Shown here piece by piece: positions 1 to 64,000 of a stretch of 64,000 nt of DNA; positions within the stretch are counted from its first letter, which is position 1; the number at the start of each line of letters is the position of its first letter. A model generated the notes under the pieces. That model was not told where the DNA came from. It searched no databases and was given only the letters and a program-made list of their open reading frames with translations. This DNA is from a virus, in the IMG/VR virus record IMGVR_UViG_3300021171_000007, positions 1-64,000 of that record; one strand, given 5' to 3'. Position numbers and translations under genes: made by a program.

Positions 1-348
1 AAATCCAGGAATTATGATAAAACCTGGTACTCCAAAAAAGATTACATCAACTGCTGTATTTGTGGCACTCTCTGGCTGTATACCATATATCTCAATACCC
101 AATTGATTTAATATAAATTGATTCGCTCCGTATGGAGTAATACTATTAATCAAATCTATCATAAATTGATTAGATATAACAATAGCACCAACATCTGTTG
201 AGGATACATCCTCAATTAGAGATGCTGGTAAATTAGCTGTATATCCAGGATTTGTAGATGTCACTAAAGTAATCAACTGTTGGCGCAACGTAGCGGGAGG
301 CGTAGGGATTGGACCCTGCGGACCCATTATGATAGGAAGCTGCGCCAT
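1..348 (-). CDS. Baseplate J-like wedge protein (5' part; runs off the window)
   Basis: ATG at 348 overlaps the upstream TAA. Translated by hand: MAQLPIIMGPQGPIPTPPATLRQQLITLVTSTNPGYTANLPASLIEDVSST... Position after the spike and wedge genes fits baseplate J. Confidence 0.7.
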   Translation of the reverse strand, partial: MAQLPIIMGPQGPIPTPPATLRQQLITLVTSTNPGYTANLPASLIEDVSSTDVGAIVISNQFMIDLINSITPYGANQFILNQLGIEIYGIQPESATNTAVDVIFFGVPGFIIIPGF

Positions 349-722
349 TAGGAAGGAACCACTGTAGACAAAAATGCACCATATTGAGTTATAACAGTAA
401 CATTATATCCAGGAGAAGAAACACCATCTGGATCTAATGCATTTGGCACACTTGTTATAGATAAAAACATAAAATAACCAGCAAATGCTTGTTGAATATA
501 ATTCATATAGTAATCTGGAGCAAGTTGAGATATTACAGAAGAATGTGCTGGAACTCCATAATTGGAATAAAAAGGACTTTCATTTAGATTCAATTTTATA
601 ACTTGAATTAAAGTAGTTAACCAAACCATATCATCATAACCATTAGCATCTGTATCCACCTCTACCCATTTCTTAGTAGCCGGAAACAGAGGATCTGGTA
701 CGATGCGCCCATAAGTCCTCAT
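348..722 (-). CDS. Baseplate wedge subunit (gp25/W-like position)
   Basis: 124 aa between spike and baseplate J; synteny in myovirus tail modules. Confidence 0.55.
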   Translation of the reverse strand: MRTYGRIVPDPLFPATKKWVEVDTDANGYDDMVWLTTLIQVIKLNLNESPFYSNYGVPAHSSVISQLAPDYYMNYIQQAFAGYFMFLSITSVPNALDPDGVSSPGYNVTVITQYGAFLSTVVPS

Positions 723-2053
723 ATTCTAACCGCCCATATATTACCCATAACAGTGCAGGAACCGCTAAATGCAGCTTGAGCAATTAAATAATATATAGTA
801 TTGGTTGTTATATTGACATAGCAAGGACGCAGTGATAAGATCTGTTCAGCATTAGATGGAGTAACAGATGGGAAAACAATTTGAGATCTAGCAACAGCAA
901 TTCCAGGTACAGTAGGAAATGTGGCATTAACTGTATTAATTGCTGAATATATAGCAGTAAATCCAGCAGTCGGAAGAAACCATATTTCACCTTGAACTTG
1001 CCAAACACCAGGAGTTAATTGAATTAATGTAACATCTGCTGGCACATTATTAGAAATAGTAACGCCAGTGATAATATTACTAGAAACTATTTCTCCACTT
1101 TGTCCTGCACCTGGAAAAGATCCTCCTCCTGCACCACCAAATCCACCAGCACTAATCATACCGCCAGCAGAAATATTACCACTAGCTGTTAAACTACCAA
1201 TAATATCAACTATTGTTTGAGCAGAAGGAATTGGAAGATTTGGTAAAGGCGGTATCGGAAGTGTTATACCATTTCCAAGATCAAGATCAAGAGTTTCTGG
1301 CGCCTCTAATAAATCAAAAGTAGAAGTTTCTTCACTACCTGCTGCGCCAAATTTAAAGCTTGATGCTACCATATTAAATACGCCGCTGCCACTAATAGCG
1401 TGGGTTATTGTATTTTGCGCAACTTGTTGAATACTTTGTGCATTGCCAGATATAATACCCTCAAGGGCAGTATGAATAATGTTACTACCAGCAGTATGAG
1501 CTATAACTCCATCAAGTGCTCTATGAATAATGTCTTTGAGAGCACTATGATTTATAGCAGCAGAAGCAGTATGAATTATATTATTGAGTTTATCTAATAC
1601 TGTTGATGTTGTCGTATCCTGTGTTTGGATTTTATGTCCTGTTGGTCCTCCTGTAACTAAGAATTGATTTTGATCGCGCTTCGGATTATTGGTATTGCTA
1701 ATAGGATGGAATACACCAGTTGTTAAATTTCCTCTTTGAAATAGATTTGCTACGCCGCCACCTAATCCGCTTTCACCTCCTAAATTTACATCATTTGGAA
1801 CAATGTATCCTTTATCACCAACTTGTGTAGGTTCGCGAGAGTATTTGGAAAATGCTTGAGGATAAGTGGCACTTGGCAATGTAAAAACAGGATCAACTAT
1901 ATCAAATGCTACTTGAACAGTATCATCATTATTCACTACTGTTACATGACAAGGTAATTTCTTAGCTTGATTTTGAAAATTATCAGCAGCTTTCGTAGCA
2001 ACAAAATTATGTTGTTGAGCAGCAAGAGAATATTTTTGACCACTAGAGATCAA
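719..2053 (-). CDS. Baseplate central spike / puncturing protein with a C-terminal extension
   Basis: N-terminal OB-like region (LPCHVTVVN..TVQVAF..PTQVGDKG), ~8-aa periodic I(I)HxA beta-helix repeats, Gly linker, extra C-terminal domain. Confidence 0.65.
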   Translation of the reverse strand: MISSGQKYSLAAQQHNFVATKAADNFQNQAKKLPCHVTVVNNDDTVQVAFDIVDPVFTLPSATYPQAFSKYSREPTQVGDKGYIVPNDVNLGGESGLGGGVANLFQRGNLTTGVFHPISNTNNPKRDQNQFLVTGGPTGHKIQTQDTTTSTVLDKLNNIIHTASAAINHSALKDIIHRALDGVIAHTAGSNIIHTALEGIISGNAQSIQQVAQNTITHAISGSGVFNMVASSFKFGAAGSEETSTFDLLEAPETLDLDLGNGITLPIPPLPNLPIPSAQTIVDIIGSLTASGNISAGGMISAGGFGGAGGGSFPGAGQSGEIVSSNIITGVTISNNVPADVTLIQLTPGVWQVQGEIWFLPTAGFTAIYSAINTVNATFPTVPGIAVARSQIVFPSVTPSNAEQILSLRPCYVNITTNTIYYLIAQAAFSGSCTVMGNIWAVRI

Positions 2054-2538
2054 GGATTCACCTCGAAATAACCGTTTCTAAATATCATTGTAGACTGAAA
2101 ATATCCTTTAGTCATACTTATTAAATAATCAATAACTCCCAAGACTGTAGCTGGACCAGGATCTATAGCTAATGGATAATAGATTTGATTATGACTTAAT
2201 ACATAAAGGAAACCACTACCATTATATTCATTTGGAACACAATTGATAACATTCGCTTGCAATACTCTTCCAATTCTAAGATAATATTGTTCGTCAACCT
2301 CTGCTATCACTCGTTGATTTAACGGATCATATATCATAGATAATACTTGAAAAGGATTAGGATTTCCTACTAACGGAACCATAAAAATTAAATTACCATT
2401 TAAATCCTTACAATTGACATAATAGCGTTGTGCGGATATATTCCAATAAACTGTTACATTATATATATTTCCATCAAATGTAGGTGCAAATGATTGTGCC
2501 TTTCTATTAGATGGAAGAAATTGAAAATAAGTAGTCAT
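2050..2538 (-). CDS. Baseplate protein
   Basis: YNVTVYWNISAQRYY motif typical of small myovirus baseplate proteins; synteny. Confidence 0.55.
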   Translation of the reverse strand: MTTYFQFLPSNRKAQSFAPTFDGNIYNVTVYWNISAQRYYVNCKDLNGNLIFMVPLVGNPNPFQVLSMIYDPLNQRVIAEVDEQYYLRIGRVLQANVINCVPNEYNGSGFLYVLSHNQIYYPLAIDPGPATVLGVIDYLISMTKGYFQSTMIFRNGYFEVNP

Positions 2539-3260
2539 AAAAGAATTGTCGAACTTGTACCACCAATATTAACTGGTGGTGATAAAGGCGCAGTTCCACC
2601 AGCACCTGCTGCTTGATTAACACTAGATGCTGGCAACCCTAATGCAGTCAATGCAGAAGTCCACTCCGCAGAAGTTTGAACACCGCCTGTAATTTTGGCA
2701 TACAAATTATTCTCAGCAAATACTAAATCAGATTGAGCAATAAGAGGTTTTCTAAAATCCCATTTCCAAGTATTTTGCGGAGTAACAATTTGAGGATTTG
2801 ACATATCAGCCAAATCTAGCATAACCATATTATAATATGTATATGCTGGCGTGAATACTGTATATGTTCCACCCATATTATTATGCGTATCTAACGCTGA
2901 CTTAAGAGCAGTCATTGTAGCATTTTTAACTGCCCACGCATACTGTGTCTTCATAGGCGTTACCATAATCAAAGAAACTTCAATTGGGTTTCTAACAATA
3001 GCATTTGCAGCAACAGCCAAATTAGCAAAAGGATACTCAGCAATTTGTTGTGAAATTAATGAGCCGCCAGATGCAGGTTGAAATATACCAAAATAACTAT
3101 CCATATTAAAATTACCACTACCACCAGAAAATAAAATGTTATAAGCACTTGGATTAAGTAAAGCCATTATAGGAAGTATGTTTCCACCAATATTTTGAGC
3201 AATACCACCATTTAAAAATATGGGTGTAATTTGATATAAAAGTTGATAAAAACTAAGCAT
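2535..3260 (-). CDS. Baseplate / tail-tube initiator (Dit-like) protein
   Basis: Synteny downstream of tape measure and hub; IAEYPF...NAIVRNPIEVSL and YTVFTPAYTYYNM motifs. Confidence 0.5.
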   Translation of the reverse strand: MLSFYQLLYQITPIFLNGGIAQNIGGNILPIMALLNPSAYNILFSGGSGNFNMDSYFGIFQPASGGSLISQQIAEYPFANLAVAANAIVRNPIEVSLIMVTPMKTQYAWAVKNATMTALKSALDTHNNMGGTYTVFTPAYTYYNMVMLDLADMSNPQIVTPQNTWKWDFRKPLIAQSDLVFAENNLYAKITGGVQTSAEWTSALTALGLPASSVNQAAGAGGTAPLSPPVNIGGTSSTILL

Positions 3261-4464
3261 GTCCTATACCTGGTAATCCTGAAGCTGGTGTAAATATTTG
3301 TTCTCCTGATATATTTTGTACTGGGATAGGATTTCCTTCACTATCATTACCAGGTGTTACAGCTTCAATAACTGTTATCCAATTTTGATCAGCAGCAGGG
3401 CTTCTGAAGCGCCCCATGTGTCTAACACTTACCACAGTAAATTGTCCTTGAAATGTAAGAATATTACCATGTTGAAATGTATTAAAAACTAGGCCTGGCA
3501 TAAATGTAAGACCACCGCTTTGTGTTGCAGAAGTCAAAATATTATTTGGCAATATTATTTGACTATTCGGAGAAATATCAGATCTTAAAGCAACTTTAAA
3601 TTGAATTTTGTTCGGGCCGATCCAACAAGGCTGTCCTATCAAATCTTGGAATTGTATCATTATTAATGCACTAGGTTGTGATGCATCAAAAATATTAAAA
3701 TTACCTTTTGAAGAATCAGCCATTACTCCTTGATAACCAGTTGTGTATGGTGTTCCAAGAACACTATGACTTAATACTTTAGCATAATCCAAATATTGTT
3801 CAAGAGATTGATAATATCCTTTATCATCATAATTAAGAGTAATATTTGGATTAATATTTAAATTAATTCCAACACCCGGAAAAGCAGTACTCAAAGCCTG
3901 TTGTATTGCTTGTCCTAATGGAGTGCCTTTAGGCATATTGTGAATAATATTTACAGGCTTAGTTGGTCCTCCAGAATTACCCATATTAGGTTTTAGAAAG
4001 AACGTAAGACTTAACTCAGTACCTGTCCACTCGCTTACACCTGGGAAAATCAAAGCATTGCACAATAGACCTTGATGCGCCACTTGGAAATTGGCAAGTG
4101 GTAGACCTTCAGTAAATCCTCCATATATAGCTAGTTGACAACCTGTAAAGTAAGATGATTGTGAAACTAAATTTTGTTGTATGCCATAAATTTTAACATA
4201 TCCATTTAAAGTTTGGCTACCTGGAGCAATTTGAATATCAAGCTCAATATCTAACGCTCCTGGATCGTTTTCATTATCAACAACACTACACCATTGCGCT
4301 CCAGATATACCTGCACCAGATATAGCAGCAAGTGCTGCTGGGACAGGTTGTCCTGCAAGTGATGCTAATTGTTGAACAGAATTAACAGAATCAGCAATAC
4401 CAGATATTTGAGCTAAACTGGTATAACTAATTCCTCCAGAAACTGTAAGCGCATAGAAACGCAT
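3253..4464 (-). CDS. Baseplate hub protein (gp27-like)
   Basis: 403 aa directly after tape measure; C-terminal GQFTVVSVRHMGRFR..WITVIEA pattern typical of hub proteins. Confidence 0.6.
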   Translation of the reverse strand: MRFYALTVSGGISYTSLAQISGIADSVNSVQQLASLAGQPVPAALAAISGAGISGAQWCSVVDNENDPGALDIELDIQIAPGSQTLNGYVKIYGIQQNLVSQSSYFTGCQLAIYGGFTEGLPLANFQVAHQGLLCNALIFPGVSEWTGTELSLTFFLKPNMGNSGGPTKPVNIIHNMPKGTPLGQAIQQALSTAFPGVGINLNINPNITLNYDDKGYYQSLEQYLDYAKVLSHSVLGTPYTTGYQGVMADSSKGNFNIFDASQPSALIMIQFQDLIGQPCWIGPNKIQFKVALRSDISPNSQIILPNNILTSATQSGGLTFMPGLVFNTFQHGNILTFQGQFTVVSVRHMGRFRSPAADQNWITVIEAVTPGNDSEGNPIPVQNISGEQIFTPASGLPGIGHA

Positions 4465-7454
4465 TAACCAAAGTTTCCTTGCGAAGAACCAATCATAGCT
4501 GTTTGAGTAGCTACATCAGCACCTGCCGCATTATTCACATTAACTTTAATTGCTTGATTAGTATTATATTGACTCATATCACCAATATGTGGATGAGGTC
4601 CTGATCTAGATGCAGTTCTCGTTGCACCAGCTTCTCTAGCTGAAGCTTCGGCTATAGCTCGGCGATCTCTAGCTATTTGAACATGTTCAGGATCGCCTGG
4701 AACTAATTCCATTCCATATTCAACAGCATGAGCACGTACATAATCGCGTGCCGGACCTTCAGCAAGATCAGCTGCCATTCCTTTTTCATGCAAAGATGTA
4801 CCAGGTTTTGCTGCAAGTCCTTGTCCGCCTATATGATGAATATAATTATAATAAAGCTCAGCTTGCTTTTTACTATCACGCACAAGGCTAGTAAATTGAA
4901 CTTTTTGTCCAGTAGCTTTTTCAGCAGCTTCTGTAGCACGTTTTAAATCAGCACCGAATTCTGGATTAATACCTTCAGTTTTAGATACTTCTCCAGATGC
5001 TCTTGATTTAAAGAAATCAGTATCTACTGCGCTATCGTCCCAGCTTCCTGATGCGCCGCCTCCACCGCTGCTTCCGCCTCCACCGGTAATAGTTTTACCA
5101 TCACCAGTAGATGCTGCACCTAAACCACGACCAAGATTAATTCCAGCAAGAATTTGTTCGTGAGTTGCAGTATGAGAACCTTTTCTACCTTCACGTTTGA
5201 ATTGTTGCTCTAACATACCAGCAACTTTTTCAGGATCAGCTGTAGAAAGATCGTATTGATCGTTAGGATCAATTCCAAGACTTTTTGCTAACGGACCAAT
5301 ATATCCATTTTCAGCCCATCCCTTAAGTGCTCCTTGAAGTGTTTTACCATTTTTAGCTTGATTACGAATCAACAATTTGTATGCTGCTGCCACGCCTTCC
5401 GGCATGGTCTTAAATACACCCATAGTATGTTGACCATGAGTTTGCGGATCAGTATAACTAAATTTACTTACTGCACCTTCCCATCCAGCATAATTTAAAT
5501 TACCAGGATTATTCGCACGCGTACCGTAATCTCCCCATGTTTTATCACCAGGTAACTGTGATATTTCTGGTGCATTAGTGTCAATAGTATTTGATTCTGT
5601 TCCTCCTGTATATTTACCGCCACCTAGACCACTACTAGAAATGCCACTACCTTTACCAATAGTACCTTCGCCAAGAGTTCTTGGCATTGCTGTGTCACCA
5701 ATACCACCGGTATCATAACGCGGAGTCGCGCCACTTTCTAGTCCGCCACCGCCACCACCTCTTCCACCTCCACCTCCTTGTCCAAATTTAGACGCTAAAT
5801 ATTGTCCAGAACCTCCAAACATAATGCGGGAGCCTCTGAGAAGTTGTTCGTTAAATTCAGCCAAACTCTTAGAAGTATCAGTAACATCTTTATTTAATTT
5901 AGCGATTTTTGGACTAAATATACTAACTCTAGTTACACCACCAATAACGCCACCATTTCCTTCATCTACTGCGCCACTACCTTGAATATTACTTTCAAGT
6001 GGAGGATTGTTTAGTGGTGAATGTAAACGTGGTACTGGTCGAAGTTTACCATCAGGCCGCGGTCCTGTTGTAGGCGCTGCTGGTTTACCACCTAAAATAG
6101 GACCACCCCAACCCCAATTTTCTGAATTGAATATACCGCCAGGCTTAAGACCTGGAGCAGCTTCTGGTCCCTCGTTTATCTTATTCATTTGATTTTTAAT
6201 AAAATTATCTATAGCAGGTGCAATATCAGCTAATTTATTGATAAAATGAGTTTGTATCTCAGAACTTGCTAAGTTAAGTGTGGTACTAAGATTGGTTAGA
6301 GCTTTCTGTTGTTCTTGAGTAGTTTCTAAATATTTTGCATTTGCCTCAACAGCTTCAGCTGCTTCTTTAGTTTCTTGACCAGACATCCCAATTAATCTGG
6401 TAGCTTGACCAATACCTCCTGGTAAAATTGAACCTAAATGTTGCGCCTCAAAGAGATTACCCATAGCTTGTGGGGTATATCCCTTTAATTTCTTTTGTGC
6501 TCTTATCATCAACTGTGCATACATAGTTGATGGATCCATATTTTTAATTTCTTCTGGAGAAAATCCCATAAAAGTATATGCTGCGAATTCATCTCCAATC
6601 ATACTTTTAGCTCTGTTCGCAGCCTCTAATCCAGGCTGAACAGGGCCAAATCTTGCAAGCTCGACTTGGGCAGATTTCATTCTGCCAATATCACCACCAA
6701 TTCCAGTCGCTTGAAGGCGCTGTTGCGCACCAACCGCCGCTCCTTCATTAATAGCATAACCGAGCGCGGCAGCAGTACCTCCAATTCCAAGCATCTTAAT
6801 AAGATTGCCGCTGAACATATTCCTCAATATGTTCTGGCTCATTCTCCCAGTAGAAAACATCTGGTAGAATGACTCATTCCATTTATCATTACCTTTCGCA
6901 AATTTTTCAAAAGTAGCTTTAAATTGTCCAGAACCAGTTGAATCTCTACCTGGACCCCAAGGTAATCTATCTAAATCAGATAGTGTCCCTGGTTTAGGTG
7001 CTCTTTCCCAATTTCCTTTAAATTGACCAGAACCTGTATTGTTGCGCCCAGGTCCCCAACGCAATCTGTCCATATCAGACAGAGAACCTGAAGCAGGAGG
7101 CTTTTCCCAACCTGCACTAAATTGGCTACCTGTTCCAGCTTCTTTAGGTTGAGACCAAGTAGGACGTTTGGTAAACGTACCTTGAGCGTTTCTATATTTC
7201 CTTCCTTCTGGAAATAGATCATCTTCAGATTTTTCACGTCTTCTATATTCTCTTCTTGATCTTGCTCCTTCACCAGCTGTTTTATTTAATTTTTCATGTT
7301 CCTTACTGGCTTGTGTTGTAATGGCAACATTTTCTTTTAATACAGCATTTGATTCTTTCAAAACGTCTCTATACTTCTCTGCCAGCTTAACAAGCTCGCT
7401 GAGTTTAGAAGTATCAACTTCTACGTCTATCGTTGATTTACCTTTAGATGCCAA
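4464..7454 (-). CDS. Tape measure protein with a lysozyme-like (NNPGN) domain and a C-terminal M15-type Zn peptidase
   Basis: 996 aa, Ala/Gly-rich and helical; RANNPGNLNYA motif; SLHEKGMAADL...EHVQ fits SxHxxGxAxD...ExH; TTG start with GGAG SD. Confidence 0.8.
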   Translation of the reverse strand: MASKGKSTIDVEVDTSKLSELVKLAEKYRDVLKESNAVLKENVAITTQASKEHEKLNKTAGEGARSRREYRRREKSEDDLFPEGRKYRNAQGTFTKRPTWSQPKEAGTGSQFSAGWEKPPASGSLSDMDRLRWGPGRNNTGSGQFKGNWERAPKPGTLSDLDRLPWGPGRDSTGSGQFKATFEKFAKGNDKWNESFYQMFSTGRMSQNILRNMFSGNLIKMLGIGGTAAALGYAINEGAAVGAQQRLQATGIGGDIGRMKSAQVELARFGPVQPGLEAANRAKSMIGDEFAAYTFMGFSPEEIKNMDPSTMYAQLMIRAQKKLKGYTPQAMGNLFEAQHLGSILPGGIGQATRLIGMSGQETKEAAEAVEANAKYLETTQEQQKALTNLSTTLNLASSEIQTHFINKLADIAPAIDNFIKNQMNKINEGPEAAPGLKPGGIFNSENWGWGGPILGGKPAAPTTGPRPDGKLRPVPRLHSPLNNPPLESNIQGSGAVDEGNGGVIGGVTRVSIFSPKIAKLNKDVTDTSKSLAEFNEQLLRGSRIMFGGSGQYLASKFGQGGGGGRGGGGGGLESGATPRYDTGGIGDTAMPRTLGEGTIGKGSGISSSGLGGGKYTGGTESNTIDTNAPEISQLPGDKTWGDYGTRANNPGNLNYAGWEGAVSKFSYTDPQTHGQHTMGVFKTMPEGVAAAYKLLIRNQAKNGKTLQGALKGWAENGYIGPLAKSLGIDPNDQYDLSTADPEKVAGMLEQQFKREGRKGSHTATHEQILAGINLGRGLGAASTGDGKTITGGGGSSGGGGASGSWDDSAVDTDFFKSRASGEVSKTEGINPEFGADLKRATEAAEKATGQKVQFTSLVRDSKKQAELYYNYIHHIGGQGLAAKPGTSLHEKGMAADLAEGPARDYVRAHAVEYGMELVPGDPEHVQIARDRRAIAEASAREAGATRTASRSGPHPHIGDMSQYNTNQAIKVNVNNAAGADVATQTAMIGSSQGNFG

Positions 7455-7542
7455 TACTATCTCCGTCTAAAGTCATGTATAGATTTATAATCTCCATTAT
7501 ATTGCCACATAAAATCCCGAAAGCCTTCGCCAATTATCCAAT

Positions 7543-8148
7543 TTAGGACGGAATTGACAATGCTCTCGGAGCCAAAACACTCGGGGTCATTTCTGGTTTC
7601 TCTCCAGTATTCTCTTCCTGATTCAATATCGTCAACGAATTGCAATAATCCATAACGCTTAATGATGTAGTTTGCGCTCCCCAAATTGAATTTAAGCCAA
7701 CCATGATCGTCGGCAGTTCGCTCTTTAAATGAACTGCCGAGGCCACAGTAAAATAAACAAGGGCATTTTCAACCTCTCTTATTGTTTCCTCATCTAGAAG
7801 ATTTTTCATTTTTATTTCTAAAAATGGCTTTGCAGCCCATTTATTAACGGCAGGATCAACCATTAATACAAATGTAAGACGATATATTTCTTGAATAACA
7901 GGAACAGTCACATCAGTTTCGGTACTGATTTCTTTAGCCATGTCTTTTAATGCCATAGCAGCGACACGGGGTGCCATACCTGGCCCTACTCCATTGAAAT
8001 AGAGATTTGATAATGTCTTTACAAAAAGCAAATAATTTGCTTCAAAGACTTCTCTAGATATGGGTGTAGAATGAACCCACATCTTTTTATCATCTACTTC
8101 TAGCGGAAGAACCAAGTTTAGTTTTTTATTGATTGTTATGGCTGCCAT
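7543..8148 (-). CDS. Tail assembly chaperone
   Basis: Lies between tail tube and tape measure. Confidence 0.6.
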   Translation of the reverse strand: MAAITINKKLNLVLPLEVDDKKMWVHSTPISREVFEANYLLFVKTLSNLYFNGVGPGMAPRVAAMALKDMAKEISTETDVTVPVIQEIYRLTFVLMVDPAVNKWAAKPFLEIKMKNLLDEETIREVENALVYFTVASAVHLKSELPTIMVGLNSIWGAQTTSLSVMDYCNSLTILNQEENTGEKPEMTPSVLAPRALSIPS

Positions 8149-8172
8149 TTGCTACCTGCTACCTTTGATCGT

Positions 8173-8652
8173 TTATGTATTGAACATAAACGCGTTGACC
8201 TCGTAATAACCCTTAATCGTCACAACCCAAGTAGGTTCTTCGCCAGCGAACGACATAGCATTCACACTTTCGAGAACGCAGTTTTGGAGTTGATAAGAAC
8301 TCAAAACATTTCCACCGCCGACATAACTATTGGCAACAGCAGAAACATCTGGTTGAACAGTAACTAGCCCAAGAAGAGTATTTTCCTCAAATAAGCTCTT
8401 GACCATATCAGATTGCGGTTGTGACTTAAGCAACGCAATCGTCAAAGTGGCAATTTGAAACGGCGCTGGCGAAGGCACAGCGCCTGTCATTGTTGGGAAA
8501 TAATCTGTAGCATTTCCCTCAAGAGTCAGTCTTATCCCCTCTCTCCCCAACAAATACGGAGTGATTTGAAATAAAACTCCACTATTAAAAGTAACGAGGG
8601 CTGATACTCTATTGAGCACGCCCTGCGGGACATTAAGATTACCAGCGGCCAT
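8173..8652 (-). CDS. Tail tube protein
   Basis: 159 aa, beta-rich, immediately after the sheath. Confidence 0.7.
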   Translation of the reverse strand: MAAGNLNVPQGVLNRVSALVTFNSGVLFQITPYLLGREGIRLTLEGNATDYFPTMTGAVPSPAPFQIATLTIALLKSQPQSDMVKSLFEENTLLGLVTVQPDVSAVANSYVGGGNVLSSYQLQNCVLESVNAMSFAGEEPTWVVTIKGYYEVNAFMFNT

Positions 8653-8680
8653 CGTTCTCTCCTATCTCCATATATCTATA

Positions 8681-10135
8681 TTACAGTGTAACGATATTGG
8701 TCGCTACAACCGTTACCAGAATATGGACAAAGCCACGAGCAGGGATGAACAAAGTGCTTAGCCCATCATACTCGCCTGTGCCATAATCCGCTGGATTCAA
8801 TGCAGTATAAGTGGCAAACGGCACAGCATTGACATTGCATACCGTCGCATAAGTTCCAGCATCAATTGCATCTGCCAAGTCAGATGGCCCAAGTTGTGTT
8901 TGGATAACAGGTCCATTAACCATACCGTACTGGTTACCAGTAAGCATAGTATTGGCAAGAACTTGCTCCAACTGCAAGATGCCAGTTTGATTGTAATACA
9001 GAGGTGCAGTTGGATTATTAGATCCATTAAGCACGGCGTTGGAGATGTTCAAGTTGATATTGATTTGGACCCAATCAATCGTCCACCACCAATTGAAGTA
9101 GTCGAAGCCATCCGCAGTAACGCCCTTATACACATTGGTATAGGAAATACCTCCTTGCGCTCCAGTTTGAATATAATTCACATTATTCGTCTTAAAGTTG
9201 ACGAGAGTAGGCCCATTATTCGGAACTGGATATGGAGTAACACCATACATGTACTTGAAGCACATCGGTGCAACTCTCGTCACCGCAGTCGCCTTGAAGC
9301 GCATCGCCCAATAAAACATACTGGCGATAGTGAATTCAGCAAACTGCCCAGGTGTTGAGGCACCACGGGCTGCTTGAACTCCTGGCGCTTCCATAAGTTG
9401 AATAACAGACTTATTTGTGTTGTCGATCAAACCGACAGCTTGAAGATCATCGAGTGTAACCCAGAAATACGTCATAGCTTCCGGGTTAACGTATTGCTGG
9501 AAGAGCTCAATAACGCCCTGACCAGGTTGAAGATTTGCTACATCTCCCCAATAATCAGGTAACAAATACCCATAAAATGTTCCTGGGCTTTGTGTTAACC
9601 AAGTCTCTAGCGCAGTGACTTCGTCGGCAAACAAAGGCTGATAACCAAGTTCAAGAACATTAATTCCAACAGCGGTTCCTTGTCTGAAATACGTTGCAAT
9701 TTGAGCATTGAGCTGCAACGTAGAATACATTTGCCATGTACCCATAGTAACAGCAGTACCAGGATTTGTAGCAATAGGAACAGTAAAGCTGGTAGCACTA
9801 ACATAAGTAGCATCAAAAATTCCATTATACCCAATAGGATTCATACCAGCAATTGCGATCTTCATAACTGTGCCAGCGGTGGCATAGCTCGGAAGCGCAC
9901 CATTAATGGTATATGTTGCTACACCAGTAGCATATGTCACGGAGACAATTTGACCAGCGCCTTGCAACAATGGCTTTAGATCAGTAAATTGGGTAAGAAA
10001 CACAGAAGAATTTGGCGGAACATTTGTGCCACCAAAAGACAGAATAGCGCCAGTTTGCTGGAGCGTCGAAGGATAGGGCGCAAGAATAGTTGAAACTTGC
10101 ACGCTAACGATAGCATTTGGATCTTGATAAGACAT
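8681..10135 (-). CDS. Tail sheath protein (DUF3383-like) with an inserted beta domain
   Basis: 484 aa; IVSVQVS N-terminus; YFNWWWTIDWVQIN and LYYNQTGILQLEQV motifs; synteny. Confidence 0.75.
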   Translation of the reverse strand: MSYQDPNAIVSVQVSTILAPYPSTLQQTGAILSFGGTNVPPNSSVFLTQFTDLKPLLQGAGQIVSVTYATGVATYTINGALPSYATAGTVMKIAIAGMNPIGYNGIFDATYVSATSFTVPIATNPGTAVTMGTWQMYSTLQLNAQIATYFRQGTAVGINVLELGYQPLFADEVTALETWLTQSPGTFYGYLLPDYWGDVANLQPGQGVIELFQQYVNPEAMTYFWVTLDDLQAVGLIDNTNKSVIQLMEAPGVQAARGASTPGQFAEFTIASMFYWAMRFKATAVTRVAPMCFKYMYGVTPYPVPNNGPTLVNFKTNNVNYIQTGAQGGISYTNVYKGVTADGFDYFNWWWTIDWVQININLNISNAVLNGSNNPTAPLYYNQTGILQLEQVLANTMLTGNQYGMVNGPVIQTQLGPSDLADAIDAGTYATVCNVNAVPFATYTALNPADYGTGEYDGLSTLFIPARGFVHILVTVVATNIVTL

Positions 10136-10156
10136 AACAGGCTCCTTAGAACTGGA

Positions 10157-11227
10157 TTAAGGCAGAGGTGAAGACGCTCCTTGAATGCAAGCTTTACTTG
10201 TTGGCGCCACATGCGCTCTCTTATTTCCAACTGTTTCGGTCGTTGCCCAAACATCAATATCAACAAGCGCATGTTTAATAAGTTGACGTGTTAGCATTGG
10301 ATTTGTCGAATATGTTTGAAGATAAGAAACTTTAAATTCAATAACCTTTTTCTGAGCTATAGTCTGTAACTCCGCCTGGGTTTGTTTTTCATCAACTATA
10401 GTAGGCATATTCATCATGCCTATTAAGCCTTCATCTTGGCTATATTGAACAACAAAATTCAAAAACTTAATCATATCATTATTCGTTACACCATATGTAG
10501 TAATTTTAACCAAATCTGAAACTAATTGTGAACTCATATTCTGTTTATCGAGATATGGAAAAGCCGCTAATGCTTTTGTTTCTTCTATGTGAACAGCAGC
10601 ATACGGTGGTTCTTCATTCTCAGGAACAAGAAATGAAGGAAACATATCAATAATTGGACAAGTAAATCCACCTTGATAATTTGGCATATAGGTTGGCATA
10701 GATAGCCAAATTGGCAAAGAATTTGTAACTACTAATTCATTAGCTAAATTATTTAAGACATCAATATCATCGACAATTTGTGTTTCCATAACAGCAGTAA
10801 CAGCAATACCCAAATAATGATATAAATCTGCCTGTTGAAAATATTTACCTTGTGAACTAAATGTAAAACGAATACCTTGATATTCAGCTAAATAAAGAAA
10901 TGGAGGATTAATTTCATTAAATATATCACATTGTTTTAATGAGGTAAACACTACTGTATTCACAGAAAGTGTTGACTCTTCTTCTTGCTCAACTTCTACC
11001 GAATAATGGAGCGCCCCCTTAACTTGTTGAGTTGCCAAAGGATCACCTACCTCTGGCGTAACTAAACTGTAATTAACCCAAAAAAGAAAACCATCTAATG
11101 GAAGAACCATTCTTTTGTAAAGAGTAAAAGTAATGGTTTGATTTGCATCAATTGAATTAACACCAGCTTCTAATAGCGAAGCTAATGGAGGTTTTCCGCT
11201 TGATACTGCTTCGTTAACGGTTGTCAT
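10157..11227 (-). CDS. Neck / tail completion protein
   Basis: 356 aa upstream of the sheath; synteny. Confidence 0.5.
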   Translation of the reverse strand: MTTVNEAVSSGKPPLASLLEAGVNSIDANQTITFTLYKRMVLPLDGFLFWVNYSLVTPEVGDPLATQQVKGALHYSVEVEQEEESTLSVNTVVFTSLKQCDIFNEINPPFLYLAEYQGIRFTFSSQGKYFQQADLYHYLGIAVTAVMETQIVDDIDVLNNLANELVVTNSLPIWLSMPTYMPNYQGGFTCPIIDMFPSFLVPENEEPPYAAVHIEETKALAAFPYLDKQNMSSQLVSDLVKITTYGVTNNDMIKFLNFVVQYSQDEGLIGMMNMPTIVDEKQTQAELQTIAQKKVIEFKVSYLQTYSTNPMLTRQLIKHALVDIDVWATTETVGNKRAHVAPTSKACIQGASSPLP

Positions 11228-11727
11228 TTAATATCTGCCCAACATCTAAATGATGCTCGATAGATACCTGATCTCTCAAATGACGGTCTTGCAGGAGTGC
11301 TTCTACCACGCTTGCGCTTTTTACCGTGTGAAATCTTTGTAGGAACGCCTTCTACCATTCCGTTCATTTCTTCTTGGTCAAGAAAACCTCTAAACATTTT
11401 TTCAATATTTCTTGTTTTTGGATCCATAAATTTAACCATACGAGCACTAGAAGGCTTACGATAATGAGTTACAGCTTCCACTACAAAATCTTCAAATACT
11501 TCGGTAACAATATCACTAATTTCTTCATCATAAATGTCTATAAATGTACCAATAATACCATATCCCCACTCTAATATATCACCTACATCTTCAGCAGTTC
11601 TGTATTTTGTAGATCCACGATGGAATTTTTTGGCATGTGCTTTAACAGCAGCCACAGGTGCTTTCATATTCTGCATTGTATATGGAGTATTTAGAAACCC
11701 CATATGTATGACAATATCTCTTGCCAC
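11224..11727 (-). CDS. Head-tail joining / tail completion protein
   Basis: Basic C-terminus (RPSFERSGIYRASFRCW) typical of neck proteins; synteny. Confidence 0.5.
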   Translation of the reverse strand: MARDIVIHMGFLNTPYTMQNMKAPVAAVKAHAKKFHRGSTKYRTAEDVGDILEWGYGIIGTFIDIYDEEISDIVTEVFEDFVVEAVTHYRKPSSARMVKFMDPKTRNIEKMFRGFLDQEEMNGMVEGVPTKISHGKKRKRGRSTPARPSFERSGIYRASFRCWADIK

Positions 11728-11942
11728 TAGAACAAGTCACCATTTTTTGGAGGTTCTTGTTCGTCTGGTTGTATTCCAGGAAGTAATGGTGGAATATTTC
11801 CACCAGTCTTAACTACGATGCGCTGCGGAGCAGGCATGGTAGAAGCTTCTTGATCTGCCAAAGGCGGAGGATTATCAGCGATAACTACGCCAAAACGCAA
11901 TTTCGCATTTGCTGCACTCACATTTAGAAGGTGTTGAGGCAT
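11727..11942 (-). CDS. Hypothetical Pro-rich small protein ending KNGDLF
   Basis: ORF with AGGAG SD inside the structural operon. Confidence 0.5.
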   Translation of the reverse strand: MPQHLLNVSAANAKLRFGVVIADNPPPLADQEASTMPAPQRIVVKTGGNIPPLLPGIQPDEQEPPKNGDLF

Positions 11943-11951
11943 TGTAGCTCC

Positions 11952-12323
11952 TTAAGGAACAATCATTCCGTTGGAAGGTGGCGCTGCTGTAGTTCCAATA
12001 GTATTTGTTGCTGAAACAATGCAAGTCAAAGTAGTGCCTACATCAGCAGCCACAGCAGTATAATCTTCAAGATTTGCGCTTACTGTAATGGGCGCGCCAT
12101 TGCGTTGCCACCTAAAGGCATATGTATCAACTAAATCTCCCATATTCTCCCAATTACCAGTTGTACAATGATAAATGTTTCCAATACCACCCATATCAGT
12201 AAGTAAAGTAACAAATGGAACGTTAACATTAACAGGAGGATTTGTCTCTGGAGGCGCTGCAACATTGATATGCCACAGATGCGCTGCTTTCTTTTGAGTC
12301 ATTACTTGCGGATACTGCGGCAT
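11952..12323 (-). CDS. Ig-like domain virion protein
   Basis: TTGNW..YAFRWQRNGAPI..YTAVAADVGTTLTCIVSATN Ig-like repeat. Confidence 0.65.
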   Translation of the reverse strand: MPQYPQVMTQKKAAHLWHINVAAPPETNPPVNVNVPFVTLLTDMGGIGNIYHCTTGNWENMGDLVDTYAFRWQRNGAPITVSANLEDYTAVAADVGTTLTCIVSATNTIGTTAAPPSNGMIVP

Positions 12324-12332
12324 TTGAAACTC

Positions 12333-12656
12333 CTACGGAATGACAACAGGTACCCATGCGCCATCTTGCCGCACGTATGTTTGCCCATCACTAGGCGCAT
12401 CTGCTAGTCCGTCAGCTCCAGCTGGACCTGTAGCGCCCGTATTGCCAATAGGACCTTGAGGTCCTTGTGATCCTGTAGGGCCTGGATCGCCCTGTGGACC
12501 CGGATCGCCTTGAGGACCTGGGGGTCCTTCAGGACCGGGAGGGCCAACTGGACCGGGAGGGCCTGCTGGCCCTGGTGCTCCTGCCATTTGGAAATGCTCC
12601 ATAGTTTCAGCATATGCGATACCGCCTCTGCTGCCAGGTCCTGGGCCATATGGCAT
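12333..12656 (-). CDS. Collagen-like (Gly-X-Y) fibre with a foldon-like C-terminus
   Basis: ~19 GXY triplets followed by [17 protein letters not shown], resembling the T4 fibritin foldon. Confidence 0.8.
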
Positions 12657-12665
12657 CTAAGGCTC

Positions 12666-13766
12666 CTATGTCACATTAACTGTTAATGTACTTGGTTCAC
12701 CTATACCTATATCACTTTGAGCATAAAGAGTATATGTATAAGTACCTGATACTACAAGACTTTCATTCACTACTGTAACTATACCTGAACTATCTATATT
12801 AAATAAACCATTAGGGGTACTACCAGTTGGAACTATAGCCCAAGCATTTGGACTACCTGTTGCTACACATGTACCAACAATTTGTCCATTAATCACTGGA
12901 AGAGTAATATCAAATGTTGCTGGAGTAATAACTGGTTCAGGCGGATTTATAGTAACTTGATTAGAAGTAGAAACAGCAATGCCTCCACCTACAGCATTCG
13001 AGGCTTGAGCAACTCCACCAATTACTGTATTGGCATCATCTATTACTGTCGTATATTGACTTGTATTAGCACCAGATATATTAGAACCATTTCGTGTCCA
13101 TCCATAATAATAACTGGTTGGATTATTAGTCCAAGCTCCAGTACTCATTGATAATGTTGTACCAAAATCAACAGGACCAACAGGACTAATTGCTGGAAGA
13201 ACAACATTAACAGGTGGTCCCAGAATTGCAACCGTATTACTAGAAACTTCAGGTAAACTCTTACCACCATCATTATCAGCAGCTACAGTTGCACCAATAT
13301 TATTATTCCTATCAACAACAGTAGTTAAATATACAGCCGAATTTGCACCAGCAATAGGAAGACCATTTCTTGTCCATTGAATATCAAATCCTAAAGGATT
13401 ATTAGTCCAAATACCTACATTTACAGTTAATGGTAAACCTGAGTTTACTGGACCTACAGGCGTGATAGATGGCGGAGTTGTATTAACTGGAATTGGCGGA
13501 GGAGCAGGCGCTGTATCCCAGACAGGCATTGCATTGGGCGCACCTGAAATGTACACAGGAATGGCATTATTAGGATTGCCTTGATCAGTTCCAAACGGAG
13601 GAGTTCCTGGACCTGCTGTTACATAAACTGGGATTGGACCAGAAGCTGGACCTCCCGTTGCGCCACCAGCGACAAAATTCACTGGTATCGCCTTACCGCC
13701 TGGACCACCAACAAGATAGACTGGAATAGCTCCAGCAGGATTGTTGCGGTCATTAGGATAACCCAT
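12666..13766 (-). CDS. Ig-like repeat / cadherin-like virion appendage protein
   Basis: Likely start MGYPNDR at 13766 (overlaps upstream TAA); AIPVY repeats; two GxWTNNP..WTRNG Ig repeats; C-terminal FNIDSSGIVTV cadherin-like domain. Confidence 0.65.
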   Translation of the reverse strand: MGYPNDRNNPAGAIPVYLVGGPGGKAIPVNFVAGGATGGPASGPIPVYVTAGPGTPPFGTDQGNPNNAIPVYISGAPNAMPVWDTAPAPPPIPVNTTPPSITPVGPVNSGLPLTVNVGIWTNNPLGFDIQWTRNGLPIAGANSAVYLTTVVDRNNNIGATVAADNDGGKSLPEVSSNTVAILGPPVNVVLPAISPVGPVDFGTTLSMSTGAWTNNPTSYYYGWTRNGSNISGANTSQYTTVIDDANTVIGGVAQASNAVGGGIAVSTSNQVTINPPEPVITPATFDITLPVINGQIVGTCVATGSPNAWAIVPTGSTPNGLFNIDSSGIVTVVNESLVVSGTYTYTLYAQSDIGIGEPSTLTVNVT

Positions 13767-14251
13767 TATAGAGTCAATCCCCACATAGAACCGACACTTT
13801 GGGCAATACCCATATAGACGCGCCCCCAAGGTGTTTTCAACAACTGCAAATCACCAATAGTCAAATCTTTCATACTATTCAATAATTGCAATCCAGCACT
13901 CGTTCCTTGATCTGCTGCATTGTCAACAAGACCTGGAACAAAGCTATTAAGATTTAAACCAGCTCGCAAATCTGCCCAATATGTAGCTGCATTATCAGGA
14001 GGTGGAATAGCAGCAGGATCATCTTGTGCTATATTGACTAGAAAATTACCTGCCAAATTATAAACAGCAACAGTAAAAACCCCAGGATTTACCATATTTA
14101 TATATTGATTAACGAACTCATATGCTATATCATAAGACATTTGAATATAGATACTATCACTTGGAAGAACAGATGGAGGCACACCCATTACGCTATAGAC
14201 CCAATCTGTATATCCTTCTATTGTTGGAGGAGCTATATCTTGAAGAGACAT
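13766..14251 (-). CDS. Head-tail adaptor (DUF4054-like)
   Basis: AVYNLAGNFLV and LLKTPWGRVYM motifs; position after MCP. Confidence 0.7.
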   Translation of the reverse strand: MSLQDIAPPTIEGYTDWVYSVMGVPPSVLPSDSIYIQMSYDIAYEFVNQYINMVNPGVFTVAVYNLAGNFLVNIAQDDPAAIPPPDNAATYWADLRAGLNLNSFVPGLVDNAADQGTSAGLQLLNSMKDLTIGDLQLLKTPWGRVYMGIAQSVGSMWGLTL

Positions 14252-14805
14252 CAGAACATTGACCTTTTCTGTCCTGTACGGAACAGATCAGTCACAACGC
14301 CTAAAGGACTTCTACCGTCCTCTTGCGGCGCACCACGCTCTTTGGATCTTGTAATCGTAATTTTCTCAGCAATTTCCTGATCGCGATCTTTTCTTTGTAC
14401 CTCTGTAATCTCCATCTCGAACGCAGTAAGTTTCTCTCCAGCATTTTCCTCAATCTGTGCATTGACAGCAATAGCTGCTTCAGCACGAAGTCTTTCACCA
14501 GTCTTCTTATTCACTTCTCTATTATTGACAACAAGCTCAACAATCTTTTCAGCAGGAATAGGTTTATCAACTGAAAACATATAAGGAATAAAATATCCCT
14601 TAAATTGATCAATTTCTGTAACTCTGATCATTCCATATTTCATATGGAATTTTGCGATAATGTCTATTTGTTCCATAGACAAGTCGCCTGAAAGTCTAAT
14701 TTGACCTCCAATAGGTATCATCTGCCTGCGATAATTCTTAAATTCAGGCAAGCGATATTGGAAGTCAACGTTTTGGTGCGTGCCGTTTGCAACAAACATT
14801 TGCAT
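14251..14805 (-). CDS. Hypothetical protein downstream of MCP
   Basis: ORF with SD in the head module. Confidence 0.55.
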   Translation of the reverse strand: MQMFVANGTHQNVDFQYRLPEFKNYRRQMIPIGGQIRLSGDLSMEQIDIIAKFHMKYGMIRVTEIDQFKGYFIPYMFSVDKPIPAEKIVELVVNNREVNKKTGERLRAEAAIAVNAQIEENAGEKLTAFEMEITEVQRKDRDQEIAEKITITRSKERGAPQEDGRSPLGVVTDLFRTGQKRSMF

Positions 14806-14903
14806 TTGGAACTATCCTTGCTACCGTGGGCGGTCACGGGGTAGCAATCCGTAACCGCCCAGGATCGTCCAGGTTCGAGAAAGAGGATCTCTACAGCTGG
14901 AGA

Positions 14904-15932
14904 TTACTCGTACTGCATCGTGGCGATTGTAATGCACTCAGGACGGACGCCCCATCCAGAGGTGATGCGCCACTCAGACAGCACGTCAATGGCTCCGCCG
15001 GCGAGCGGAGTAGGAATTTCACGAGGTGCTGCCATATCGGCATACATCAAGGTGCAAGCCTCGATGCCAGGAGCAATTTTGGCAATTTCATTCGTGTTGA
15101 TCTTGCTGCCAACCGGCTTCTTCACTTCCGGCATGACAATAAGAACAACGTCATTGTTACCGCCGCCAACGCCCTTGCCGATAAGAGTATCGTCATAAAC
15201 CCAAGAAATCGTATCGCCGTTCTTATTCAGAACGCTTTCAAACATTCCCTTGGTCGAATCAGAACCGGCACCTTCGCGCTGGAACTGGACAATCTGGACG
15301 ATGTTTTGGTATTCCATCGCCGCTAGGGTTCTCTGCGGTCCCAAAATTGTAAAGTGGCGACCGATACCGAGTTGGTTCGTAAGCGTCTTCAAGGCGCTAA
15401 TTTGTGTGATAAGCCACACGCCCAACTCGCCGTTATCATATGTGACAACGGTATCATTGCCGTTACTGTCAGGCGGCAAACTGACCGCGACAGCGCCCTG
15501 CGCGTTGAGGAGACCTTCTCCATTGACAGGATTCATGCCATAAAGAAGTGCGTTGCGCGCGAGTTGGAAGTGGCCTTGTCTCATGCCGAGGCGTTGCGCC
15601 TCAACCATGTTTAGGCCCCAATTTCCCATAGCCGCGGTGTCGTGGTGATCGTATTCCGCCCGCACTCTGAGAAGATAGCTGGCAGTAGAGATCATCGACA
15701 GAGCAATGCTGACACTCGGCAGCTGATTATAAGCAGCCTGCCCAGCAGCCATACGCGTGCGAACGTCGAGACGCTTCATGTAAACATAAAGGTCTCCGTC
15801 ACTCAATCTGACAAGAGGTTCTTCTCCGGCCAAAGTGCTAAAGGCCCCTGATGCCTGGACATAAGGGAGAATGATTCCGGGTTCAACGAACGACGGATTG
15901 ACAATGGCATATGATGGATTGACGCTACCCAT
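14904..15932 (-). CDS. Major capsid protein (DUF2184 / HK97-fold type)
   Basis: 342 aa; LARNALLYG..GEGLLNA and TSGWGVRPE motifs; GC-rich codons; follows scaffold and decoration genes. Confidence 0.85.
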   Translation of the reverse strand: MGSVNPSYAIVNPSFVEPGIILPYVQASGAFSTLAGEEPLVRLSDGDLYVYMKRLDVRTRMAAGQAAYNQLPSVSIALSMISTASYLLRVRAEYDHHDTAAMGNWGLNMVEAQRLGMRQGHFQLARNALLYGMNPVNGEGLLNAQGAVAVSLPPDSNGNDTVVTYDNGELGVWLITQISALKTLTNQLGIGRHFTILGPQRTLAAMEYQNIVQIVQFQREGAGSDSTKGMFESVLNKNGDTISWVYDDTLIGKGVGGGNNDVVLIVMPEVKKPVGSKINTNEIAKIAPGIEACTLMYADMAAPREIPTPLAGGAIDVLSEWRITSGWGVRPECITIATMQYE

Positions 15933-15988
15933 TGTAAGTTCACCTCATATTTGGGAGGCGTGTAGCGCCTCAGTTGCACAAGTTCCGA

Positions 15989-16630
15989 TTAGATTTCAAG
16001 AAGGATTGTATCGCCAGAACGGTTCCAAGTAGCGAAACCAGTGACCGAATTGTAGACAACGGTCATCGAATTCCCGAGATTGTACCCGATGACATTCATA
16101 CCTGCTGTTGGCAGAGCAATTCCGCCAGCGGCAGTTGCAGTAACCCACTGGTTCGTAATATTGAAGAACAGTGGTGCCGGCGCCAATGCAACTGGAACTG
16201 GGTAGCCGGGAGGCGCCAATTGCAGCAAAAGTGCCGGGTCCATCGCCATAGGAATACGCGCACGGCTTCCAAAGCGATAGAAGTTCACAAGCATTCCAGC
16301 ATCCGCTTGCGGAACTGGGCTCTGTGGACTGCTGATCATAGCATGATTTTGGTTGAACACGCTAATACCAGTAGGTGCAACAGTGGCACTCGCACGCGTG
16401 ATAGAGTTCTGCAACGCTGGATCCCAGAGACTTCCAGTAGGCGGAAGATGCTCAGAAATCGGAACGCCACCAAACATAGGCAGCGTTTCCGTGGGTGCCA
16501 ATTGACCACCCGTCAACTGGTATCTGATTGCAGGATCGTCCATTGCCATACCTTGCATCATCCCGTCAAGGGTGATTTTAAAGGTACCAGCAGCGTTGGT
16601 CGTAATAACGGGATTAAGCGAGATTGACAT
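15989..16630 (-). CDS. Head decoration / cement protein
   Basis: 213 aa between scaffold and MCP; GC-rich codon usage like MCP. Confidence 0.65.
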   Translation of the reverse strand: MSISLNPVITTNAAGTFKITLDGMMQGMAMDDPAIRYQLTGGQLAPTETLPMFGGVPISEHLPPTGSLWDPALQNSITRASATVAPTGISVFNQNHAMISSPQSPVPQADAGMLVNFYRFGSRARIPMAMDPALLLQLAPPGYPVPVALAPAPLFFNITNQWVTATAAGGIALPTAGMNVIGYNLGNSMTVVYNSVTGFATWNRSGDTILLEI

Positions 16631-16670
16631 GACAGAAGTGCTCCTTAATGGTTACGGCCTATGAAGCGCC

Positions 16671-18470
16671 TCAGTTGCTGTTGTTTTTGATTCCAACAAG
16701 CATCCTCTTTGGCGCCGCAAATTGGTTCATCCACGCAGATGGTCGCCCGACGAACGTGGAAATTTTGCGACCAGTACTGTCTTCGGATTTGATTTCCCGC
16801 AAGAAATCCTCGCCCATATCTGCTGGATGTAGACCGGCTTGTTCAGCATCGGAATAGATCGTATTCTCGATGTTGGCGAAGGCTGCATCATCTGCAATGA
16901 CCTTAAGGTCAATGTCCTTCCAGGCCTTGGAGTGCTCCTTGAGGCCATTGGCAAGACGACGACGATACGCAATCAAAGTCTCCCCATCAAGCGCACGCGG
17001 AGCCTTGCTGCCATGCATCAAATAGATGCGGTCGGCGCGAACCTGCGAATCAGCCATTAAAGCATAATCCGCATCCGTCATTTGACGAGGCAGTTTGGCT
17101 GCAACGTCAGCAACGCTCTTACGGAGCGTTTCAAGTTCGGCGGCATCTGCCTTGGCTTTGGCATCGGCCTTTTCTTTTTCCTCGGCATCCGCCTTGGCTT
17201 TGGCTTCCGCGTCCGCCTTGGCCTTGGCTTCTGCATCAGCTTTTTCGCGCTCGGCGGCGTCCATTTTGGCACGGGCGTCAGCCTTCTCCTTCTCTTCGGC
17301 GTCAGCTTTTGCCTTGTCAGCTTTCTCCTTTTCCTTCTCGTCCCAGGCGTCGCTGACGGTTTTCTTTACTGAATCCTTAATCGCATCGGCAAATGACGCA
17401 AAATAAGAATCAAATCGGGCCTTGTCAGCCTTTTCCTTTTCTTCTGCGTCAGCCTTTGCCTTCGCCTCATCTGCCTTGCGAGCGGCTTCCAAAGCCGCAG
17501 CTTTATCGTCGTCTGCCATAACAAGTTCCTTTTCTGCGGTTATCACGCCACTCGGCGGTAGTCCTTTATCCCAAACACCCACAAAGCAAATAGCTATGTG
17601 GTCTAGTAGTCTTGGCTTACCTTCAATAAGTAATTTGTTACCATTCCTCAGCTTAATTTTTTGGTCTTCACCCGTAAGAACCACGCAAGGAGAAGTGCTT
17701 AATTGATTTTCTGCCATAAGTTTGGCAGCATTTTCATCCCATACTTTTACAATTGCCCAAACTTCATCACCCTTAATATATGGAATAAATACAGAACCAA
17801 CATTTCTATCAACGTATTCTTTGGTATTTAATGTTGCCCTACCAGGATGCTCAAAGATAACAGGAAGACCATTACAACGCTCAAGAAATTCTTGATTCAA
17901 ATAAATCGACTTGTCGCGCCACACATGCTCTTTAATACCACTTCGATATGATAATCCAGTACCAGTTATTCTAATATCAAACAAAGTAAGATTGGCATAA
18001 CGCTGCGGTGAGGTTAACTCACCATCTTTCATAAGTTTAGCAATACCTAATTCATCAGCAAATAGTTTCTTTATAGTCGTTACTACCCCAGGATGTAATG
18101 GCTGGGGAGGCATTTCCAGTGGTGCCCACTTAAAGCCTGTATGTTCTTCATCTAATCTTGGAGGTACAAATTCGTCATCTACTTCTTGAATATAAGTAGT
18201 ATAATCAACTATGTATGTGGGTCTGTCTCCGTTTCCTTCATTAGTGGATATTCTACGAGAGAGTTCAAATAATTCTCCAGAAGGGTAGAATCCAATTTCT
18301 TCAGAACATTCTCTAATGGCTGCTTGGACTGATGTTTCACCGGCTTCCCGTTTTCCACCAGGTAGATCGTAAAATCCAGAATAATCTCCATATTCTGAAC
18401 GCTTAAGAAATAATGCCCTCTTGTCAGATGTGACAAAGAGGATGCCGGAAGCATTGATAGTCTCCGTCAT
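16671..18470 (-). CDS. NUDIX hydrolase + DUF2213-type head maturation protease + scaffold fusion
   Basis: Nudix box GGKREAGETSVQAAIRECSEEIG; NGLPVIFEHP and LLDHIAIC..GVWDK motifs; KAKADAEE coiled-coil repeats. Confidence 0.8.
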   Translation of the reverse strand: MTETINASGILFVTSDKRALFLKRSEYGDYSGFYDLPGGKREAGETSVQAAIRECSEEIGFYPSGELFELSRRISTNEGNGDRPTYIVDYTTYIQEVDDEFVPPRLDEEHTGFKWAPLEMPPQPLHPGVVTTIKKLFADELGIAKLMKDGELTSPQRYANLTLFDIRITGTGLSYRSGIKEHVWRDKSIYLNQEFLERCNGLPVIFEHPGRATLNTKEYVDRNVGSVFIPYIKGDEVWAIVKVWDENAAKLMAENQLSTSPCVVLTGEDQKIKLRNGNKLLIEGKPRLLDHIAICFVGVWDKGLPPSGVITAEKELVMADDDKAAALEAARKADEAKAKADAEEKEKADKARFDSYFASFADAIKDSVKKTVSDAWDEKEKEKADKAKADAEEKEKADARAKMDAAEREKADAEAKAKADAEAKAKADAEEKEKADAKAKADAAELETLRKSVADVAAKLPRQMTDADYALMADSQVRADRIYLMHGSKAPRALDGETLIAYRRRLANGLKEHSKAWKDIDLKVIADDAAFANIENTIYSDAEQAGLHPADMGEDFLREIKSEDSTGRKISTFVGRPSAWMNQFAAPKRMLVGIKNNSN

Positions 18471-18648
18471 TCTTTCTTACTCAACGCGCCTGTACGCAAT
18501 TCTTCACGTTCATTATCCTTCTTTTTATCGGAAAATGGAGGACAATCCTTATTTGGAGGAGTTCCCATCACTGCTTGGTCTTTTTTGGGCGCAAACAGTG
18601 CATCCATCATAGAGTCCAGCTTCTTCATATGCTCAGATCCGCACGGCA

Positions 18649-20232
18649 TTATTGAGCCTCCGTCGTCTGTTGAGCTGGTAAACGCTGTCTTGCTTTACGT
18701 GCTTCAACTTCTTGAAGATAATCTATTACGGCATCTTCAAGTGAATCCACACGCGTAGAGCCACTTCTGCTTAATTGTCCAAGCTTGTAATGTGGTTTTC
18801 CGGGCGCACCCGCGGCGCCACCAGCACCCTCCATGGGATCAGGCTTAAATTTAGCCATTTTCTCATAATCGAGCACAAGCGGAGATGGGAACATAGCCTT
18901 TAAATCATTAAAATTATCAGATGCCCATTCGTAAATAGTCGCTTTATTATCATCGTCAGCAAGTGGAAGAAGCAATTCAAGCATAGAAATGACGCTTCTT
19001 AGCTTGACATTCGCTACTTTTATCTTTTCAGAGTCAGGTTCAGTCAACAAAGATGGCCAGATCGCAATAAAGTGATCTGACCATTCAGTAAACGCCTGAT
19101 TGTAGCTCTTTTTTCCGTACTCGTCTTTGAAATCGTTCTGTACTGTCTCGTAAAATTCCAAATTCCAAGCTCGATATTGCACTATTTGAGTGAAAAAATC
19201 ATATAAAGGCTGCATCGACTCACGTAATTTGTCAATATAGCGTGCTATAGCTTTGGCGTCTTCCTCTCCTTCAGCAAAGGCAACCGCTAATGTTTCTGAA
19301 TTTACTAATTTTGCTGGCATTCCAGCTGCTGCTGCTATATTTTCAAGTATGTTTTTTCGTGCTGTGCGTGATGAGTTGTCTATATTCTGTAGGTTTAAAG
19401 ATTCAATACTCTCATCGATTGAAATATTCATTACGGAACCAGTCATCGCCTCCTTAAGCATACCGCGCTTAATTCCAGCGATCTGCTGCATCACATTATT
19501 TATGATGCTGCCTGGTGCTTTCAACTTTGCTACGATAATTCCAGCCTTTTTCGTGACTAAATCATCTGTAATCATCGACTGCAAAAATGATTTGAGTGGA
19601 TACAATGCCCTTTGGTATACTGAGCGACCCACATAGCCCCAAGCGCTAGTAGTATAATCAAGATAAATTGGGTCTTCATTCTGATATATGCAGGTTCGAG
19701 TGAAATTGTACGCTTGTCCTTGGACAGCGATGGTTAAAGGCTTCAAAAATGTTGGAGAATTTGGATTTTGGTTTAAAACCAAGCTTCCAGCAGTATTTAA
19801 TGGATCAAAAACATTAAAAGTCATCGGTTTTTTTGATAAAGTTGCAAAATCTAATGGTTTTGTCGGATCTTCTTTGGGAATCATACAAGCTACAGAGGCA
19901 ATTCCATAAATTCTAGCTAATCTTACCACATTTGCGATGATTCTATCTGCATCTATTCGTTGCCACTCATCTGTAAACGCTTTTCTTACACGATCTTCAG
20001 GCGATCCTGGGATATTTATGTTGCGCCCCTGAGATTGTGCCAATTGAACCGGCACATCCACGAGCTTTGCCCCATAAGGATGGTAAGAATAGATAAGCTT
20101 GCATAACTCGTAGCTGGCTGACGAGCCAAGCTCGATGTTATCTGCCATCAATATTTTCATTAATGGAGTCCCTAGTGGGGAACCGCCAAACATTCCACCA
20201 CTAGGGTTCTCGATTACTGCTTCAGATGCCAT
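18649..20232 (-). CDS. Portal protein (DUF1073-like)
   Basis: 527 aa between TerL and the head protease; RLARIYG and IAAAAGMPAKLV motifs. Confidence 0.8.
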   Translation of the reverse strand: MASEAVIENPSGGMFGGSPLGTPLMKILMADNIELGSSASYELCKLIYSYHPYGAKLVDVPVQLAQSQGRNINIPGSPEDRVRKAFTDEWQRIDADRIIANVVRLARIYGIASVACMIPKEDPTKPLDFATLSKKPMTFNVFDPLNTAGSLVLNQNPNSPTFLKPLTIAVQGQAYNFTRTCIYQNEDPIYLDYTTSAWGYVGRSVYQRALYPLKSFLQSMITDDLVTKKAGIIVAKLKAPGSIINNVMQQIAGIKRGMLKEAMTGSVMNISIDESIESLNLQNIDNSSRTARKNILENIAAAAGMPAKLVNSETLAVAFAEGEEDAKAIARYIDKLRESMQPLYDFFTQIVQYRAWNLEFYETVQNDFKDEYGKKSYNQAFTEWSDHFIAIWPSLLTEPDSEKIKVANVKLRSVISMLELLLPLADDDNKATIYEWASDNFNDLKAMFPSPLVLDYEKMAKFKPDPMEGAGGAAGAPGKPHYKLGQLSRSGSTRVDSLEDAVIDYLQEVEARKARQRLPAQQTTEAQ

Positions 20233-20325
20233 TTTCTTCTTATCTAAAAGTGATTGCGGAGGAGGCTGTCAGTCCCCCTTGCCAGTTCACAGAGTGTTAA
20301 TTCACCCCGCCGCAACCATCCCAGT

Positions 20326-21141
20326 TTAGCGCTTCGGTTGAGGAGTTGTCCCAGGCGCAATCGGCTGAGTTGGCTGGCCGGCGCCAACAGGAGGCCGCGG
20401 TAGTGGCTGTCCAGGACGAACCGGAGGCGTCACAGAGCCAGGAGGACGAGGCTGACCTGCAACAGGCGGTCGTCCAGGAAGTCCCTGATCGGGATGTGTT
20501 CCATCATCCGGAAGTTCCGGCGGTTCAGTCGTAGGCGGCTCATTCGGAAGGCCCTGATCAGGATGAACAGGAATATCCAAAACCGCGTAGCGATAGCCGA
20601 CGCCGCTGATCAAAACGAGAACGAGTGTCTTTCCAGCAGGAACGCTTGGAGGAAGCGGCGGCCAAATTGTGCCAGGAGGCGGATCAGTTGGCGGAAGTTC
20701 TGGTTCGCCAGGCTGCGGCGGTGCAATCGGGTGAGACGGATCGACCGGCCAAGCAGGAATGTGTCCTTCATCCACACCATAGTCCGGATCCACCGGACGA
20801 CCTCCACCTCCCCAACCGAAACCAGGGTCAATAGGGCGCCCAGGTCGTGAAGGAAGATGTCCAGGGTGTTCCGGGCGAAAACCAGGACGCCCGCCAGGAA
20901 GCCCCTGATCTGGATGTCCTCCTTCAACACCCCAACCCGGATCAACAGGACGACCAGGACGAACCGGACCTTGATCAGGACGACCAGGCCAAGAGCCTGG
21001 TGGACGATTTCCCACATGCGGAGGACGACCGCCAGGAACACCATAACCTGGATCAACAGGTTCGTCAATTCCATAGTCCGGATCAGTAGGACGCTGCGGT
21101 CGACCATTACGGTCGAGGAACTGAATATAAGCAAAAGGCAT
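20326..21141 (-). CDS. Pro/Gly-rich repetitive protein
   Basis: GAGGAG SD; DPx(Y/W/F)G x5 and PDQG(L)P x3-4 repeats; GC-rich codons. Confidence 0.7.
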   Translation of the reverse strand: MPFAYIQFLDRNGRPQRPTDPDYGIDEPVDPGYGVPGGRPPHVGNRPPGSWPGRPDQGPVRPGRPVDPGWGVEGGHPDQGLPGGRPGFRPEHPGHLPSRPGRPIDPGFGWGGGGRPVDPDYGVDEGHIPAWPVDPSHPIAPPQPGEPELPPTDPPPGTIWPPLPPSVPAGKTLVLVLISGVGYRYAVLDIPVHPDQGLPNEPPTTEPPELPDDGTHPDQGLPGRPPVAGQPRPPGSVTPPVRPGQPLPRPPVGAGQPTQPIAPGTTPQPKR

Positions 21142-21305
21142 TATCTTCTCCTCACAGGTAAGTTTCTCTTGTTAGTCTGGCTCTTCAAACGCGTGGCGTC
21201 CCAGACAAAAGTGCAGGGTGGAATCACATCGACGGGAGGCCGAGACCGCTCAATTGCCGCTAGTTGGGAGGTACGCCGCGACAATTTCACCCCTGCTGAA
21301 GTTTA

Positions 21306-22817
21306 TTACCAAAGTTCTGAATCGCCCAGAGAAGAACATACTCCGTAGCAAAAGCAATCAACCAAATCGTCTTCTTGATCTGGCACGCCAACATTAAAAC
21401 TGTGAACTTGTTTAATGAGATGATTAGCGTGTCTTTGTTTAAAATCCACAGTCTTGTTATAAGCTTGAACAGAATACTTTACCTTGCCAACGGAAACGTA
21501 TCCACTAGCATTGAGAGCACGCGGTTGTTTGCCAAGTTGTACCAACTTAGCGTCAACACCAGTTGCCAAAAGGTTGCGTCGATTACATTGTTGCAAAAGG
21601 ACAATTCCAGAGCCCTTTTCTTCAATTACTGTACCAATCGACCCACGCCGCGCCCGACAAGCTCTGGCATATTCCTCAAGTTTTAAGTAAATGCCAGGTA
21701 TCCAATCTATCAACAAATCAGCAGGAACTTGCAAAATATCATAATCTAAAATAGTAAGTGGCGCCGCAAAACGCTCGTTCAAAGCCCAATAGATTACTGC
21801 GGTGGCATCGTGTTTCGCATCAGCCTTAATGCCAGTATCAATAGTGGCAAAGACGCAATCAGTCCACTCAGGAAAGTTGACAGGCAATCCGTCAACAAGT
21901 AAGTCCTTTTCGAGGAAAAACGTACCACCAGGCGGCTGCGGATTTTGTTGATAGAGAGACTCAAAATCTCTAATCCCCAAGATAGTTCGCTTTCGCTCCA
22001 GAGCTTCTGCGTTTTCCCAACCAGGCCAAAGAGCCTCACCTACTTTACGTGGAGGATCAAGAGGATCATTAGCAGTTGCAAATGCTGGCAGATTTATAAC
22101 AGTCCACTGATCTCCGCCCTTATCCATTTCATTTAAAAGCATTCCACCTAAATCTTCTAAATGCCATCGTGTCTGGATAAGGATAATTCTAGCATCTGGC
22201 TTAAGACGTGTGACAAGATCTGATTTATACCATTCGTAAGTTTTTGTCCTAACGGTTTCTGATTCAGCATCCTCTCTGGATTTAACTGGATCATCAATAA
22301 TTGCGAGATCAGCGCGTCTTCCAGTAATAGCGCCTCCCACACCTGCCGCGTAATATTCACCTCCGTTTGTGGTTTCCCATCGAGAAGCTGCTCTGTTTGA
22401 TTCATCTAGCGAATAGCCTAAAATTGGTGACTTCAACAGTATCTTGTTACGCACCTTACGGCCAAAACGCTCAGCAAGCTCTCCTGTATGTGAACAACCA
22501 ATTACAGAGGAACGCGGAAACTTTTTAAACCAATACGGCGGTAACAATTCAGATGTATAAGTAGATTTGGCGCTCCCAGGAGGAGCAAATATCATTAAGC
22601 GATCAATTTCACCTTTTATAACTTTTTCTAGGGCTTTGATAATGTGTCTATGATGCGGTGCTGGTTCAAAATTAAAATCATGTACGCACTCTTCACACCA
22701 AGAAAGTAAGTCGGTTTGACAAGAACGACGCCAAGCTTCAGCGCGATATTTAAGAATTTGACGCTTACGTATTGTCTCAAATTGGGATGGTTGTGAAGGC
22801 TCGAATCCCATTGACAC
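21306..22817 (-). CDS. terL: Terminase large subunit
   Basis: Walker A-like APPGSAKST, ITGRRADLAIIDDPVK, IQTRWH, YQQNP, nuclease motifs IDTG and EDDLVD. Confidence 0.92.
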   Translation of the reverse strand: MSMGFEPSQPSQFETIRKRQILKYRAEAWRRSCQTDLLSWCEECVHDFNFEPAPHHRHIIKALEKVIKGEIDRLMIFAPPGSAKSTYTSELLPPYWFKKFPRSSVIGCSHTGELAERFGRKVRNKILLKSPILGYSLDESNRAASRWETTNGGEYYAAGVGGAITGRRADLAIIDDPVKSREDAESETVRTKTYEWYKSDLVTRLKPDARIILIQTRWHLEDLGGMLLNEMDKGGDQWTVINLPAFATANDPLDPPRKVGEALWPGWENAEALERKRTILGIRDFESLYQQNPQPPGGTFFLEKDLLVDGLPVNFPEWTDCVFATIDTGIKADAKHDATAVIYWALNERFAAPLTILDYDILQVPADLLIDWIPGIYLKLEEYARACRARRGSIGTVIEEKGSGIVLLQQCNRRNLLATGVDAKLVQLGKQPRALNASGYVSVGKVKYSVQAYNKTVDFKQRHANHLIKQVHSFNVGVPDQEDDLVDCFCYGVCSSLGDSELW

Positions 22818-22836
22818 AGTTAGAAGCGCCCAAGTG

Positions 22837-23088
22837 TTAGACTATTCCAGGCTCAACACTTCCAATAGCCGCAGCAATAGCCGCTCGGTATTTCTCAAAC
22901 TGCGCCTGTCTCTGGAACGAATTACCCAAATCAGCAGCAGGCAACATACCAATGGCTTGCGTGCCAATTGAATCAAGTGCGATCTGAATTTCCGGAGCAT
23001 TGGGGAAGCGAGCAGCATATTCATTTAATGCTGAAAATTGCTCATCTGTGATTAGATAAATGCGAAGTCCGCGTCCAGCTTCAGCCAT
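22837..23088 (-). CDS. Hypothetical protein, first gene of the late operon
   Basis: ORF with AAGGA SD upstream of terL. Confidence 0.5.
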   Translation of the reverse strand: MAEAGRGLRIYLITDEQFSALNEYAARFPNAPEIQIALDSIGTQAIGMLPAADLGNSFQRQAQFEKYRAAIAAAIGSVEPGIV

Positions 23089-23408
23089 TTATTCAAAATC
23101 CTTTATAGAGACACTTCGTCCAATCTCATTTTCAGAGTTTGGGCCCTTATTTTGGCCTCGTTCCCTGCCTTAGCAGGACTGACTTAACTGGCGCAGTAGG
23201 CCAAAACCTGGGCCCATCCGGGCTGGGGGGCTCTGTTAAAGAAGGGCCCAGGCATTAAATTCCAGCCTTAGGGGAAAGAGCTGGAGGCGGTCCCTCAATG
23301 AGCAGGAAACGCACTGAGAGCCCTTGAGCATGGGTGGTAAATATGTCTTTTCTGCGGCTTTTACATTAACCCGAACATTAAATTTTCGTAATGTTTACAC
23401 TGTCCCCG

Positions 23409-23437
23409 TAGACTTCACAACCATTTTGTGCTATAGT
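23409..23437 (+). promoter_or_regulatory. Sigma70-type promoter for the NusG-like gene
   Basis: TAGACT-17-TATAGT with an extended TGc. Confidence 0.6.
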
Positions 23438-23470
23438 GTTTAGTAAGAAAAGCAAGTTTTGGAGGGCTCA

Positions 23471-23998
23471 ATGCAAGATCTATTTGCCACACAAACACAA
23501 AACGATTTCAAGTGGGTAGTGGCAGTCTTTGCAAATACTGGCGCAACAGAAGCCATTCGAAAAGCTAACGATGTACCATTGAAAACATTTTATCCAATAC
23601 GATTTAATCAAAAAGGACTTCCAGTCCCTTTGTGGCGCCACTACTTATTCATTGAATTTCGCGACACGTTAACAGCTCAAGTATGTCGGAGCACTAAAAA
23701 ATTCATTAAAGTAATTACTATGCGTGATGAAGAAGGAATAGAATATCCAGTAATGGTACGTAAAAACGCTATTAATGAACATCTAGGATTATTACTATCT
23801 GGTAGATTTAATAGTAGATCAACAGTTAGACGTTATTACGGAAAAGGATCAATAGTTAGAGTATTGGAAGGTAATTTTATTGATAAGAAAGTACGATTGG
23901 AAACAGATGTACCTCCAAGTATGCCTGGTAATAAGAAAGTACAAATTGACATAGGTGGATTCAAAGCAAGCATCGAGATTTGGAAGTTAGCACTATGA
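23471..23998 (+). CDS. NusG/RfaH-family transcription antiterminator paralog
   Basis: NGN-like KWVV...TFYP...PLWRHYLFIEF; KOW-like GSIVRVLEGNF; ATG at 23471 after GGAGG. Confidence 0.8.
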   Translation: MQDLFATQTQNDFKWVVAVFANTGATEAIRKANDVPLKTFYPIRFNQKGLPVPLWRHYLFIEFRDTLTAQVCRSTKKFIKVITMRDEEGIEYPVMVRKNAINEHLGLLLSGRFNSRSTVRRYYGKGSIVRVLEGNFIDKKVRLETDVPPSMPGNKKVQIDIGGFKASIEIWKLAL

Positions 23999-24164
23999 CA
24001 AATGAAGACGAAGAGGATCACTACAATGATTATGATGAAGGATATGAACCTCCATTTAGACATCCATGGAGAGAAATAATTACATTTATATTATTTGTCA
24101 GTATCATAATAGCAGGACTATGGTGGTTAACTTGGAAGATATATGACTGGATATGAGGTAGCAA

Positions 24165-24608
24165 ATGTGCATGGATTGGGAAGAATGGGAGAAGAATCGC
24201 TTCTTCATTTTAATGGGAAAAACACCAGTTCCATCTAATATGCAAGGATGGTCTGCATGGTTTGAAAAAGCCTATGGCACTAATGAAACTGTGGTAGCCT
24301 TTACCAAAACAGATCTAGTTGAAGTAAGCACTGTTTTTCTAGGAATTAATCATAACTTTAATTTTGGGCCTGATAGAGGCGCACCAGTATTATTTGAGAC
24401 AATGGCATTTCATAAGCTAGAAATGCCAAAAATAATTCTAGATCACGAAATAGATTGGGATGGCCAAGAAACCATGCGCTGCTGTACATGGGAAGAAGCT
24501 GAGTTACAACATAAGATAATGGTAGCAGAAGTAATCAGTAAAGAATATCTGGGAACTCCAGAACAACTTAAGGCTATGGTAGAAGCAATCTTCAAGGAGC
24601 AGAAATGA
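24165..24608 (+). CDS. Conserved phage hypothetical protein
   Basis: VSTVFLGINH..PVLFETMAF..TWEEAELQH pattern. Confidence 0.55.
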   Translation: MCMDWEEWEKNRFFILMGKTPVPSNMQGWSAWFEKAYGTNETVVAFTKTDLVEVSTVFLGINHNFNFGPDRGAPVLFETMAFHKLEMPKIILDHEIDWDGQETMRCCTWEEAELQHKIMVAEVISKEYLGTPEQLKAMVEAIFKEQK

Positions 24609-25066
24609 CACAGTTCGGAGCAACAGGTGACTATCCACACGGCAAAATGAACGTAGAAGATGAGGGAGGAATCATATTAGGAATTGCTCATGATAAAGGA
24701 AATGTTATTATTAATTTTGGTAAGCCATGTGCTTGGATAGGAATGCCACCGGAAGAAGCATTTGGGCTTGCTAGATTGATAGCAGAACATGCCCATAAAG
24801 CTATGAGAGATATAACGGAAAGTAACAATGGATGAGACAGTAATAGCATGTATGAGGGTTTCTACAAAAGGCCCTCATACTGATAGTATCATCTCCAGTT
24901 GCAACAAATGCCTCCATCCTATATGGATTGCCAAAAGCACTCCAAATATTGATGGAGCGCGCTTTCTGTGCATTCAATGCGTTCCATGGAACGAAGTAGA
25001 TGACATAGCACCGCCGACGCTTGATCAAATGTCTGACGTTCTGAACTCCAAAAATAGAAGGTAGCA

Positions 25067-25567
25067 ATGAGACTCAAAGATATCACTAGTGAAGGAGATG
25101 TCCGCGAATGGCTTCAAGAATGGATAGATGAATGTCAAGGGAGGTTAAAATTAGAATGGATTGAACCATCGATATACGGTAGCACTGTTGGCACTCCAGA
25201 TTGCAAAGTCTCAAAGTCCGGAGTGCAATGGACTATTGGTGTAGAACTCAAATACCTTTTAACAACCAAAAAAGGAATCAAATGGGAGGTGCGCCCAGCA
25301 CAACGGCGCTATCATCACATGCACGCTAAGAGCGGTGGCAGGAGCGCACTAATGGCATATATCGCTGCCAACTCAGTTCTTGGATTAGTTCGTGGCGATC
25401 ATATTCCGCTACGAGACTATGCCAAAGATCCACAGAGCGGCATCCATGATGGTAAAGTTAAAATGTGGGATCTCAGTTATTTTAGCGTAGATACTGATCT
25501 TAATACAATATTGAATTTGGAAAGAGCCTTGTTTGGAGAACTCTTTTGGGAGAAGCATCATGCGTAA
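25067..25567 (+). CDS. PD-(D/E)xK nuclease (VRR-NUC / resolvase-like)
   Basis: GTPDC...GVELK...VRPAQRRYH motif. Confidence 0.65.
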   Translation: MRLKDITSEGDVREWLQEWIDECQGRLKLEWIEPSIYGSTVGTPDCKVSKSGVQWTIGVELKYLLTTKKGIKWEVRPAQRRYHHMHAKSGGRSALMAYIAANSVLGLVRGDHIPLRDYAKDPQSGIHDGKVKMWDLSYFSVDTDLNTILNLERALFGELFWEKHHA

Positions 25568-25699
25568 AATTGATCCTCTCTTTGTGTTAGCCATAATGTT
25601 TATGATTGCTTATGGTGGACAAATTATCATCAACCTGCTAGGATTAAAATAATGGTAAAGATGGTACCACCTCAATATAAAAAAGGAGGATCACACGCT

Positions 25700-25894
25700 A
25701 TGCCAAGAGAGGACATTGCTCATCACTTTGTTGGACAAAAAGTCCAGAAACTAGATGGATATAAATACCCAGGTATCATTGTCTCTGTATTCAAAACTAC
25801 GGAAGGAAAAGTCAGATATGTCGTTGAAGCTGATCATACTGATTTTCGTGGTATGCTTCATATTTTCTCTGATGCGCAGCTTGAGGAACGGTGA
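25700..25894 (+). CDS. R67/DfrB-like SH3-fold protein
   Basis: FVGQKVQKLDGYKYPGIIV..YVVE..GMLHIFSDAQLE parallels the DfrB pattern GDRVRKKSG..WQG.IV..YAVE..GSVQIYP..ALE; AGGAGG SD. Confidence 0.55.
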   Translation: MPREDIAHHFVGQKVQKLDGYKYPGIIVSVFKTTEGKVRYVVEADHTDFRGMLHIFSDAQLEER

Positions 25895-28247
25895 ATGAGG
25901 TGCCAAAACTGCCACGGTAACGGACACGCTTGGAATATGTTAACCCAAGAATATCTCCTTTGTATGGAATGTCATGGCAGCGGCATAACATCATGTTGCG
26001 AAGGGAACCCAAATATGACTGAAGATAAAAATCATCCATTCGTATCAACACCAAATAATGGACCATGCTCCAGCTGCGGAAAATTACGTAGTGATTCAAT
26101 TCATCGTAGAATGTTTGAATGTGATGCAGAAGTTTATACGTGCCCATATTGTATGAAAGCTGTTGTGGTATATGTAGAATTAGATGGTAGTGGAGTCATT
26201 TCACACGAGAGCTATGATTTAATTGCTAATTGGGTATATCATTCCAAATGCTGGGATGAACAAATGCGTAAATTTCCGCCAGGAGAGCCAAATGCAAAAT
26301 GATCCACTTAAAGAAATCCAAGAGTTCAATAGAAAGCGTAATGAGCTATTTCGCAACCCAACATTGGAGGCGGCAACTGCACACCTAAAAGAAATGGGTA
26401 TTACTGGATTTGAAAGAGAAGATGTGCCATTAGCAACAGTTCATAAAGCACGCCTACAATGGCTAGAAGCTACAAATCAAATGATTACAGAGTCCATCGC
26501 ATGGCTAAAAGAACATGGCTACGAGACAACTTTTAAAGGAGCGCCACCACTCACGCCAGAGCAACGTGACTCAGACCGTATTGAGATCGGAAAGAAACCA
26601 TTAGGAGAAGAATGATGTTGGAAAAAGAATTAAAAGAGTCAGATGAAGTGCTCTTCAAAATTGTAGCTGATAATCTCGAAGCTTCCATAGAAAATGAATA
26701 TAATATGGATAGCTACACAGATGAAGAACTTGCTGGCGATCTATTGGCATATGCAGAAGATTGCTCAGAATATAGTATTGAATATCTAACAGCAGCAGTT
26801 CACAAATGGAGAAAGAAAAATGGGCGAAGCCAAAATAAAACGCCTTAAAATAAAGGCCAGAAATATTCTAAATACGGAGTTCCAGACTACTAGACTCAGT
26901 AGTGGCTGTGACTGCTTAAACTGCGGCATAGAAATTGATGCTGCTACCAGTGTTGGCCACAAAAACCTGCCACAAGAAGGTGCTATTGCCATCTGCATGA
27001 TATGCTCTCATATTATGGCATACGACGAGAAAATTCATCTGCGAGAGATGACAGACGAAGAATGTCTGACAATTGCTGGTGATCCAGAAATTCTCTTTCT
27101 TATCAACGGCCTAGGCAGCGCCAAGAAACACTGGGAAGAAATACATGGTAAAGACACGTGGGGCGCCAAAGCGCGGGAAAGGCTCGCTAGGCTCAAAGCT
27201 CAACAAAACGAAGAGAAAGCTAAGGAAGAATGAATATGAGTGCGCTGCCTGTCATGAGGTCTATGCCAAAGGAGTGTCTGATGAAGAGGCTTTGGCGGAA
27301 GCTGCGACGCTTTTTCCTACTGTTCCAATTGAGGATACTTCAATAGTCTGCGATGACTGCTTTCAGAAAATGATGGCAGACGTCAAAGCCCGCCCATGGG
27401 CATACCCACCCCTACCAGGAGATGATGATGGTAAGTGATTTGTTTGACGAACACGGAAAACGAAAGATGCGCCCAGGTAGTGGAGTGATACCGAAGCCAT
27501 TTGACAAAGTAGAACTTGAAATTGTGCGTGCTGATATGGCTGAATTAATAGCCAGAGAAAAAGAAAATGGCGATTGGGAAAAATGGCTTGAATCGCAGCG
27601 CCCAATTTCGCAACTGCGGTCGCTTGACCGCGATTTACTTACAATCTCAGTTACACTGACAGTTGATGGCCACGTCATTCCTACGCCTGTTGGTCTTCCA
27701 GACGCAATCATGGAAGAGATAAATGACAGATACCGCAACCGTTCAACGCACCGTCTGGAGCGCCAAGAAATGCCCAGCCGCATCGTAGCAATGGAAGCTG
27801 ATCGAGAAAGATTGGAGAGAATTCGATTTTACACAGGTCAAATTACTGCTGAGATCTTCGCTCATTATGTAGGCCGCCCACCACAGAATGATGATCTTAT
27901 GCGCGCCAATTGTAATCTAGCCGGCCAATTAGGACATTCCGCCTGCGGTTGGTGCGGAAGCTGCCAACGGCCCCGATTCATATGCAACCACCACGTGATA
28001 TCACCCAATGGACCAATGAGATGAAAACCAAAAAATGGAAGAAGCATATGCTTCAACTCATGAGGATCGCCCTGATTCCAGGTCCACCAGGCCCTAGAGG
28101 CGCCACTGGGCCCCAAGGTCCACAAGGTGTTCCAGGTCAGCAAGGCCCCATCGATTCATCAAACTATGACCTTGCTGAGCAGATCGCTTGGTTGAAGAAT
28201 GAACTAGCACAGTTGAAAATTGAAATTGACAGCTCAAGGAGGATTAG

Positions 28248-28468
28248 TGATGAAAATCAAAAACTATCAACCTCAAAACGAGGAAGAAGCCGTAGGATGG
28301 TTGATGGAAGAGTGCTGCGAGGTGGTAATATCAATCGGTAGGTGCATGAGGTTTGGAATTGAAACTGTCCACGAGGGCCGTACTAATCGCCAGATCCTAC
28401 TCGATGAGCTTGATGATTTATCTAAAGCCTGGGCTGAATCACAACTATGGCTAAGGAAAGTCAAATGA
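28248..28468 (+). CDS. MazG-like nucleotide pyrophosphohydrolase
   Basis: LMEECCEVV..RFG..ILLDELDDL acidic helical motif. Confidence 0.5.
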
Positions 28469-29085
28469 TTAGATGCGCCCAGTGCAAGAAAGAGTTTGCT
28501 CCAAAATTTCCACAACATAGATTTTGTTCAAAAGACTGTGGCACAAGATTCCATAGATACGCACGAATGATGAAACGCGATCGTAAATGGATTTTGATTA
28601 ATGGGCCTAGATCTGTTCAATCTGATTCTACGTGAACGGATTGTAACTCATTATGATTCCACAGTGGGGGGTTGTAGAAATCAAGATGAGTGAAAATTTG
28701 ATGCTAGTCCGGTGACGGTCACCACCAGTGGGTCGCGTGAAACAGGTAAAACAGAAGATCGACCCCGACCTTCGGCTGGCCAGAAAATCGACAGAGAAGG
28801 GCAAGAGATAGGGATAGGGTCTAGCGTTTTAGGCTATGTGCATAGCGGACGCATGTCCGAGGCCGCCTGTCAGCCTCCTAATGCGATTTAAACGCATATC
28901 GCGGACTAGGGCATAACGGACGCGAGAAACGAAACATTCGCGAACATTACAAAATGTTAATGTGTTCGCAATGTTTTGTAATGTTGCAAACGTCGTTTAC
29001 GTGTATTGTTCCCTTTGCACCGCGCTTTTGCGGTGCGGGCGGACGCTACGTGCGCCGCTCTTGTCTAGCAAAAAGGACTAAACAA

Positions 29086-29583
29086 ATGTCGAACGAAAAG
29101 CCCGCAAAGGTTGCGGACGTTCTCGCGCAAGTTAGCGCGGATAATGCGGAAGTGCGCGCTAGCGTGCTTGCGCTAGTGCAGGCTATGCCGCAAGCGATTG
29201 CGGACGCGGTTAAGCAGGCGTTGCCTGTCCCGACCGTGCGCGCGCCGCGAACCGCTCGCGTTGCGGTGCAGATGTCTCCTGCGGACGCGGACGCCGCAAT
29301 GTGCGGTTTTAACAAGAAAGGTCCGCGCCGCGATTTCTTTCTTGCTGTGCGCGAATTGCCGAGCGGCACATATTCGCTTGCGGAAACGTTTCCGGGCGTT
29401 TCGCTTGCGGAGGCGGGCGTTGTTTATCGTCGCCTTAGCGGACAACGCACGGGCGGACGCGTTACGGAAAGCTTTTTCGAGCGGTTAGGCTTCGAAATCG
29501 CAATCGTTAACGAAGTGCGCGGGAAGGCCGAAATCGGCATTACGCGTTACACGGACGCGAACAAGACGGGCGAAACCGCCTAA
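29086..29583 (+). CDS. Hypothetical 165-aa protein in the TGR/YCA-free island
   Basis: AAGGA SD then ATG 29086 (MSNEKPAKV...); own terminator. Confidence 0.7.
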   Translation: MSNEKPAKVADVLAQVSADNAEVRASVLALVQAMPQAIADAVKQALPVPTVRAPRTARVAVQMSPADADAAMCGFNKKGPRRDFFLAVRELPSGTYSLAETFPGVSLAEAGVVYRRLSGQRTGGRVTESFFERLGFEIAIVNEVRGKAEIGITRYTDANKTGETA

Positions 29584-29592
29584 CGCGCAATC

Positions 29593-29623
29593 GAGCGGAC
29601 GCGACAAGCGTCCGCTCTTTTCT
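29593..29623 (+). terminator. Intrinsic terminator
   Basis: GAGCGGACGC-gacaa-GCGTCCGCTC-TTTTCTT. Confidence 0.8.
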
Positions 29624-29746
29624 TGCCCTCTAACTTCAGGACCAACAAAACCATGTTTATCATCATCGCACATCGTGGCCTCAACTGGCGCTGCTTCCGT
29701 GGCCCCAAGCGGACGTACTTCCTCTGGATCCACGAAGGAAATTGAA

Positions 29747-29878
29747 ATGGCCAAGATCATTCCCGTCATTGGGCTGCTGATTGCCCTCGCGTTTGGCCTC
29801 ATAGCTGTCGGCCACCACAACTACGTCACCCAGGTCAACGACTATCTGGACCATGGCACTCCTGCCACAAAACCATAA
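29747..29878 (+). CDS. Small membrane/secreted peptide
   Basis: MAKIIPVIGLLIALAFGLIAVG hydrophobic helix; AAGGA SD; followed by a terminator. Confidence 0.55.
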   Translation: MAKIIPVIGLLIALAFGLIAVGHHNYVTQVNDYLDHGTPATKP

Positions 29879-29880
29879 TC

Positions 29881-29904
29881 AATGGGGCGCAAGCCCCATT
29901 TTTT
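29881..29904 (+). terminator. Intrinsic terminator
   Basis: AATGGGGC-gcaa-GCCCCATT-TTTT. Confidence 0.75.
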
Positions 29905-30233
29905 CATGTCCAGTTCGTTCATCCCATGAATTGAATCAATCTCATGAATTGAGTTTGGTGATGATGATATCATGACATTCATCCCATGAATTGAATATAG
30001 ATCATAATTCATTCATCATGGTCATTTTCATTCATTGGCTGGTAACTTCATGAGTGCCATTGGCTGATGGATGCGCACCAACGTGGATTGATGATGGTGA
30101 CTTCATAGCAATCATTGATTGATGGTTGCGCCCAGATCATGGGATGATACCAATCAACTACCATTACCACTCACCATTGACTGAATCATTACTGATGACT
30201 TACCATTGATTCATGGAGCGCCCAGGGACTGTT

Positions 30234-30478
30234 ACCAGTCCTGTTAGTCCTGTTATTTTTCATATAAAATAGGACAAAGAAAGTGCAACGATTACAAGGA
30301 CTTACGGCGACCAGTCCTGTTAGTCCTGTTTGTCCTATTGGTATTTCCATATGCGAGGCGTCGTTTTGCTACCTCTTCCCGACCACTGACCGGACAGCCT
30401 CCATGGCCGGCCTAACCCCTTGTAATCGTTAAGGAATTTCTGTCCTCCTTGTGGTTTTCAGAAAACAGGACAGGACAG
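30234..30478. repeat. GTCCTGT iteron-like repeats; putative replication origin
   Basis: ACCAGTCCTGTTAGTCCTGTT at 30234 and 30310; inverted copies AATAGGACA (30268) and ACAGGACAGGACAG (~30464); just downstream of the helicase gene. Confidence 0.55.
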
Positions 30479-30514
30479 AACCACAGATCATTAATGTAGA
30501 TTGTTACCATTGAC

Positions 30515-31999
30515 TCAAGCATCTGGCTTATACAAACTGAAATCAAAATCAGTATTGCCGCGTAAAACTGACCATTGACCATCTTCTGTTGACCATTGAA
30601 CCTTACCACCCAACTTACTTTCCAATGATCTTCTGACATCGGGACATAATGGAACTTCATATCCATTGCGTCTATTATCACGACTGTCTCTAATCTTGAT
30701 ATTCTCAACTACCATATCAGGTATCAAATCTGCTAATTGGCGACCAAATTTTCTTTCTGATAACTGGTGGCGCTTCCCAGCTGGAGAATGATTATAGTCA
30801 TTCAATAGCAGAGCTTTGATTACTTGCACTTTGCCATCCATCAATTCACCATAAGGCATTTCTTTGGAGTCTACAATACTATATAGCCATTCTTGGACTC
30901 CATTCATACTCTGTTGTTTCTGGAATATTAATTCTTCAGTAACAGGAGCTATTCTGAGATCAATATCATATTTATGATTGAGGAAATAATGCATGAGCGC
31001 GGCATTGCCGCCATTTTTAAACCAATTGTCAAGTTGGGCAAAGTATTTAGTATCACGTCTCTTATCTTCTGATGCATGAAGTGCGAATATGCGCCTAGCT
31101 TTGAATCCAGCGCTGACTAGCCATTCTGGATTACCAGTTATAAATAAATGAAGATGATTTGGAACTTCGTAAACTGGCACATATTTATCATTAATAGGTA
31201 ATGTGGGACCAGATATGATATCTTTTAATAATGATTCATCTTTCTTACTACCAGCCCAAACTGCCTCTTCCAAATGGAGTAATATACAGTTCTTCAATTG
31301 CCCGTTATGATCGCCAAATATGTATGCTGGATTTGATGTTTTAAATGTATATGGGCGCATCAATTCAGATAATTTCTCCACAAAGAATGATTTGCCTACA
31401 CCCTCATCTCCACGTATTACTACGGCTATGGCTGGTTTCAAATGAGGCTCTTGGAACATTTGGGAAATGAGTGCAATTAGATAATTGAAATTGTCTACAT
31501 TTCCACAACAAATGATATTATTCATTAAATCTAAGAATGGTATGACATCGCCCTCTTTTGATTCAATTCTATATCCTTTCCATAAATTATATTTATCATT
31601 TCTATTACCTAAATATGATGGATCGAAATCAAATCCGTATTTATAATGGCGACGTTCTGAACTGGCGAACCATACATCCGTAATTGGCACATATTTTGGA
31701 TCACCACCTTCGGTTGGCATTATCATAATACGTCTATCTGAATAACCAGCAACCAAATCTTTCTTATCCATTATTTCTAATGTGCCATCTGGATTCTCTC
31801 TGACTACTTTGAATCGCCCATTTAAATATATTGTAAAATGATCTTCATTTAATTCTAATATGGCATCTTTCTTTGGATCGCCAGTTCTGGTATATTCTCG
31901 TCTGGGCGCACCATGTTGATTTTGTTGATATCTTGGATCCTCAGTAAGTTTCTTAATACGTTCCAAATCTGGATATAGGTCGTCATCATCGTCAGCCAT
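30515..31999 (-). CDS. Primase-associated superfamily-3-type helicase (DUF5906-like)
   Basis: Walker A GDEGVGKS, LHLEEA, LFITGN, ARRIF; YNLWKGY. Confidence 0.8.
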   Translation of the reverse strand: MADDDDDLYPDLERIKKLTEDPRYQQNQHGAPRREYTRTGDPKKDAILELNEDHFTIYLNGRFKVVRENPDGTLEIMDKKDLVAGYSDRRIMIMPTEGGDPKYVPITDVWFASSERRHYKYGFDFDPSYLGNRNDKYNLWKGYRIESKEGDVIPFLDLMNNIICCGNVDNFNYLIALISQMFQEPHLKPAIAVVIRGDEGVGKSFFVEKLSELMRPYTFKTSNPAYIFGDHNGQLKNCILLHLEEAVWAGSKKDESLLKDIISGPTLPINDKYVPVYEVPNHLHLFITGNPEWLVSAGFKARRIFALHASEDKRRDTKYFAQLDNWFKNGGNAALMHYFLNHKYDIDLRIAPVTEELIFQKQQSMNGVQEWLYSIVDSKEMPYGELMDGKVQVIKALLLNDYNHSPAGKRHQLSERKFGRQLADLIPDMVVENIKIRDSRDNRRNGYEVPLCPDVRRSLESKLGGKVQWSTEDGQWSVLRGNTDFDFSLYKPDA

Positions 32000-32233
32000 A
32001 GTGCGCCCGTCCCAAATGTTATATTATGGAAGTAACGATTTGAATTCTACTTCAAAATCCTCCTGTGATATTTTACTGTTAGTTCTATGTATGAAATATT
32101 CATACATAACATCCTTATCTATGACAATACTTCCGTCATCATTTTTCTTTTGAAATGGTAATTCACCTTCATTTAGGACATCGAACCAAAACTGTTCTAC
32201 TTCTGATAAATGACGCATTGCTACCTCCCATTA

Positions 32234-32422
32234 TCATGCCGCGAATAGATCACGCTTTTTGGGCTTCTCAGCCTCTATTTTGGCTTTCTTATTCTTCCAA
32301 TAGTGGCGCCCACGACACAGATCTGAGCAGAACTTCTGCATGGGTTGAACTTTAGCGAATTCTTTTTCGCACTCAACGCATTTAACGATGAGTTTACTTA
32401 GGTCGATTTCTGGCATCATCAT
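32234..32422 (-). CDS. Small zinc-finger protein ending KKRDLFAA
   Basis: CxxC..FCSxxC. Confidence 0.55.
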   Translation of the reverse strand: MMMPEIDLSKLIVKCVECEKEFAKVQPMQKFCSDLCRGRHYWKNKKAKIEAEKPKKRDLFAA

Positions 32423-32445
32423 CTCCTGCTACCGAACGAACGATA

Positions 32446-32533
32446 AGAATAGCACGCAAACGCGCGTTTGTAAAGCAAAATCATTCTACTGATCAATTTT
32501 GTACTTTACACGGCGCTCGATTTGTGCTACACT
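32446..32533. promoter_or_regulatory. Divergent pair of sigma70-type promoters
   Basis: Minus strand TTTACA-17-TATTCT (32474..32446); plus strand TTTACA-17-TACACT (32505..32533); both have an extended TGc. Confidence 0.65.
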
Positions 32534-32824
32534 TGATCATGCCTGAAGATTCACCTGAAACTGCCAGACAGCGCGCCACAAGGATCTGGCGGAATGCTTG
32601 GATTCAAGGACAATCAGAACTTCAAAATCAGGAACAACCTATAGCCACAATCCAAGAACAGGAACGCTTACTCAATCAGGAACGGACTAAATTGATAGCT
32701 GCTGTTAATAAAATATTTGAAGAACAAAAGCATACATTCAATTTGGCATATTATAAGTTGGTAATCAGTAGACGGAGACGTAGGTTACTGGAAGAAAAAC
32801 TGAGGCGGTTGGAGTCACAGCAAC

Positions 32825-33469
32825 ATGACTGATCCAGTACACAATATCGACCCTGGCCCCACTGTTATGTGGGAAGAGGATTATGAGCGCCTCAAAAAGC
32901 AACAGCGATTGGATGCTGAGATTGAGCGCGTCAGGAAGGCCAAGGAAGATGAGATCAATCGTGAGCGCTTCAAAGAGAATCAAAAGATCAAAGATAAAAT
33001 TGAATACACAGAAGAATTGGCAACAGAGATTTGTGAGAGGATCAGTGCTGGTGAGCTATTGATCAACGTGTGCAAAGATAGTCATATGCCAACTGTGCGC
33101 CGCTGTTCAGCATGGCTGAAGTCAGAAGCTGACTTCCAAGCACTGTATAATATGGCCATTGCAGACCGATTGACTATATTTGAGGAAGAAGTGATCTCAA
33201 TTGCTGATGATGCAACAAGAGATATGAGGGAAATTATTAAGAGTGGTAAAACCATTAAAGTCCAAGATGCTGAAGTCATTGCGCGAGCCAAACTCAGAGT
33301 TGAGGTGCGCTTCAGGCATTTGAAGGCTGGACGTCCTGGTAAATGGGGTGACAGCACTACTCTCATCACTAAATCAGAAGATGAAAATATTGCTGAGATG
33401 CCATTGTCTGAGCTGGAAAAGAAGATCGCTGAGTTGGAACATAAAGATCGGGTGGTGAAAGCAGTTTGA
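32825..33469 (+). CDS. Terminase small subunit-like protein (Sf6 gp1-type HTH)
   Basis: YTEELATEICERISAGELLINVCK..MPTVRRCSAWL; EEVISIADD; ARAKLRVEVR..PGKWGD. Confidence 0.7.
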   Translation: MTDPVHNIDPGPTVMWEEDYERLKKQQRLDAEIERVRKAKEDEINRERFKENQKIKDKIEYTEELATEICERISAGELLINVCKDSHMPTVRRCSAWLKSEADFQALYNMAIADRLTIFEEEVISIADDATRDMREIIKSGKTIKVQDAEVIARAKLRVEVRFRHLKAGRPGKWGDSTTLITKSEDENIAEMPLSELEKKIAELEHKDRVVKAV

Positions 33470-33587
33470 TTCATCATTCGTTACGCAGTTACGCAGTTAC
33501 GTAGCCTATCCCGCTCGTTTATTTCTGACACAATAGGATCAATCATTGGCTGATTGATCCATGTCATAGTCATCATTATTATGTGAC

Positions 33588-33616
33588 TTGCATCATCAAT
33601 AGAACTGTGCTATAAT
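33588..33616 (+). promoter_or_regulatory. Sigma70-type promoter
   Basis: TTGCAT-17-TATAAT with an extended TGc. Confidence 0.7.
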
Positions 33617-33730
33617 AGGCTCTAGGCGGTTAGATCCACTGCCTAGGGCTATTTGACATTGTGAATACTGGACACTGTGACATGTAACTCTGTTCCGTGT
33701 AGATTAGCCATCTCACAGAGGAGAATAATC

Positions 33731-34762
33731 ATGTCATTGCTAATGTCACTAATACAAAACGGCTCAAATCAAGAAGATCCCAGGACAAATCTTCTTGAGT
33801 ACACTGCTGGTACCATCGCTAAGCATATTGATGCGCCAGCGCACTACCTGGTTGGATTAGCTCTATGGGCGCTACATACCCATGTGTATTCCACCTATAG
33901 CAAGACTCCAAGATTAGCTATCTTGAGCCCAGTTCCTAACTGTGGCAAGAGTACAGTTTTGGAGATACTAGCTGCAATGGCTTGGAATCCTAAACGAGTA
34001 ATAGACCCAACTGAAGCCGCTCTATTTCGTTTGGCAAGCAATCATACAATGCTGCTAGATGAAGTAGATAACATGTCAATATCAAGAGGCATGAAGTCTG
34101 TCTTAAATGAAGGAGACAGATTGGGTGGTAGTGTTATAAGAACTGGAAAGGACGGTGAAGTTATATCCTATCCAGTTTTTGCTCCTCTTGCACTTGCTGG
34201 TATTGGTAGGTTGCCAGCAACTCTTATGACTCGGTCAATAGTTATAAGACTCCATCGCTCAGATAAAGCAATGGATAGATTCTCAGCAAGAGAGCAGCAC
34301 TTTGCACCACATTTCTATAATTGGGGTGATCAGGTAGTTCTTAATTCTGATCCACAAATGCCGCCTCAGTTAGTAGGTCGTGACGCAGATAAATGGAGAT
34401 CGCTCGTAGCTATTGGAGACTCGTTTGGTCGAGGCGAGATAGCGAGAGAGGTGGCGCTCAAGTTCGTAACTGAGAGCGTTAATCCAGATGTCAAGGAGCT
34501 AATACTGCGTGATACACAGAGAGTGTTCAATAGAGCTAAAGTCACTAAGATCTCTGTGAAGAGAATGTACGAGAAGCTTATTGAGGACAAAGAAGGTGAA
34601 CACGAAGTAGATTATGACGGCCAAAAAATAACAAAAAGAAAAGTTGGAGACACATTACGTGATTTCCAAATATACAGTCGTATCGAAAGGCCAGAAAAAG
34701 GCGAGCCAGTTAGGTATTGGCTCAGAGACGATTTTGAAGAAATGTGGAAAAGGTATGCCTAG
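33731..34762 (+). CDS. DUF3631-type P-loop NTPase (replication-associated)
   Basis: LALWALHTHVY..PRLAILSPVPNCGKST, MLLDEVD, FAPLALAGIG, RDADKWRSL. Confidence 0.7.
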   Translation: MSLLMSLIQNGSNQEDPRTNLLEYTAGTIAKHIDAPAHYLVGLALWALHTHVYSTYSKTPRLAILSPVPNCGKSTVLEILAAMAWNPKRVIDPTEAALFRLASNHTMLLDEVDNMSISRGMKSVLNEGDRLGGSVIRTGKDGEVISYPVFAPLALAGIGRLPATLMTRSIVIRLHRSDKAMDRFSAREQHFAPHFYNWGDQVVLNSDPQMPPQLVGRDADKWRSLVAIGDSFGRGEIAREVALKFVTESVNPDVKELILRDTQRVFNRAKVTKISVKRMYEKLIEDKEGEHEVDYDGQKITKRKVGDTLRDFQIYSRIERPEKGEPVRYWLRDDFEEMWKRYA

Positions 34763-34977
34763 CACTACGTAACTACGTTACAGCGTTACAGTGAGTCCCA
34801 ATAAAGATGGGTGCGCCTCATTTTATCGAGTTATTTCAGCTTATGACAATCAATCGCCAATCAGTGAATGAATAATGGCTGAATTATGTAGTGAATTCAA
34901 TATTTGAAGTTTCATGGGTCAGTGATTATCATGGTATTTTCTCTGTATGTTCCCTTTTTACCCCCTATTTGTTCCCC

Positions 34978-35006
34978 TTGCTTTCCTTCCGCGAACGTGC
35001 TACGGT
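34978..35006 (+). promoter_or_regulatory. Sigma70-type promoter driving the early small-gene region
   Basis: TTGCTT-17-TACGGT with an extended TGc. Confidence 0.55.
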
Positions 35007-36207
35007 TCTTCTCCCGCAGAGGAAACTGCGGCGCAGCCTGAGACTTGGCGAAGAGCGAAATAAACCCGGCAAAATGACTCGCCGAGCGGTTAAGTAAGTG
35101 GTTAGGCAGTCTCTCCTCAAAGGGCAAAAAGCACCAGGGAGAAAAACCTGCCATTTGCGTCGTTTCGGCGGACGGAAATATCCGCCTGAAATAACAACAC
35201 AGAGCACAGCGTTCTGAGAAGGATGCTGTGCTCGCTGGTGTTATTTCTAGCAAGGAAAAGTATGATGTCTAGTAAAAAACGCGCATTGATAAGGCATATG
35301 AAAGCAAATCCCGTAGATAGTGTGAGATCTGCACATAAAAATATGAATATCACTCCTTTGCGTTTAACCTACAGGATTGATCCAAATAAAGAATTGAAAG
35401 AACGAGATGTAAAGCCTATGACGGAATTAGCAATTGATCAAAATTACGACATTTTGAAGAGAAAAGAGACATTTCTTGTAAGAACTGGTAAGAGAGTTAT
35501 AAAATATGTGAAGAATAATCCGCCTGGAAAGCGGTATTATCCTCGATCTGAGTCAAAAATAGCAAGAGGTGATACATTAAACGGAAAGACTTTGAGTTAC
35601 ACTACGCTTTCTGATTACAATAGTAAGCGTAAAAATGAGGAGTAAGCGTTATGACAGAGCGTAAACTTGTTGACAGGAGTATTTTCAGAAAACAACCAAA
35701 AATGCCACCACTACAGCGATTGTTTGTCAGCGTAGCAACTGGACATGCCAATCGCAGCAAAAGACAAAAAGTCTCAGTTGCACCTATGCAATTCACCAAA
35801 CAGGAGAAGCAAAAATGAAAGTGTTCAATAAAGAAATGCATGACAATCTATTAGCTCTGGGATATGAGCATACTCGATATGTCTCCAAAAAATATCGAAC
35901 CAGATTCGATATGTATGATCACCCAGATAACGACGACTGGTTTGAGATAGACGAGAAAGGACATATTGATCCAGCTGATCTTTGCGGCTTTACGGAAGGA
36001 TCTACCAGAGGGCACCAAATATATGAGGATTGGAAAGCAGCAGGGAAACAAGGTTTTCTGAACTTCAAAAATAAACCATTACCGACAGAATTGGTAATAC
36101 ACAGAATAGGGTGTGATATTAAGGATAGATTAGTCAAAAAGAACATGCCATTCGAGTTAGAACTCACGGAAGAAAAATTTCAACTGAAAAGGCTTACTGA
36201 GCATTAA

Positions 36208-36270
36208 GACCGAAACTGGGGCGCCACAAAAGCTCTCCAGTCCTAGCGTAAGGCGCTAGCTGACGAGGTC
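36208..36270 (+). ncRNA. Type II hammerhead ribozyme 1 (predicted cut after C36242)
   Basis: GACC-GAAA-CTGG..CCAG-TC-CTAGCG-taagg-CGCTAG-CTGACGA-GGTC; complete catalytic core. Confidence 0.92.
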
Positions 36271-36289
36271 AGTAACAGGAGTTGTACTA

Positions 36290-36706
36290 ATGAAACTAGA
36301 TCTTAATATTCACATAAACTCTTGGTTGCATCGTAATGACGATGTAATCGACCCTATTCTCATTCAATTGAAGGGGAATAGCGAACGGATGATTGTAGAT
36401 ACTTCTGAGTATATTTTTATCAGTTTCGAGTATCCTCTTTCACAAGGACTCGATCTGCCGTTTAATGGCAAGAAGCCTTGGAGATTGTGCGATCTTATTG
36501 ATGCGATCTGCCAGGGATATGTGAAGATTTACGACGAGGAAGATGAGACCAGAACGCTTCCTGCTCAGTCCCCATTAGATTCTGTTCTGGTTAATCGTCC
36601 TAAGACTGACGGCAAGCATGGCATTTGGGGACACGATCTCAATGACCTTTATATTGAAGGCGTACATAAAGAAGAAGGAATTTGGCATCTCGATATTGGA
36701 TCATAA
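36290..36706 (+). CDS. Hypothetical protein (first gene after hammerhead 1)
   Basis: AGGAG SD directly after the ribozyme. Confidence 0.6.
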   Translation: MKLDLNIHINSWLHRNDDVIDPILIQLKGNSERMIVDTSEYIFISFEYPLSQGLDLPFNGKKPWRLCDLIDAICQGYVKIYDEEDETRTLPAQSPLDSVLVNRPKTDGKHGIWGHDLNDLYIEGVHKEEGIWHLDIGS

Positions 36707-36936
36707 TGGGAGGGAGCAATGGGATATAGAATGAGGCGTTGTGACAAATGTAAGGATTTGATAAACGGAAATGATGTTGCATTCAATATACATTTTAAAT
36801 GGTGCGGACATAATACTGGACTAAACTATATGAGTGAGAAAGATCTTAAAGTGCTGGAAGCTAAATTGGCGCAACCAAGGAAAGATTCACCAGAAGCGGC
36901 TTGGAATAAAATGCACAATTGGTCAGGAAAACAGTA

Positions 36937-36997
36937 GACCGAAACTGGAGTGCCACAAGCTCTCCAGTCGCAGCGTTCCTCGCTGCCTGACGAGGTC
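36937..36997 (+). ncRNA. Type II hammerhead ribozyme 2 (cut after C36969)
   Basis: GACC-GAAA-CTGGAG..CTCCAG-TC-GCAGCG-ttcct-CGCTGC-CTGACGA-GGTC. Confidence 0.92.
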
Positions 36998-37009
36998 AGT
37001 AATAGGAGA

Positions 37010-37240
37010 ATGAAAATGGCACGAGTAATTGTTCAAATTAAAACTGTCACATATTTAAATGGAGCTACTACTGAAATCGAAGATGAGTTACTTCGTGAAT
37101 TTACAGTAGTAACAAAAGGTCGTGGTGCAGTGAACATGCATTCAATGGCATCAATTATACAAGGTACGATCGAATCTGCTGAGGAAAGATTTAGGGTTGA
37201 AAAGACCAAAACATATTCAACAAATCGTAATATTGGTTAA
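37010..37240 (+). CDS. Hypothetical protein between hammerheads 2 and 3
   Basis: AGGAG at 37004; ATG at 37010 or 37016. Confidence 0.55.
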   Translation: MKMARVIVQIKTVTYLNGATTEIEDELLREFTVVTKGRGAVNMHSMASIIQGTIESAEERFRVEKTKTYSTNRNIG

Positions 37241-37243
37241 TTA

Positions 37244-37302
37244 GACCGAAACTGGCAGGTGCGATCTGCCAGTCGCAGCGTTTCTCGCTGCCTGACGAGG
37301 TC
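37244..37302 (+). ncRNA. Type II hammerhead ribozyme 3 (cut after C37274)
   Basis: GACC-GAAA-CTGGCAG-gtgcgat-CTGCCAG-TC-GCAGCG-tttct-CGCTGC-CTGACGA-GGTC. Confidence 0.93.
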
Positions 37303-37321
37303 AGTAACCAGGAGAACTAAA

Positions 37322-37603
37322 ATGAAACTTCCTCCAATAGAAGATGTTAAACTTACTGTCATAGGGCCGGATGATCCGCTTCCAGCGGGCTTCGAGCCCA
37401 TCACCATTGTCGTCAAGGACGTATCATGTCCAAAATGCGGTGCTGGAGAGATGCACCCGGATGGCAAGCATGTCCTAATTCGTGGATTCAAAGTCTGCGA
37501 TGCAAAAGGACATTGGTGGAGTCAATGTCTTGTCTGTGCCGGTGGGTACGACGCAGATTTGAACCCCGTTAAGGAGTTTGATCGCAACAAGGGATGGTTC
37601 TAA
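37322..37603 (+). CDS. Zinc-ribbon hypothetical protein
   Basis: CPKC...CLVC; SD after hammerhead 3. Confidence 0.55.
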   Translation: MKLPPIEDVKLTVIGPDDPLPAGFEPITIVVKDVSCPKCGAGEMHPDGKHVLIRGFKVCDAKGHWWSQCLVCAGGYDADLNPVKEFDRNKGWF

Positions 37604-38369
37604 TGCCAACCATAACAGTTGAACTCGAAGTAGCAATGGCTCAAGAGCTTGCCTCAGTAGCGCGTGGCAAAGCTAAGGGCATCGACTGGGTTCTGGAGAA
37701 TAAACCTCCAGTTCCCAAGAAGGCGTTGGAGCTTGACGAGCGAGCCAAAATTCTCGTTCAAGCTGCCACACTAATCGAGACTGCTCTTCACCAAAGAGCA
37801 CTCGGCAACGTCGTAAAGATGGGAGATAAAAATGTCCGATAAGGACCCATGGATCGTCTGCCCCGTGTGTGATGGGGAAGGCAAGACAGTCAATCCTAAT
37901 ATTGATGCGAACGGATTGACTCGCGAAGACTTCGATGAAGACCCAGACTTCAGAGAAGATTATATGAGCGGCATGTATGATATTACGTGCGCCGCTTGTT
38001 CTGGGAAGCGCGTTGTGAAACAAGCACGCATCACGGAATTAGAGCAGAATGCTGAAGATCGTCGGCTTGCTGCTCGTGAAAACGGCGACTATGAATCATA
38101 CAGTGTCGCAGGCGATTGGAGATACGGATGAAACTGGATAAACAACGCGAAAACCGAGCCAAGTACCCTTTCATTTGTGCTTGGGGCGCTAGACTTGGTT
38201 CTTTTCAATATTACATCGACGGTGAAGTTGCAAGAGCCATCGAAGATGGCGCTCCTGACCGTGCCATTTATAAGAGTGGCGACGGCAAGTGGCGCACCAT
38301 CGATGACTGCCAAAACGAAATGGCCAAAGAAGAATGTATAGCTTGGGTGGCCAAAAACTTTAAGAAATA

Positions 38370-38428
38370 GACCGAAACTGGTAGGTGCGATCTACCAGTC
38401 ACAGCGTAAGGCGCTGTCTGACGAGGTC
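38370..38428 (+). ncRNA. Type II hammerhead ribozyme 4 (cut after C38400)
   Basis: GACC-GAAA-CTGGTAG-gtgcgat-CTACCAG-TC-ACAGCG-taagg-CGCTGT-CTGACGA-GGTC. Confidence 0.93.
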
Positions 38429-38446
38429 AGTAATAGGAGTTGTATA

Positions 38447-38941
38447 ATGAAACAGGTTTCTGATTACTACAAGAAGTTCCTTCATAACGACGGAATTTCC
38501 AAAGAAATGTATAATGAAAACATCGAGCTTATTTACGATGTTGACGCAGAAATGTGGTATGCTTTTAATTACATATCACCAACGCATTACTACGAAGAAT
38601 TTGAAGATCTCATCGACGCGCTCGATTCAAATTCTGTTCTTTGGTGGCACGACTTGTCCGGCGACAATGATAAAGTTACGGACAGGAAGCAGATATTGGT
38701 AATTAAATTCCTCGATGACGAGGAAGACGAATGGACCATGTTCTACCATCACGGTATAATGGACGGCAAAGATGTAACAACATCTTGGGCTGCTCCATCT
38801 TCAGGAGAATTTCCTACTCCTGAATGCATTGTACGTCAGAAAGTATCTGTGGTGCAATGTGCTGTTGATGCCGCACAATTTATTTTTGATCAACCACATA
38901 TAAATAAGCCACGTAATCCATCACTTCGTTACGTCAAATAG
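38447..38941 (+). CDS. Acidic hypothetical protein between hammerheads 4 and 5
   Basis: SD after ribozyme 4; stop codon overlaps ribozyme 5. Confidence 0.6.
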   Translation: MKQVSDYYKKFLHNDGISKEMYNENIELIYDVDAEMWYAFNYISPTHYYEEFEDLIDALDSNSVLWWHDLSGDNDKVTDRKQILVIKFLDDEEDEWTMFYHHGIMDGKDVTTSWAAPSSGEFPTPECIVRQKVSVVQCAVDAAQFIFDQPHINKPRNPSLRYVK

Positions 38942-39007
38942 ATCGAAACTATGGGGCGCCACAGGAGCGTTCCATAGTCGCAGCGTAACTCGCTGCCTGA
39001 CGAGATC
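38941..39007 (+). ncRNA. Type II hammerhead ribozyme 5 (cut after C38979)
   Basis: GATC-GAAA-CTATGG..CCATAG-TC-GCAGCG-taact-CGCTGC-CTGACGA-GATC; compensatory change in stem II. Confidence 0.92.
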
Positions 39008-39258
39008 AGAAAAGGAGTAGGTAGCATGACGAAAGTAGATCCAAAATCTGCCTTTGAAGGGGACACCATTACTCCCGTTGAGAAGCCTAAGTCAAGGGCG
39101 CAGAAGGTTGCTGAGTACAGAGTAGCTCATCGAGCAGAGTACGAGCGAACTTGCCATGATGCACAATGCACTTGCACGCCAACTCGCGCGCAGATGTTGA
39201 TTATGGATAACTACCAAAGCCCACCAATCGACTAATTATAAACCTTACCATTGAACTT

Positions 39259-39285
39259 TGGAGCGCAGCAATGCGCTCCACTTTT
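39259..39285 (+). terminator. Terminator-like hairpin
   Basis: TGGAGCGCA-gcaa-TGCGCTCCA-CTTTT. Confidence 0.6.
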
Positions 39286-39948
39286 AGGCAATTTTGCCAC
39301 TACCAGGATAAGTAAAATGTCAAGAATAAAATCAGCTTTACGAGGTGTTGTCATAGTACCGGCTTGGGTCGTTATGCTGGCAACAGCCAGTTTTATCGTC
39401 GGAACTGGTATCTGGACTACACTGCTGATGAGCCGCTGTTCGATCTAACCAACCTAAACCAGGAGAATAAAAATGACACCTCAAGAGAGCAGGAAGAATT
39501 GGCTCGATAAGCAGCCAGTGCGCGAGAATCTTACTACTGAGCACGGATGGCCGATGCGAAATGATCATATTCTGCATCTGTTCGGTTTGCCATCAAATCA
39601 TCCTATTCCGCCGGATTATGAAGATATCAAACTAATCGGTAATGTTTGGGTTCGGATTTATCCACGCGGACAGGCGCACATTGGTAGACGTGTTGTGGCA
39701 GAATGTCCAAAATGTGAAAGATTGGTTTGTGCTGGCCATTTAATGCAACATATGAAGGTACATAATGATCGAGGAGCAAGCAAAATTTGAGAGATGGAAG
39801 TCCAGAGTAGACGTTTACCTGGAGCAGATGGTAAAGAAACTAAGTGGAGATTTTAAATATGATTATCTCCACGACTTCCAAAATAAGGTTCCACCCAGCA
39901 TAACAGCTACTCGCGTTGTAAAACGCCAGTACAGAAATGGAGTAGAAA

Positions 39949-40197
39949 ATGGTAGCAACAGCATACGGAGTCAAGGCAAATGGCAAAAAACTCCTCGATG
40001 AATATCGAGGAGACCGCATATATGGAGATTGTTTCATCATTCTTAAGGATGGAAAGGAAACATATGAGGTTGTTCTTTCCACTATCGGTGATATGTGCAA
40101 TTGCAAAGCTGGCGAACATGGTCATCAATGCAAACATGTTAAGATGGCACTAGAATATCATCACAAAATTAACGAAGCGATTGAGGCAGTCAAATAG
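39949..40197 (+). CDS. SWIM zinc-finger protein
   Basis: YEVV..CNC..CKH. Confidence 0.6.
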   Translation: MVATAYGVKANGKKLLDEYRGDRIYGDCFIILKDGKETYEVVLSTIGDMCNCKAGEHGHQCKHVKMALEYHHKINEAIEAVK

Positions 40198-40260
40198 ACC
40201 GAAACTTGGGGCGCCACAAGGCGTTCCAAGTCGTGCTGTAAGGCAGCACCTGACGAGGTC
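40197..40260 (+). ncRNA. Type II hammerhead ribozyme 6 (cut after C40232)
   Basis: GACC-GAAA-CTTGG..CCAAG-TC-GTGCTG-taagg-CAGCAC-CTGACGA-GGTC. Confidence 0.92.
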
Positions 40261-40435
40261 AGAAATGCCAAGGAGGTAGCACGTATGGGTGACCCAGAAG
40301 AGCATAAAGACGAAGAGTTGAGCCTTGAGAAAGAGACTCAAAAAGAGCCCAAAGAAGAGGCAAAAGAGCCAGTAAAAGAAGGTGATCCTCAACCAGAGGA
40401 AGATCCCAAAGTAGCGTAAATATAACGTCAACTTT

Positions 40436-40468
40436 CCGCTCCCATTTGGGAGGGTGGGAGCGGTTTTT
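40436..40468 (+). terminator. Intrinsic terminator
   Basis: CCGCTCCCA..TGGGAGCGG-TTTTT. Confidence 0.6.
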
Positions 40469-41088
40469 AGCTAGGGATGGAAAATGAAAAACATAAAAGA
40501 AATCACGTCTATGAAAGAGTTTGCTATCATTAGACGTGCTTTGGAATTATATGTTGCTACTCTAAGTGAAGAGTATGACAACAAACCAATGCGTGCCAAA
40601 CTTATAAAACTTGAAGAGGCGCAAGCCTGTTTGAGAGATTTCAACAAACTAGGAGAACAAAATGGCAAATCTAAAGAGTTACCCACCACTAAAACCTTGC
40701 CATTGCGGCAGCGGTATGGAAAGAGAAGCGAGATATGATGCTCGCGGTATTTTTCTCACGTATGTATGTGAGAAATGTGAGAAAGAAAAGTTATCACATT
40801 ATCGACCAGACGTTCTTACTGATTCAAATTATTGGCACGACGAGCCAATTGACGATTAAGACGCGGTAAACAGCGTTAATGCCCAACACACGATTGGCAG
40901 CGTAATGGGCAGACTTGCCATCTAAACCAACCCCCGTAAGATGGCTTTTTATTAATTTAGCGAATCACCTGGTTTTGCTTCAACTGCCCCCCAGTTGCTA
41001 AAAGCCAGGTGTAGACTTGCCGCCCACAGTCCCACAACTGTGGGCGGTCTTTTAGGCAATTTAGCCAACAACCAGGATTTAAAATGTC

Positions 41089-42102
41089 ATGTACCTTATG
41101 GACAGCATCGTAGAAACAGTTCATGAAGCTAAGAAACGAAAATTGATACAACATCCTGTCATACAAATCTTCCCAATACTAGAAGAGAAATTGAAAGGAT
41201 GTCCTCGGTTCTTGTTTGACGATACTGCGATCAGAACGGCTGTGGAGCTTACTCTGGGGCGCCCCAAGGTGCTTAGGGAAGCCATGGCACACCTTACCAT
41301 TCCATATCCTAAGATATGGGTAGAATGGCCAGAAGCAGGAAGAGAAAAATTGAGACAGACGTTCTCAATAGACTCTTACGAGTATCCTAATCGACCACTA
41401 CCAACTCGTCTTGGCTTTCTGCTAGAGACAGATGAGTCTGGTAGGAAAGGTCAGGTAACTTGGGTTTGGAGTAATCATTTCATTAAGAAAGGTGAACCTC
41501 CGAATGTTGGTCCAATATCTGCGTTCTTCGATTTGGATTTCAACTACAGCAAGTTGGTAAGTCCGACTTTTGTCAATAGTTTCTTGGATGCTAACTTAGC
41601 GCATATTTGGAAGGACAACAAAATCCAATTGGAGGCGCTCCTTAGCATCTGGGACACAGCTTACCATCAACCGTCCGAATGGGGTGCAAGATTTCTGAGA
41701 ATTCCTTCTCCAGATTCTCCGTATGGAAGCGTAGATTCTCGCGTAGCCAATTTCTATGCGGACGTTTATGGCGAATACATTATGGTTTGGTCATGCTTGT
41801 TATTGTTGACATCTTCCAGAAAGATAGTTGAATTGGAAGAAGTTGATATGTCTCAACTAAATAAAATACGCAGAAGAATGGATAAACCTCAAAGGTTAGA
41901 CCATACCACAGTTAGTCTCTATATCAATAGAGATAATGTGATACACAAACAAGGTGTACCACTAGGATTTGAACGAAAGAGTCCGCGTATCCATATGGTT
42001 GGGTCATATCTTAATAGACGTGGCGATAAACATTGGATAGTCCAGCCTTTCTGGCGCGGCGAAGGTGAGGTTATCAGTCGTCATGTAAAAGTGAAAGGAT
42101 AG
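41089..42102 (+). CDS. Hypothetical protein (337 aa)
   Basis: Long ORF; PYPKIWVE and SPRIHMV..WIVQPFWRG motifs of a recurring phage family; function not recognised. Confidence 0.6.
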   Translation: MYLMDSIVETVHEAKKRKLIQHPVIQIFPILEEKLKGCPRFLFDDTAIRTAVELTLGRPKVLREAMAHLTIPYPKIWVEWPEAGREKLRQTFSIDSYEYPNRPLPTRLGFLLETDESGRKGQVTWVWSNHFIKKGEPPNVGPISAFFDLDFNYSKLVSPTFVNSFLDANLAHIWKDNKIQLEALLSIWDTAYHQPSEWGARFLRIPSPDSPYGSVDSRVANFYADVYGEYIMVWSCLLLLTSSRKIVELEEVDMSQLNKIRRRMDKPQRLDHTTVSLYINRDNVIHKQGVPLGFERKSPRIHMVGSYLNRRGDKHWIVQPFWRGEGEVISRHVKVKG

Positions 42103-43637
42103 AAAATGGCATCTTACTATTACTCAATGCTTGGAATGGTAAGAGTTAGGCAAAATAAAAACTATATAGTTGAAGTAAGCTATAAAGATGAAACTGTCTA
42201 TGTTGGACAGTACAGAGAAGAACATAAATGGCATTATATAGGTGAATATGCCAATGTTGATGAGTTAAATGACGTCATTCTAACTTTATGCAAAGAGGAG
42301 ACCAAACGTGAAATCCAGCCTAATCATACTGACACTCCTGATATCGAGTAGTGCCAGAGCAGAGATGTGTGATATGCAGAAACACTGTTATCCAGAGCAG
42401 CCATATTACGACATACATGGGAACAGGGTTCCTCCACCAGCACCGCAATATCCACAACCAAAACCATTACCAGTACCAAATAACATAACAGTACAGCCAA
42501 CAATTAATTCAAACATTTGCAAATTGGCTAGGATCAGGGTTGCTCCTGAGGCGCCACAAACTATAATTGAAATCTGCACCATGTCAAATGAAGAAGAAAG
42601 AATGTATCGTCAACGACAAAGACTAAATCAAGCATCAATTCCGCAAATGTACCTACCAAACGGAGACTATTAATGGAACATTCATCTGGACGTATAGGGC
42701 AAACAGAAGGTGAATTCTCTGTTTGTCAATTTTTTGAAAACGAATTTTATGAATATACGCGCCGTTATGTTGGTCCTGAAGAAGCAGTATTAGCATTCAA
42801 ACATTATACTACCAGTGTAGCAGCGCAAATGGGTATCGTAAGGCGTGTAATCATTACTGATGGCGGAGATTTTACTACAATGGAATGGCAATACGGTAAA
42901 GGTATAACTTTCCCAACAAAAGAGGAACTCCAGAATGCCAGAGCACAAGAACCAAAAGAGGACTAAATTTGAATTTCCGCAGGTGCCACCTACTGGCAGT
43001 TATATGTATATCATAAAGCCTACTGATACTACATATGCTGAAGGTAAAGTGCTCACAACATTACCAACACTCGATATGTTGGTTTTTGGTGTAGAAGGTC
43101 ACATAGAACTTGTGCCACGCTTTACCAAATTCGGTGGACGTTCATGCGTTGCCTTCTGTAATGAAGAAGGCAAAATGCAAGGCAAACAACCAAATCATCT
43201 TGCTCACATTCTATGGGAAGAGAATGTGGGGCGCCTCATAACTGAGGACTATCTAGTTGGTAATATAGTAATCATCGTTGCTGATGCTAGTTTCCTAGCG
43301 AGGATGTGATGAAGACTCTCTCAGTCGTAGCACTAACCATAGGCATGATAAATGCAGCAGATGCTCATTGCTATTCTCGCTGGTATTATCCGTATCCACA
43401 GAAATGTGGAGGAATTTATACTCGTCAAAGTAACAGACCTCCAATTATATCTCGCGCTAATTTCAGTCCTCCTCTTTCTCCTGATGCTCCAATTATACCG
43501 CTTCCTGATATGAGCGGTATATGGATTAATTCGACAGAAACTCCAGAACAATTAGAATTAATGGAAGCAATGGATCGTCTCAAAGCAATTAGATCGTTAT
43601 CAAATAATTAATTAGGCATTTTGCCAAGGAGACTGTT

Positions 43638-43961
43638 ATGAAAAAAGAGCACCTTAAGATCATCAAGGCTGCTATTGACAATCTTACTGAGCAGGACAGA
43701 AAGTTTGATGATCTTGTAGCCAGCGCTATAGGAGAAATTGACAAAGAAGTAGAAAATCTTGGTAATCTGAAAGATACACTCGAAGGAGAATTTGAGGAGC
43801 TTTCTGAGAGTCAGCAAGAAGGTGACAAAGGCACAGCTCTTCAAGAAGCTATCGACGCAATTGAGGAGGCAAAGACAGATCTTGAAGGTATCAAAGATGA
43901 TCTCGATGATGCACCATTCGACGATATCATTAACAAACTAGGAGAACTGTCACCCAAGTAA
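43638..43961 (+). CDS. Highly acidic coiled-coil protein
   Basis: About 30% D/E; heptad pattern; AAGGAG SD. Confidence 0.6.
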   Translation: MKKEHLKIIKAAIDNLTEQDRKFDDLVASAIGEIDKEVENLGNLKDTLEGEFEELSESQQEGDKGTALQEAIDAIEEAKTDLEGIKDDLDDAPFDDIINKLGELSPK

Positions 43962-44885
43962 AAATTTTGGGGCGCTGCTCGTGTGGCGCCCCAATCACTA
44001 GGAGAGTAAAATGGCAAGAGAAATATCAGTAGATACACATTCTTGGGATTTAGCAGAATTCTTTTTGGAAGAAGAACCTATCAAAGATGAAGATAGGAAA
44101 CGAATCACAGATATGTTGGCACAAGAAATTCAACAATGTGTTGAAGATTTTATCTATTTAACTATGCCTCATCTGGGAGTGCTTAAAAATGATTCCATGT
44201 GATGTAAGAGAAGCAACACACGTTCAAATAAATGATAAAATTAAAAAGATACTTTTCAAATATGGCATTACAGAAGGTACTGGAGTTTTGTTAAAACCAT
44301 CAGAAGGCGGCTTTGGTGTCATTACTGAAGATAACCAGACTGTAACTATGTGGGAAGCTCAAAGATACTTCAAGGAAGAGAAAGATGACATACAGACTTG
44401 AAGATGCAGAAATGATCAGGCAAATTTCTTCTCACGCCTTTAAAGCAGAATATTCAGCATTAACCGAAAAAACTCGTATTTATGAGGAACGTCTACATAA
44501 TATGACTAATGCTCAATTTGATCAAGCTGTAATTGAATATGCAGAGAAACTCATCAAGGAGCATAGCGATGTCAATAGGTCCAGGTAACTATGATGAAGA
44601 AGCCACGTGGGTACAGCAGCGAACACAAGCGCATGGTGTACTACTAATGATAGTAGCTGGTAATAAGGGTAATGGTTTTTCAATAGCTAGTTTTGATATC
44701 CAAGCAACTCTTGAAATTACATTATCACTACCGAAATTATTAAGGGAAATGGCAAATCAAGTAGAAGTTGACATAAAGGAGCAAGGTTTAATTCCAAGCG
44801 CACAACATCATTTAGATGAACTCAATAAGACTAGGGTTGCTCAAGGTAAAAAGCCTTGGACACATGACTATAAAGGTGAAGACTA

Positions 44886-45311
44886 ATGAGTAATATCTTT
44901 AGTTTCGTAGGTGATGACGGAACGAACATTCATGTAAACGCAGAAAAACTGCGTTTATGGTGTATAGAGAATAAGCCAGAAATTTTCCTATTGCCATTAA
45001 GATATGAATTACTTAACAATTTTAAGCGTGATAACGTAGTTAATCCAGAAAGAGTTTTGGAACTTGCTTCCAGAAAAGATCTTGCGCCAATTATAATGGT
45101 AAAAGACGGAACAATAGGTGGAAATGGATATCCTAACGCAATACTTGTCGATGGTCATCATCGTTATGCATTGGCTTGTCTTAGAGGCCAAAAATATATC
45201 GATGGATATTTTCTGGAAGAAGCGCAATGGAGACCATTCCAAATACATTGGTTGCGCGACTTAACTGCTGAAGAGTTAAGAGCTAGACCAGTAACTAAGC
45301 GCGATTATTAG
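44886..45311 (+). CDS. ParB/Srx-like nuclease-fold protein
   Basis: PIIMV..ILVDGHHRY. Confidence 0.65.
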   Translation: MSNIFSFVGDDGTNIHVNAEKLRLWCIENKPEIFLLPLRYELLNNFKRDNVVNPERVLELASRKDLAPIIMVKDGTIGGNGYPNAILVDGHHRYALACLRGQKYIDGYFLEEAQWRPFQIHWLRDLTAEELRARPVTKRDY

Positions 45312-46950
45312 TTTGTCTGACATACCAGCCTGCGGCTATCGCAAACCCCCAACAGGAACTGGCGTTGATATAGCACAGTCAACGAAAGTCAGATGAAGAG
45401 TGGGAGGAGGTCAGAAATTTTGCCTTCCGTTCCTCCTCCCATTTCCTCCAACTAGGAATAGAAATGAAAAAGCCACATAAAGAGCAAACTGAAGAAGAGC
45501 ATGTGAAGACATGCTTTCGTTGCAGACTTCACGCACTAATGGTTGAATTGTATCCAACAGGAATTACAGATATGGAAGAAGGACAATTCATTTTAGTAGC
45601 CCTAGCTGAAGCAGCAGGTCAAATGTTAGCAGATTATGAAGAACAAGATTTTCATACTTTTTTGAAAGCTGTAATAAGATTTCATAATGCAAGAGTTCAA
45701 GAAGATGATGAAGAGACTAAACACTAACCAGGAGAGGTAGCACTCATGGAATTCTCAGAACAACAACTCGAAGAGGCGCTCAATAGAAAACTCATACCGT
45801 TGCGTATGCACGGTGGCATTATAAGATGGATCTTAATAGGTCAAATGCCAGGAAGCTTTCTAAGTGCGATCATTAAAAATGATCTACGAGACTCAATTGG
45901 TTATGCAGATGACGAAAATATTACAAGATTATCAGCTTATATCCAATTCTTCTATCATCACGCTCCAACAGGATGTTGGGGATCGAAAGAAAAAGTCCTA
46001 CAATGGGAACAAGATGGAGGATTGAGAAAAGTAAAATCAGTTCCTCTAAGATTAGTAGATGGAGATGTGTACGACGACGGAGAATAAAAATGAAAACTAC
46101 TCCGTTAAATGATAAGCTTCATACATTTCTGTTGAAGAAAGGTTACAGATATTCTGAGCATGTACGCTATGATAGGTATGACCATGAAGAGCAAGGGGTA
46201 ACAGTTTTTTACTACATCAATAGCTATATAATGATATTGGACAGAAATGGGGAACCTGCGTCAACACGTGTTACTCGTGAAATCGAGAAAGCACTTTAGG
46301 AGAACCAAATGCCACGTATGACAATAAACATCAATCAACCGAATGTTGAAGTTCTCGAATATTCGGCTGAAGACATTAATAAATTCATCGAAAGAGAAAT
46401 CTTTCAAGATGAGATCCAAACTAAATTGGAACATGCGCTAGATGAGGCGCAAGCAGATGCGCTCAACGGTGGCGGAGATATCCAATATGTCGTTATAAAA
46501 ATCAGTAAATAGGGGCGCTCCATGTATGTTGTGATAACATTCGTAGGCGACTTTCCTGTGGAAGGTCAACCTGAATGGACAACAGACTATTCAACAATAA
46601 TCGACGCTATTGGTGCTGCCAAAAGGCAGCACCAGTTACTCAAAGAAGCAGAGAATGATCAACATTACACTGTAATTATGGATGAAGATCCTAATATAGA
46701 AGATGATGTAAAATGGATCATTTATCAGGATAAAGAAACGGTAGGTGAGGAAGCGCAAGTGCTAGCTGACAAGTTAGCATATGGAGAAATACCATGAAAA
46801 CTCTAATGCTACTAGTCACTTTAGTCGGTTATAATGGTGACGATTATCAACGCCCAGATGTTCGTGAGCGCCGCCTAGAACGTCAAGAAGATCAAAGATG
46901 GCAAAGCGAAAAATGGCAAAGACAACAGGAAAAATATAAGGATTGGTTAA

Positions 46951-47151
46951 ATGAAAGAAGATTTTGAATATTATCCACACCAGATCGACGAAGATCATTG
47001 GGTAGTATTCAAAGTCAATACTTATCATTACAAAGAACCTGAGAAAGTGTATGTAATAAAACGTTGGGGAGGTGAGATGCACTGTGATTGCCCAGCAGGT
47101 GGGCGCTGCAAGCATTTAAGTATGATACAACCAAAGAAAGAACTATTCTAA
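46951..47151 (+). CDS. SWIM zinc-finger protein
   Basis: YVI..CDCPAGGRCKH. Confidence 0.6.
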   Translation: MKEDFEYYPHQIDEDHWVVFKVNTYHYKEPEKVYVIKRWGGEMHCDCPAGGRCKHLSMIQPKKELF

Positions 47152-47464
47152 TGTCTGACAATGTAATACCATTCCCAGAACATAGGATATGCAGAGACCA
47201 AAATGGAAATATACCAAAATCATGTGTCAATTATAGTAGCTGCAAAAATTTTGAAGCAGAAGTTTATTCTATTCAATATGAAGAATTTGGATATCATAAT
47301 AATCGTAAACCTGGAGAAAAATATTATGTTGGAGCTTTAACATATCAAGATCCAGATTTTGAAGGAGGCTTAATAGCGATTCATTTTAGTGAAATGACAT
47401 GTGGATATCAAATGTCAAAAGAAGAAGCAATTAAATTGGCAAATTTACTTTTGGAGTTAACTAA

Positions 47465-47974
47465 ATGACTCGCGAATGTGGTGAATGCACTTTATGCTGC
47501 AAGTTATTGCCAGTTTTAGAATTGGATAAACCTGCTAATATACGTTGTAAGCATCAACGTCAAATAAAGGGATGTCTTGTTTATCATACTAACAAAATGC
47601 CCTTATCATGCCATGTTTGGAATTGTCGGTGGCTTGTTAGTGATGATACGCACGATTTGGCGCGCCCAGATAGATCTCATTATGTCATTGATATTACGCC
47701 AGATTTTGTTATAGCTGTTGATAGAGGCGAGAATATTAAGATTCAAGTAGTACAAATTTGGTGCGATGCAAATTATCCAGATGCTTGGAAAGATCCTAGA
47801 CTCAAAGCCTACATGATGCGTCGTGGTGCAGAAGGTATTGCGAGTATGATTCGTTACGATTCTTGGAGGGCTATAATTGTTATTCCACCTAATATGACTA
47901 TTGAAAAGCAATGGGTTGTAAGAACAGGTGATATGAAAGAGAAAGAAGATCTCATTAAGATATTAAATGAGTAA
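47465..47974 (+). CDS. YkgJ-like Cys-cluster (Zn/Fe-S) protein
   Basis: CGECTLCC..C..GCLVY..PLSC..C. Confidence 0.6.
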   Translation: MTRECGECTLCCKLLPVLELDKPANIRCKHQRQIKGCLVYHTNKMPLSCHVWNCRWLVSDDTHDLARPDRSHYVIDITPDFVIAVDRGENIKIQVVQIWCDANYPDAWKDPRLKAYMMRRGAEGIASMIRYDSWRAIIVIPPNMTIEKQWVVRTGDMKEKEDLIKILNE

Positions 47975-49212
47975 GTGCGGAGGTTCTAATGAATGTTGGC
48001 GAGCGTGAGAAGCGTATTTGGGATATTGCAGAAAAATTAAATCTTTATATGTCAGATTTAGATGAATGGCCTAATCCTGTATCTGAAGGATATTGCGCCT
48101 CATTCAGTACATTAGACGTAACAGGAAATGGAGAGACTCCAGAATTAGCTCTTGAAGATTTAATTGTCAAATTGGAACAGAGGAATTAGTGGTGTTGCCC
48201 CTCGCCACTAATAAAACTCTCACAGGGGCCTTGGAGTACACAATGGAAAGCACTGAGCTTACCTGGCACTTGCCGAGGGTACTGCCCGAGGTGAGTAATC
48301 CACGGAGTTTTCTGGATCATGTTCACTCGATCTTGAAGAAACTGTGGTCAAGCGACGAATTTTATCAGTACATCGACGGCGTGACTAACAAGTTGTCGGT
48401 TACTGGTAACTTTCTCGTTGATCGAGGATTTGCTGCAAGGCAGATCCAAGATGTTGCCAAGGAGGATGGCATTGCTGATGTTGCGACATGCAAATTGTCG
48501 AAGATCATGCGTGCCATTGAGACCATCCTGCGTCGTCCCGAGTATGCTATGGGTCGCAAAGAGCGCCTCGCTAACCTCAAGTTGTTGGAGGCGCAAGCGG
48601 CGCAGCAGGAGACGCAAGAAGCTCAAGTTGCTGCTGAGTAAAGCGTAGCGTAAACGGGGGCCAGGGTAAAACCTGGTCCCCACTAACCAGGAGAGTAAAA
48701 TGGATGTAACTGTTGTGGAAAAGAACACAAACGTGAAGATTTATGATGCACTTATATTTATTCAAGTTTACGAAGCTGACAAAAAAGAATTACCTACAAT
48801 TAATCAAATAACTAAAGCTGTAGGTTGTTCCAAAAGTACAGCTTCAGAAGCATTACATGAGAATAAGAGTTTGCAAGCTGGATTGTTAGGTCCAGTAAAA
48901 ATAAGTAAGGCGCAAGAATACCATATTAATGCTATGATAATTAGAAGGAAAAGAGAAATTGAAGCAGAATTTGATGAGCGTGTTAGGCTTAAAATGCTCG
49001 AACATAATGAAGCATATCGAGCTGGATTAGAAAAGCTCAAAACAGAGGCGCAAAAGAAATTTGATCTATACGAGAAATTGCTTAACAAACATAGGCCATT
49101 ATTTACGGAAGATGAGTTCCGTACTATAATGGCATGTTTACATCCAGATAATTCTGCCTCAAAAGAAAAGCGTGAGATAGCGTTTACTAAATTTATTGAA
49201 AAGAAACTCCAA

Positions 49213-50457
49213 CTAACTGGAGCCAAATAGATCCTTATCGGCGTGAGAGATGACAGGTCTGTTTCTCTCCGCCTCCTCCATCATTCTGTTATAATCTTCT
49301 TCCCACATGACTTCGCCTATCCACGGCGGCTTAAATCCATTCTCCTTTGCTGCCCATATAAGACCTCCAAGACTTTTAGTCCCATTTCTAGGAAATTCTG
49401 GGCGATGCGATTTCCATTGCCGCATAAAGTAACCTTGGCCGCGCCCCATTACACCGTATCTGGCGCCGCCGCTTACAGCTTCAAGAAACAATTCTGTTGC
49501 CTCATCAATTGTTAGTTGATTTGCTTCATTTTCGTCATGTATCGCTCCTATTAATGGTAGCATTACATGAAGTGTGTACCATTCGTTTGTGTCTGCCAAT
49601 CCTTCGTCTCGAATGAACTCTATACATGCCAACGCTTTCTTGTATGCTGTCCATTTGGAATCTTTGCGAGGTATAAATGGTTGTCTCTGCGACTGTGCGC
49701 GAATTGGCGTTATATTTGGCACTTTTAATCTCAATTCATCAATGCTATGTTTATAACAATAATTTCTGGCTATGTGTGCTAACGCTACTTGCTGGCCTTT
49801 GGTTTGCTTCTCTAATTTTGGATAATTTACCGTTCCTGGAAGACGCATCACTCGGTCTACGTTGGACATATTATCAACTTTGACTGGAAGATGTGCTACT
49901 TTGGAACGTAAGAACGTCTCAAAATCATGCCCAAGATTAGTAACGAATGAGCGCATTTTAATTGATCCTAAATTAGCAGCTTTTTTCTGCTCAGTATCTG
50001 CTGGATTAAATAATTTGACACCTTCTCTCCTATTGAGAAGATAGATAAGGTGAAAGCCGCCGCCAGTATTAATAACTAGCGATGGTTTTAATTCAAGTTC
50101 CTTATCTATAAAATCCAAAACCTTTTGTTGATCTCTTTCAAAAGAAGTAAAATCTATATCAAATGCTAAGGCTCTGATACCTATGATATCATCTATATTA
50201 TTTTTGCCACCCTTGCCTTGTCTATCAAAAATCTTACATGGTATGTTAACACTGTAATAAACATTGGACTTACGAGCTTGGCGCTTCTTAATGTCTGCAA
50301 TCAATAATTCTCTTTGTTCCTTTTCAAAGGTGCGCCCAGCTTCCCAGACTGGGCCGTTATCAGGTCCGCCAAATGGCGCTTCAGAAGCTATTGTATGGCG
50401 CCCATTAGGCTCTAGGATGTCAAGAAATTGAAGAGCTTGCTCGATATTGAGTTCCAT
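49213..50457 (-). CDS. RepB-like / AEP-type DNA primase
   Basis: NVYYSVN, LAFDID, VINTGGGFHLIY, RVMRLPGTVN; PriCT-like C-terminus. Confidence 0.75.
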   Translation of the reverse strand: MELNIEQALQFLDILEPNGRHTIASEAPFGGPDNGPVWEAGRTFEKEQRELLIADIKKRQARKSNVYYSVNIPCKIFDRQGKGGKNNIDDIIGIRALAFDIDFTSFERDQQKVLDFIDKELELKPSLVINTGGGFHLIYLLNRREGVKLFNPADTEQKKAANLGSIKMRSFVTNLGHDFETFLRSKVAHLPVKVDNMSNVDRVMRLPGTVNYPKLEKQTKGQQVALAHIARNYCYKHSIDELRLKVPNITPIRAQSQRQPFIPRKDSKWTAYKKALACIEFIRDEGLADTNEWYTLHVMLPLIGAIHDENEANQLTIDEATELFLEAVSGGARYGVMGRGQGYFMRQWKSHRPEFPRNGTKSLGGLIWAAKENGFKPPWIGEVMWEEDYNRMMEEAERNRPVISHADKDLFGSS

Positions 50458-50721
50458 CTTACTCTCCCTTTTTCACAGCTTTAATTTGTATTGATCTTAA
50501 ATTCTTGGCTGTTTTAATTGTCTTAGATTGTTGAGCACTAAATTCTTTATATGTCTCAGTAAGTTCTTCATAATTATGTTTTAATAAAATATAAATAGCG
50601 TCATAAAGTCTTAATGATTCATCGTAATTAGCCTTGGCTTTTTCCCAATTCTTTTTTGCACGATCGTATTCATCTGTAAACAGATCTGGCATAATTTCTA
50701 TTTCTCCTTATTGCCTAAATT

Positions 50722-50750
50722 AGAGTAGCATAAACCGAAAAAGAAAGCAA
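50722..50750 (-). promoter_or_regulatory. Sigma70-type promoter for the primase operon
   Basis: TTGCTT-17-TACTCT with an extended TGc. Confidence 0.6.
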
Positions 50751-50799
50751 GACCTTTCTTAAACTGTAAAACTTCAAATCAACCCCAGAAGGAAAGAAA

Positions 50800-51141
50800 A
50801 TGGCGACTTTCACCTATAAATCCTACAATTTTGTGGATAAAGATCCTATAATTGATGAAATCCGAACTGTCTATCAAGACAGCGGTGTCAACTATAAATG
50901 GATAGAAGATAATAGTGGCGTAGGCGCAAAAACACTATCAAATTGGTTTAACGGCAAAACTAAGAAGCCACAAGCCGCAACCATAAATGCTGTACTTAGA
51001 TCATTAGGTTACAAGCTAGGCATTGTTGAGTTTGGTAAACAAGTTAAAGTATTTCCAGTAATGGAACAACCTAAGCCAGTTAAAACATCTATACGGCATG
51101 TTGTTCAAATGAGCAAGTACAAGAAAAAATCAAAAAGATAA
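50800..51141 (+). CDS. XRE-family HTH DNA-binding protein
   Basis: SGVGAKTLSNWFNGKTKKPQAATINAVLRSLG. Confidence 0.7.
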   Translation: MATFTYKSYNFVDKDPIIDEIRTVYQDSGVNYKWIEDNSGVGAKTLSNWFNGKTKKPQAATINAVLRSLGYKLGIVEFGKQVKVFPVMEQPKPVKTSIRHVVQMSKYKKKSKR

Positions 51142-51390
51142 CCGGAACCCCACCGAGGATACAACCCCAGCATCGGAAGTGTGACTACCGGCTAGTGATG
51201 GACTCTTTAGTAAATGGCCTGCGCTGTACCCCGCGGCTATATTGAGGAAGAGTTTTGGCACTACAAGACTTGGTTCAGGTCCTCGCGTGGGCCTAGACAT
51301 TGCCTGTGAAACCAAGTAACGTCGCATATTGAGGCTGTCGCCGGAATGGGCCGGTGGCAGCCTCTCTTACCATCAAACAGGAGAAGTAAA

Positions 51391-51810
51391 ATGAAATATA
51401 AAGTAGAGTTTTCAGGTAATGCAGAGATCATGTTTGCTATGATGGCAAAACTATTGCCAGATGAACTTAATGTTCATGTTGAAGAGTTACCTGAACCAAA
51501 AGCGGAACATTTCTCTAAAGTGGCGCAACTGGTTAATAGCCACCAGAAGTTGGTAGCGCCACCAAAGGGAAAGGGGCAACGCCATTATAAAGATCCATCA
51601 GGCAAAACATGCCAAGATCATACCTTTGAATTTCTAAAGAGTCGTCCATCAGCAACATGGGCAGAAATGAGCCATCATATTGTAACATTAGGTTACAATA
51701 AAAGCTCAATTAATAATGCCGTTGTTAGATTGGTGCATAAGAAGTTGATTGAGAAAGTGACAACAGGTGTATATAGAGTCATTAAGAAATCACATGATCG
51801 GACTGTGTAA
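51391..51810 (+). CDS. Winged-helix protein
   Basis: SINNAVVRLVHKKLIEKVTTGVYRV; ATG 51391 after AGGAG. Confidence 0.5.
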   Translation: MKYKVEFSGNAEIMFAMMAKLLPDELNVHVEELPEPKAEHFSKVAQLVNSHQKLVAPPKGKGQRHYKDPSGKTCQDHTFEFLKSRPSATWAEMSHHIVTLGYNKSSINNAVVRLVHKKLIEKVTTGVYRVIKKSHDRTV

Positions 51811-51819
51811 ATTTTTCGG

Positions 51820-51848
51820 TTGCTTTCCTCGCGCAACTATGCTATGTT
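51820..51848 (+). promoter_or_regulatory. Sigma70-type promoter for the replication block
   Basis: TTGCTT-17-TATGTT with an extended TGc. Confidence 0.6.
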
Positions 51849-51869
51849 AAGAGAGAAGGATGGGTTCTG

Positions 51870-53015
51870 ATGTTTCTGGATAAGATCTATAAAAAGGACG
51901 TTTCTGGCAATATAAGAGTTTGGCAAGCCGAAGTGGGGGAAGGTGAATGGGAAGGTTGCTGGAGATCGCATCACGGTACTTTAAATGGGCAAATCCAAAC
52001 AACACAATGGACAGAAGTAGAATTAAAATCACAATCATCTATAATGGAGCAAGCTATATTTTATGCCAATGCAGAAATGAAAAAGAAATTGAAAATAGAT
52101 TACAAACTCAATATCGAAGATATAAATGAGTCTCGAATGAGTTTTATTAAACCGATGTTAGCTCATACATATGTAGGATGGGAGCGCCCATGTTTTGCTC
52201 AACCTAAGCTAGATGGCGTTCGATGCTTGGCAAATGTAGATGGGCTTTGGACGCGCACCAATAAGCAGATCATTTCTACACCTCATATCGAGGGAGAATT
52301 GAAGGCATTTTTTGAAGATCATCCAGAAATTATTTTAGATGGAGAATTATATAATCACGACCTGCATGATAACTTCAATAAGATAATTTCTTTGGCTCGA
52401 AAGACTAAGCCTGAGTTTGCGGACTTAGAAGAGTCAGCAGAGCTTATAGAATATTGGATATATGATATGTTTAATCTAGAAAATTCTGACTCTATATTTG
52501 AAGAGAGATGGGATTATATACATGACAATTTATTTAATCTAGATCATAATATAAATATGATAAAAGCAGTTCCAACTCGGTTTGTTACAACGGAAGATGA
52601 GTTGGATATATACAATCAAGAACTCTTATTGGACGGATATGAAGGACAAATTGTGCGCCACAATGTTGCATATCAACAGAAGCGCACAGATAAACTTCTC
52701 AAACGAAAAGAGTTCGTTGACGAAGAATATGAACTAAAATCAATTGAAGAAGGAGCAGGGCAATGGAGCGGCTATGCAAAAATAGCTGTTTGCCAATTAC
52801 CAGATGGCAGAGAATTTAGAGCAGGTATATCTGGAACACAAGAATTCACATTACAACTTTTGGAGGAAAGAGAGAAGTATCATTCTGTTACGGTGAAATA
52901 TCAAGCATTAACTCCAGATGGAATTCCTCGCTTTCCAATAGCTATAAAGTTTTGGGAAGAAATGTTTGATAGACTAGACGAAGTTCTCAAACCGAAACGT
53001 GATCTTTTCGCATAG
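51870..53015 (+). CDS. lig: ATP-dependent DNA ligase
   Basis: PMLA, QPKLDGVRC, LDGELY, YEGQIVR, LLKRK, GIPRFP. Confidence 0.9.
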   Translation: MFLDKIYKKDVSGNIRVWQAEVGEGEWEGCWRSHHGTLNGQIQTTQWTEVELKSQSSIMEQAIFYANAEMKKKLKIDYKLNIEDINESRMSFIKPMLAHTYVGWERPCFAQPKLDGVRCLANVDGLWTRTNKQIISTPHIEGELKAFFEDHPEIILDGELYNHDLHDNFNKIISLARKTKPEFADLEESAELIEYWIYDMFNLENSDSIFEERWDYIHDNLFNLDHNINMIKAVPTRFVTTEDELDIYNQELLLDGYEGQIVRHNVAYQQKRTDKLLKRKEFVDEEYELKSIEEGAGQWSGYAKIAVCQLPDGREFRAGISGTQEFTLQLLEEREKYHSVTVKYQALTPDGIPRFPIAIKFWEEMFDRLDEVLKPKRDLFA

Positions 53016-53025
53016 GAGTTTGGTA

Positions 53026-53841
53026 ATGAACGAAGTGCAAACAACGACCCAAGGTCAACTAGCTTTAGATGATGAACTCTTATCGCTAGGAGGGATGGGA
53101 ACTGAGAATGTAAAGTCCAAAGACGTTCTTATTCCACGCCTAGTCATTCTGCAAGCACTGTCTCCTCAATTGAACAAAAAGAAAGCAGAATACATTGAGG
53201 GTGCAGAGATCGGTGATTTCTGCAATGTGGCAACTGGTGACATTTACAAGGAATCAGTTCTCGTTGTTCCTTGCCATTTTACTACGGATTATATTGAATG
53301 GACAAAGAACCGCGGTGGCTTAGCAGCAAACCACGGAGACGATGCTTCAATTTTGAAGCACACTGTCAAGAACGACAAGAACGAGAACGTATTGACGAAT
53401 GGTAACATTGTCCAAGAAACGGCACAATGGTATTGCCTTCTGCAAGATGGCGCCTCATGGTCAAGAATTTTCTTTCCGCTTAAGGCAACCAACCTAAAGC
53501 ACTCAAGAAAATGGCTTACATTATGCAGAGCAGAAGTGGTACAACTTCCGAATAACGAACTTTGGAAGCCGCCCCTTTTTTGGCGATCTTGGAAGTTGGA
53601 TATTATCAGTGATGGAAACGACCAAGGTGATTGGTACACATTTAGGCCAGTTAAGGGCGAATTAATAATGGATCTTGATCCAAGTAAGCAACTCATTAGA
53701 CTGTGCAAGTCATTTTACGAAGATATTCGTACCAACGTTGTTCGTCCTGATATTGAAACAACTCAAGACGAAACTGGTCCTATTATTGAAGGGAGAGCAA
53801 ATCCAAAAACAGATCCAACCGAAAAGGATATACCATTCTAA
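53026..53841 (+). CDS. ssDNA-binding / annealing protein
   Basis: IPRLVILQALSPQL..YIEGAEIGDF family motif; SSB-like C-terminal KDIPF. Confidence 0.6.
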   Translation: MNEVQTTTQGQLALDDELLSLGGMGTENVKSKDVLIPRLVILQALSPQLNKKKAEYIEGAEIGDFCNVATGDIYKESVLVVPCHFTTDYIEWTKNRGGLAANHGDDASILKHTVKNDKNENVLTNGNIVQETAQWYCLLQDGASWSRIFFPLKATNLKHSRKWLTLCRAEVVQLPNNELWKPPLFWRSWKLDIISDGNDQGDWYTFRPVKGELIMDLDPSKQLIRLCKSFYEDIRTNVVRPDIETTQDETGPIIEGRANPKTDPTEKDIPF

Positions 53842-53911
53842 GGAGGTGCTGGTGCGAGATATTGGGGTTACGCCTATATATCTGAGGGTTCGATTCCCTC
53901 TACCTCTTCCA
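53842..53911 (+). ncRNA. tRNA-like RNA lacking a D-stem
   Basis: Acceptor GGAGGTG/TACCTCT + T + CCA; T-arm GAGGG-TTCGATT-CCCTC; long central hairpin. Confidence 0.65.
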
Positions 53912-53927
53912 ATAGTGAGGAGATGAA

Positions 53928-54374
53928 ATGAGCCTTATTGAACACGATGTAGGTGAACACGCAACCCGAGCAATTGAAGAGAGACTTCTTGGTGTAGAAA
54001 GACCAAGATTATTGAGAACACTTTCGACCAAACCAGAACCGGTGGTTGAGGAGCCACCGGCACCGGAACCTGAATCTATGCCAACACCTGTTAAAATAGA
54101 CCATACATTAATTCCGATCGACGCTCTTGAAGAAGTGTCACGAGCACTTATGTATGGTAAAGAGAAACATGGCGCTTGGGGATGGATAGAACATCCAAAG
54201 AGCTATACTGAGCTTCTCGCGAAAGCGCAGCGCCACATTTTTGAGTTTCAACGCGGTGTGACAATTGATCCAGCAACTCAATTGTCACATATAGCATGTG
54301 CGATCTGTGATCTCATGTTTCTGCAATCCAATATTATAAAGGGTCGTGGAACAGATGACAGGTTCAAAGATTAA
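53928..54374 (+). CDS. dATP/dGTP diphosphohydrolase-domain protein (DUF5664-like)
   Basis: LIPIDALEEVSRALMYGKEKHGAWGW..AQRHI..DPATQLSHIACAICDLMFL. Confidence 0.75.
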   Translation: MSLIEHDVGEHATRAIEERLLGVERPRLLRTLSTKPEPVVEEPPAPEPESMPTPVKIDHTLIPIDALEEVSRALMYGKEKHGAWGWIEHPKSYTELLAKAQRHIFEFQRGVTIDPATQLSHIACAICDLMFLQSNIIKGRGTDDRFKD

Positions 54375-55003
54375 GGAGCATGGGAAGGCTAGGTTCGGTA
54401 GAAGTCCGATTGAAGTCCCTTCAATGAGCAACGCCTAGCATAGCAATGGACTGATCGCGCCTAATCGGAATGGAGGTAGACATGTCCTGAAGGGCATACT
54501 GAGGACCGGGGACATACGAGGTCCATGAGAGATTGAGAACACCGTGGAAATAATCCGTAGTAGCGAAAGCTAGTGTAACTCAAACCAGGCCGTTTTGCCG
54601 CTATACCAATGCGGAGTGCTGTAAACAGCAATTAGGCCAAATGAGGGAGATATGGGAATAAGATTAACATATCTCCCTCTCACTAATATAGAAAAGCTAG
54701 AACGATGGCTTAAATTGGAGGTTGTAGTGGACTATAAAGAATTTGATTGCATAGATTGTAATTGCCATGTATATACATGGGCAGATGATGACAGAGAACG
54801 ATGTGCAGTTTGCACATGGATTAATCAATTGCCTGATCTAACGCAAAACGAAATTGATGAGATACGTGTTATGACTGCAACTCCTATACTTCCCAAATAT
54901 AGAGATGATAATTTTCCTGAAAGAAATTGCGACTATTGTGGCAATTTATATAAAGGCCCAGCAGTTTATTGCAGCCATGCATGTGCAATGAAGGACGCTT
55001 AAC

Positions 55004-55558
55004 ATGAACGACGATATTCGTGATCTTTTCGGATTTGTTGCGCCATCTCAAGAGCAGTTGACGTCCATATCGAAATGGGCGAGTAAGGCTTTAGAGCTAC
55101 AAGCTGAGATTGAGCAAGTTGAGGCGCACCTAAAAGAATTGAATAGAGAATTAGCCCAAATCGAAGAAGTAGATTTGCCCAGAGCAATGATGTCTGCTGG
55201 CTCGGAAGAATTTACTATGACAGGAGGCGGCAAGATTTCCATAGACGATGTTATTCAGGGCAGTCTAGCTAAAGGTGAAGAAAAGCGGGAATATGCGATC
55301 CAGTGGGTGGCAGAAAATGACGGCCAAGAAATTATAAAAAGACATTTCGAGATAGATTACACCAGAGGCCAGCATTCCTATGCGATGGCATTACGTAAAC
55401 TGCTCGAAGAAAATCAGGTACATTTTGACGAGTTTGAGAGCATTCACACTAGCACCTTCAAAGCATTTCTGCGTGAGAAGTTAAGAAAGAATATCATGCC
55501 ACCCTTCGATAAGATGGGTTTTCGCTTTTTTAAAAAAGCTATTATCAAACCAAAGTAA
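55004..55558 (+). CDS. Conserved phage replication-module coiled-coil protein
   Basis: IEEVDLPRAM..IHTSTFKAFLRE pattern. Confidence 0.55.
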   Translation: MNDDIRDLFGFVAPSQEQLTSISKWASKALELQAEIEQVEAHLKELNRELAQIEEVDLPRAMMSAGSEEFTMTGGGKISIDDVIQGSLAKGEEKREYAIQWVAENDGQEIIKRHFEIDYTRGQHSYAMALRKLLEENQVHFDEFESIHTSTFKAFLREKLRKNIMPPFDKMGFRFFKKAIIKPK

Positions 55559-55644
55559 GAAAATGGCAGGACACGATTGGTTTGAGGCGTTAACGTATTG
55601 TACGATTATCGTTTGGTTTTTATACGATGTATGGAAGCGGCGTA

Positions 55645-56526
55645 ATGACTGATATCCATATTATTGGAGCAGGTATGTCTGGCTTGTTGGCAGCTAATAT
55701 GCTGCGGCGCCACAGAGTAACTGTGTTTGAAAAACAAGAGCAACTTCCAAATAACCATCATGCAGTCTTACGTTTTAGAACTCCAGAAATAGGCAATATT
55801 TTGGGTATTCCTTTTAAAAAAGTTAATATGATTAAAACTTACGAGCCATATATGAATGTGGTAGCAGATAGTTTGTCATATTCCAGGAAATGCACTGGTA
55901 AATATCTATCAGATAGATCCATTATTACTGGAACTATTCAATCTGAGCGTTACATTGCGCCTCAAAATCTAGTAGAACAAATGGCAGAAAATGTTAATGT
56001 CTGCTATGGCACAGGATTTGATCCATTAAAAAACAAAGCAAACATACCAGTTAAAGCTATTTCTACGTTGCCAATGCCTGTGCTAATGGCATTATTAGAA
56101 TACGAACATGATATTAATTTTGATAGTATCCCAGGTTGGGTCTTCACAGGCAGAATATTGGATTGCGATGCCTATGTCTCAATTTTATACCCAGGTCCAC
56201 AAGTATATAGTCGCGCCACTATTACGGGAGATCAAATTATTGTGGAATTCCCCAACCTTGGAGAAATTCCTGATATTGTTGATCTTGCTAATGTTTATAA
56301 CTCCCTTGGTTTATATGATTGTGTGGTACTTGATGCCGAATTTAAGAGACAGCCATATTTCAAAATAACAGAGATAGATGAAGCAGAACGCAAGGCGTTT
56401 ATGCGTTGGGCAACTGTCACATATGGTATCTATTCTCTGGGGCGCTACGCAACCTGGAGACCAAAACTGCTACTTGACGACCTAATCCACGATGTCCGCA
56501 AAATAGAAGGATGGATCTGCAAATGA
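55645..56526 (+). CDS. FAD-dependent oxidoreductase (Rossmann fold; UGM/PPO-like)
   Basis: IHIIGAGMSGLLAA..VFEK; C-terminal SLGRYATWR. Confidence 0.75.
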   Translation: MTDIHIIGAGMSGLLAANMLRRHRVTVFEKQEQLPNNHHAVLRFRTPEIGNILGIPFKKVNMIKTYEPYMNVVADSLSYSRKCTGKYLSDRSIITGTIQSERYIAPQNLVEQMAENVNVCYGTGFDPLKNKANIPVKAISTLPMPVLMALLEYEHDINFDSIPGWVFTGRILDCDAYVSILYPGPQVYSRATITGDQIIVEFPNLGEIPDIVDLANVYNSLGLYDCVVLDAEFKRQPYFKITEIDEAERKAFMRWATVTYGIYSLGRYATWRPKLLLDDLIHDVRKIEGWICK

Positions 56527-57014
56527 CATTCGAGCAACTTCTCAAAAAGGCTGCTGAAGAAGCCAACGAACATGAGCTAGTAACTATTACTATTTCAGAA
56601 ATAAGGAGCTATCTTGACAGCATAGAAAATCAATTAGAGGAACTCGATGGTGCTTTAGATTGGGCGCAAGGTGCAGTCCATTCTGGAGAAAGTAAAGAAG
56701 CTTGGGTTCTTATTAAGGTAGTATCATAGGAGGATGCGAATGAAAAAGCTACCTCCTTTAGGTGATCAAGCTATACAACCGGAATACAAAGAAAAGATGA
56801 TAGCATTAGCTCAAGCTATTGATGAACTATTTAATGGAGAAGCCAAAGGTAAAGATAAAAAAGTTGGTTTTGTATTAATGGTATTTCCATTTGGTAACGA
56901 AGATGGGCGTTGCAATTATATCAGCAACGGTGCTGATAGAAAAGATATTGTTGTTATGATGAAAGAACAGATTAAACGATTTGAAGGCCAAAAAGAAGAA
57001 GTTGGGAGAGCATA

Positions 57015-57749
57015 ATGAAAGTAACGCTTATTGACGGAACAGGATTTGGTTCTCCAAATCCAAGTCGCTATGCTGCAAATATGATTGCATACACTAGATC
57101 AACAAGACTCAATATGTCTCCAGGATTACTTGCTGAAATCCAAGCAAAAGAAGATTTTGAAGTTCTTAAAGAAGTGCAATTGGCAGCAGGTACAATTCCA
57201 TCTAGCTGGGAGTTCGTTCAATTCACATTTGTTATAGAGAAAGTGACACGAGCATTTACCCACCAATTGGTGCGCACCAGACACGCCTCATATGCTCAAC
57301 AAGCTATGCGTATTGTTGAGATGACAGATTTTGAATACGCTAGAGGTCCGTCTGTTGGAGAACAAGGATTATACGATGATACTATGGCAATGATTGCCAA
57401 AAATTATAAGATATTAATTGATTCAGGTGCAACGACTGAGGATGCGAGAGGCATATTGCCAACGAATATTCTCACCAATATTTGTATGCATATCAACATG
57501 CGTAACTTTGTTAATTTGACAAGGAAACGCGTCAGTAGACGTGTGCAAAATGAGTACAGAAATGTACTTGATGCAGCAATAATTGAAGTCGAGAAAACAT
57601 ATCCATGGTTCTATCTTTTCTATAAAAATGATGCATTTAAGGCCAGAAAAGATCTGCAAGATATGATCTATGAAAATAAGCACCTGCTACCTGAAGAAAA
57701 GGTAGACATGGTTAAGAAATTGGATATTATAGGAGGGCAAGAGTTATGA
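57015..57749 (+). CDS. thyX: ThyX-like flavin-dependent thymidylate synthase homolog (atypical motif)
   Basis: SWEFVQFTF..VTRAFTHQLVRTR..SYAQQAMR; EDARGILPTN; NMRNF; QNEYR. Confidence 0.8.
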   Translation: MKVTLIDGTGFGSPNPSRYAANMIAYTRSTRLNMSPGLLAEIQAKEDFEVLKEVQLAAGTIPSSWEFVQFTFVIEKVTRAFTHQLVRTRHASYAQQAMRIVEMTDFEYARGPSVGEQGLYDDTMAMIAKNYKILIDSGATTEDARGILPTNILTNICMHINMRNFVNLTRKRVSRRVQNEYRNVLDAAIIEVEKTYPWFYLFYKNDAFKARKDLQDMIYENKHLLPEEKVDMVKKLDIIGGQEL

Positions 57750-57921
57750 AATTAAATTGGGCAGAAGAACTTGCCCTAGATGTATCAATGTGTTATCAGC
57801 AAGGAAAGGTGGCGCGACAAAAGAATGAAAGCAGGTTCGACAATCCATATATGCAAAAGAAATTCACATACGAAAAAGCATGGGATCAAGGTTGGGTAGA
57901 TGAGGACGGTCTTATAAATCA

Positions 57922-58368
57922 ATGATAGTTGTTGTTGATCTCGATCATACTGTGTCTGACGCGTTTTGGCGCGACAGTATGATAGGTGTCAATCCTTGGG
58001 ATGAATATTACGAAAACGCTAAGTACGATAAGCCATTCAAGAACGTAGCTAATTTAATCAATTCTCTTTCTGCTATGAACTACGAGATTATAGCATTTAC
58101 TGGAAGACCAGAAAAATTTAGAACTCTAACAGTCAGTTGGTTAGTTCGTAATAGAATTGACATAGATACTATCTTGATGCGCCCAGACGAGGATTATACC
58201 AAAAATAGCGAGTTGAAACTTAGATTAATCAAAGAACATTTTAAGGATAGATTTTATCAAATACATTTTATTATTGACGATAATGAGGAATCAGTATTAG
58301 AATTTTACAAATTGGGGATACCTACACTTCAAATAAGAAACGTAAGACCAAAGGATCTCTTCGCGTGA
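57922..58368 (+). CDS. HAD-family phosphatase (PNKP phosphatase-like)
   Basis: VVDLDHT, FTGRPE, LMRP, IIDD. Confidence 0.8.
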   Translation: MIVVVDLDHTVSDAFWRDSMIGVNPWDEYYENAKYDKPFKNVANLINSLSAMNYEIIAFTGRPEKFRTLTVSWLVRNRIDIDTILMRPDEDYTKNSELKLRLIKEHFKDRFYQIHFIIDDNEESVLEFYKLGIPTLQIRNVRPKDLFA

Positions 58369-58658
58369 CAGAACTATCAGAAACAGAACAAGCCATAGGA
58401 CTTATGAATGAATTAATAAAGACTATGAAGGAGCGTGAAGCAGAGTATGGTAGTAATGAACACAAAACTGCCCAGATATTGATGATATTATTTCCAGAAG
58501 GAATACATGTCAACTCTTTTGAAGCAGCAGTCAGAATTAAATTCTTGATCTATATAATAGATAAACTCAGTAGATATTCAAAAAAAGGGAATAAAGATAG
58601 TTTGATAGATTTGGCAGGATATGCGTTGCGTTTGGCAGTATTCGATCCAAAGGAGTAG
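58365..58658 (+). CDS. All-alpha nucleotide pyrophosphatase-like small protein
   Basis: EREAEYG..KLSRY..DSLIDLAGYA. Confidence 0.5.
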   Translation: MTELSETEQAIGLMNELIKTMKEREAEYGSNEHKTAQILMILFPEGIHVNSFEAAVRIKFLIYIIDKLSRYSKKGNKDSLIDLAGYALRLAVFDPKE

Positions 58659-59173
58659 GTAGCAATGGGTAATGAGCCATATACTGAACAAGAATACAAA
58701 AGGGCATGGAAAGGAAATAACAGGTCAGTTCGTGATCTAATAGAAGAATGGCCTAAGAGCAGATGGCCAGCAGTAATTAAAGATGAATTAATTAATCAAT
58801 CAAAAATAGCAAACCCTAATGTTGGATTTACTCAATACATTGCCAATGGGTTAAATGGAGTAACTAATCAAACTAATTCTAAACCAATATTTACTCAACC
58901 AACAACAATTCCAAAAGACATAAAGGAATTGAGTATATTGAATTGGGCTAGATGGATATATTGGCATCAAGATGAATGGAAATATTCAGGCTGTAAATAT
59001 CCAGAAAAGAGCCGTGAATGGGTAACTGCAAAAGACAGAGATTCTGGGAGGGATATTGATAATCAAAAACTGTTACGCGAGTATGAATGGACAGAATTAT
59101 CTGATAACCAACTTTGGCTTGTTAGAGGAACTATCAACGCATTCATAATCTATCTAAGATCAATAGGTTTTAA

Positions 59174-59707
59174 ATGATCGCTACAGTATTTGACACAGAA
59201 ACAACTGGGTTAATCATTAACCCAGCTCGTAAATTGGATACACAGCCTGAGATCATATCTCTGGCAATGCAATCATTAATTGTGCCTAGTGGTGAATTAC
59301 AAGTATCATATTATAAAGTATTTAAACCAAAGAAACCTATCCCAGAAGAGATCACAAAGATAACTGGATTTACTAATGACTCTGTCTCTGGTGCGCCACC
59401 AATTAAAGATCATTTGGAAGATATAATTGTTTTCTTAGAAACATCAGAATTAATCATAGGTCAAAATCTAGGTTTCGATATGAGTATGATAGAGTTAGAA
59501 TGCCAAAGAGACAATAGACGAATTAAATGGCCAAAGAAACTTGATCTTGTTGCCAGCACAATACACCTTAAAGGCTATCGTTTGAGTCTTAAAAACCTTC
59601 ATACAGAATTGTTTGGAGTTGCATTTGAAGATTCACATACCGCAGATGCAGACGTTGCAGCAACCGTGAGATGCACTGTTGAATTATATAAGCGCGGCTT
59701 GTTATGA
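59174..59707 (+). CDS. dnaQ: DEDDh 3'-5' exonuclease (Pol III epsilon-like)
   Basis: VFDTETTGL, GQNLGFD, HTADAD. Confidence 0.85.
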   Translation: MIATVFDTETTGLIINPARKLDTQPEIISLAMQSLIVPSGELQVSYYKVFKPKKPIPEEITKITGFTNDSVSGAPPIKDHLEDIIVFLETSELIIGQNLGFDMSMIELECQRDNRRIKWPKKLDLVASTIHLKGYRLSLKNLHTELFGVAFEDSHTADADVAATVRCTVELYKRGLL

Positions 59708-59966
59708 AGAAGGTAAAGTATTACGTGTCCAGATACAACAGACATGAGGCAGAAATCCCAGAAACGTGGGAAGAGGCACGAAATATGTTAGAACATGTTA
59801 TGAAGAATTATAATAGCCATCGTGGCGGCAATAATGAGCGTCTCTCAGTTGCATGTCGCGTTGCTTTTGGTATGTTCAATAAAGATAATTTGATACCTGA
59901 TCCAACACATGCCTTGATGTTTTTAATGATGAAAATTTGTGAGCGCAAAGGAGCAGGGCTTGACAA

Positions 59967-62858
59967 ATGAGAATCAAGTCAGAATATAGTTTTCGTCACG
60001 CATACGGAAAAATTGAAGATGTTCATAATAGAGTGCTACAGTGTGACTGGTTAGCAGCGCCCATTTCAGATCGTTTGTCTACATTCGGATTTACAGATTG
60101 GGATAAACTATGTGATGAAGTTAAAGTAAAACCCGTGTTTGGTGTAGAGCTTGGAGTGACTCCACTTCTAGGCCAGAAGAAACCGCCAGTATCTTACTGG
60201 ACCTTTTTCGCCACAAGCAAGCTCCGCACCATTAATGAATTAGTTCTAAAGGCAACATCCAAAACAGGATATTATCCAGTCTTATCTTATGAAGAAGCTA
60301 TTCTTACAGAAGAAGTAATCAAGATTGCTGATAATAAATTGTTGCTGTCTGAAATCTATCCTCATGAGTATTTTTTTATTGCCTTGTCTCCATCCACTCC
60401 TATTGGCTTATTCAGAGAAGCAAAGGCTAAAGGATTTCAATTTATAGCTAGTAGTGATAATGTTTTTACATATCCAGAAGATAAATTGCCATATCATACC
60501 TTAATAGGTAAGAACTCAGAAACATCTCTATTTCCACAGTACATTATGACAGATGAAGAATGGCGAGCGGCGCTCCCATATTGTGTAACAGATATTGACG
60601 CACAATGTGCGATAATCAATAGAGACTTTGCATTGGATATTTGTAATGCCAAATTGCTTAAGGCTGACATTTTCCGACCTTCTCATAATTATTCATTAAG
60701 ACAGATGTGCGAAGATGGCGCATCAAAGTTGGGAATAGATTTAAATGATCCAATTTATGCAGAACGATTGGATCGAGAAATACAATTAATTGAGGAAAAG
60801 AACTTCCAAGACTATTTCTATATCGTAGCAGATTTGGTTGCTTATGCCAAAGAACACATGATCGTAGGACCGGGCCGTGGCTCATCTTCTGGTAGTCTGC
60901 TCTGTTATCTTTGTGGTATTACAAACGTCAATCCTATTAAATTTGGCCTTCTCTTCGAGAGATTTATCGACGTCACGAGGGCAGATCTTCCTGACATTGA
61001 TCTTGATTTTAGCGACGCTAAACGGCATTTGGTTTTTGACTATATTAAAGACAAGTATGGAGTTGAACATGTGGCGCGGCTAGGCTCAGTTATGAGCTAT
61101 AAGCCAAGATCAATTCTCAATACAGCAGGACAATCTTTGGGTATACCAAAGTGGCTGTGCGACAAGGTAGCTGACACACTTATCGAGCGATCATCAAAAG
61201 ATTCCCGTGCGCTCCAATCATTTGAGGAGACTTTCTCTGACACAGAAATCGGAAGGAAACTACTCACGGAATATCCAGAAATTTCAGCAGTATTTGAAGC
61301 TGAAGATCATGCAACTAATGCTGGCCAGCACGCAGCCGGTATCGCCATTACTAGTGGTGAAGTATTGGACTATGTTGCTATTGATGGTCGGACTGGCGGA
61401 ATCATGGCAGATAAATATGATGCAGAAGTTCTCAACATTCTTAAAATTGATATTTTGGGTCTATCTCAATTATCCGTTTTTGAACGAGCTTTAGAACTAA
61501 TAGGTGAACAGCCAAAGAACGGTTTCCTTGAGGCGCTCCCGTTAGATGATCAAAAAGCGTTCGACGTATTGAATAAGAAACAGTTCTCAGGTATATTTCA
61601 AGCAAATGGAAAGAGTTTGCAAATTTTGTTTCAATCTATTCATACGGATAGATTAGGAGATTTGGTAGCTATCACTTCTTTGTCGCGCCCAGGGCCAGTT
61701 GCTGCTGGTGGAGCAGTCCGTTGGACACGTAAAAGAATGGGGACAGAACCTGCTACATATCATCATCCTATGCTAATTCCATATTTGGAAGTTACATATG
61801 GAGAGGTAGTTTATCAAGAGCAGGTGATGTCTATCTGTCGCGATGTTGGCAAAATGGACTTTCGCGGCGTTACTAAGATCAGAAAGGCTATGTCCAAATC
61901 TTTGGGCGTAGAAGAAATGAAGACGTTAGGTGAGCCATTTAAGAAAGGCGCGTTTGAGAATGGATTAGATGAAAAGACGATAGACACTATTTGGGCAGAA
62001 CTAATCCAAATGGGTGCTTGGTCGTTTAATCTGTCACATGCACTTTCGTATTCTTTGATAACGTATTGGTGTTGTTGGCTTAAAGCGTATCATCCTGTAG
62101 AATTTGCAGCAGCCACATTAGACAATGAGTACGAGCCTATGAAGCAACTCAGATTGCTTCGTGAGCTAGATATGGAAGGTATCAAATACAAACCGTTAGA
62201 TATTGAGAAGTCTACAGAGCGATGGAATATCAAAGAAGAGGATGGTAAGAAAATCCTCGTTGGTCCTCTTACGAATATCAAGGGTGTCGGTCCAGTTACG
62301 GTGCGTAAGATATTGGAGTCACGCAAACCTGGTGGCGCACCATTAACTCCTGCCATAATGGCAAAACTGCAAACTGCATCAACAAAGATAGACTCACTCA
62401 CTCCTATTAGAGATGCAATCAACAAAATACATCCAGATTTAAGTAAGATCAATATTATATCAGAGCCTACGCCTATATGTGATCTCTATGCAGGATTGAA
62501 TGATCAATACACAATTCTTGGGCTTGTCAAAAAGATACAGCCTCGGGATGAAAATGATCTTCATTCATTAGCAAAGAGAGATGGCAGAAGAATTGAGGGT
62601 CCATCTTGGAGTCTTAATCTGTTCGTGCATGACGATACTGATGAGATTTTGTGCAAGATTGATAGATATGACTATTCTACTTCAGGTAAGAAAATTGAAG
62701 AAATAGCTGGTGCAGGTGATTCTTTGTATGCCATTAGAGGACGCATACCAAGAGGCTTTAGAATGATCTTAATTTCAAATATTAGGTATCTTGGTAAGAT
62801 GTCTGATCTAGAAATTAAGATGCAGCCGAAGATGAAAGGTCCAGATCTTTTCGCATGA
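59967..62858 (+). CDS. dnaE: DNA polymerase III alpha subunit (family C)
   Basis: PHP-like N-terminus; GPGRGSSSGSL, LLFERF, LPDIDLD, HAAG, KIDILGL, SRPGP, FNLSHA. Confidence 0.95.
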   Translation: MRIKSEYSFRHAYGKIEDVHNRVLQCDWLAAPISDRLSTFGFTDWDKLCDEVKVKPVFGVELGVTPLLGQKKPPVSYWTFFATSKLRTINELVLKATSKTGYYPVLSYEEAILTEEVIKIADNKLLLSEIYPHEYFFIALSPSTPIGLFREAKAKGFQFIASSDNVFTYPEDKLPYHTLIGKNSETSLFPQYIMTDEEWRAALPYCVTDIDAQCAIINRDFALDICNAKLLKADIFRPSHNYSLRQMCEDGASKLGIDLNDPIYAERLDREIQLIEEKNFQDYFYIVADLVAYAKEHMIVGPGRGSSSGSLLCYLCGITNVNPIKFGLLFERFIDVTRADLPDIDLDFSDAKRHLVFDYIKDKYGVEHVARLGSVMSYKPRSILNTAGQSLGIPKWLCDKVADTLIERSSKDSRALQSFEETFSDTEIGRKLLTEYPEISAVFEAEDHATNAGQHAAGIAITSGEVLDYVAIDGRTGGIMADKYDAEVLNILKIDILGLSQLSVFERALELIGEQPKNGFLEALPLDDQKAFDVLNKKQFSGIFQANGKSLQILFQSIHTDRLGDLVAITSLSRPGPVAAGGAVRWTRKRMGTEPATYHHPMLIPYLEVTYGEVVYQEQVMSICRDVGKMDFRGVTKIRKAMSKSLGVEEMKTLGEPFKKGAFENGLDEKTIDTIWAELIQMGAWSFNLSHALSYSLITYWCCWLKAYHPVEFAAATLDNEYEPMKQLRLLRELDMEGIKYKPLDIEKSTERWNIKEEDGKKILVGPLTNIKGVGPVTVRKILESRKPGGAPLTPAIMAKLQTASTKIDSLTPIRDAINKIHPDLSKINIISEPTPICDLYAGLNDQYTILGLVKKIQPRDENDLHSLAKRDGRRIEGPSWSLNLFVHDDTDEILCKIDRYDYSTSGKKIEEIAGAGDSLYAIRGRIPRGFRMILISNIRYLGKMSDLEIKMQPKMKGPDLFA

Positions 62859-64000
62859 TAAGAGTAATCACAGAAGCAAACTATTTGATGATTCACGGGC
62901 CGTTCCCGCTTGAGTTCTTAAGAATACTTTCACGTCTGTCTGGACCAAAAATACGCTATTCATCTAAATCCATTAGATATGATATGTCTAATTGGAATGT
63001 TAAGGTTCTCAAAGAGAGCGGATTTGAAATCGAATGGGAAGATTCTACTGAAGAATTAAAACAAATAGATGAAATTCAATCTATTAAAGAGATGATGGAT
63101 GATATTAAACCTATCAAATTCAATTATCATCCGAAGTACGAGCTTAAAGATCATCAAATAGAAGGACTTAATCTCAGCACATATCGCAAAGCGTTTGCTT
63201 GGTTCTTAGAGATGGGACTAGGCAAGACAGCCTTGGCTATTGCCAATTTCTGTATTCTATTTATGGAAAAGAAAATTGATGCTGTTCTTGTTTTGTCACC
63301 AAAAGGCGTGCATAAACAATGGATAGCAGAAGAAATTCCAAAGCATATAGATCCATCTATTCCTTTAAATATGACTCTATGGAATCGTCATGGTAAAGGG
63401 AAAGGTGCTTATGAATCTACTGATTTAAGACAGCAAGGTTTACTCAACATATTTTCTTTGAATATAGACTCAGTTAATACTAAGGATGGCTACTTTGCCA
63501 TTACTCAATTTTTCCGTTTATTTGGTGCACAATTTGATGTACGATATACCAAGAAAGGAAATAGAATATATGAAAATATAAGGCGTAAAGCTAAGATAAT
63601 GATGATTATTGACGAGTCTCATCAAATAGGAAATTATACATCTGGTAGAACACAAGAAACTATAGATTTTGGCAAATTAGTTGAGTATCGTAGAATATTA
63701 ACAGGAACTCCTATTGCCACTAGCCTACTTAATATTTGGTGTCAATTTATGTTTCTCGATCCTAAGATTATTGGATATAACTATGTGACTCCATTTAAAG
63801 CACATTTCTGTGAGCTTGGAGGATATTCTGGACAAGAGGTTGTTGGCAGCAAAAATGTTGAAGAGTTCTATAGTATCATTGCGCCACATTGCTTTAGAAA
63901 AACCAAAAAGGAATGTCTCGATCTTCCTGATAAGATTTACGCCAAACGAACTTATATGCTAGGCAATGAGACACGTTGGCATTATGAAAATATCAAACAT
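62855..64000 (+). CDS. SNF2-family helicase (5' part; runs off the window)
   Basis: ATG at 62855 overlaps the dnaE stop; translated by hand: FLEMGLGKT, IIDESHQI, ILTGTPI. Confidence 0.85.
   Translation, partial: MIRVITEANYLMIHGPFPLEFLRILSRLSGPKIRYSSKSIRYDMSNWNVKVLKESGFEIEWEDSTEELKQIDEIQSIKEMMDDIKPIKFNYHPKYELKDHQIEGLNLSTYRKAFAWFLEMGLGKTALAIANFCILFMEKKIDAVLVLSPKGVHKQWIAEEIPKHIDPSIPLNMTLWNRHGKGKGAYESTDLRQQGLLNIFSLNIDSVNTKDGYFAITQFFRLFGAQFDVRYTKKGNRIYENIRRKAKIMMIIDESHQIGNYTSGRTQETIDFGKLVEYRRILTGTPIATSLLNIWCQFMFLDPKIIGYNYVTPFKAHFCELGGYSGQEVVGSKNVEEFYSIIAPHCFRKTKKECLDLPDKIYAKRTYMLGNETRWHYENIKH

Follow-up and report, generated by a model that had tools for sequence, protein, structure and literature searches.

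Introduction

Pol II, III, IV and V, MutS, Hda and other bacterial proteins carry the beta-clamp motif QL[S/D]LF (and QLxLxL), which binds in a hydrophobic pocket of the clamp protein DnaN, between its domains II and III. The clamp peptide of phage T4 is SLDFLF-like and differs from the Asp-Leu-Phe (DLF) tripeptide described here, and recognition of the SSB tip requires the free carboxylate of the last Phe as well as acidic flanks. The clamp-binding sequence of E. coli alpha is QADMF (cited in PMC3201878). A 2026 paper on phage Mu reports that the E. coli beta clamp is bound by MuC, with QHDLF at its N-terminus and QPDLF at its C-terminus, and by Mor, which has DLF alone; that L-to-A changes abolish function; and that Mor is DLF-dependent yet lacks the Gln and hydrophobic positions (PMC12867686). 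In T4, late transcription is coupled to replication via clients of the gp45 clamp, the T4/RB69 clients being gp43, gp33 and gp55 (PMC2988020). Moreover, IS transposases (PMC4549789), Tn7 TnsE and the RmInt1 intron protein (PMC6698660) bind the beta clamp.

Here, we describe an uncultured phage from a soil metagenome, with a genome of about 80 kb, in which, as in its relatives, about ten mutually unrelated proteins of replication, repair and transcription have DLF at their extreme C- or N-terminus. Like the bacterial clamp motif, these putative docking peptides are short, N- or C-terminal, located in disordered termini or loops, and close with [S/D]-[L/M]-F, and the bearers include a polymerase, a ligase and repair proteins, with one paralog reading QLDLF; the set differs in being phage-encoded and in usually having Lys, Arg, Pro or Gly for Gln-Leu. 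Mu, too, has transcription factors in which a terminal (Q)xDLF comes right behind the start Met, but these belong to the Mor/C family fold whereas the factor found here has a NusG/RfaH fold, and Mu has no polymerase of its own, whereas here the tag is also on the phage's polymerase, ligase, primase-like protein and repair enzymes; use of the host clamp and coupling of transcription to replication, as in Mu, are proposed here. With T4 the phage shares one terminal peptide on polymerase and transcription factors, but T4 encodes its own clamp and loader. The mobile-element proteins illustrate how selfish elements evolve degenerate clamp peptides to use the host replisome, although they are single proteins with longer, internal motifs rather than a proteome-wide terminal code.

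Results

The window, that is, the whole 64,000-nucleotide stretch analyzed, holds the features of Table 1. Three near-complete phage genomes, G000, G001 and G002, were compared, G001 and G002 being relatives; among 185,579 genomes searched, no close relative was found. In an unbiased scan of about 450 tripeptides over the last six residues of proteins, DLF was the top C-terminally enriched tripeptide in the source phage (5/14, hypergeometric p 7e-6), in G001 (6/13, p 1.6e-7) and in G002 (6/7, p 4.3e-10). The source phage has 14 copies of DLF against 3.75 expected from composition, and 13 of them lie at most 20 residues from a protein end, as opposed to 6/24 for the five anagrams (Fisher p 1e-4), which, unlike DLF, are mostly internal. 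The terminal pattern is real and far beyond chance, which is excluded. That it reflects composition or a gene-calling artefact is next to inconceivable in view of these values and of the anagram control, of conservation at 34-48% protein identity, and of the fact that C-terminal position is set by stop codons alone, even though some copies are incidental and unconserved (14251-14805, genome 72032-72478 and, beyond near relatives, the copy in the 200-aa protein). Not every copy is meaningful: the DLF protein at genome 68290-68970, for instance, finds a match only in the close relative G001. An earlier note on this DNA had quoted ten such termini with differing codons; all ten are present as written, and Leu is CTT, CTC, CTA, CTG or TTG and Phe TTC or TTT at the motif sites. 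It had also named, beforehand, terminal enrichment over chance and conservation in orthologs as points on which its reading would stand or fall; the scan settles the first in its favour, and the second is borne out by DLF being kept while flanks and codons drift.

Table 1. Proteins of the window that carry a terminal DLF or a variant of it, and one context protein.
Feature	Coordinates	Strand	Terminus	Motif	Remarks
71-aa ORF	11727..11942	-	C-terminus PKNGDLF-COOH	11730-11738	structural module
NusG/RfaH-like factor, 175 aa	23471..23998	+	N-terminal MQDLFA	23477-23485	NGN + KOW
200-aa protein	27422..28024	+	N-terminal MMMVSDLF	27437-27445	
D5/VapE-like helicase	30515..31999	-	N-terminal MADDDDDLYP		DUF5906; Pfam
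Small zinc-finger protein, 62 aa	32234..32422	-	C-terminus KKRDLFAA	32243-32251	four Cys, CxxC ... FCSxxC
SWIM zinc-finger protein, 66 aa	46951..47151	+	C-terminus PKKELF-COOH	47140-47148	CDCPAGGRCKH
AEP-primase-like protein, 414 aa	49213..50457	-	C-terminus DKDLFGSS	49225-49233	
77-aa helical protein	50459..50692	-	N-terminal MPDLFT	50678-50686	just upstream of primase-like gene
ATP-dependent DNA ligase, 381 aa	51870..53015	+	C-terminus KPKRDLFA	53001-53009	
Pam3 gp34-like OB-fold protein	53026..53841	+	disordered tail ..EKDIPF		context, not a DLF carrier; Pfam PF23977
DUF7307/Pam3 gp33-like protein, 184 aa	55004..55558	+	N-terminal MNDDIRDLFGF	55022-55030	Pfam PF23984
HAD phosphatase, PNKP type, 148 aa	57922..58368	+	C-terminus RPKDLFA	58354-58362	
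DnaE, C-family DNA polymerase, 963 aa	59967..62858	+	C-terminus KMKGPDLFA	62844-62852 (codons)	

The tails lie past the ends of Pfam domains, and tail-less orthologs stop at the domain boundary. DnaE has the domains PHP, DNA_pol3_alpha, finger and HHH_6; its alignment to E. coli and Taq alpha extends only to the HhH (about residue 790), and beyond the OB-like last domain lies a tail of 19 aa. Of 52 homologs, 48 keep this tail, with DLF single, extended or in tandem copies about 7 residues apart, and outgroup DnaE proteins terminate at IRYLGDL... In the ligase (PHROG 114), DNA_ligase_A_M and OB_2 end at residue 359, cultured-phage ligases align only to about residue 364, and the tail ..[KR][KR]DLF[ASG] is retained down to 60% identity. 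HAD_PNKP spans residues 2-139 of the HAD phosphatase, whose tail is shared by relatives with at least 74% identity and missing in six others (G002, G003, G005, L033, L034 and L004), which stop at ..LQIRNI or a few residues past it (L034, L004), a pattern indicating gain or loss of a module. The primase-like protein had no match in profile or PDB sequence searches; the AEP motifs AFDIDF, GGGFH and RLPGTVN were read by eye, and its tail, ..[KR]DLF[GSN], is kept to 66% identity, with two relatives reading DDF and one lacking the tail. The DLY at the N-terminus of the D5-like helicase is possibly a weak copy of DLF; in relatives the protein begins MADEDLFP (G001) or has a C-terminal ..NLF instead (G002, G003, G005).

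Among the smaller carriers, SWIM orthologs (34-43% identity) have PKK[DE]LF at the extreme C-terminus, one of them with one extra residue; the other zinc-finger protein retains ..DLFAA at 42-48% identity and has a paralog outside the window (genome 66108-66290) with QLDLF 13 aa from its end; and orthologs of the 77-aa protein (35-37% identity) read MP[DE]LF, a GGAG-type ribosome-binding site preceding the ATG. In the gp33-like protein, 55 homologs share D[LMVA]FGFxAP, which lies within the longer conserved block DLFGFxAPSExQLS, so that its DLF may be partly structural; outgroup versions read DIDLL and DIDYF. The 71-aa ORF has an ortholog in G001 (62% identity, C-terminus QNGADLF) and none was found in G002. 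In the 200-aa protein, DLF is kept only in the closest relative (G001, MAYDLF) and is absent there from G002 and G005; it is a lineage-specific copy.

Ligase, DnaE, the primase-like protein and the three small proteins with the identities just given all keep DLF while flanks and codons change; in the HAD phosphatase, the D5-like helicase and a 291-aa protein it is present in some lineages and missing in others. Some DnaE tails and the NusG-like family show tandem duplication. Outgroup phages sharing the same replication module have no DLF tails. E may replace D and M may replace L, and F is nearly always kept (Y once); ELF and DMF are the main variants, DVF, DAF, NLF and DDF are rare, and DLF occurs in every conserved carrier. 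Tail length also varies around the invariant DLF: the Phe is followed by nothing, A, AA, G, GSS, S, N, I or K, 0-3 residues in all, but by 8-22 in some DnaE tails. Being appended past domains, gained or lost, and tandem-duplicated, the tails behave as short linear motifs typically do.

The NusG-like factor, the first gene of a rightward block, has no Pfam match, and its sequence match to UpxY (E 9e-4) is sub-threshold, at 19 bits versus a cut-off of 100. An AF2 model (pLDDT 83, but about 48 for residues 1-10, a disordered N-terminus) gave 24 top Foldseek hits, all listed ones being NusG, RfaH or Spt5 (probability 1.0, best E 1e-6). The model thus gives the protein a NusG/RfaH fold, an NGN alpha/beta domain followed by a KOW beta-barrel, which upholds the label 'NusG paralog' in the earlier note. 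Relatives begin this gene with ATG, TTG or GTG, in each case preceded at 6 nt by GGAG; M-x-[D/E/G]-[L/M/A]-F starts 13/13 family members with a credible called start, often in two copies, and here Q immediately precedes the D of DLF.

Profiles for DnaN, PCNA and gp45 (PF00712, PF02768, PF02916, PF00705) gave no match over cut-off in G000, G001 or G002, a profile-based result that a clamp diverged beyond profile reach would escape; the phage-encoded clamp of a T4-type client system was thus not detected, and in three near-complete genomes this leaves the host clamp as candidate partner. The gp34-like protein, the one conserved uncharacterised protein that was folded (AF2, pLDDT 84), best matches the PhiC31 RDF gp3 (Z 7.7), followed by OB folds of SSB and RPA; its fold matches include no clamp. 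DIPF ends 38/120 of its homologs, and it is probably a phage ssDNA-binding protein.

Discussion

We favour, with some reserve, the view that the DLF tails are a minimal beta-clamp-binding motif that recruits the clamp (DnaN) of the host. The D/E, L/M and F spectrum fits clamp-motif positions 3-5, which read [S/D]-[L/M]-F; the carriers are classic clamp clients; DLF is terminal in three genomes, nearly absent internally and invariant at 34-48% identity; a zinc-finger paralog has the canonical QLDLF; Mu MuC and Mor provide a precedent; and no clamp profile matched in the three genomes. The location is flexible and outside folded domains, as seen from the Pfam ends, the low pLDDT of the NusG-like N-terminus and the tail-less orthologs, and DnaE, ligase, PNKP phosphatase, D5-like helicase, the protein with AEP motifs and the NusG-like factor are replication, repair or replication-coupled proteins; the two zinc-finger proteins and two small ORFs are outside this count. 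Some observations argue against this view. In most tails, position 1 is not Gln and position 2 is not hydrophobic, the flanks being K-R, P-K, G-P, D-K, N-G or K-K, and only the zinc-finger paralog reads QLDLF. Related DnaE phages that have the replication module in common with this clade are tail-less, so that this polymerase family does not in general depend on the host clamp. Tandem DnaE copies about 7 residues apart cannot reach both pockets of one clamp dimer. Thus, the docking code to a sliding clamp proposed in the earlier note gains from enrichment, conservation, the failure to find a phage clamp and the Mu precedent, whereas the canonical first half of the motif is missing from most tails.

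If so, terminal [K/R]-D-L-F would serve as a short linear motif for docking, placed on flexible extensions by proteins that are otherwise unrelated (DnaE, ATP-ligase, AEP-primase-like protein, PNKP-type phosphatase, the two small zinc-finger proteins, the 77-aa protein and the NusG/RfaH-like factor, joined in some lineages by the D5-like helicase and others), all of which would dock on one partner, most likely the host beta clamp, with DLF filling the hydrophobic pocket that accommodates the final three residues of bacterial QL[S/D]LF. A phage with its own polymerase but without a clamp would borrow the host ring for processivity, and ligation, end-repair and priming enzymes, together with a transcription elongation factor, would be concentrated on replicating phage DNA; possibly, the NusG-like factor acts on late genes. 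Enrichment, conservation, gain, loss and duplication of the tail, disorder of the NusG-like N-terminus and the lack of a recognisable phage clamp are observations; what the partner is, and all that docking would do for the phage, we infer. Binding of the tails to the host clamp would make this phage clade the clearest example to date of a viral apparatus for replication, repair and transcription built around a borrowed host ring, the whole organised by one minimal three-residue code. It would also give a concrete answer to how clamp-less phage C-family polymerases obtain processivity, and the NusG/RfaH-like factor would add to T4 gp33/gp55 and Mu MuC/Mor a third, independent means of coupling phage transcription with replication. 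The ease with which tails are gained, lost and duplicated suggests how new enzymes plug into a replisome, and a proteome-wide scan for terminal motifs offers a simple route to such hubs in uncultured viruses.

Less probably, the tails dock on a phage-encoded hub missed by the profiles, for example a novel processivity factor for the C-family polymerase. Given the tail-less phages with the same replication module, the hub could be a clade-specific phage protein; confinement of the tails to one clade fits their acquisition together with such a partner, and the tails depart from the canonical clamp motif in having a basic residue ahead of DLF and no Gln. Several phage proteins of 300-360 aa are without any annotation, as are several conserved proteins (41089-42102, genome 64584-65540, 33677-34762 and others), and the processivity of phage DnaE polymerases is an open question (PMC3201878). 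However, no clamp-like profile matched in three genomes, the best conserved uncharacterised protein, gp34-like, has an OB fold, and with DnaN as partner no extra assumption is needed for the DLF/DMF/ELF spectrum or the Mu precedent. More broadly, and with similarly modest probability, [K/R]DLF could be read by an unrecognised hub, of phage or host, a new kind of factor for both processivity and organisation that one clade of DnaE phages acquired and on which polymerase, ligase, primase, repair enzymes and the NusG-like antiterminator would assemble; this would likewise explain the processivity of clamp-less C-family phage polymerases.

It is improbable that the tails address another host hub (for example partners of SSB-coated DNA, the replicative helicase or RNA polymerase) or that they vie with the SSB tip of the host for its partners. 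DLF resembles D-I-P-F in combining an acidic residue, a hydrophobic one and a Phe near the end, and the SSB tip (..DDDIPF) is likewise a terminal peptide on a disordered tail with many interactions; moreover, the true DIPF tip of the gp34-like protein indicates that terminal-peptide hubs are in use in the phage. The DLF tails, however, are not acidic tails ending in D-I-P-F with a free carboxylate: residues follow the Phe in many of them, flanks are basic and some copies are N-terminal. The logic is also reversed, SSB being one hub that bears the peptide and is read by many partners. Weaker still is the notion of a degron that sets when early and middle phage proteins are broken down, since, although terminal exposed hydrophobic peptides are typical protease tags and some tails end in Ala or Ala-Ala, the identical tripeptide stands in the same orientation at N- and C-termini, the residues after the Phe vary, unlike in known end-specific tags, and essential replication enzymes keep, and even duplicate, the tail.

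An Asp-Leu-Phe peptide is concentrated at protein ends in three related phage genomes

An earlier note, made from the sequence alone, had pointed to a DLF motif shared by the ends of about ten unrelated proteins; all the termini that it quoted were found in the sequence exactly as given and, as it had claimed, the Leu and Phe codons vary from gene to gene. The terminal position of DLF also exceeds chance, a check named there. With genes called by a codon-usage score and every tripeptide scored for enrichment within the six C-terminal residues, DLF comes out on top in this genome (5/14 copies terminal, p 7e-6), in G001 (a 75-kb relative with proteins ~90% identical; 6/13, p 1.6e-7) and in G002 (80.6 kb, complete, ~70% identical; 6/7, p 4.3e-10). 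The 14 copies in this genome compare with 3.75 expected from composition, and 13 of them lie at most 20 residues from an end, against 6/24 for the five DLF anagrams (Fisher p 1e-4). Deep inside proteins, this genome has a single copy and G001 and G002 have none, where ~3 per genome would be expected, which suggests that DLF is avoided inside proteins, albeit weakly, because the three genomes are related. In the outgroup (DnaE phages with the same core replication module, outside the tailed clade) and in the MAG loci, no other recurrent terminal motif was seen.

Some copies do not count. Four are poorly shared among relatives (see the table), and the DLF of the gp33-like protein sits within a longer conserved block, DLFGFxAPSExQLS, in which DMF, DVF and DAF variants occur. 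In the exonuclease, an ELF/ELY close to the C-terminus was rejected as a tail, since it belongs to a conserved helix also found in tail-less phages.

Features of the phage genome discussed in the text (window positions unless stated otherwise)
Feature	Position	Strand	Remarks
Structural genes	1-23 kb, and 68-79.6 kb outside the window	-	
Long block of small early genes	after the structural genes	+	
Replication and nucleotide-metabolism module	after the early block		AEP-primase-like, ATP-ligase, Pam3 gp34-like, gp33-like, FAD oxidoreductase, ThyX, HAD/PNKP phosphatase, DEDDh exonuclease, DnaE, SNF2 helicase
DLF-containing gene	14251-14805		DLF not conserved
NusG-like factor	23471-23998	+	
DLF-containing gene	27422-28024		DLF common to nearest relative only
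D5-like helicase	30515-31999		
Zn-finger protein, 62 aa	32234-32422		
Primase-like protein, 414 aa	49213-50457	-	
77-aa protein	50459-50692		
gp34-like protein	53026-53841	+	PF23977
gp33-like protein	55004-55558		DUF7307
HAD/PNKP phosphatase	57922-58368		
Zn-finger paralog	genome 66108-66290 (L023:4108-4290)		outside window
PEP-CTERM protein, 240 aa	genome 67054-67776 (L023:5054-5776)		outside window
DLF-containing gene	genome 68290-68970		DLF matched only in close relative G001
DLF-containing gene	genome 72032-72478		DLF not conserved
291-aa protein ending GKDLFI	L051:14394-15269 = G002 54394-55269		no Pfam match

The carrier proteins

Among the carriers, profile matches were obtained for DnaE, the ATP-dependent ligase, the PNKP-type HAD phosphatase and the DUF7307 protein; the primase-like, SWIM and 77-aa proteins, ORF 11727 and many early proteins had no match in Pfam, PHROGs, NCBIfam or PDB sequences. 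In the 414-aa protein, labelled "primase" earlier, AEP primase motifs (AFDIDF, GGGFH, RLPGTVN) can be read by eye, but profile and PDB searches returned nothing. That it is a primase is thus plausible but not demonstrated, and it may represent a divergent primase family. The 66-aa protein carries a CxCx5CxH SWIM signature. The Zn-finger protein has a paralog (40% over 35 aa) in which QLDLF, the canonical clamp pentapeptide, stands 13 residues short of the end; this was seen in no other genome.

Conservation and mobility of the tails

Relatives were gathered from IMG/VR loci via DnaE and the gp33-like protein, together with five whole or partial records. Among orthologs DLF is constant while the preceding residues, the number of following residues and the codons all vary, so that the conservation for which the earlier note had asked extends even to proteins of 34-48% identity. 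Ligase tails (KPKRDLFA, KPRKDLFA, KPARDLFA, KTKKKDLFG, TPRKDLFS) are kept down to 60% identity; the SWIM protein has PKK[DE]LF at its extreme end in orthologs of just 34-43% identity, the Zn-finger protein retains ..DLFAA at 42-48%, and the 77-aa protein its MP[DE]LF start at 35%. The primase-like protein ends in [KR]DLF[GSN], replaced by DDF in two relatives and absent from one. In DnaE, DLF is present in the tail of 48/52 homologs, as a single copy, with eight residues after it, or in tandem (for example ..NDLFAVKKDLFGVVK and ..NDLFTNKDLFA). Some DnaE homologs (P0225, P0227, P0236, P0241, P0246, P0247) have a second conserved element, (K/Q)KPFL(I/M), after DLF and an acidic C-terminus, a different tail architecture inside the same clade.

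Other tails come and go. That of the HAD phosphatase is found only in relatives of at least 74% identity, the others stopping at or a few residues past ..LQIRNI; the 291-aa protein ends in ..GKDLFI only in G002, G003 and G005, which form one group; and the D5-like helicase differs between genomes, with DLF (G001) or DLY (this genome) at the N-terminus and NLF at the C-terminus in G002. Such a tail acts like a module that can be moved about. DnaE of the outgroup (46-52% identity) ends ..IRYLGDL.. and is tail-less, and outgroup contigs with the same core module (gp34-like, gp33-like, oxidoreductase, ThyX, HAD, exonuclease, DnaE, SNF2) have no tails on these proteins. Neither do the cultured DnaE phages Ss1 and XcP1, and ligases of cultured phages align just to ~residue 364 of 381. 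The tail therefore arose within a single clade: it was attached to domains that were already complete, and selection has maintained it.

The NusG-like factor

In five genomes the factor begins MQDLF. Its initiation codon varies (ATG, TTG or GTG) but always lies 6 nt behind a GGAG, and Asp, Leu and Phe are written with different synonymous codons. The family, to which P0057-P0087 belong, is narrow: a profile search against 1.8 billion representatives recovered just 35 relatives. All 13 with a credible called start begin M-x-[D/E/G]-[L/M/A]-F, and in seven of these another peptide of this kind follows after 10-15 residues, as in MRDLF..YDLF and MLDMF..TDMF. No homolog was found in cultured phages, and a PDB profile search with the alignment gave no match. 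The identity came from a fold search: an AlphaFold model on the alignment of relatives (pLDDT 83, residues 1-10 disordered) matched NusG, RfaH or Spt5 in all the listed ones of the best 24 Foldseek matches (E down to 1e-6). This confirms the earlier description as a NusG paralog, with which a weak UpxY match agrees.

The reader of the peptide

Very probably DLF docks its carriers on a single shared partner. DnaN, PCNA and gp45 profiles found nothing over cut-off in the three near-complete genomes (this one, G001 and G002); an 11-bit clamp-profile match in a tail-region ORF of G002 was discarded. The gp34-like protein, chosen as the most conserved partner of DnaE without annotation, was rejected as a hidden clamp: it is not a ring but an OB fold, whose nearest structural matches are PhiC31 RDF gp3 and SSB/RPA ssDNA-binding proteins. 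The host clamp or an unrecognised protein are thus left as readers.

We lean towards the host beta clamp. DLF corresponds to positions 3-5 of the clamp motif QL[S/D]LF and varies as that motif does; E. coli alpha, for instance, carries QADMF (PMC3201878). Moreover, the peptide is used at either end in the same orientation, and its bearers are typical clamp clients. The reading is also favored by phage Mu, whose proteins MuC (QHDLF behind the start Met and QPDLF C-terminally) and Mor (with DLF alone) both bind the E. coli clamp and lose their function upon L-to-A changes (PMC12867686), and by the degenerate clamp motifs of IS transposases, TnsE and a group II intron protein (PMC4549789, PMC6698660). 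Against it, most tails have Lys, Arg or Pro in place of Gln-Leu, outgroup phages get by without tails, and the tandem copies, seven residues apart, are too close to span a clamp dimer.

The gp34-like protein has a disordered C-terminal tail ending ..EKDIPF, like the tip of bacterial SSB; DIPF terminates 38/120 homologs, with x-[P/A]-[F/M] common among the rest. The protein probably serves as the phage's ssDNA-binding protein and as the hub of a second terminal-peptide system, separate from DLF.

A possible mechanism

The phage DnaE has no tau-binding domain and no alignable internal clamp motif. If the host clamp is the partner, DnaE would, after infection, hold the host-loaded beta ring via its C-terminal DLF, and ligase, PNKP phosphatase, the AEP-like primase and the small Zn-finger proteins would take turns at those clamp pockets. 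The NusG-like factor, with its NGN domain on RNA polymerase, would be tethered to clamps remaining on replicated DNA; by analogy with T4 and Mu, tethering would favor processive transcription of replicated phage genomes, possibly of the ~35-kb structural operon. With so many peptides on the clamp, host proteins might in addition be driven off it.

There are precedents for clamp-binding peptides, for phage clamp clients and, in Mu, for use of the host clamp. This phage is set apart by a minimal [K/R]DLF code that runs through the proteome, although the phage has a C-family polymerase and no clamp was found in it; by the presence of the code on a factor of NusG/RfaH fold; and by its visible assembly in evolution, through gain, loss and duplication.

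Source and possible host

The IMG/VR record (79,611 bp, graded complete by CheckV) has the 64-kb window as its first part. No tRNA genes were found in the phage. Its nearest relatives differ from protein to protein: cyanophages for TerL, enterobacterial phages for the capsid protein, alphaproteobacterial phages for the ligase. Scanning 185,579 genomes twice yielded either nothing or just relatives of at most 35% identity in mixed MAG bins, and at the DNA level the phage has no close cultured relative. One hint comes from the 240-aa phage protein, whose PEP-CTERM sorting signal (Pfam E 1e-7) would fit a Gram-negative, exosortase-bearing host. Taken with TerL and gp33/gp34, which resemble those of a Pseudanabaena phage, it makes a cyanobacterial host possible but unproven. 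A sequencing-run search listed no RNA runs carrying phage sequence, and found the DNA of the record in two soil-metagenome runs.

Follow-up and report, generated by a model that had tools for sequence, protein, structure and literature searches.

The 64,000-nt window analysed here belongs to the 79.6-kb genome of an uncultured soil phage and carries one transcription unit that is free of the trinucleotides TGA and TGG (TGR) and of their complements TCA and CCA (YCA) (Table 1). The gap measures 766 bp and is bounded by the TCA at 28870 and the TCA at 29636. The exempt zone is exactly one promoter-to-terminator unit: a palindrome, an inverted repeat and a candidate promoter precede a 5' leader hairpin and the ORF of P0001, and the island ends 9 nt past the intrinsic terminator at a conserved TCAGGA. 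The palindrome is a possible protein-binding site. In the inverted repeat, T or C follows every TG despite the AT-richness, and one arm is common to all relatives. The transcription start is uncertain because the 14-nt spacing between TTGCAA and TATTGT is non-canonical; a consensus scan found no canonical sigma-70 site on the + strand of the unit. The mRNA of the unit is highly structured (z = -4.2). Rfam models at gathering thresholds gave no match in the window. Since the 90-bp gap of the upstream shoulder abuts the island, the whole interval 28780-29636 contains a single site.

Table 1. Features of the motif-free island and related features of the window
Feature	Position	Strand	Remarks
Upstream shoulder, 90-bp TGR/YCA-free gap ended by the lone TCA at 28870	28780..28870	.	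From the gap list
TGR/YCA-free, CpG-rich island	28871..29635	.	0 sites; GC 56%; CpG observed/expected ~1.8
Conserved palindrome ATGCGATTTAAACGCAT, upstream of the promoter region	28881..28897	+	Read in the sequence; same in L002 and L004
Inverted repeat AACATTACAAAA / TTTTGTAATGTT, operator- or promoter-like	28943..28985	+	AT-rich
Candidate promoter, TTGCAA then TATTGT	28984..29009	+	Putative, read from the sequence
5' leader hairpin GCACCGC-GCTTTT-GCGGTGC	29017..29036	+	Stem conserved; loop different in L004
Ribosome-binding site AAGGA, 8 nt 5' of the ATG	29073..29077	+	Read in the sequence
ORF P0001, 165 aa, no Trp	29086..29583	+	Small conserved family
Intrinsic terminator, 10-bp stem GAGCGGACGC/GCGTCCGCTC then T-run	29593..29627	+	Island ends 9 nt further on
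Densest non-coding TGR/YCA tract in the genome	29900..30230	.	20-22 sites per 100 nt vs 7.6
D5-like primase-helicase	30515-31999
AEP-type PrimPol	49213-50457

The site-dense tract downstream of the unit is made of repeated words, with TCATCCCATGA and TTACCATTGAYTCA occurring three times each, and is conserved in relatives. The repeated words and the adjoining primase-helicase gene make it look like an origin; it is taken as context, not as part of the island. The small terminase is of the Sf6 type, a family membership that suggests headful packaging with permuted ends and without a fixed leading end. The contig ends lie within structural and tail genes, with end repeats not recorded. A ligase and PNKP-like end-repair enzymes are encoded by the phage. 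A tRNA/suppressor function or an alternative genetic code was rejected as an explanation because there are no tRNA genes and the long ORFs are intact under table 11. Among sequencing runs, this stretch occurred only in contigs of two 2018 soil DNA runs of the Illumina era; no RNA run was listed.

The extent of the gap agrees to the base with the original prediction, and the depletion is far beyond chance under both Markov and codon-shuffle nulls. At the background density of 0.077 sites per position, the next-largest gaps in the 64 kb are 107 and 90 bp, and the island is the only one of its kind in the genome. Its own dinucleotide Markov model predicts ~25 sites; none is present. Synonymous shuffling of the ORF with its own codons, the null that the prediction had called for, gave 15.3 +/- 2.7 sites (minimum 5 in 20,000), and the expectation rises to 28.1 sites with genome codon usage and to 24.3 with uniform synonymous choice, against an observed value of 0. 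An amino-acid or codon explanation of the gap is thus ruled out. In the 218-nt upstream non-coding part, 8.5 sites are expected and zero was reached in none of 5,000 simulations; in the 57-nt downstream part taken alone, the absence of sites is not significant (P0 = 0.26).

The composition of the island is also distinct, and here the features that had been read from the sequence were borne out: the ORF lacks Trp, CG-rich codons prevail (GCG for 17 of 27 Ala, CGC for 10 of 14 Arg), and CGGACG is found 10 times on the + strand and once on the - strand, against 15 and 3 in the whole genome. AAGCTT, GTTAAC, TTCGAA and GCGC all occur in the island, as had been pointed out, and these palindromic 4-6-mers rule out restriction-palindrome avoidance. 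The CpG richness was considered as a by-product of barred CGR>TGR and YCG>YCA transitions ("frozen CpG"), an idea that was rejected because RCGY contexts are abundant: the unconstrained RCGY accounts for 37 of the 104 CpG contexts, and the doubly constrained YCGR is the rarest. Could a recently acquired, GC-rich foreign gene simply lack the four words by chance? The GC content of 56% vs 41% and a codon usage unlike that of the rest of the phage would fit such an accident, but the dinucleotides and codons of the island itself predict sites in number, the AT-rich promoter part is likewise site-free, no cellular homologue of P0001 was found in 185,579 species genomes, and the depletion has persisted in relatives (see below). 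A compositional accident is therefore extremely unlikely.

Homologous loci share the depletion, as the original prediction had proposed to check. Three diverged lineages (63-70% nucleotide identity) retain it at the syntenic position, in islands with a GC content of 56-60% and a CpG observed/expected ratio of 1.7-1.9. Gaps of 623-625 bp are found in L004/L012 and L007-L011, and the ~856 bp of homologous island in L002/L003/L005/L006/L013 contain 4 sites; lineages that are dS 0.4-1.2 apart still stand at 0-4 sites, although a site would arise from 83 of the 374 synonymous single-base changes that the ORF allows. The island is real and under ongoing selection. Its upstream edge lies at a TCA ~6 nt 5' of the inverted repeat in all relatives, not in the window, and the relatives have 2-3 sites in the 70-175 bp that match the upstream shoulder.

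Outside the island, the same motif is spaced along the genome at a mean of ~13 bases and far more evenly than chance. Gaps of at least 39 nt number 26 genome-wide vs 296 expected, a ratio of 0.09, the next-lowest ratio among 96 comparable motif sets being 0.56. Coding DNA (46.5 kb) has 8 such gaps vs 119 (minimum 102) in synonymous shuffles. The squared coefficient of variation of the gaps (CV², for which 1 means random spacing) is 0.31 vs 0.62, and the per-base chance of encountering a further site grows from 0.055 to 0.29 as the distance from the previous one increases, whereas shuffles stay flat at 0.09. The effect is present in all gene modules. Site counts exceed those of synonymous shuffles by ~5% in this genome and by 13-24% in relatives. 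The long gaps cluster in intergenic regions, so that non-coding DNA is unevenly covered. The outlier motif was found in all loci of the clade to which this phage is related; lambda showed no even spacing, and ~70 loci from unrelated phages that have a related primase gave no outlier motif. Because the even spacing is unique among the motif sets and absent in lambda and these unrelated loci, TGR/YCA is regarded as a duplex-level signal that is kept up outside the island.

The signal is independent of strand. The four words singly are spaced near randomly and one strand alone is intermediate, but their union is far more regular. Since the regularity belongs to the union, either orientation suffices, which indicates reading at the level of the duplex. 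Flanking bases have no effect, and the address is therefore exactly TGR; a longer or narrower motif, defined by flanks or by A vs G at position 3, was rejected because no subset beats random thinning. The sites show neither helical phasing of 10-11 nt nor phasing of 24 nt, their autocorrelation being codon periodicity only.

Strand-independence bears on two explanations that call for a single-stranded reader. The first is that the mRNA of the unit resists cleavage by a MazF-type toxin or another endoribonuclease that recognises three bases. MazFs specific for UGG and for ACA exist, the gap spans the transcript, the RNA is unusually structured, and the PNKP-like genes add RNA-processing features to the phage. 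However, the word and its complement are both absent, the depletion reaches back 140 nt or more from any plausible start, and sense-strand TGR and sense-strand YCA are interchangeable genome-wide, where an RNA reader would distinguish them; resistance at the RNA level is very improbable. The second is that the phage primase recognises TGR/YCA as its triplet, the island being a no-priming zone beside the origin. Primases do recognise trinucleotides (GTC for T7, CTG for E. coli, GTG for pRN1), a 5'-YCA-3' template would give a purine-purine primer, and the island adjoins the origin-like tract and the primase-helicase gene. Priming, however, needs one given strand, and single strands are only moderately regular; moreover, three-base sites arising by chance would suffice for Okazaki priming, leaving a 35-bp ceiling without a reason. 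Little credence can be given to this explanation.

Under a host defence acting at TGR/YCA, the island would have to survive either as the DNA that enters first or as an antidote gene. Candidates for such a defence are a frequent-cutting nickase, an ssDNA nuclease of the kind of T4 endonuclease IV, which prefers TCA, DarT-like ADP-ribosylation and CCA-directed Ssp. In favour of this explanation, the motif is wholly absent on both strands, promoter included, the phage has a ligase and end-repair enzymes, and enzymes acting on DNA at short motifs exist, the target of DarT2 being the four-base motif TNTC (PMC11543638). DarT1, on the other hand, has no reported consensus motif (PMC11543638), the strand-agnostic regularity speaks against enzymes working on ssDNA, and the Sf6-type small terminase makes an obligatory first-entering end doubtful. 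In the Ssp and phosphorothioation literature, CCA is the only known word and no link to even spacing was found. Above all, the rest of the genome keeps the word regularly and at counts above shuffles, the opposite of evasion, and a cut elsewhere would still be lethal. The evasion proposed in the original prediction, of type I half-sites or of CCA-directed Ssp, is not supported, because the triplets saturate the remaining 99% of the genome and sparing 1% of the DNA from a triplet-reading nuclease would not save the phage. Host defence is an improbable explanation.

The best explanation, held tentatively as somewhat less than probable, is that the phage DNA carries a mark at TGR/YCA, either a base modification or a bound protein, and that an early unit is kept free of it. 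TGR/YCA would be a 3-bp address on double-stranded phage DNA, read in either orientation by some factor; an enzyme that adds a bulky base modification is the likeliest candidate, with a DNA-coating protein as the alternative. Selection would hold at least one address per ~35 bp (mean 13 bp) through all gene bodies, and for this reason the whole genome would carry the mark. The mark is presumably protective and assumed to be incompatible with unaided transcription by the host; on the assumption that it hinders host transcription, the unit would be address-free from the upstream repeats through the promoter, 5' hairpin and ORF to the terminator. Host RNA polymerase could then read the unit even though the genome is marked, its gene would probably be the first to be expressed, and P0001 may be a DNA-binding early factor that enables or organises the use of the marked genome. 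Phage T-dioxygenases, which favour NTG or NTC, are a precedent for post-replicative modification at the trinucleotide level (PMC13229309).

The original prediction had offered a modification or bound protein as one alternative. This alternative gains strong indirect support: the word is evenly maintained on either strand over the whole genome, which makes sense only if the phage benefits from the word and the reading takes place on duplex DNA, and the exempt stretch is exactly one unit. No modification enzyme was found, and the role of the protein as a pioneer would be a further supposition. Pfam, PHROG and NCBIfam scans of ~110 ORFs revealed no DNA-modifying enzyme, and six-frame searches with Tet_JBP (PF12851), ParB_N (PF02195), N6_N4_Mtase (PF01555), DNA_methylase (PF00145), TGT (PF01702) and Adenylsucc_synt (PF00709) gave no match at E <= 1. 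The FAD amine-oxidase-like protein 55627-56526 was rejected as a hypermodification lyase: it resembles MnmC in the dinucleotide-binding motif only, and its relatives occur in PB1-like and other phages, for which we know of no hypermodification. The writer may lie outside the recognised families or be encoded by the host. The lack of a recognisable DNA-modifying enzyme in the genome runs counter to a marked genome. So does the fact that all other genes, early ones included, bear the address yet need transcription; a mark that blocks RNA polymerase would require the extra assumption of relief by P0001 or another factor.

Promoters elsewhere in the genome touch the same question. Candidate phage promoters have TTGCxx in place of TTGACA, and the pattern TTGC-N15-17-TGCTA occurs 8 times vs 2.7 expected. 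The host -35 box TTGACA includes TGA. An earlier suggestion that promoters sit in motif-free windows holds in part: the long gaps are mostly intergenic, some with TTGCxx...TGCTAnnnT, but their count is near that of unconstrained DNA, and one promoter-like site contains TCA. The uneven coverage of non-coding DNA fits a requirement that promoters stay mark-free; it also means that coverage is not absolute.

The product of the unit is a conserved protein under purifying selection (dN/dS ~0.2-0.45, with dS 0.4-1.2 between lineages), and the gene is coding. No Pfam, PHROG or NCBIfam model matches P0001, nor was a match found among 50,697 phage records or a sequence match in the PDB. The layout consists of a long N-terminal helix, a disordered linker and a winged-helix-like C-terminal domain, and the predicted structure looks like a coiled-coil plus winged-helix DNA binder. 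The best structural matches for the C-terminal domain are OmpR/PhoB effector domains (Z 5.2-5.3), a weak match with an rmsd of 3.2-3.5 Å over 74 residues, within the range of common arrangements; Foldseek E-values are 0.05 or higher and ESM Atlas scores do not exceed 0.76. The protein is only mildly basic.

P0001 might itself be the reader, an abundant protein that binds TGR/YCA and coats or organises the phage DNA. Its own unit would be site-free because binding would repress or roadblock its own synthesis; nucleation would take place at the adjacent site-saturated tract or origin, and host -35 boxes might be occluded. Several features would suit this role: i) the winged-helix-like fold, and a long N-terminal helix fit for oligomerisation; ii) a high-output unit with 5' hairpin, ribosome-binding site, terminator and structured mRNA; iii) the densest TGR/YCA tract, which is conserved, ~300 bp downstream; iv) the over-represented promoter pattern with TTGCxx, not TTGACA; and v) the absence of a modification enzyme, for which a binding-only model has no use. 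In addition, members of the P0001 family, like the even spacing, are confined to one and the same clade, a co-occurrence that is inseparable from shared ancestry. Against P0001 as the reader, the fold match is weak (Z ~5) with no DNA-binding family model matching, the charge is low, and the phasing of 10-11 or 24 nt expected of a cooperative filament is absent. Furthermore, binding that hinders transcription would harm all other genes, and harmless binding needs no self-exemption. This role for P0001 is unlikely, if well worth keeping in mind.

In this role P0001 would have a parallel in p6 of Bacillus phage phi29, an early protein of small size that coats the entire phage genome, with nucleation at particular regions. 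However, p6 recognises bendability with a 24-bp phasing that is not seen here, not a word; no similarity in sequence or fold was found between P0001 and p6, and we know of no self-exempt gene for p6. The early-entering DNA of T7-like and T5-like phages (the ocr region; first-step-transfer DNA) is likewise a short early-gene stretch free of a survival-critical word, and whether a phage is sensitive to type I restriction is decided by the sites within its early injected DNA (PMC12455610). What T7- and T5-like phages avoid, however, are host restriction sites, either 4-8 bp long or bipartite, and the remainder of their genomes is neutral or depleted too; here, a word of 3 bp is avoided and the remaining DNA is positively and evenly supplied with it. 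A further difference is that the exempt zone coincides exactly with a single transcription unit; a fixed leading end is also improbable here.

For a modification mark, the closest systems are the phage hypermodifications, in which a fraction of one base in a 2-3-nt context is marked genome-wide for protection (PMC13229309, PMC8989533). None of the enzyme families concerned (5mYOX, 5-HMUDK/AADT, DpdA 7-deazaguanine, Mom) was detected here. Marking of TGR/YCA would cover ~13% of T or A, or ~18% of G or C, a share lower than the 30-50% reported for thymidine hypermodifications. Mom of phage Mu modifies ~15% of A, and the TGR/YCA share is within that range. Neither evenly spaced target sites nor a mark-free gene was found for the known hypermodification systems in the literature searched. 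By analogy, the island may be compared with a vertebrate CpG island, a ~0.8-kb GC- and CpG-rich stretch over a promoter that is distinct from the bulk genome, and would be an unmarked window in marked DNA. The likeness goes no further than analogy: vertebrate islands merely preserve CpG, whereas CpG in the phage island is enriched 1.8 times over expectation, and the absent word here is TGR/YCA, not the decay products of methyl-CpG. The strong CpG enrichment, like the strand-specific enrichment of CGGACG, is left over by the marked-genome explanation.

Avoidance of short words is known in phage genomes. A word that is evenly spaced genome-wide yet barred from one gene unit is a pattern for which no earlier description was found in the literature searched. 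It implies a duplex-reading factor with 3-bp specificity acting every 13 bp, and a gene that must escape it. In its fuller form, which is possible but somewhat unlikely, a clade of soil phages would use a 3-bp duplex code with a writer or reader unlike known modification enzymes and a mark-free pioneer gene. The spacing would then leave no ~35-bp window unmarked, a length close to the footprint of Cascade-type CRISPR targets and type I restriction complexes, and the product of the mark-free gene would launch or read the system. Identification of the factor could lead to a novel system of DNA modification or coating and to a new logic of counter-defence, and a very frequent, orientation-free DNA mark might serve as a tool. 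The spacing statistic is cheap and applicable to all viral contigs, and co-occurring genes would point to the readers of such codes. If true, coverage selection for a mark combined with a mark-free pioneer gene would be a new principle of viral genome architecture, and the same architecture would be detectable in other viruses by the spacing statistic.

The largest inter-site gap in the window extends for 766 bp, from 28870 to 29636, and bears out the ~760-bp unit free of TGA, TGG, TCA and CCA (TGR/YCA sites) that had been noticed earlier. The window holds 4,907 such sites (0.077 per position), and the gaps next in rank are 107, 90, 87 and 80 bp; the 90-bp gap abuts the island, leaving one site in all of 28780-29636. 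The GC content is 56% in the island and 41% in the window, with CG dinucleotides at 14.6% vs 3.5% of positions. CCA/TGG and TCA/TGA are the sole strand-symmetric trinucleotides missing from the island, although ~25 sites are predicted from its own dinucleotide frequencies. Synonymous shuffling of the ORF's own codons gave 15.3±2.7 sites (minimum 5 in 20,000 shuffles), and genome codon usage predicts 28; none is present, so the depletion against a codon-shuffled null is confirmed and amino-acid content is insufficient to account for it. The 218-nt upstream non-coding part also has no site vs 8.5 expected. The gap is unexplained by amino-acid content, codon usage or composition, and the whole 79.6-kb record (IMG/VR, rated complete) has no second stretch with comparable CpG content or site depletion.

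The island is one transcription unit. It spans the upstream region, the 165-aa ORF and the terminator, as originally described, and the first site past it lies 9 nt beyond the terminator T-run, where a conserved TCAGGA supplies the TCA. The transcript has a more favourable fold than its shuffles (z = -4.2). CGGACG, often as GCGGACGC, occurs at 28845-29602 in 10 sense-strand copies and 1 opposite copy, spread over coding frames and non-coding parts alike. Sense-strand enrichment (7-9 copies vs 0-1 opposite) is found in three lineages, including those of loci L004 and L007, and is absent in the L002 lineage. Directly upstream of the island lie two short overlapping ORFs, each matching no more than part of a longer family: one (82 aa) a MazG-like NTP pyrophosphohydrolase, the other (62 aa) an HNH endonuclease. 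They may be gene remnants or mini-domains.

Features of the island, its surroundings and other parts of the phage genome (G000, the 79.6-kb virus record, whose part beyond the window lies in locus L014)
Feature	Position (strand)	Remarks
179-aa ORF	23459-23998	Starts MQDLFA; head of rightward early cluster; no Pfam match at E <= 0.001
Two short overlapping ORFs	28220-28635	
Conserved palindrome	28881-28897	Upstream element of island unit
AT-rich inverted repeat	28943-28985	T or C after every TG
Leader hairpin	29017-29036	
AAGGA, then ATG of ORF	ATG at 29086	
ORF, 165 aa (P0001)	29086-29583 (+)	
Intrinsic terminator	29593-29617	10-bp stem
Dense TGR/YCA tract	29900-30230	Non-coding
GTCCTGTT/AACAGGAC repeats	30234-30480	After dense tract, before primase-helicase gene
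D5-like primase-helicase	30515-31999	
Candidate promoters	33588-33612, 34978-35002, 40975-41000, 50726-50750 (-), 51820-51844; G000 ~64640, ~67000	
414-aa ORF	49213-50457 (-)	DIDF and NTGGGFHLIYLL motifs, typical of archaeo-eukaryotic primase-polymerases; no Pfam match
MazZ-like dATP/dGTP diphosphohydrolase N-terminal domain	53928-54374	
FAD amine-oxidase-like protein	55627-56526	Virus-specific; homologues in PB1-like Pseudomonas phages
ThyX	57015-57749	
HAD-PNKP phosphatase	57922-58368	
240-aa protein	L014 5054-5776 (G000 67054-67776)	C-terminal PEP-CTERM sorting motif

Homologous loci share the depletion, a further point that the original prediction had raised. Relatives of three lineages (63-70% nucleotide identity to the window across the island, dS 0.4-1.2) keep the unit in the same position between the same flanks, with site-free gaps of 623-625 bp in L004/L012 and L007-L011 and four sites in ~856 bp in the L002 group. 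Their islands have a GC content of 58-60% and a CpG observed/expected ratio of 1.67-1.89. Because 83 of the 374 possible single synonymous changes in the window ORF would create a site, and the lineages have diverged this far, the absence of sites is actively maintained. A foreign origin of the island is contradicted by specific results.

The island ORF is a real gene. Its product, P0001, is represented in metagenomes by nine protein clusters (60-74% identity), and searching 1.84 billion representatives with a profile added three distant members (P0010, P0011 and P0013). Trp is absent from every family member, and dN/dS between lineages is ~0.2-0.45. No match was found among Pfam, PHROG or NCBIfam models. 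In the AlphaFold model (mean pLDDT 71; 85-91 across residues 70-120) a disordered linker separates a long N-terminal helix from a helix/β-hairpin domain, whose top structural matches are OmpR/PhoB-type winged helices, though weak (Z 5.3, rmsd 3.2 Å, 74 residues); Foldseek gave nothing significant.

The principal addition to the original prediction is the excessively even spacing of TGR/YCA sites outside the island. Across the window and G000 64001-79611 the mean spacing is 12.9 nt, and only 26 gaps of at least 39 nt occur vs 296 expected from independent placement, a ratio of 0.09; among 96 comparable sets (each a dinucleotide and one degenerate base, together with the complements) the next lowest ratio is 0.56. 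The distribution of gap lengths shows a plateau between 3 and 15 nt and runs out by ~35 nt, with a 99th percentile of 34 nt vs 58. Confident coding sequence (46.5 kb) has 8 gaps of at least 39 nt vs 119 in synonymous-codon shuffles (minimum 102), and a squared coefficient of variation of gaps (1 = random spacing) of 0.31 vs 0.62±0.03. The per-nucleotide chance of the next site rises from 0.055 right after a site to 0.2-0.3 past 24 nt; in shuffles it is flat at 0.09. All gene modules show the even spacing, early and replication genes somewhat more strongly than structural genes, and the remaining long gaps are mostly intergenic. Evasion of a host triplet-reading enzyme is contradicted by specific results.

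The regularity is greatest for the union of all four words. Taken singly, each is spaced near-randomly, and sense-strand TGR alone or YCA alone is moderately regular (0.62-0.64 vs 0.81-0.84 shuffled). Since the one-strand sets are weaker than the union, the constraint is met by a site in either orientation, and the signal is thus read on duplex DNA, which is evidence against explanations at the level of RNA or ssDNA or through the primase: protection of RNA is contradicted because either orientation suffices, and primase sites because the reading is at the duplex level. The control sets CAR/YTG, TGY/RCA, AGR/YCT and GAR/YTC do not differ from their own shuffles, flanking bases have no effect, and there is no helical phasing. 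Nothing comparable is seen in phage lambda, nor in ~70 loci from diverse phages whose primase is related. Every locus of the clade related to this phage shows the effect, with TGR the lowest set (ratios 0.12-0.44), and the relatives' coding DNA has 1-4 gaps of at least 30 nt vs 22-31 in shuffles.

The genome's densest tract of sites (20-22 per 100 nt vs 7.6) follows directly on the island and a small ORF, next to the gene of the D5-type primase-helicase, and is conserved in relatives. It is built of iteron-like repeats, TCATCCCATGA (two direct copies, one inverted), TTACCATTGAYTCA (three copies) and a 37-nt repeat, and resembles an origin or a regulatory region. The pattern TTGC(W)(W)-N-TGCTAnnnT, a candidate phage promoter consensus with a -35 box lacking TGA and an extended -10, occurs 8 times vs 2.7 expected, mostly in long intergenic gaps. 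The main rival explanation is that P0001 is itself the reader of TGR/YCA, its own gene being exempted; this is consistent with the predicted fold, with the dense tract next to the island and with -35 boxes that lack TGA, but it leaves the tolerance of binding in all other genes unexplained.

No MTase, TET/JBP, ParB, TGT/DpdA or PurZ was found in six-frame searches or ORF scans. The nucleotide-metabolism genes do not define a motif-specific system and, as PurZ is absent, the phage is probably not a Z-genome. By its motifs, the 414-aa product is a putative second primase besides the D5-like enzyme. The PEP-CTERM protein hints that the soil host is Gram-negative and has an exosortase system. A whole-window Rfam scan, 36208-40260 included, gave no hammerhead ribozymes at gathering thresholds.

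The phage requires TGR/YCA everywhere yet excludes it from one gene unit. Post-replicative phage enzymes with a trinucleotide preference exist, such as T-dioxygenases favouring NTG or NTC (PMC13229309). The ~35-bp gap ceiling would correspond to the footprint size of Cascade targets and of type I restriction complexes. In the simplest reading, duplex DNA would be physically marked at TGR/YCA by a modified base or by a bound protein, and this mark may be beneficial over the genome and detrimental to expression of the island unit.

What the first reader, a model, noticed from the sequence alone, without database searches (positions are those of the whole stretch)
36208..40260. Six hammerhead ribozymes punctuate the early operon between stop codon and next RBS
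Seen: six ~60-nt elements (36208, 36937, 37244, 38370, 38941, 40197). Each has the full hammerhead core in type II permutation: stem II'-GAAA-stem III-GUC^-stem I-CUGACGA-stem II, with G10.1-C11.1 and A15.1-U16.1 intact. Stems covary between copies (GACC/GGTC vs GATC/GATC; GCAGCG, CTAGCG, ACAGCG, GTGCTG; CTGGCAG vs CTGGTAG), which indicates selection on RNA structure. In four copies the first G is the G of the upstream TAG, in one the element directly follows TAA, and in one it starts 3 nt after TAA. All are followed within ~5-15 nt by AGGAG. Established: hammerheads self-cleave after GUC, leaving 2',3'-cyclic phosphate and 5'-OH ends, and isolated phage hammerheads are known. Inference: the phage cuts its early polycistronic mRNA, without host RNases, into units that start with a 5'-OH hairpin in front of the SD (a natural RiboJ-like insulator) and end in the stem III hairpin, setting stability and translation per cassette.
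Basis: partly seen in the sequence, partly recalled or inferred. Interest (0 to 1): 0.92.

Follow-up and report, generated by a model that had tools for sequence, protein, structure and literature searches.

The report
Hammerhead ribozyme array in phage operon
Six genuine-looking self-cutting hammerhead RNAs sit between small genes of an uncultured soil phage, probably cutting one long message into gene-sized pieces; the layout has been known in phages since 2011, so this is a clean new example, not a new mechanism.

Summary
Six 61-69 nt elements on the + strand (starting at 36208, 36937, 37244, 38370, 38941 and 40197) carry the complete hammerhead core in the type II permutation. Each folds into the three-way junction. 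The stems covary while the core stays invariant, and four related soil-phage contigs keep them at the same gene junctions. These six are the only copies in the 79.6 kb genome.

Rfam's type II model (RF02276) does not score them. A model built from them does recover RF02276-positive elements. They belong to a common phage subclass with a short loop I and a 4-bp GAYC/GRUC stem II, which the Rfam model misses.

The arrangement is not new. Perreault et al. 2011 described clustered hammerheads flanking single genes in prophages and proposed processing of polycistronic RNA. This scan has also reported such arrays on many other genomes.

The stop-ribozyme-SD layout is general. In 198 IMG/VR candidates, 68% abut an upstream stop codon (control 4.8%), most often a UAG sharing its G with stem II.

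One addition comes from the relatives: the gene content between conserved hammerheads is swapped, so the ribozymes mark the edges of cassettes.

Cleavage, early timing and the effects on stability or insulation are untested. No RNA data were available.

The parts
36208..36272 (+). HH1, a type II hammerhead. Stem II is GACC/GGUC and stem I is CUAGCG/CGCUAG with loop UAAGG. C17 is at 36242. It directly follows the UAA stop of ORF 35815-36207.
36937..36999 (+). HH2. Its first G is the G of the UAG stop of ORF 36719-36937. C17 is at 36969. Loop I (UUCCU) is complementary to the downstream AGGAG.
37244..37304 (+). HH3. It starts 3 nt after the UAA stop of ORF 37016-37240. C17 is at 37274. Loop I (UUUCU) can pair with AGGAG, using G-U pairs.
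38370..38430 (+). HH4. Its first G is the G of the UAG stop of the ORF ending at 38370. C17 is at 38400. Its stem III differs from that of HH3 by a compensatory C-G to U-A change.
38941..39009 (+). HH5. Its first G is the G of the UAG stop of ORF 38447-38941. C17 is at 38979. Stem II is GAUC/GAUC, a compensatory change from the other copies, and stem III is long (about 11 bp).
40197..40262 (+). HH6. Its first G is the G of the UAG stop of ORF 39949-40197. C17 is at 40232. Stem I is GUGCUG/CAGCAC.
36273..36292 (+). Leader after HH1 with the SD AGGAG and the AUG at 36290. HH4 has nearly the same leader (38431-38449). The other leaders run 37000-37018, 37305-37324, 39010-39028 and 40263-40287.
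35223..40419 (+). Block of about 17 small + strand ORFs (44-164 aa) with no assignable function. The six hammerheads fill every intergenic gap longer than 30 nt except the two that hold terminator-like hairpins. The other junctions overlap or are at most 24 nt.
39262..39290 (+). GC hairpin (7 bp) followed by a short T run. It may be an internal terminator or a stabilising hairpin between HH5 and HH6. The 39250-39320 module is conserved in L143 and L164, where it sits in other contexts.
40436..40463 (+). Intrinsic-terminator-like hairpin (12 bp plus a T run) that closes the block after the gene following HH6.

Best explanation
The six elements are functional type II hammerhead self-cleaving ribozymes, transcribed as part of the + strand message(s) that cover the small-gene block at 35.2-40.5 kb of an uncultured tailed soil phage.

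Once the 3' strand of stem II has been transcribed, each element folds. Stem II joins its two ends, and stems I and III are hairpins. It then cuts itself after C17.

The upstream piece keeps its stop codon. It ends about 30-40 nt later in the stem III hairpin, with a 2',3'-cyclic phosphate. The downstream piece begins with a 5'-OH directly on the stem I hairpin. An A-rich leader, an AGGAG Shine-Dalgarno and the start codon follow.

The long transcript is thereby divided into one- to four-gene units with defined, structured ends and a standard leader.

What is shown: the motif, its fold, its covariation, its conservation at orthologous junctions in relatives, and its strand and position rules.

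What is inferred from work on other hammerheads: that cutting occurs.

What is inferred only: that cutting sets stability or translation, or insulates neighbouring cassettes from each other.
For: Motif and chance:
- There are 6 matches against 0.01 expected, all on the coding strand.
- The whole genome has no other copy.

Fold:
- All six minimum-free-energy structures show the hammerhead junction.

Covariation:
- Among the six copies, 98% of cells are paired and 8 of 17 pairs change on both sides.
- Among 17 copies from this phage and four related contigs, 98.2% are paired and 12 of 17 pairs covary. CGAAA, UC and CUGANGA stay invariant.
- Among 28 more distant IMG/VR copies, 98.7% are paired and 14 of 17 pairs covary.

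Link to the family:
- A model built only from these six recovers elements that RF02276 accepts above its gathering score, in L099 and L066.

Position rules shared with the family:
- In 198 distinct IMG/VR type II candidates, 134 have an upstream ORF's stop codon from 8 nt before stem II to overlapping it. The random-position control is 95 of 1980. The commonest form is UAG sharing its G with stem II, as in four of the six here.
- In the first sample, 63 of 85 have an SD and a start codon within 80 nt downstream.

Precedent:
- Clustered prophage hammerheads cleave in vitro within ~2 kb native transcripts; the A. tumefaciens set also cleaves in vivo, after expression in E. coli (PMC3088659).
- Type II copies cleave in vivo in D. 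vulgaris (PMC8782182).

Product anatomy:
- The predicted products have the stem I hairpin at the very 5' end, and the SD is mostly unpaired.
Against: - No Rfam hammerhead model reaches its gathering score. RF02276 gives no hit at E<=10.
- The loop I/3'-tail pseudoknot supports fast cleavage in most type II hammerheads. It is possible in only 2 of 6 copies here, and there it would use the SD itself. The rate at physiological Mg2+ is therefore uncertain.
- Stem II is only 4 bp and open-ended. It competes with a local alternative hairpin, CUGAC/GUCAG.
- The six copies are paralogues, so some of their conservation reflects shared descent.
- There is no cleavage or transcript data for this phage, and the host is unknown.
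Confidence: 0.8

Rival explanations
1. The hammerheads, together with their standard leaders, act mainly as cassette boundaries. At the DNA level, the ~60-90 bp conserved units would serve as homology patches through which related phages gain, lose and swap accessory gene cassettes. At the RNA level, cleavage would make each newly acquired cassette independent of its neighbours. This extends the best explanation and does not exclude it.
For: Contig L181 (70-84% nt identity) keeps hammerheads at the orthologous junctions, but the content between them differs:
- the block HH1..HH3 plus ORF 37322-37603 is replaced by one unrelated 95-aa ORF;
- the 164-aa ORF between HH4 and HH5 is replaced by three unrelated ORFs;
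- an extra hammerhead plus two unrelated ORFs sits before HH6.

Other points:
- L143, L164 and L179 show the same kind of presence/absence. Synteny breakpoints fall at 38431, 38936 and 40192-40196, which are hammerhead edges.
- The L181 copy at the HH1 junction has the HH1-type stem I but the leader of HH3, so it looks chimeric.
- Contigs from the same soil samples break off at hammerhead edges.
- Perreault et al. noted that the flanked genes are not constant.
Against: - Breakpoints at intergenic regions are expected anyway in mosaic phage genomes.
- Only four relatives were compared, without statistics against other intergenic sites.
- Recombination within the hammerheads has not been shown.
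- The invariant core and compensatory stem changes show selection on the RNA, which a pure DNA role would not need.
Confidence: 0.3
2. Cleavage is regulated and not constitutive. A ribosome terminating on the stop codon that abuts stem II would cover stem II, GAAA and part of stem III. That would block folding while the upstream gene is being heavily translated. In addition, the alternative hairpin CUGAC/GUCAG, or the loop I-SD pairing in HH2 and HH3, could link the ribozyme's active fold to initiation on the downstream gene.
For: - Flush stop codons are strongly enriched across the family (68% against 4.8%).
- The CUGAC-GAG-GUCAG hairpin can form in all six copies, with 5 bp in five of them.
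- The loop I sequences of HH2 and HH3 are complementary to AGGAG.
Against: - The base before stem II is A in 72% of family members that lack a flush stop. The Rfam type II consensus also carries A before stem II and AG after it. The flush stop may therefore only reuse ribozyme-determined bases in a compact genome.
- The SD pairing exists in only 2 of 6 copies.
- Cleavage is irreversible, so a transient block only delays it.
Confidence: 0.12
3. The elements no longer cleave, or cleave too slowly to matter. They would act only as structured intergenic RNA, for example stabilising hairpins or sites for host RNases. Alternatively they are selfish repeats that spread between genes.
For: - Four of 18 consensus hammerheads tested by Perreault et al. 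were inactive in vitro.
- There is no consistent pseudoknot.
- Rfam does not score them.
Against: - All 13 core positions are invariant in 17 related copies, while 12 of 17 stem pairs covary. Hairpins alone would not need this.
- No terminal repeats or target duplications were seen.
- All copies are on the coding strand.
Confidence: 0.06
4. Paired cleavage and ligation at successive hammerheads produce circular or spliced RNAs from the cassettes.
For: Hammerheads catalyse the reverse (ligation) reaction. Each cassette is flanked by two ribozymes, which yields a 5'-OH and a 2',3'-cyclic phosphate on the same fragment.
Against: - Perreault et al. looked for such products from clustered prophage hammerheads and found none.
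- The two ends of a cassette fragment belong to different ribozymes with non-matching stems.
Confidence: 0.02

Closest known systems
Clustered hammerhead ribozymes flanking genes in prophages (Perreault et al. 2011, PMC3088659; Agrobacterium tumefaciens ardA locus, Azorhizobium caulinodans, Clostridium scindens)
   Same: Several hammerheads lie on the coding strand between single genes or short gene blocks of phage origin. The flanked genes vary. The proposed role is to process a long phage transcript into gene-length mRNAs.
   Different: - This array has six copies of one closely related subclass in 4 kb of a free phage genome, where the tested examples had three.
- It shows a strict stop-ribozyme-leader-start layout, which that paper does not mention.
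- No activity data exist here.
Type II hammerhead family, Rfam RF02276
   Same: - The permutation is the same: stem II open, stems I and III capped.
- The core is the same.
- A precedes stem II and AG follows it.
- The model built from these copies finds RF02276-positive elements.
   Different: - RF02276 does not score these copies, even at E<=10.
- Loop I is only 5 nt, closed by G-C. Stem II is 4 bp (GAYC/GRUC). The loop I/tail pseudoknot is absent in four of six.
- The same short-loop subclass in L030, L032, L118 and L121 is also missed by RF02276.
Type II hammerheads of Desulfovibrio vulgaris shown active by cyPhyRNA-seq (PMC8782182)
   Same: They are type II hammerheads near hypothetical and phage-like genes, and two of them lie close together. 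They show that such elements cleave in vivo and leave 5'-OH and 2',3'-cyclic phosphate ends.
   Different: They are chromosomal, with three copies. Their layout relative to stop and start codons is not discussed in the passages I read.
RiboJ synthetic insulator (sTRSV hammerhead plus hairpin; see PMC6206723)
   Same: It works alike in principle. Self-cleavage removes upstream sequence context and leaves a defined, hairpin-capped 5'-OH leader in front of the RBS.
   Different: RiboJ is engineered, is a type III hammerhead, and is placed after a promoter. The elements here are natural, type II, and lie between genes of an operon. An insulating effect has not been tested here.

Membership tests
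Hammerhead ribozyme class | Conserved core: C3 U4 G5 A6 N7 G8 A9, G12 A13 A14, A15.1-U16.1 and H17 | tested here: met
   All six copies have CUGACGA, GAAA, the A15.1-U16.1 pair and C17. The same positions are invariant in 17 related copies, with N7 = C or U.
Hammerhead ribozyme class | Three helices around the core, with standard pairs next to it (10.1-11.1, 1.1-2.1, 15.1-16.1) and no multiple mispairs in short stems (criteria of Perreault et al. 2011) | tested here: met
   The minimum-free-energy folds give the three-way junction in all six. 98% of pair cells are standard pairs, and stems I and II are 100% paired.
Hammerhead ribozyme class | Helices supported by compensatory changes | tested here: met
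   Pairs changed on both sides number 8 of 17 in the six copies, 12 of 17 in 17 copies from relatives, and 14 of 17 in 28 distant copies. Slid and shuffled controls are far lower.
Hammerhead ribozyme class | Site-specific self-cleavage 3' of H17 that gives a 2',3'-cyclic phosphate and a 5'-OH | not testable with these tools
   No RNA run holds this DNA. This needs in vitro transcription or end-specific RNA-seq.
Type II hammerhead (Rfam RF02276) | [quoted passage not shown] | tested here: met
   The motif order is GAAA, then GUC, then CUGANGA. Stem II forms between the first and last 4 nt.
Type II hammerhead (Rfam RF02276) | Score at or above the family's gathering threshold (37 bits) | tested here: not met
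   There is no hit at gathering. RF02276 gives no hit at E<=10 on the region, on a 396-nt sub-stretch or on the whole genome. The model also misses look-alike arrays in L030, L032, L118 and L121, while it finds the pseudoknot-type copies.
Type II hammerhead (Rfam RF02276) | Pseudoknot of at least 4 bp between loop I and the bases just after stem II. This is present in most type II members but not all. | tested here: inconclusive
   A 5-bp pairing is possible in HH2 and HH3, and there the partner is the SD AGGAG. HH1, HH4, HH5 and HH6 have at most 3 bp.
Type II hammerhead (Rfam RF02276) | Recognisable relatedness to accepted members | tested here: met
   Model R1, built from the six copies only, hits RF02276-positive elements of L099 and L066 at E between 6e-7 and 2e-4.
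Clustered phage hammerhead arrays (Perreault et al. 2011) | Several hammerheads on one strand flanking single genes or short gene blocks in phage DNA | tested here: met
   Six copies lie in 4 kb on the coding strand and separate units of 1-4 small ORFs (the span from HH5 to HH6 also holds a terminator-like hairpin). The genome has terminase, portal, tape measure, primase, ligase and DNA polymerase genes.
Clustered phage hammerhead arrays (Perreault et al. 2011) | Co-transcription on one polycistronic RNA that is cut into pieces | not testable with these tools
   The consensus promoter scan is no better than shuffles. A terminator-like hairpin lies between HH5 and HH6. No RNA data exist.

The most novel reading that the evidence does not exclude
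The hammerhead plus its standard leader is a portable cassette adaptor. Related phages would exchange accessory genes at these ~60-90 bp units, somewhat as integrons use attC sites but by homologous recombination. Self-cleavage would then give every newly acquired gene the same hairpin-capped 5'-OH leader and a protected upstream 3' end, making cassettes plug-and-play. The shared A-G at the stop codon/stem II boundary would be part of this standard junction.
Probability: 0.25. Interest if true: 0.6.

Novelty: new member of a known kind. Interest (0 to 1): 0.33.

Why it matters
The biological role of the many hammerheads in phage genomes is still unsolved fifteen years after their discovery. 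This locus is a compact and regular example. It has six near-identical ribozymes with natural compensatory variants, standard leaders, and relatives in which the genes between the ribozymes are swapped.

That makes it a convenient test bed for two questions. Does self-cleavage stabilise or insulate individual phage genes? Do the ribozymes mark exchangeable gene cassettes?

It also shows practically that Rfam's type II model misses a common phage subclass, so counts of phage hammerheads based on RF02276 are too low.

The basic phenomenon is already published, and this scan has met it many times.

Tried and rejected
- **Rfam.** Gathering on the whole window found nothing. At E<=10 on 5.5 kb and on 396 nt, the only hits were spurious partial Hammerhead_3 alignments, which joined the 3' half of an element to a chance GAAA downstream. 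RF02276 on the whole genome gave nothing. I read this as a gap in the model and not as evidence against the motif.
- **Known phages.** Megablast of the region against GenBank phages found no match. The large terminase is at most about 33% identical over its full length (42% over 63%) to known phages, so no named relative or host is available.
- **Relatives by protein.** The search for related loci with the 164-aa cassette protein found no relatives.
- **Gene function.** Pfam, PHROGs and the ESM Atlas gave no function for the flanked genes.
- **RNA evidence.** No RNA holder is listed for this DNA. Only two soil DNA runs hold it, and one may be its source. Laying their contigs gave no information on transcripts.
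- **Promoters.** The consensus scan gave 34 sites against 34.5 in shuffles, so it is uninformative.
- **Tertiary contact.** I looked for a consistent loop I pseudoknot with the 3' tail or the 5' flank and found it in only 2 of 6 copies. I considered a loop I to loop III pairing by eye and dropped it.
- **Mobile repeat.** I considered a MITE-like element. There are no terminal repeats beyond the 4-bp stem II and no target duplication.

Full report
**1. The observation**

The window is the first 64 kb of a 79,611-bp IMG/VR virus record that CheckV rates as complete. Reading 36000-40500 shows six elements at the stated coordinates.

Each element has the same order of parts:
- a 4-nt 5' strand of stem II (GACC, or GAUC in HH5);
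- GAAA;
- a stem III hairpin of 6-11 bp;
- U16.1 and C17;
- a 6-bp stem I hairpin with a 5-nt loop;
- CUGACGA;
- the 3' strand of stem II (GGUC or GAUC);
- an invariant AG.

A pattern that encodes only the type II order of the core motifs finds exactly these six, all on the + strand, where shuffles give 0.01. Neither the pattern nor a covariance model built from the six (R1) finds another copy in the whole genome.

Each element folds on its own into the hammerhead three-way junction as its minimum-free-energy structure. Among the six copies, 98% of pair cells are standard pairs and 8 of 17 pairs change on both sides. No shuffle or slid control comes close.

**2. Surroundings**

The genome is a tailed phage.
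- The large terminase, portal and tape-measure genes lie on the - strand at 0.7-22.8 kb.
- A primase lies at 30.5-32 kb.
- Ligase and DNA polymerase lie on the + strand beyond 51 kb.

The hammerheads lie in a run of about 17 small + strand ORFs (35.2-40.4 kb). None of these gets a Pfam, PHROG or Atlas function.

Within that run the ribozymes occupy every intergenic gap longer than 30 nt, except two gaps that hold terminator-like hairpins (about 39262-39290 by eye, and 40436-40463). All other junctions overlap or are at most 24 nt.

'Early' timing is plausible for such a block but is not shown. The hairpin at 39.27 kb may place HH6 in a separate transcription unit.

The phage has no close named relative. 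It comes from soil metagenomes.

**3. Relation to the known family**

Rfam 15 does not recognise the elements.
- Nothing reaches gathering.
- At E<=10 the only hits are spurious partial type III alignments.
- RF02276 (type II) gives nothing at E<=10 on the whole genome.

A scan of IMG/VR with the same core pattern shows why. RF02276 finds the type II copies that have a long stem I, a UGG-type loop and an AGCC tail. This is the pseudoknot class. It misses arrays with a short loop I and a 3-4 bp stem II, for example the six copies in L030 and those in L032, L118 and L121.

The elements here belong to that second subclass. Model R1, built from these six alone, nevertheless recovers RF02276-positive elements in L099 and L066. 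On the 28 hits of that search the structure holds, with 98.7% of cells paired and 14 of 17 pairs covarying.

I therefore file them as type II hammerheads of a subclass that the Rfam model does not cover.

The loop I/3'-tail pseudoknot supports fast cleavage in most type II members (PMC3088659). It is possible in HH2 and HH3 only, and there the partner is the SD itself. The tertiary contact used by the other four is unknown, so their rate at cellular Mg2+ cannot be predicted.

**4. What is already known**

Perreault et al. 2011 reported the following:
- the first natural type II hammerheads;
- the proposal that long phage transcripts are processed into operon- or gene-length mRNAs;
- cleavage of three such arrays in vitro, and of one in vivo in E. 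coli.

cyPhyRNA-seq later showed in vivo cleavage of three type II hammerheads near phage-like genes in D. vulgaris (PMC8782182).

The scan's own records hold hundreds of notes on such arrays. They include follow-ups on seven- and thirteen-copy arrays and on stop codons built into the ribozyme. The arrangement is therefore a known kind.

**5. The stop-ribozyme-SD layout is general**

I parsed 198 distinct type II candidates from 127 IMG/VR loci. Each needed the core plus at least 4 bp in stems I and III.
- 134 (68%) have the stop codon of an open frame of at least 50 codons starting between 8 nt before stem II and overlapping it. Random positions give 4.8%.
- The single commonest form (48 cases) is UAG sharing its G with the first base of stem II, exactly as in HH2, HH4, HH5 and HH6.
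- In the first sample, 63 of 85 had an SD and a start codon within 80 nt, at a median of 25 nt.

The base before stem II is A in 84% of all candidates, and in 72% of those without a flush stop. AG is the commonest dinucleotide after stem II. The RF02276 consensus also carries both.

The simplest reading is that these flanking bases belong to the ribozyme, and that compact phage genomes let the stop codon reuse them. Neither Perreault et al. nor any paper found in the held library describes this layout. It is a small addition to the published picture, and the scan had noted it before.

**6. Relatives: conserved ribozymes, swapped contents**

A second IMG/VR scan brought in four contigs related to this phage: L181, L143, L164 and L179, at 67-89% nt identity over the shared parts.

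Together with the window they give 17 hammerheads of this clade. CGAAA, U16.1-C17 and CUGANGA are invariant, while 12 of 17 stem pairs covary. Examples:
- The L181 counterpart of HH5 changes an A-U pair in stem I to G-C.
- The L143 counterpart of HH6 changes stem II from GACC/GGUC to GAUC/GAUC.
- The L181 counterpart of HH4 has entirely different stems I and III.

In L181 the hammerheads sit at the same junctions, but the genes between them differ:
- The segment from HH1 to ORF 37322-37603 (four ORFs plus HH2 and HH3) is replaced by one unrelated ORF.
- The 164-aa ORF between HH4 and HH5 is replaced by three unrelated ORFs.
- An extra hammerhead with two unrelated ORFs precedes HH6. L143 has the same extra unit.

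Synteny breakpoints fall at 38431, 38936 and 40192-40196, which are the ribozyme edges.

Leaders are shared among different genes. HH1 and HH4 have nearly the same leader through AUGAAAC. The leader of HH3 recurs in L181 (identical) and, one base shorter, in L164, in front of other genes. Contigs from the soil samples also break off at hammerhead edges.

This supports the view that the ribozyme plus its leader bounds exchangeable cassettes. The number of relatives is small, and breakpoints in intergenic DNA are expected anyway.

**7. Mechanism**

Most likely (0.8), the elements self-cleave after C17 once they are fully transcribed.
- The upstream product keeps its stop codon. It ends in the stem III hairpin with one unpaired C and a 2',3'-cyclic phosphate.
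- By established knowledge of bacterial RNA decay, such an end is a poor substrate for 3' exonucleases, which need a single-stranded tail, and for poly(A) polymerase, which needs a 3'-OH.
- The downstream product starts with a 5'-OH on the stem I hairpin. This is a poor entry site for 5'-monophosphate-dependent RNase E or RNase J.
- An A-rich stretch, AGGAG and the start codon follow. The folds leave the SD largely unpaired.
- The last base of stem II lies 19-27 nt before the start codon (19-21 nt in five copies, 27 nt after HH6), roughly at the upstream edge of a 30S footprint. The element is therefore packed about as tightly as translation allows.

These consequences are inferred, not shown. 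The engineered RiboJ insulator works on the same principle (PMC6206723).

A terminating ribosome on the abutting stop codon would cover stem II and part of stem III, so translation could delay cleavage. I rate regulated cleavage at about 0.12.

**8. Verdict**

The ribozyme identification is well supported by sequence, fold, covariation and comparison with relatives. The functional story is reasonable but untested, and its core was proposed in 2011.

Novelty: a new member of a known kind.
- the general stop/ribozyme junction;
- the blind spot of the Rfam model;
- the cassette swapping between conserved ribozymes.

Noticed in passing
window 36260-36272, 36987-36999, 37292-37304, 38418-38430, 38997-39009, 40250-40262: In every copy, core bases C3-N7 (CUGAC) can pair with the last bases of stem II plus the invariant AG (GUCAG). 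This forms a small hairpin with a GAG loop (4 bp in HH5). The predicted 3' cleavage product folds this way, giving two adjacent hairpins at its 5' end. It could lock the product against religation, or it could compete with the active fold.
   Followed up: partly
IMG/VR loci L030, L032, L118, L121 (and the window): Rfam RF02276 detects type II hammerheads of the pseudoknot class (L014, L066, L099, L101). It misses a common phage subclass with a 5-nt loop I closed by G-C and a 3-4 bp stem II, including a six-copy array in L030. Counts based on Rfam therefore underestimate phage hammerheads.
   Followed up: partly
198 type II candidates in loci L007-L244: The base just before stem II is A in 84% of candidates, and in 72% of those without an abutting stop codon. 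The two bases after stem II are most often AG. These flanks look like part of the ribozyme, possibly a tertiary contact or a non-canonical extension of stem II.
   Followed up: partly
window 36273-36296 and 38431-38453; 37305-37324; L181:7725-7746 (- strand); L164:2238-2258: The leaders after the ribozymes come in a few standard types that different genes share. HH1 and HH4 have almost the same leader up to AUGAAAC. The leader of HH3 recurs in L181 (identical) and, one base shorter, in L164, ahead of other genes. HH5, HH6 and an extra L181 copy share a GGUAGCA-type leader.
   Followed up: partly
window 39250-39320: This intergenic module has a 7-bp GC hairpin and a short T run. It is 79-89% identical in L143 and L164, where it sits next to different genes. 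It may be a terminator or another portable RNA element.
   Followed up: no
stem III loops of the 17 related copies (alignment A5): The stem III tips fall into a few recurring sequence types (CACAA-type, GUGCGAU-type and GCAGUGAUGC-type), which persist while the stems below them covary. This could be shared descent, or a function of the 3'-terminal hairpin left on the upstream fragment.
   Followed up: no
L164:4860-4922 and L164:2175-2237: One related copy has an extra U between A9 and G10.1. Another has a G-C pair at 15.2-16.2, so its cleavage triplet is CUC and not GUC. These are natural variants worth testing for activity.
   Followed up: no
window 39317-39448: A 43-codon ORF with an SD encodes a strongly hydrophobic peptide. 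It could be a small membrane protein. It lies between the hairpin module and the next genes.
   Followed up: no

Follow-up and report, generated by a model that had tools for sequence, protein, structure and literature searches.

Putative type II hammerhead ribozymes bound exchangeable blocks of small genes in an operon of an uncultivated soil phage

Hammerheads clustered around genes were described in prophages and phages by Perreault et al. (2011, PLoS Comput Biol, PMC3088659), with three arrays that cleaved in vitro; processing into gene-length mRNAs was proposed, and circular or spliced products were named as a possibility. Both the layout of the array reported here and the idea of a circular RNA product have thus been in print since 2011. 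A further precedent reports clustered phage hammerheads with in vitro cleavage and proposed mRNA processing (PMC6765202). Among engineered elements, the closest is the RiboJ insulator, a type III sTRSV ribozyme sited after the promoter (PMC6206723).

Like the arrays of Perreault et al., the phage locus studied here has multiple hammerheads on one strand, placed around individual genes or short gene blocks whose identity varies. Unlike the type II consensus of those authors, however, its ribozyme family has no pseudoknot linking loop I to the 3' tail and escapes the corresponding Rfam model (RF02276); unlike their arrays, it also has a conserved hairpin that is predicted to sequester the core.

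A cluster of hammerheads in an operon of ORFan genes

The window analysed is a stretch of 64,000 nt from an IMG/VR virus record (IMGVR_UViG_3300021171_000007), corresponding to an uncultivated soil phage with a 79.6-kb genome that is 100% complete (CheckV) and contains phage genes for a DNA polymerase, a ligase and a terminase small subunit. The sequencing runs listed as containing the locus are two soil DNA metagenomes and include no RNA run. The nearest DNA polymerases are at most 35% identical to that of this phage, and blastn comparisons of the ribozyme region and of one single ribozyme with 50,697 public phage records retrieved no match. Eight relatives of the locus have been sequenced, and their operons contain from 2 to 7 ribozymes each.

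The array forms one rightward operon of small ORFan genes, with the ribozymes filling the short gaps between gene blocks; in only 4.05 kb, six co-oriented type II hammerheads on the sense (+) strand (36208-40260) bound blocks of one to five genes. Hammerheads 1 to 6 occupy positions 36208-36270, 36937-36997, 37244-37302, 38370-38428, 38941-39007 and 40197-40260, and score 59.0, 57.2, 73, 75.3, 59.3 and 64 bits, respectively, with our covariance model R1 (see below). The predicted cleavage sites, after 36242, 36969, 37274, 38400, 38979 and 40232, are exactly those given by a first-pass annotation of this DNA, and they delimit the same five segments (36243-36969, 36970-37274, 37275-38400, 38401-38979 and 38980-40232), which contain only whole small genes in the list of open reading frames, as the annotation had claimed. 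The upstream TAA stop codon adjoins stem II of hammerhead 1, with a Shine-Dalgarno (SD) sequence, AGGAG, 8 nt past the ribozyme, and the first G of stem II in hammerhead 2 is overlapped by the upstream TAG stop codon.

All cassettes are encoded on the + strand. Cassette 1 (36274-36936) comprises two genes, at 36290-36706 (138 aa) and 36719-36937 (72 aa), without a Pfam or PHROG family, and searches with the 138-aa protein retrieved matches confined to the same group of relatives. Cassettes 2 (37010-37240) and 4 (38447-38941) each consist of a single gene, of 76 aa and 164 aa, respectively, the latter an ORFan. Cassette 3 (37322-38370) contains four genes (37322-37603, 37594-37842, 37832-38131 and 38128-38370), and cassette 5 (39026-40197) contains those at 39026-39235, 39317-39448, 39473-39790, 39765-40001 and 39949-40197. 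Searches of Pfam, PHROGs and the ESM Atlas retrieved no function for any of the cassette proteins. The operon ends with a small gene of 44 aa (40285-40419, +) and a strong intrinsic terminator (40436-40463, +), with a 12-bp stem followed by TTTTT.

Cassette 5 is interrupted by a second kind of intergenic module (39259-39299, +), composed of a GC hairpin followed by TTTTAGGCAATTTTGCCA. Its terminator-like hairpin, already noted at 39259 in the first-pass annotation, is real, spanning 39259-39280 with a dG of -17 kcal/mol and continuing into ACUUUUAGG. A second copy of the module occurs at 41020-41067 (2 matches versus 0.2 expected), and in one relative (L136) the module takes the place of the hammerhead found at the orthologous junction of another (L129).

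Fold, catalytic core and class of the ribozymes

The hammerhead core is composed of C3 U4 G5 A6 N7 G8 A9, G12 A13 A14, the A15.1-U16.1 pair and H17 at the cleavage site. CUGACGA, GAAA and GUC are present in the right register in all six window copies, and the cores of the relatives are likewise complete, apart from occasional substitutions, known to be tolerated, at position 17 and around 16.2/16.1. The elements follow the same order in every copy, GAYC-GAAA-(stem III hairpin)-GUC-(stem I hairpin)-CUGACGA-GRUC, with the predicted cut directly after GUC and with CUGAYGA as the consensus across copies including those of relatives. In every copy loops close stems I and III, leaving stem II as the open one, which is the arrangement of type II hammerheads. 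A search with the pattern CGAAAC..GTH..CTGANGA yielded 6 matches versus 0.06 expected.

We built our own model R1 for this family because a search of Rfam 15 at the gathering score returned no hammerhead. R1 detects the six window copies at 57-75 bits and no further copies anywhere in the 79.6-kb genome. With Rfam 15, five of the six copies were not recognised as hammerheads at any threshold tried, and a type III match at hammerhead 4 (38393; 20.1 bits, E 1.9) was discarded as weak and in a different register; the type II model, RF02276, had no match in the whole genome at E<=10, nor on a 91-nt excerpt. This failure is a limit of the model and does not constitute evidence against the fold.

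Support for the fold comes from a set of 53 copies (38 distinct) from the window and the relatives. Base pairing is maintained in 99.4% of 686 cells in the 38 distinct copies, versus 21-48% in slid controls, and 14 of 19 pairs show compensatory changes in which both sides differ; stem II of hammerhead 5, for example, has covaried to GAUC/GAUC. The covariation score was 0.63 versus 0.20 for shuffles, none of which reached 0.63 in 500 trials. The occurrence of compensatory changes in all three stems, together with an invariant catalytic core, indicates selection on a folded RNA and not on the DNA sequence. Contrary to the first-pass annotation, the repeats are not near-identical: their pairwise identity is only 60-87%, with invariance limited to the core boxes while the stems covary. 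Judged by sequence and covariation, the six window elements look like genuine type II hammerhead ribozymes.

In most type II hammerheads, cleavage is accelerated by a pseudoknot that joins loop I to the 3' tail. In the type II consensus (RF02276; Perreault 2011), loop I pairs with the tail 3' of stem II over at least 4 bp, a feature that is usual although not obligatory. We could not recognise it in this family, in which the longest helix averages 3.0 bp versus 2.9 for shuffled tails and reaches at least 4 in 13 of 43 copies. Moreover, in nearest-neighbour predictions the active three-way junction is the minimum-free-energy fold of hammerhead 4 only, and the other five window copies favour an inactive hairpin form. 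From the lack of the pseudoknot and this preference for an inactive fold, cleavage could be slow or conditional; we infer that the transcript of this array is probably cleaved in vivo.

Cassette exchange among related phages

The first-pass annotation had also proposed that the repeats mediate gain or loss of accessory genes at the DNA level. Comparisons with the relatives support this, revealing whole-cassette insertions, deletions and replacements with breakpoints inside or at the edges of ribozymes; identical gene content across relatives, which would have argued against it, was looked for and not seen. Among nine related soil phages, the mean fraction of broken gene adjacencies was 0.895 at hammerhead junctions versus 0.723 at the others (permutation p=0.0006, a value that overstates independence given the shared ancestry of the genomes). 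Since junctions without a hammerhead also break often (0.72), the ribozymes are enriched, but not exclusive, joints. This gene-adjacency test was used instead of a blastn count of block boundaries over all pairs, in which enrichment was modest (2.9 versus 2.0 boundaries per junction).

Individual events were mapped in relatives L127 and L128, which are 97% identical in shared blocks and are set apart by two indels of entire cassettes, with the crossovers located in ribozyme boxes. Cassette 1 of the window is missing from both, with the breakpoint of the indel relative to L127 located within CTGACGAGGTCAGTAAYAGGAG; cassette 2 is present in L127 and not in L128, with the crossover in the 3' half of a hammerhead. 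The last three genes of cassette 3 are common to both relatives, in which the first gene has been replaced, and the slot of cassette 4 is occupied in them by an unrelated three-gene cassette. The latter swap is bounded by hammerheads 4 and 5: similarity ends inside hammerhead 4 and restarts at the 5' edge of hammerhead 5. Ribozymes can also be chimeric: hammerhead 3 of the window and hammerhead 2 of L127 are 100% identical in their 5' halves and 59% identical in their 3' (stem I) halves. Hammerhead 6 of the window is the orthologue of the final hammerhead in L127, L128, L129 and L131.

Ribozyme halves do not generally co-segregate with their neighbouring genes, the 5' half with the gene upstream and the 3' half with the gene downstream (means of 0.73/0.77 versus 0.71/0.77); such co-segregation is seen in individual chimeras only. 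The two-gene cassettes of L128 and L129, considered as unrelated cargo at one slot, turned out to be distant homologues in BLASTP comparisons. Likewise, contig joints and loose ends on the window do not count as independent evidence, because they derive from co-occurring relatives with shared ribozyme halves; at 38431, for instance, the loose end is the leader of L146.

The array resembles integron arrays and the conserved boundary sequences of mosaic phages in that promoterless accessory blocks lie in one orientation, divided by a repeated structured separator, and in that whole blocks are present, absent or replaced between relatives. Unlike in integrons, however, neither an integrase nor an attC-type site was found, and the repeats are not attC sites but ribozymes under selection as RNA. 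Pfam searches, limited to tyrosine integrase, RecT, ERF and Rad52 among recombinases, had no match in the phage, and Phage_integrase (PF00589) had none in the 79.6-kb genome. Exchange is likely to be caused by homology-assisted recombination between ribozyme copies, probably of the ordinary kind, with breakpoints that also occur at ribozyme-free junctions. The location of breakpoints in conserved boxes could also reflect selection that retains only recombinants with intact ribozymes. In the literature that we examined on phage hammerheads, we found no description of cassette indels with breakpoints inside ribozyme boxes.

Insulated blocks, switches or circles

The copies are always in the sense orientation, fixed between a stop codon and an SD sequence. 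Of 41 distinct copies, 32 have an upstream stop codon whose end lies at -1 or 0 relative to stem II, and 36 have an SD; the leader to the start codon has a median of 19 nt. After the predicted cut, the 5' end of the product is expected to fold into two hairpins that leave the SD unpaired. The second of these, CUGAY:RUCAG, is complete, with five pairs, in 36 of 43 copies versus 1.4 for shuffled tails; in hammerhead 1 it is CUGAC-GAG-GUCAG (36260-36272). The hairpin and the 4-bp stem II are in competition, and N7 and position 10.2 covary (C-G 21, U-A 10, mismatches 5). In six copies RUCAG is shifted 3 nt downstream; three of these belong to L146, whose stem II strand (GACC) is unable to pair with the core itself.

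We consider it probable that the ribozymes cut the operon transcript into hairpin-capped mRNAs of gene blocks with a standard leader, and that their conserved boxes double as recombination joints. Each ribozyme would self-cleave the polycistronic transcript; the upstream block would then finish with its stop codon followed by GAYCGAAAC, stem III as a hairpin and a GUC bearing a 2',3'-cyclic phosphate, and the downstream block would start with a 5'-OH, the stem I hairpin, the CUGAY:RUCAG hairpin, a free SD site and the start codon. With such uniform ends, every block would receive the same leader and trailer whatever its neighbours. The array would thus be a natural counterpart of the synthetic RiboJ: in both, cleavage (predicted here) rids the transcript of upstream context, giving a standard 5' end with a hairpin cap and an accessible ribosome-binding site, although the window elements are natural, of type II and located between cistrons, with a second hairpin that is predicted to be built from the ribozyme core itself. 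For the DNA, comparison with the relatives shows that the boxes conserved in the ribozymes coincide with the joints of block insertion, deletion and replacement. We suggest more tentatively, and with somewhat less than even confidence, that the array operates as an integrase-free plug-and-play platform for cassettes, with one RNA element both insulating expression and supplying homology for exchange.

The same features could be read as conditional switches instead of constitutive cutters, in which the upstream terminating ribosome covers GAYCGAAAC and stem III and CUGAY:RUCAG sequesters the core; between them they would determine the share of each junction that is cut, tuning the relative stability or translation of the blocks. 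The stop codon that adjoins or overlaps stem II, the conserved and covarying competing hairpin, and the inactive minimum-free-energy fold of five window copies would all fit, and regulated cleavage in phages was already suggested by Perreault et al. (PMC3088659). We nonetheless regard this as rather unlikely, being drawn from sequence: the stop codon beside the ribozyme may simply reflect genome compaction, and the hairpin could act after cleavage only, trapping the product or protecting its 5' end. It is most improbable that the repeats are selfish or neutral intergenic elements spread by copying, or DNA sites only, with no RNA function for the phage. Their copy number does vary among relatives, one orthologous junction has a hammerhead in L129 that L134 and L136 lack, and some relatives have the same gene families without hammerheads between them; but hammerhead status is unchanged in 34 of 35 conserved adjacencies, and the constant orientation and position, together with the compensatory changes and invariant core described above, speak against this origin.

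Ends with a 5'-OH and a 2',3'-cyclic phosphate are substrates of RtcB. Retrozymes and viroid-like RNAs are non-coding eukaryotic units with type III ribozymes and rod-like folds, from which circles have been demonstrated. The array shares with them the tandem same-strand hammerheads, the inferred chemistry of the cut ends and permuted halves from which ligation could restore a ribozyme at the junction; its units, however, are protein-coding blocks of phage mRNA with type II ribozymes. The first-pass annotation proposed that each segment might be ligated into a circular mRNA with a chimeric hammerhead at the junction; a doubly cut block might be joined in this way by host RtcB or the reverse reaction of the ribozyme, a proposal that we judge very improbable. 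Rebuilt stem II is fully paired in four of the five window segments, and a thermodynamic model predicts 70% end pairing for segment 3, although values for the other four are 0.1%, 8%, 1.7% and 2% or less; segment 5, moreover, has an A.C mismatch in the rebuilt stem and the internal terminator-like module. The ends would be held together by the 4-bp stem II only, and cassette-end compatibility of stem II over nine genomes (25 of 34) equals that of random order (25.4), and is thus not selected for. No RtcB was found in the phage, and circular or spliced products sought from such arrays were not found (Perreault et al. 2011, PMC3088659). With the competing hairpin formed, a re-ligated junction could escape renewed self-cutting, but that CUGAY:RUCAG would keep such a junction uncut, jointly with the circular mRNAs being translatable, is likewise very doubtful. 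If true, this would be the first case of hammerheads in a bacterial virus giving rise to natural circular mRNAs that code for protein; such circles are not needed for blocks to be insulated by cleavage.

As this family shows, entire lineages of phage hammerheads go unnoticed in standard Rfam annotation. The locus and its eight relatives constitute a compact natural series, in which near-identical pairs differ by single cassettes, that bears on the insulation of expression, on the control or locking of cleavage by a hairpin and on ribozyme homology as a driver of cassette exchange. If the insulator reading holds, phages would have come upon the principle behind RiboJ well before synthetic biologists did.

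Type II hammerheads between small-gene blocks

The source record is an IMG/VR virus of 79,611 bp (100% complete by CheckV), detected in soil metagenomes; this phage carries genes for a terminase small subunit, DNA polymerase, ligase and thymidylate synthase, and a close cultured relative was not found. Between 36.2 and 40.3 kb its + strand contains six copies of a motif with the layout GAYC-GAAA-hairpin-GUC-hairpin-CUGACGA-GRUC; a loose hammerhead sequence pattern matches six times, against 0.06 expected. Judged by its sequence, the motif is a hammerhead with a complete catalytic core, and it belongs to type II, since stem II is open and the other two stems, I and III, are capped. Cleavage is predicted after C17, at positions 36242, 36969, 37274, 38400, 38979 and 40232, which match exactly, at all six hammerheads, the segment boundaries proposed in the first-pass annotation.

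A search of the whole genome with Rfam 15 at gathering scores returned no hammerhead among the six ribozymes (36205-40263), and the type II model RF02276 gave no match over the whole genome at E≤10; a 91-nt excerpt was likewise without a hammerhead match, and the sole Rfam trace was a weak match, at 38393, to type III in another register. The whole hammerhead lineage would escape standard annotation. We thus relied on our own covariance model, built on nine gap-free copies, which scored the six window copies at 57–75 bits and found no further copies in the 79.6-kb genome. Relatives were fetched from IMG/VR and JGI metagenomes by means of a conserved 337-aa protein encoded directly downstream of the array (41089-42099), giving nine distinct genomes for comparison, window included; by the same model, each relative contains two to seven hammerheads.

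In an alignment of 53 hammerhead copies (38 distinct rows), standard pairs occupy 99.4% of the cells and compensatory changes occur at 14 of the 19 pairs, with a covariation score of 0.63 compared to 0.20 in shuffles; sliding the partners by 1–3 columns left pairing at only 21–48%. This comparative evidence indicates that the hammerheads are under selection as folded RNA, and self-cleavage is predicted. In most published type II hammerheads a pseudoknot joins loop I to the 3' tail; none was found in the family formed by the window and its relatives (mean helix of 3.0 versus 2.9 for shuffles).

Of 41 distinct copies, 32 have the preceding stop codon ending at position -1 or 0, counted from the first stem II base; a Shine-Dalgarno (SD) motif follows the ribozyme in 36, and the median distance from the ribozyme to the next start codon is 19 nt. 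The blocks between hammerheads comprise one to five small genes each, none of whose products received a Pfam, PHROG or Atlas assignment, and the operon ends at a strong terminator (40436-40463). Core, covariation and placement all confirm the hammerhead array as originally noticed.

Other hammerheads were found outside these arrays. The related soil-phage sequence L127 has an extra AT-rich copy of the same family (3405-3481, minus strand; 52.7 bits), located outside its array in a leftward-transcribed region. Seven unrelated viral contigs from IMG/VR (L030, L036, L100, L032, L077, L115 and L123) contain their own arrays of two to six type II hammerheads, whose stem II sequences are lineage-specific; these hammerheads too start directly after a stop codon and end shortly before an SD.

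A core-sequestering hairpin and a second intergenic module

Two features are specific to this lineage: a core-sequestering hairpin, and a hairpin module that replaces the hammerhead at one orthologous junction. In the former, the core strand CUGAY is able to pair with RUCAG just downstream, of which RUC is the stem II strand and the AG after it is conserved. The CUGAY-GAG-RUCAG hairpin occupies 13 nt of each window hammerhead (36260-36272 in the first), occurs also in the relatives L127 to L146, and is the minimum-free-energy fold in five of the six window copies. N7 and position 10.2 covary (21 copies with C-G, 10 with U-A and 5 with a mismatch), and all five pairs are present in 36 of 43 distinct copies, compared to 1.4 for shuffled tails. 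RUCAG is displaced 3 nt further downstream in six copies, three of them from L146, whose stem II strand, GACC, is itself unable to pair with the core. These patterns suggest selection on the hairpin itself. The new 5' end of the cut product is predicted to form two adjacent hairpins with the SD unpaired, and possible roles of the CUGAY:RUCAG hairpin are to lock the cut product, to shield its 5' end, to keep the SD exposed or to gate cleavage. Among the unrelated contigs, L123 shares this hairpin in the form CUGAU:RUCAG, and in L036 another tail pairs with the core (GACG:CGUC).

The second module is a GC-rich hairpin followed by TTTTAGGCAATTTWGCCA, located on the + strand of the window at 39259-39299 and 41020-41067 (two matches versus 0.2 expected), and in the relatives L136 (3983-4051), L134 (4761-4800) and L129 (6429-6446). 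There are one or two per operon, always on the + strand. At the junction of gene families 16 and 23, the orthologous site carries a hammerhead in L129 and this module in L136; its hairpin can also nearly equal a hammerhead stem III (L134 4761-4781 versus L135 7987-8008). The module may do the same punctuating job, as a terminator or as a site for a host RNase.

Exchange of cassettes at the ribozymes

Gene-family maps of the operons contain the same families in orders and combinations that differ between genomes, with ribozymes at the joints. Of 231 gene-adjacency comparisons at ribozyme junctions, 203 showed a break, versus 653 of 1005 at other junctions; within arrays alone, the mean broken fraction was 0.895 versus 0.723 (p=0.0006, label permutation within genomes), a significance that is inflated by shared ancestry. 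Ribozyme status was unchanged in 34 of 35 conserved adjacencies.

The first-pass annotation had suggested that the segments could shuffle as DNA cassettes through the ribozyme repeats, and the cassette turnover in this interpretation is borne out, because L127, L128 and the window differ by whole cassettes with breakpoints inside or at the edges of ribozymes. In the blocks that they share, L127 and L128 have 97% identity; L127 has an additional one-gene cassette flanked by two ribozymes; the single ribozyme of L128 corresponds on its left side to the upstream L127 copy and on its right side to the downstream copy, with the switch point inside the shared stretch CCAGTC-stem I-CTGACGAGGTCAGTAAC. 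In turn, L128 has an additional 1.6-kb two-gene cassette, with a crossover that falls within the 5' AGAYCGAAACT box. Both lack window cassette 1 (36274-36936), with a crossover in CTGACGAGGTCAGTAAYAGGAG, and the slot of window cassette 4 (164 aa) is taken in both by an unrelated three-gene cassette; here, similarity is lost in hammerhead 4, between its stems III and I, and restarts at the 5' edge of hammerhead 5. Likewise, window hammerhead 3 and L127 hammerhead 2 follow a common upstream gene; identity between them is 100% over the 5' half and 59% over the stem I half.

Breakpoints also occur at ribozyme-free junctions and within blocks, and the phage has no Pfam match to tyrosine integrase, RecT, ERF or Rad52. 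For these reasons, the genome comparisons point to ribozymes as favoured joints for cassette exchange rather than as a dedicated recombination system.

A two-gene cassette precedes the last hammerhead in only two relatives, L128 (7320-8918; 320 and 204 aa) and L129 (7734-9209; 289 and 195 aa). The two versions share 29–35% identity over parts of their length, between flanks 75–80% identical in DNA; the cargo evolves fast, and no family was assigned to it.

Fate of the block transcripts

The other part of the earlier interpretation, that RtcB could ligate the segments into circular mRNAs, is unsupported. A search of public sequencing runs located the array in none made from RNA. No RtcB is encoded by the phage, and once the transcript is cut, the block ends could be brought together only by a 4-bp stem II, for one strand of which the conserved hairpin competes. 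Cognate stem II is fully paired in 43 of 43 ribozymes. At the junction of a circle, stem II would instead combine the 3' half of one ribozyme with the 5' half of its successor; this rebuilt stem is fully paired for 25 of 34 blocks, equal to the 25.4 expected for random ribozyme order. In window segment 5 the rebuilt stem would have an A.C mismatch, and the terminator-like module at 39259-39299 interrupts the block. Partition-function estimates of end-to-end stem II pairing for the five blocks were 0.001, 0.08, 0.70, 0.017 and 0.02 or less, a variation that argues against a consistent circle design. Taken together, this indirect evidence does not favour selection for circle formation.

The idea of circular products was already considered in 2011: Perreault et al. 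(PMC3088659) found in vitro cleavage by three tandem arrays, proposed processing into operon-length or gene-length mRNAs, and explicitly raised circular or spliced products, of which none was detected. A 2019 review still lists the function of phage hammerheads as open (PMC6765202), and our literature search found no paper linking them to RtcB circles or DNA recombination.

We consider it probable that the ribozymes cut the operon transcript into insulated block mRNAs and also act as recombination joints. In vivo, each block mRNA would end in a stabilising 3' hairpin with a cyclic phosphate, and begin with a 5'-OH and two hairpins ahead of a standard ribosome-binding site that is left exposed, so that expression of a block would be independent of its neighbours. 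The engineered insulator RiboJ likewise frees expression from neighbouring sequence (PMC6206723). With one element of roughly 60 nt repeated from block to block and from relative to relative, whole blocks could be inserted, deleted or swapped by homology-assisted recombination at the invariant ribozyme boxes, and insulation would render such exchanges harmless to expression.
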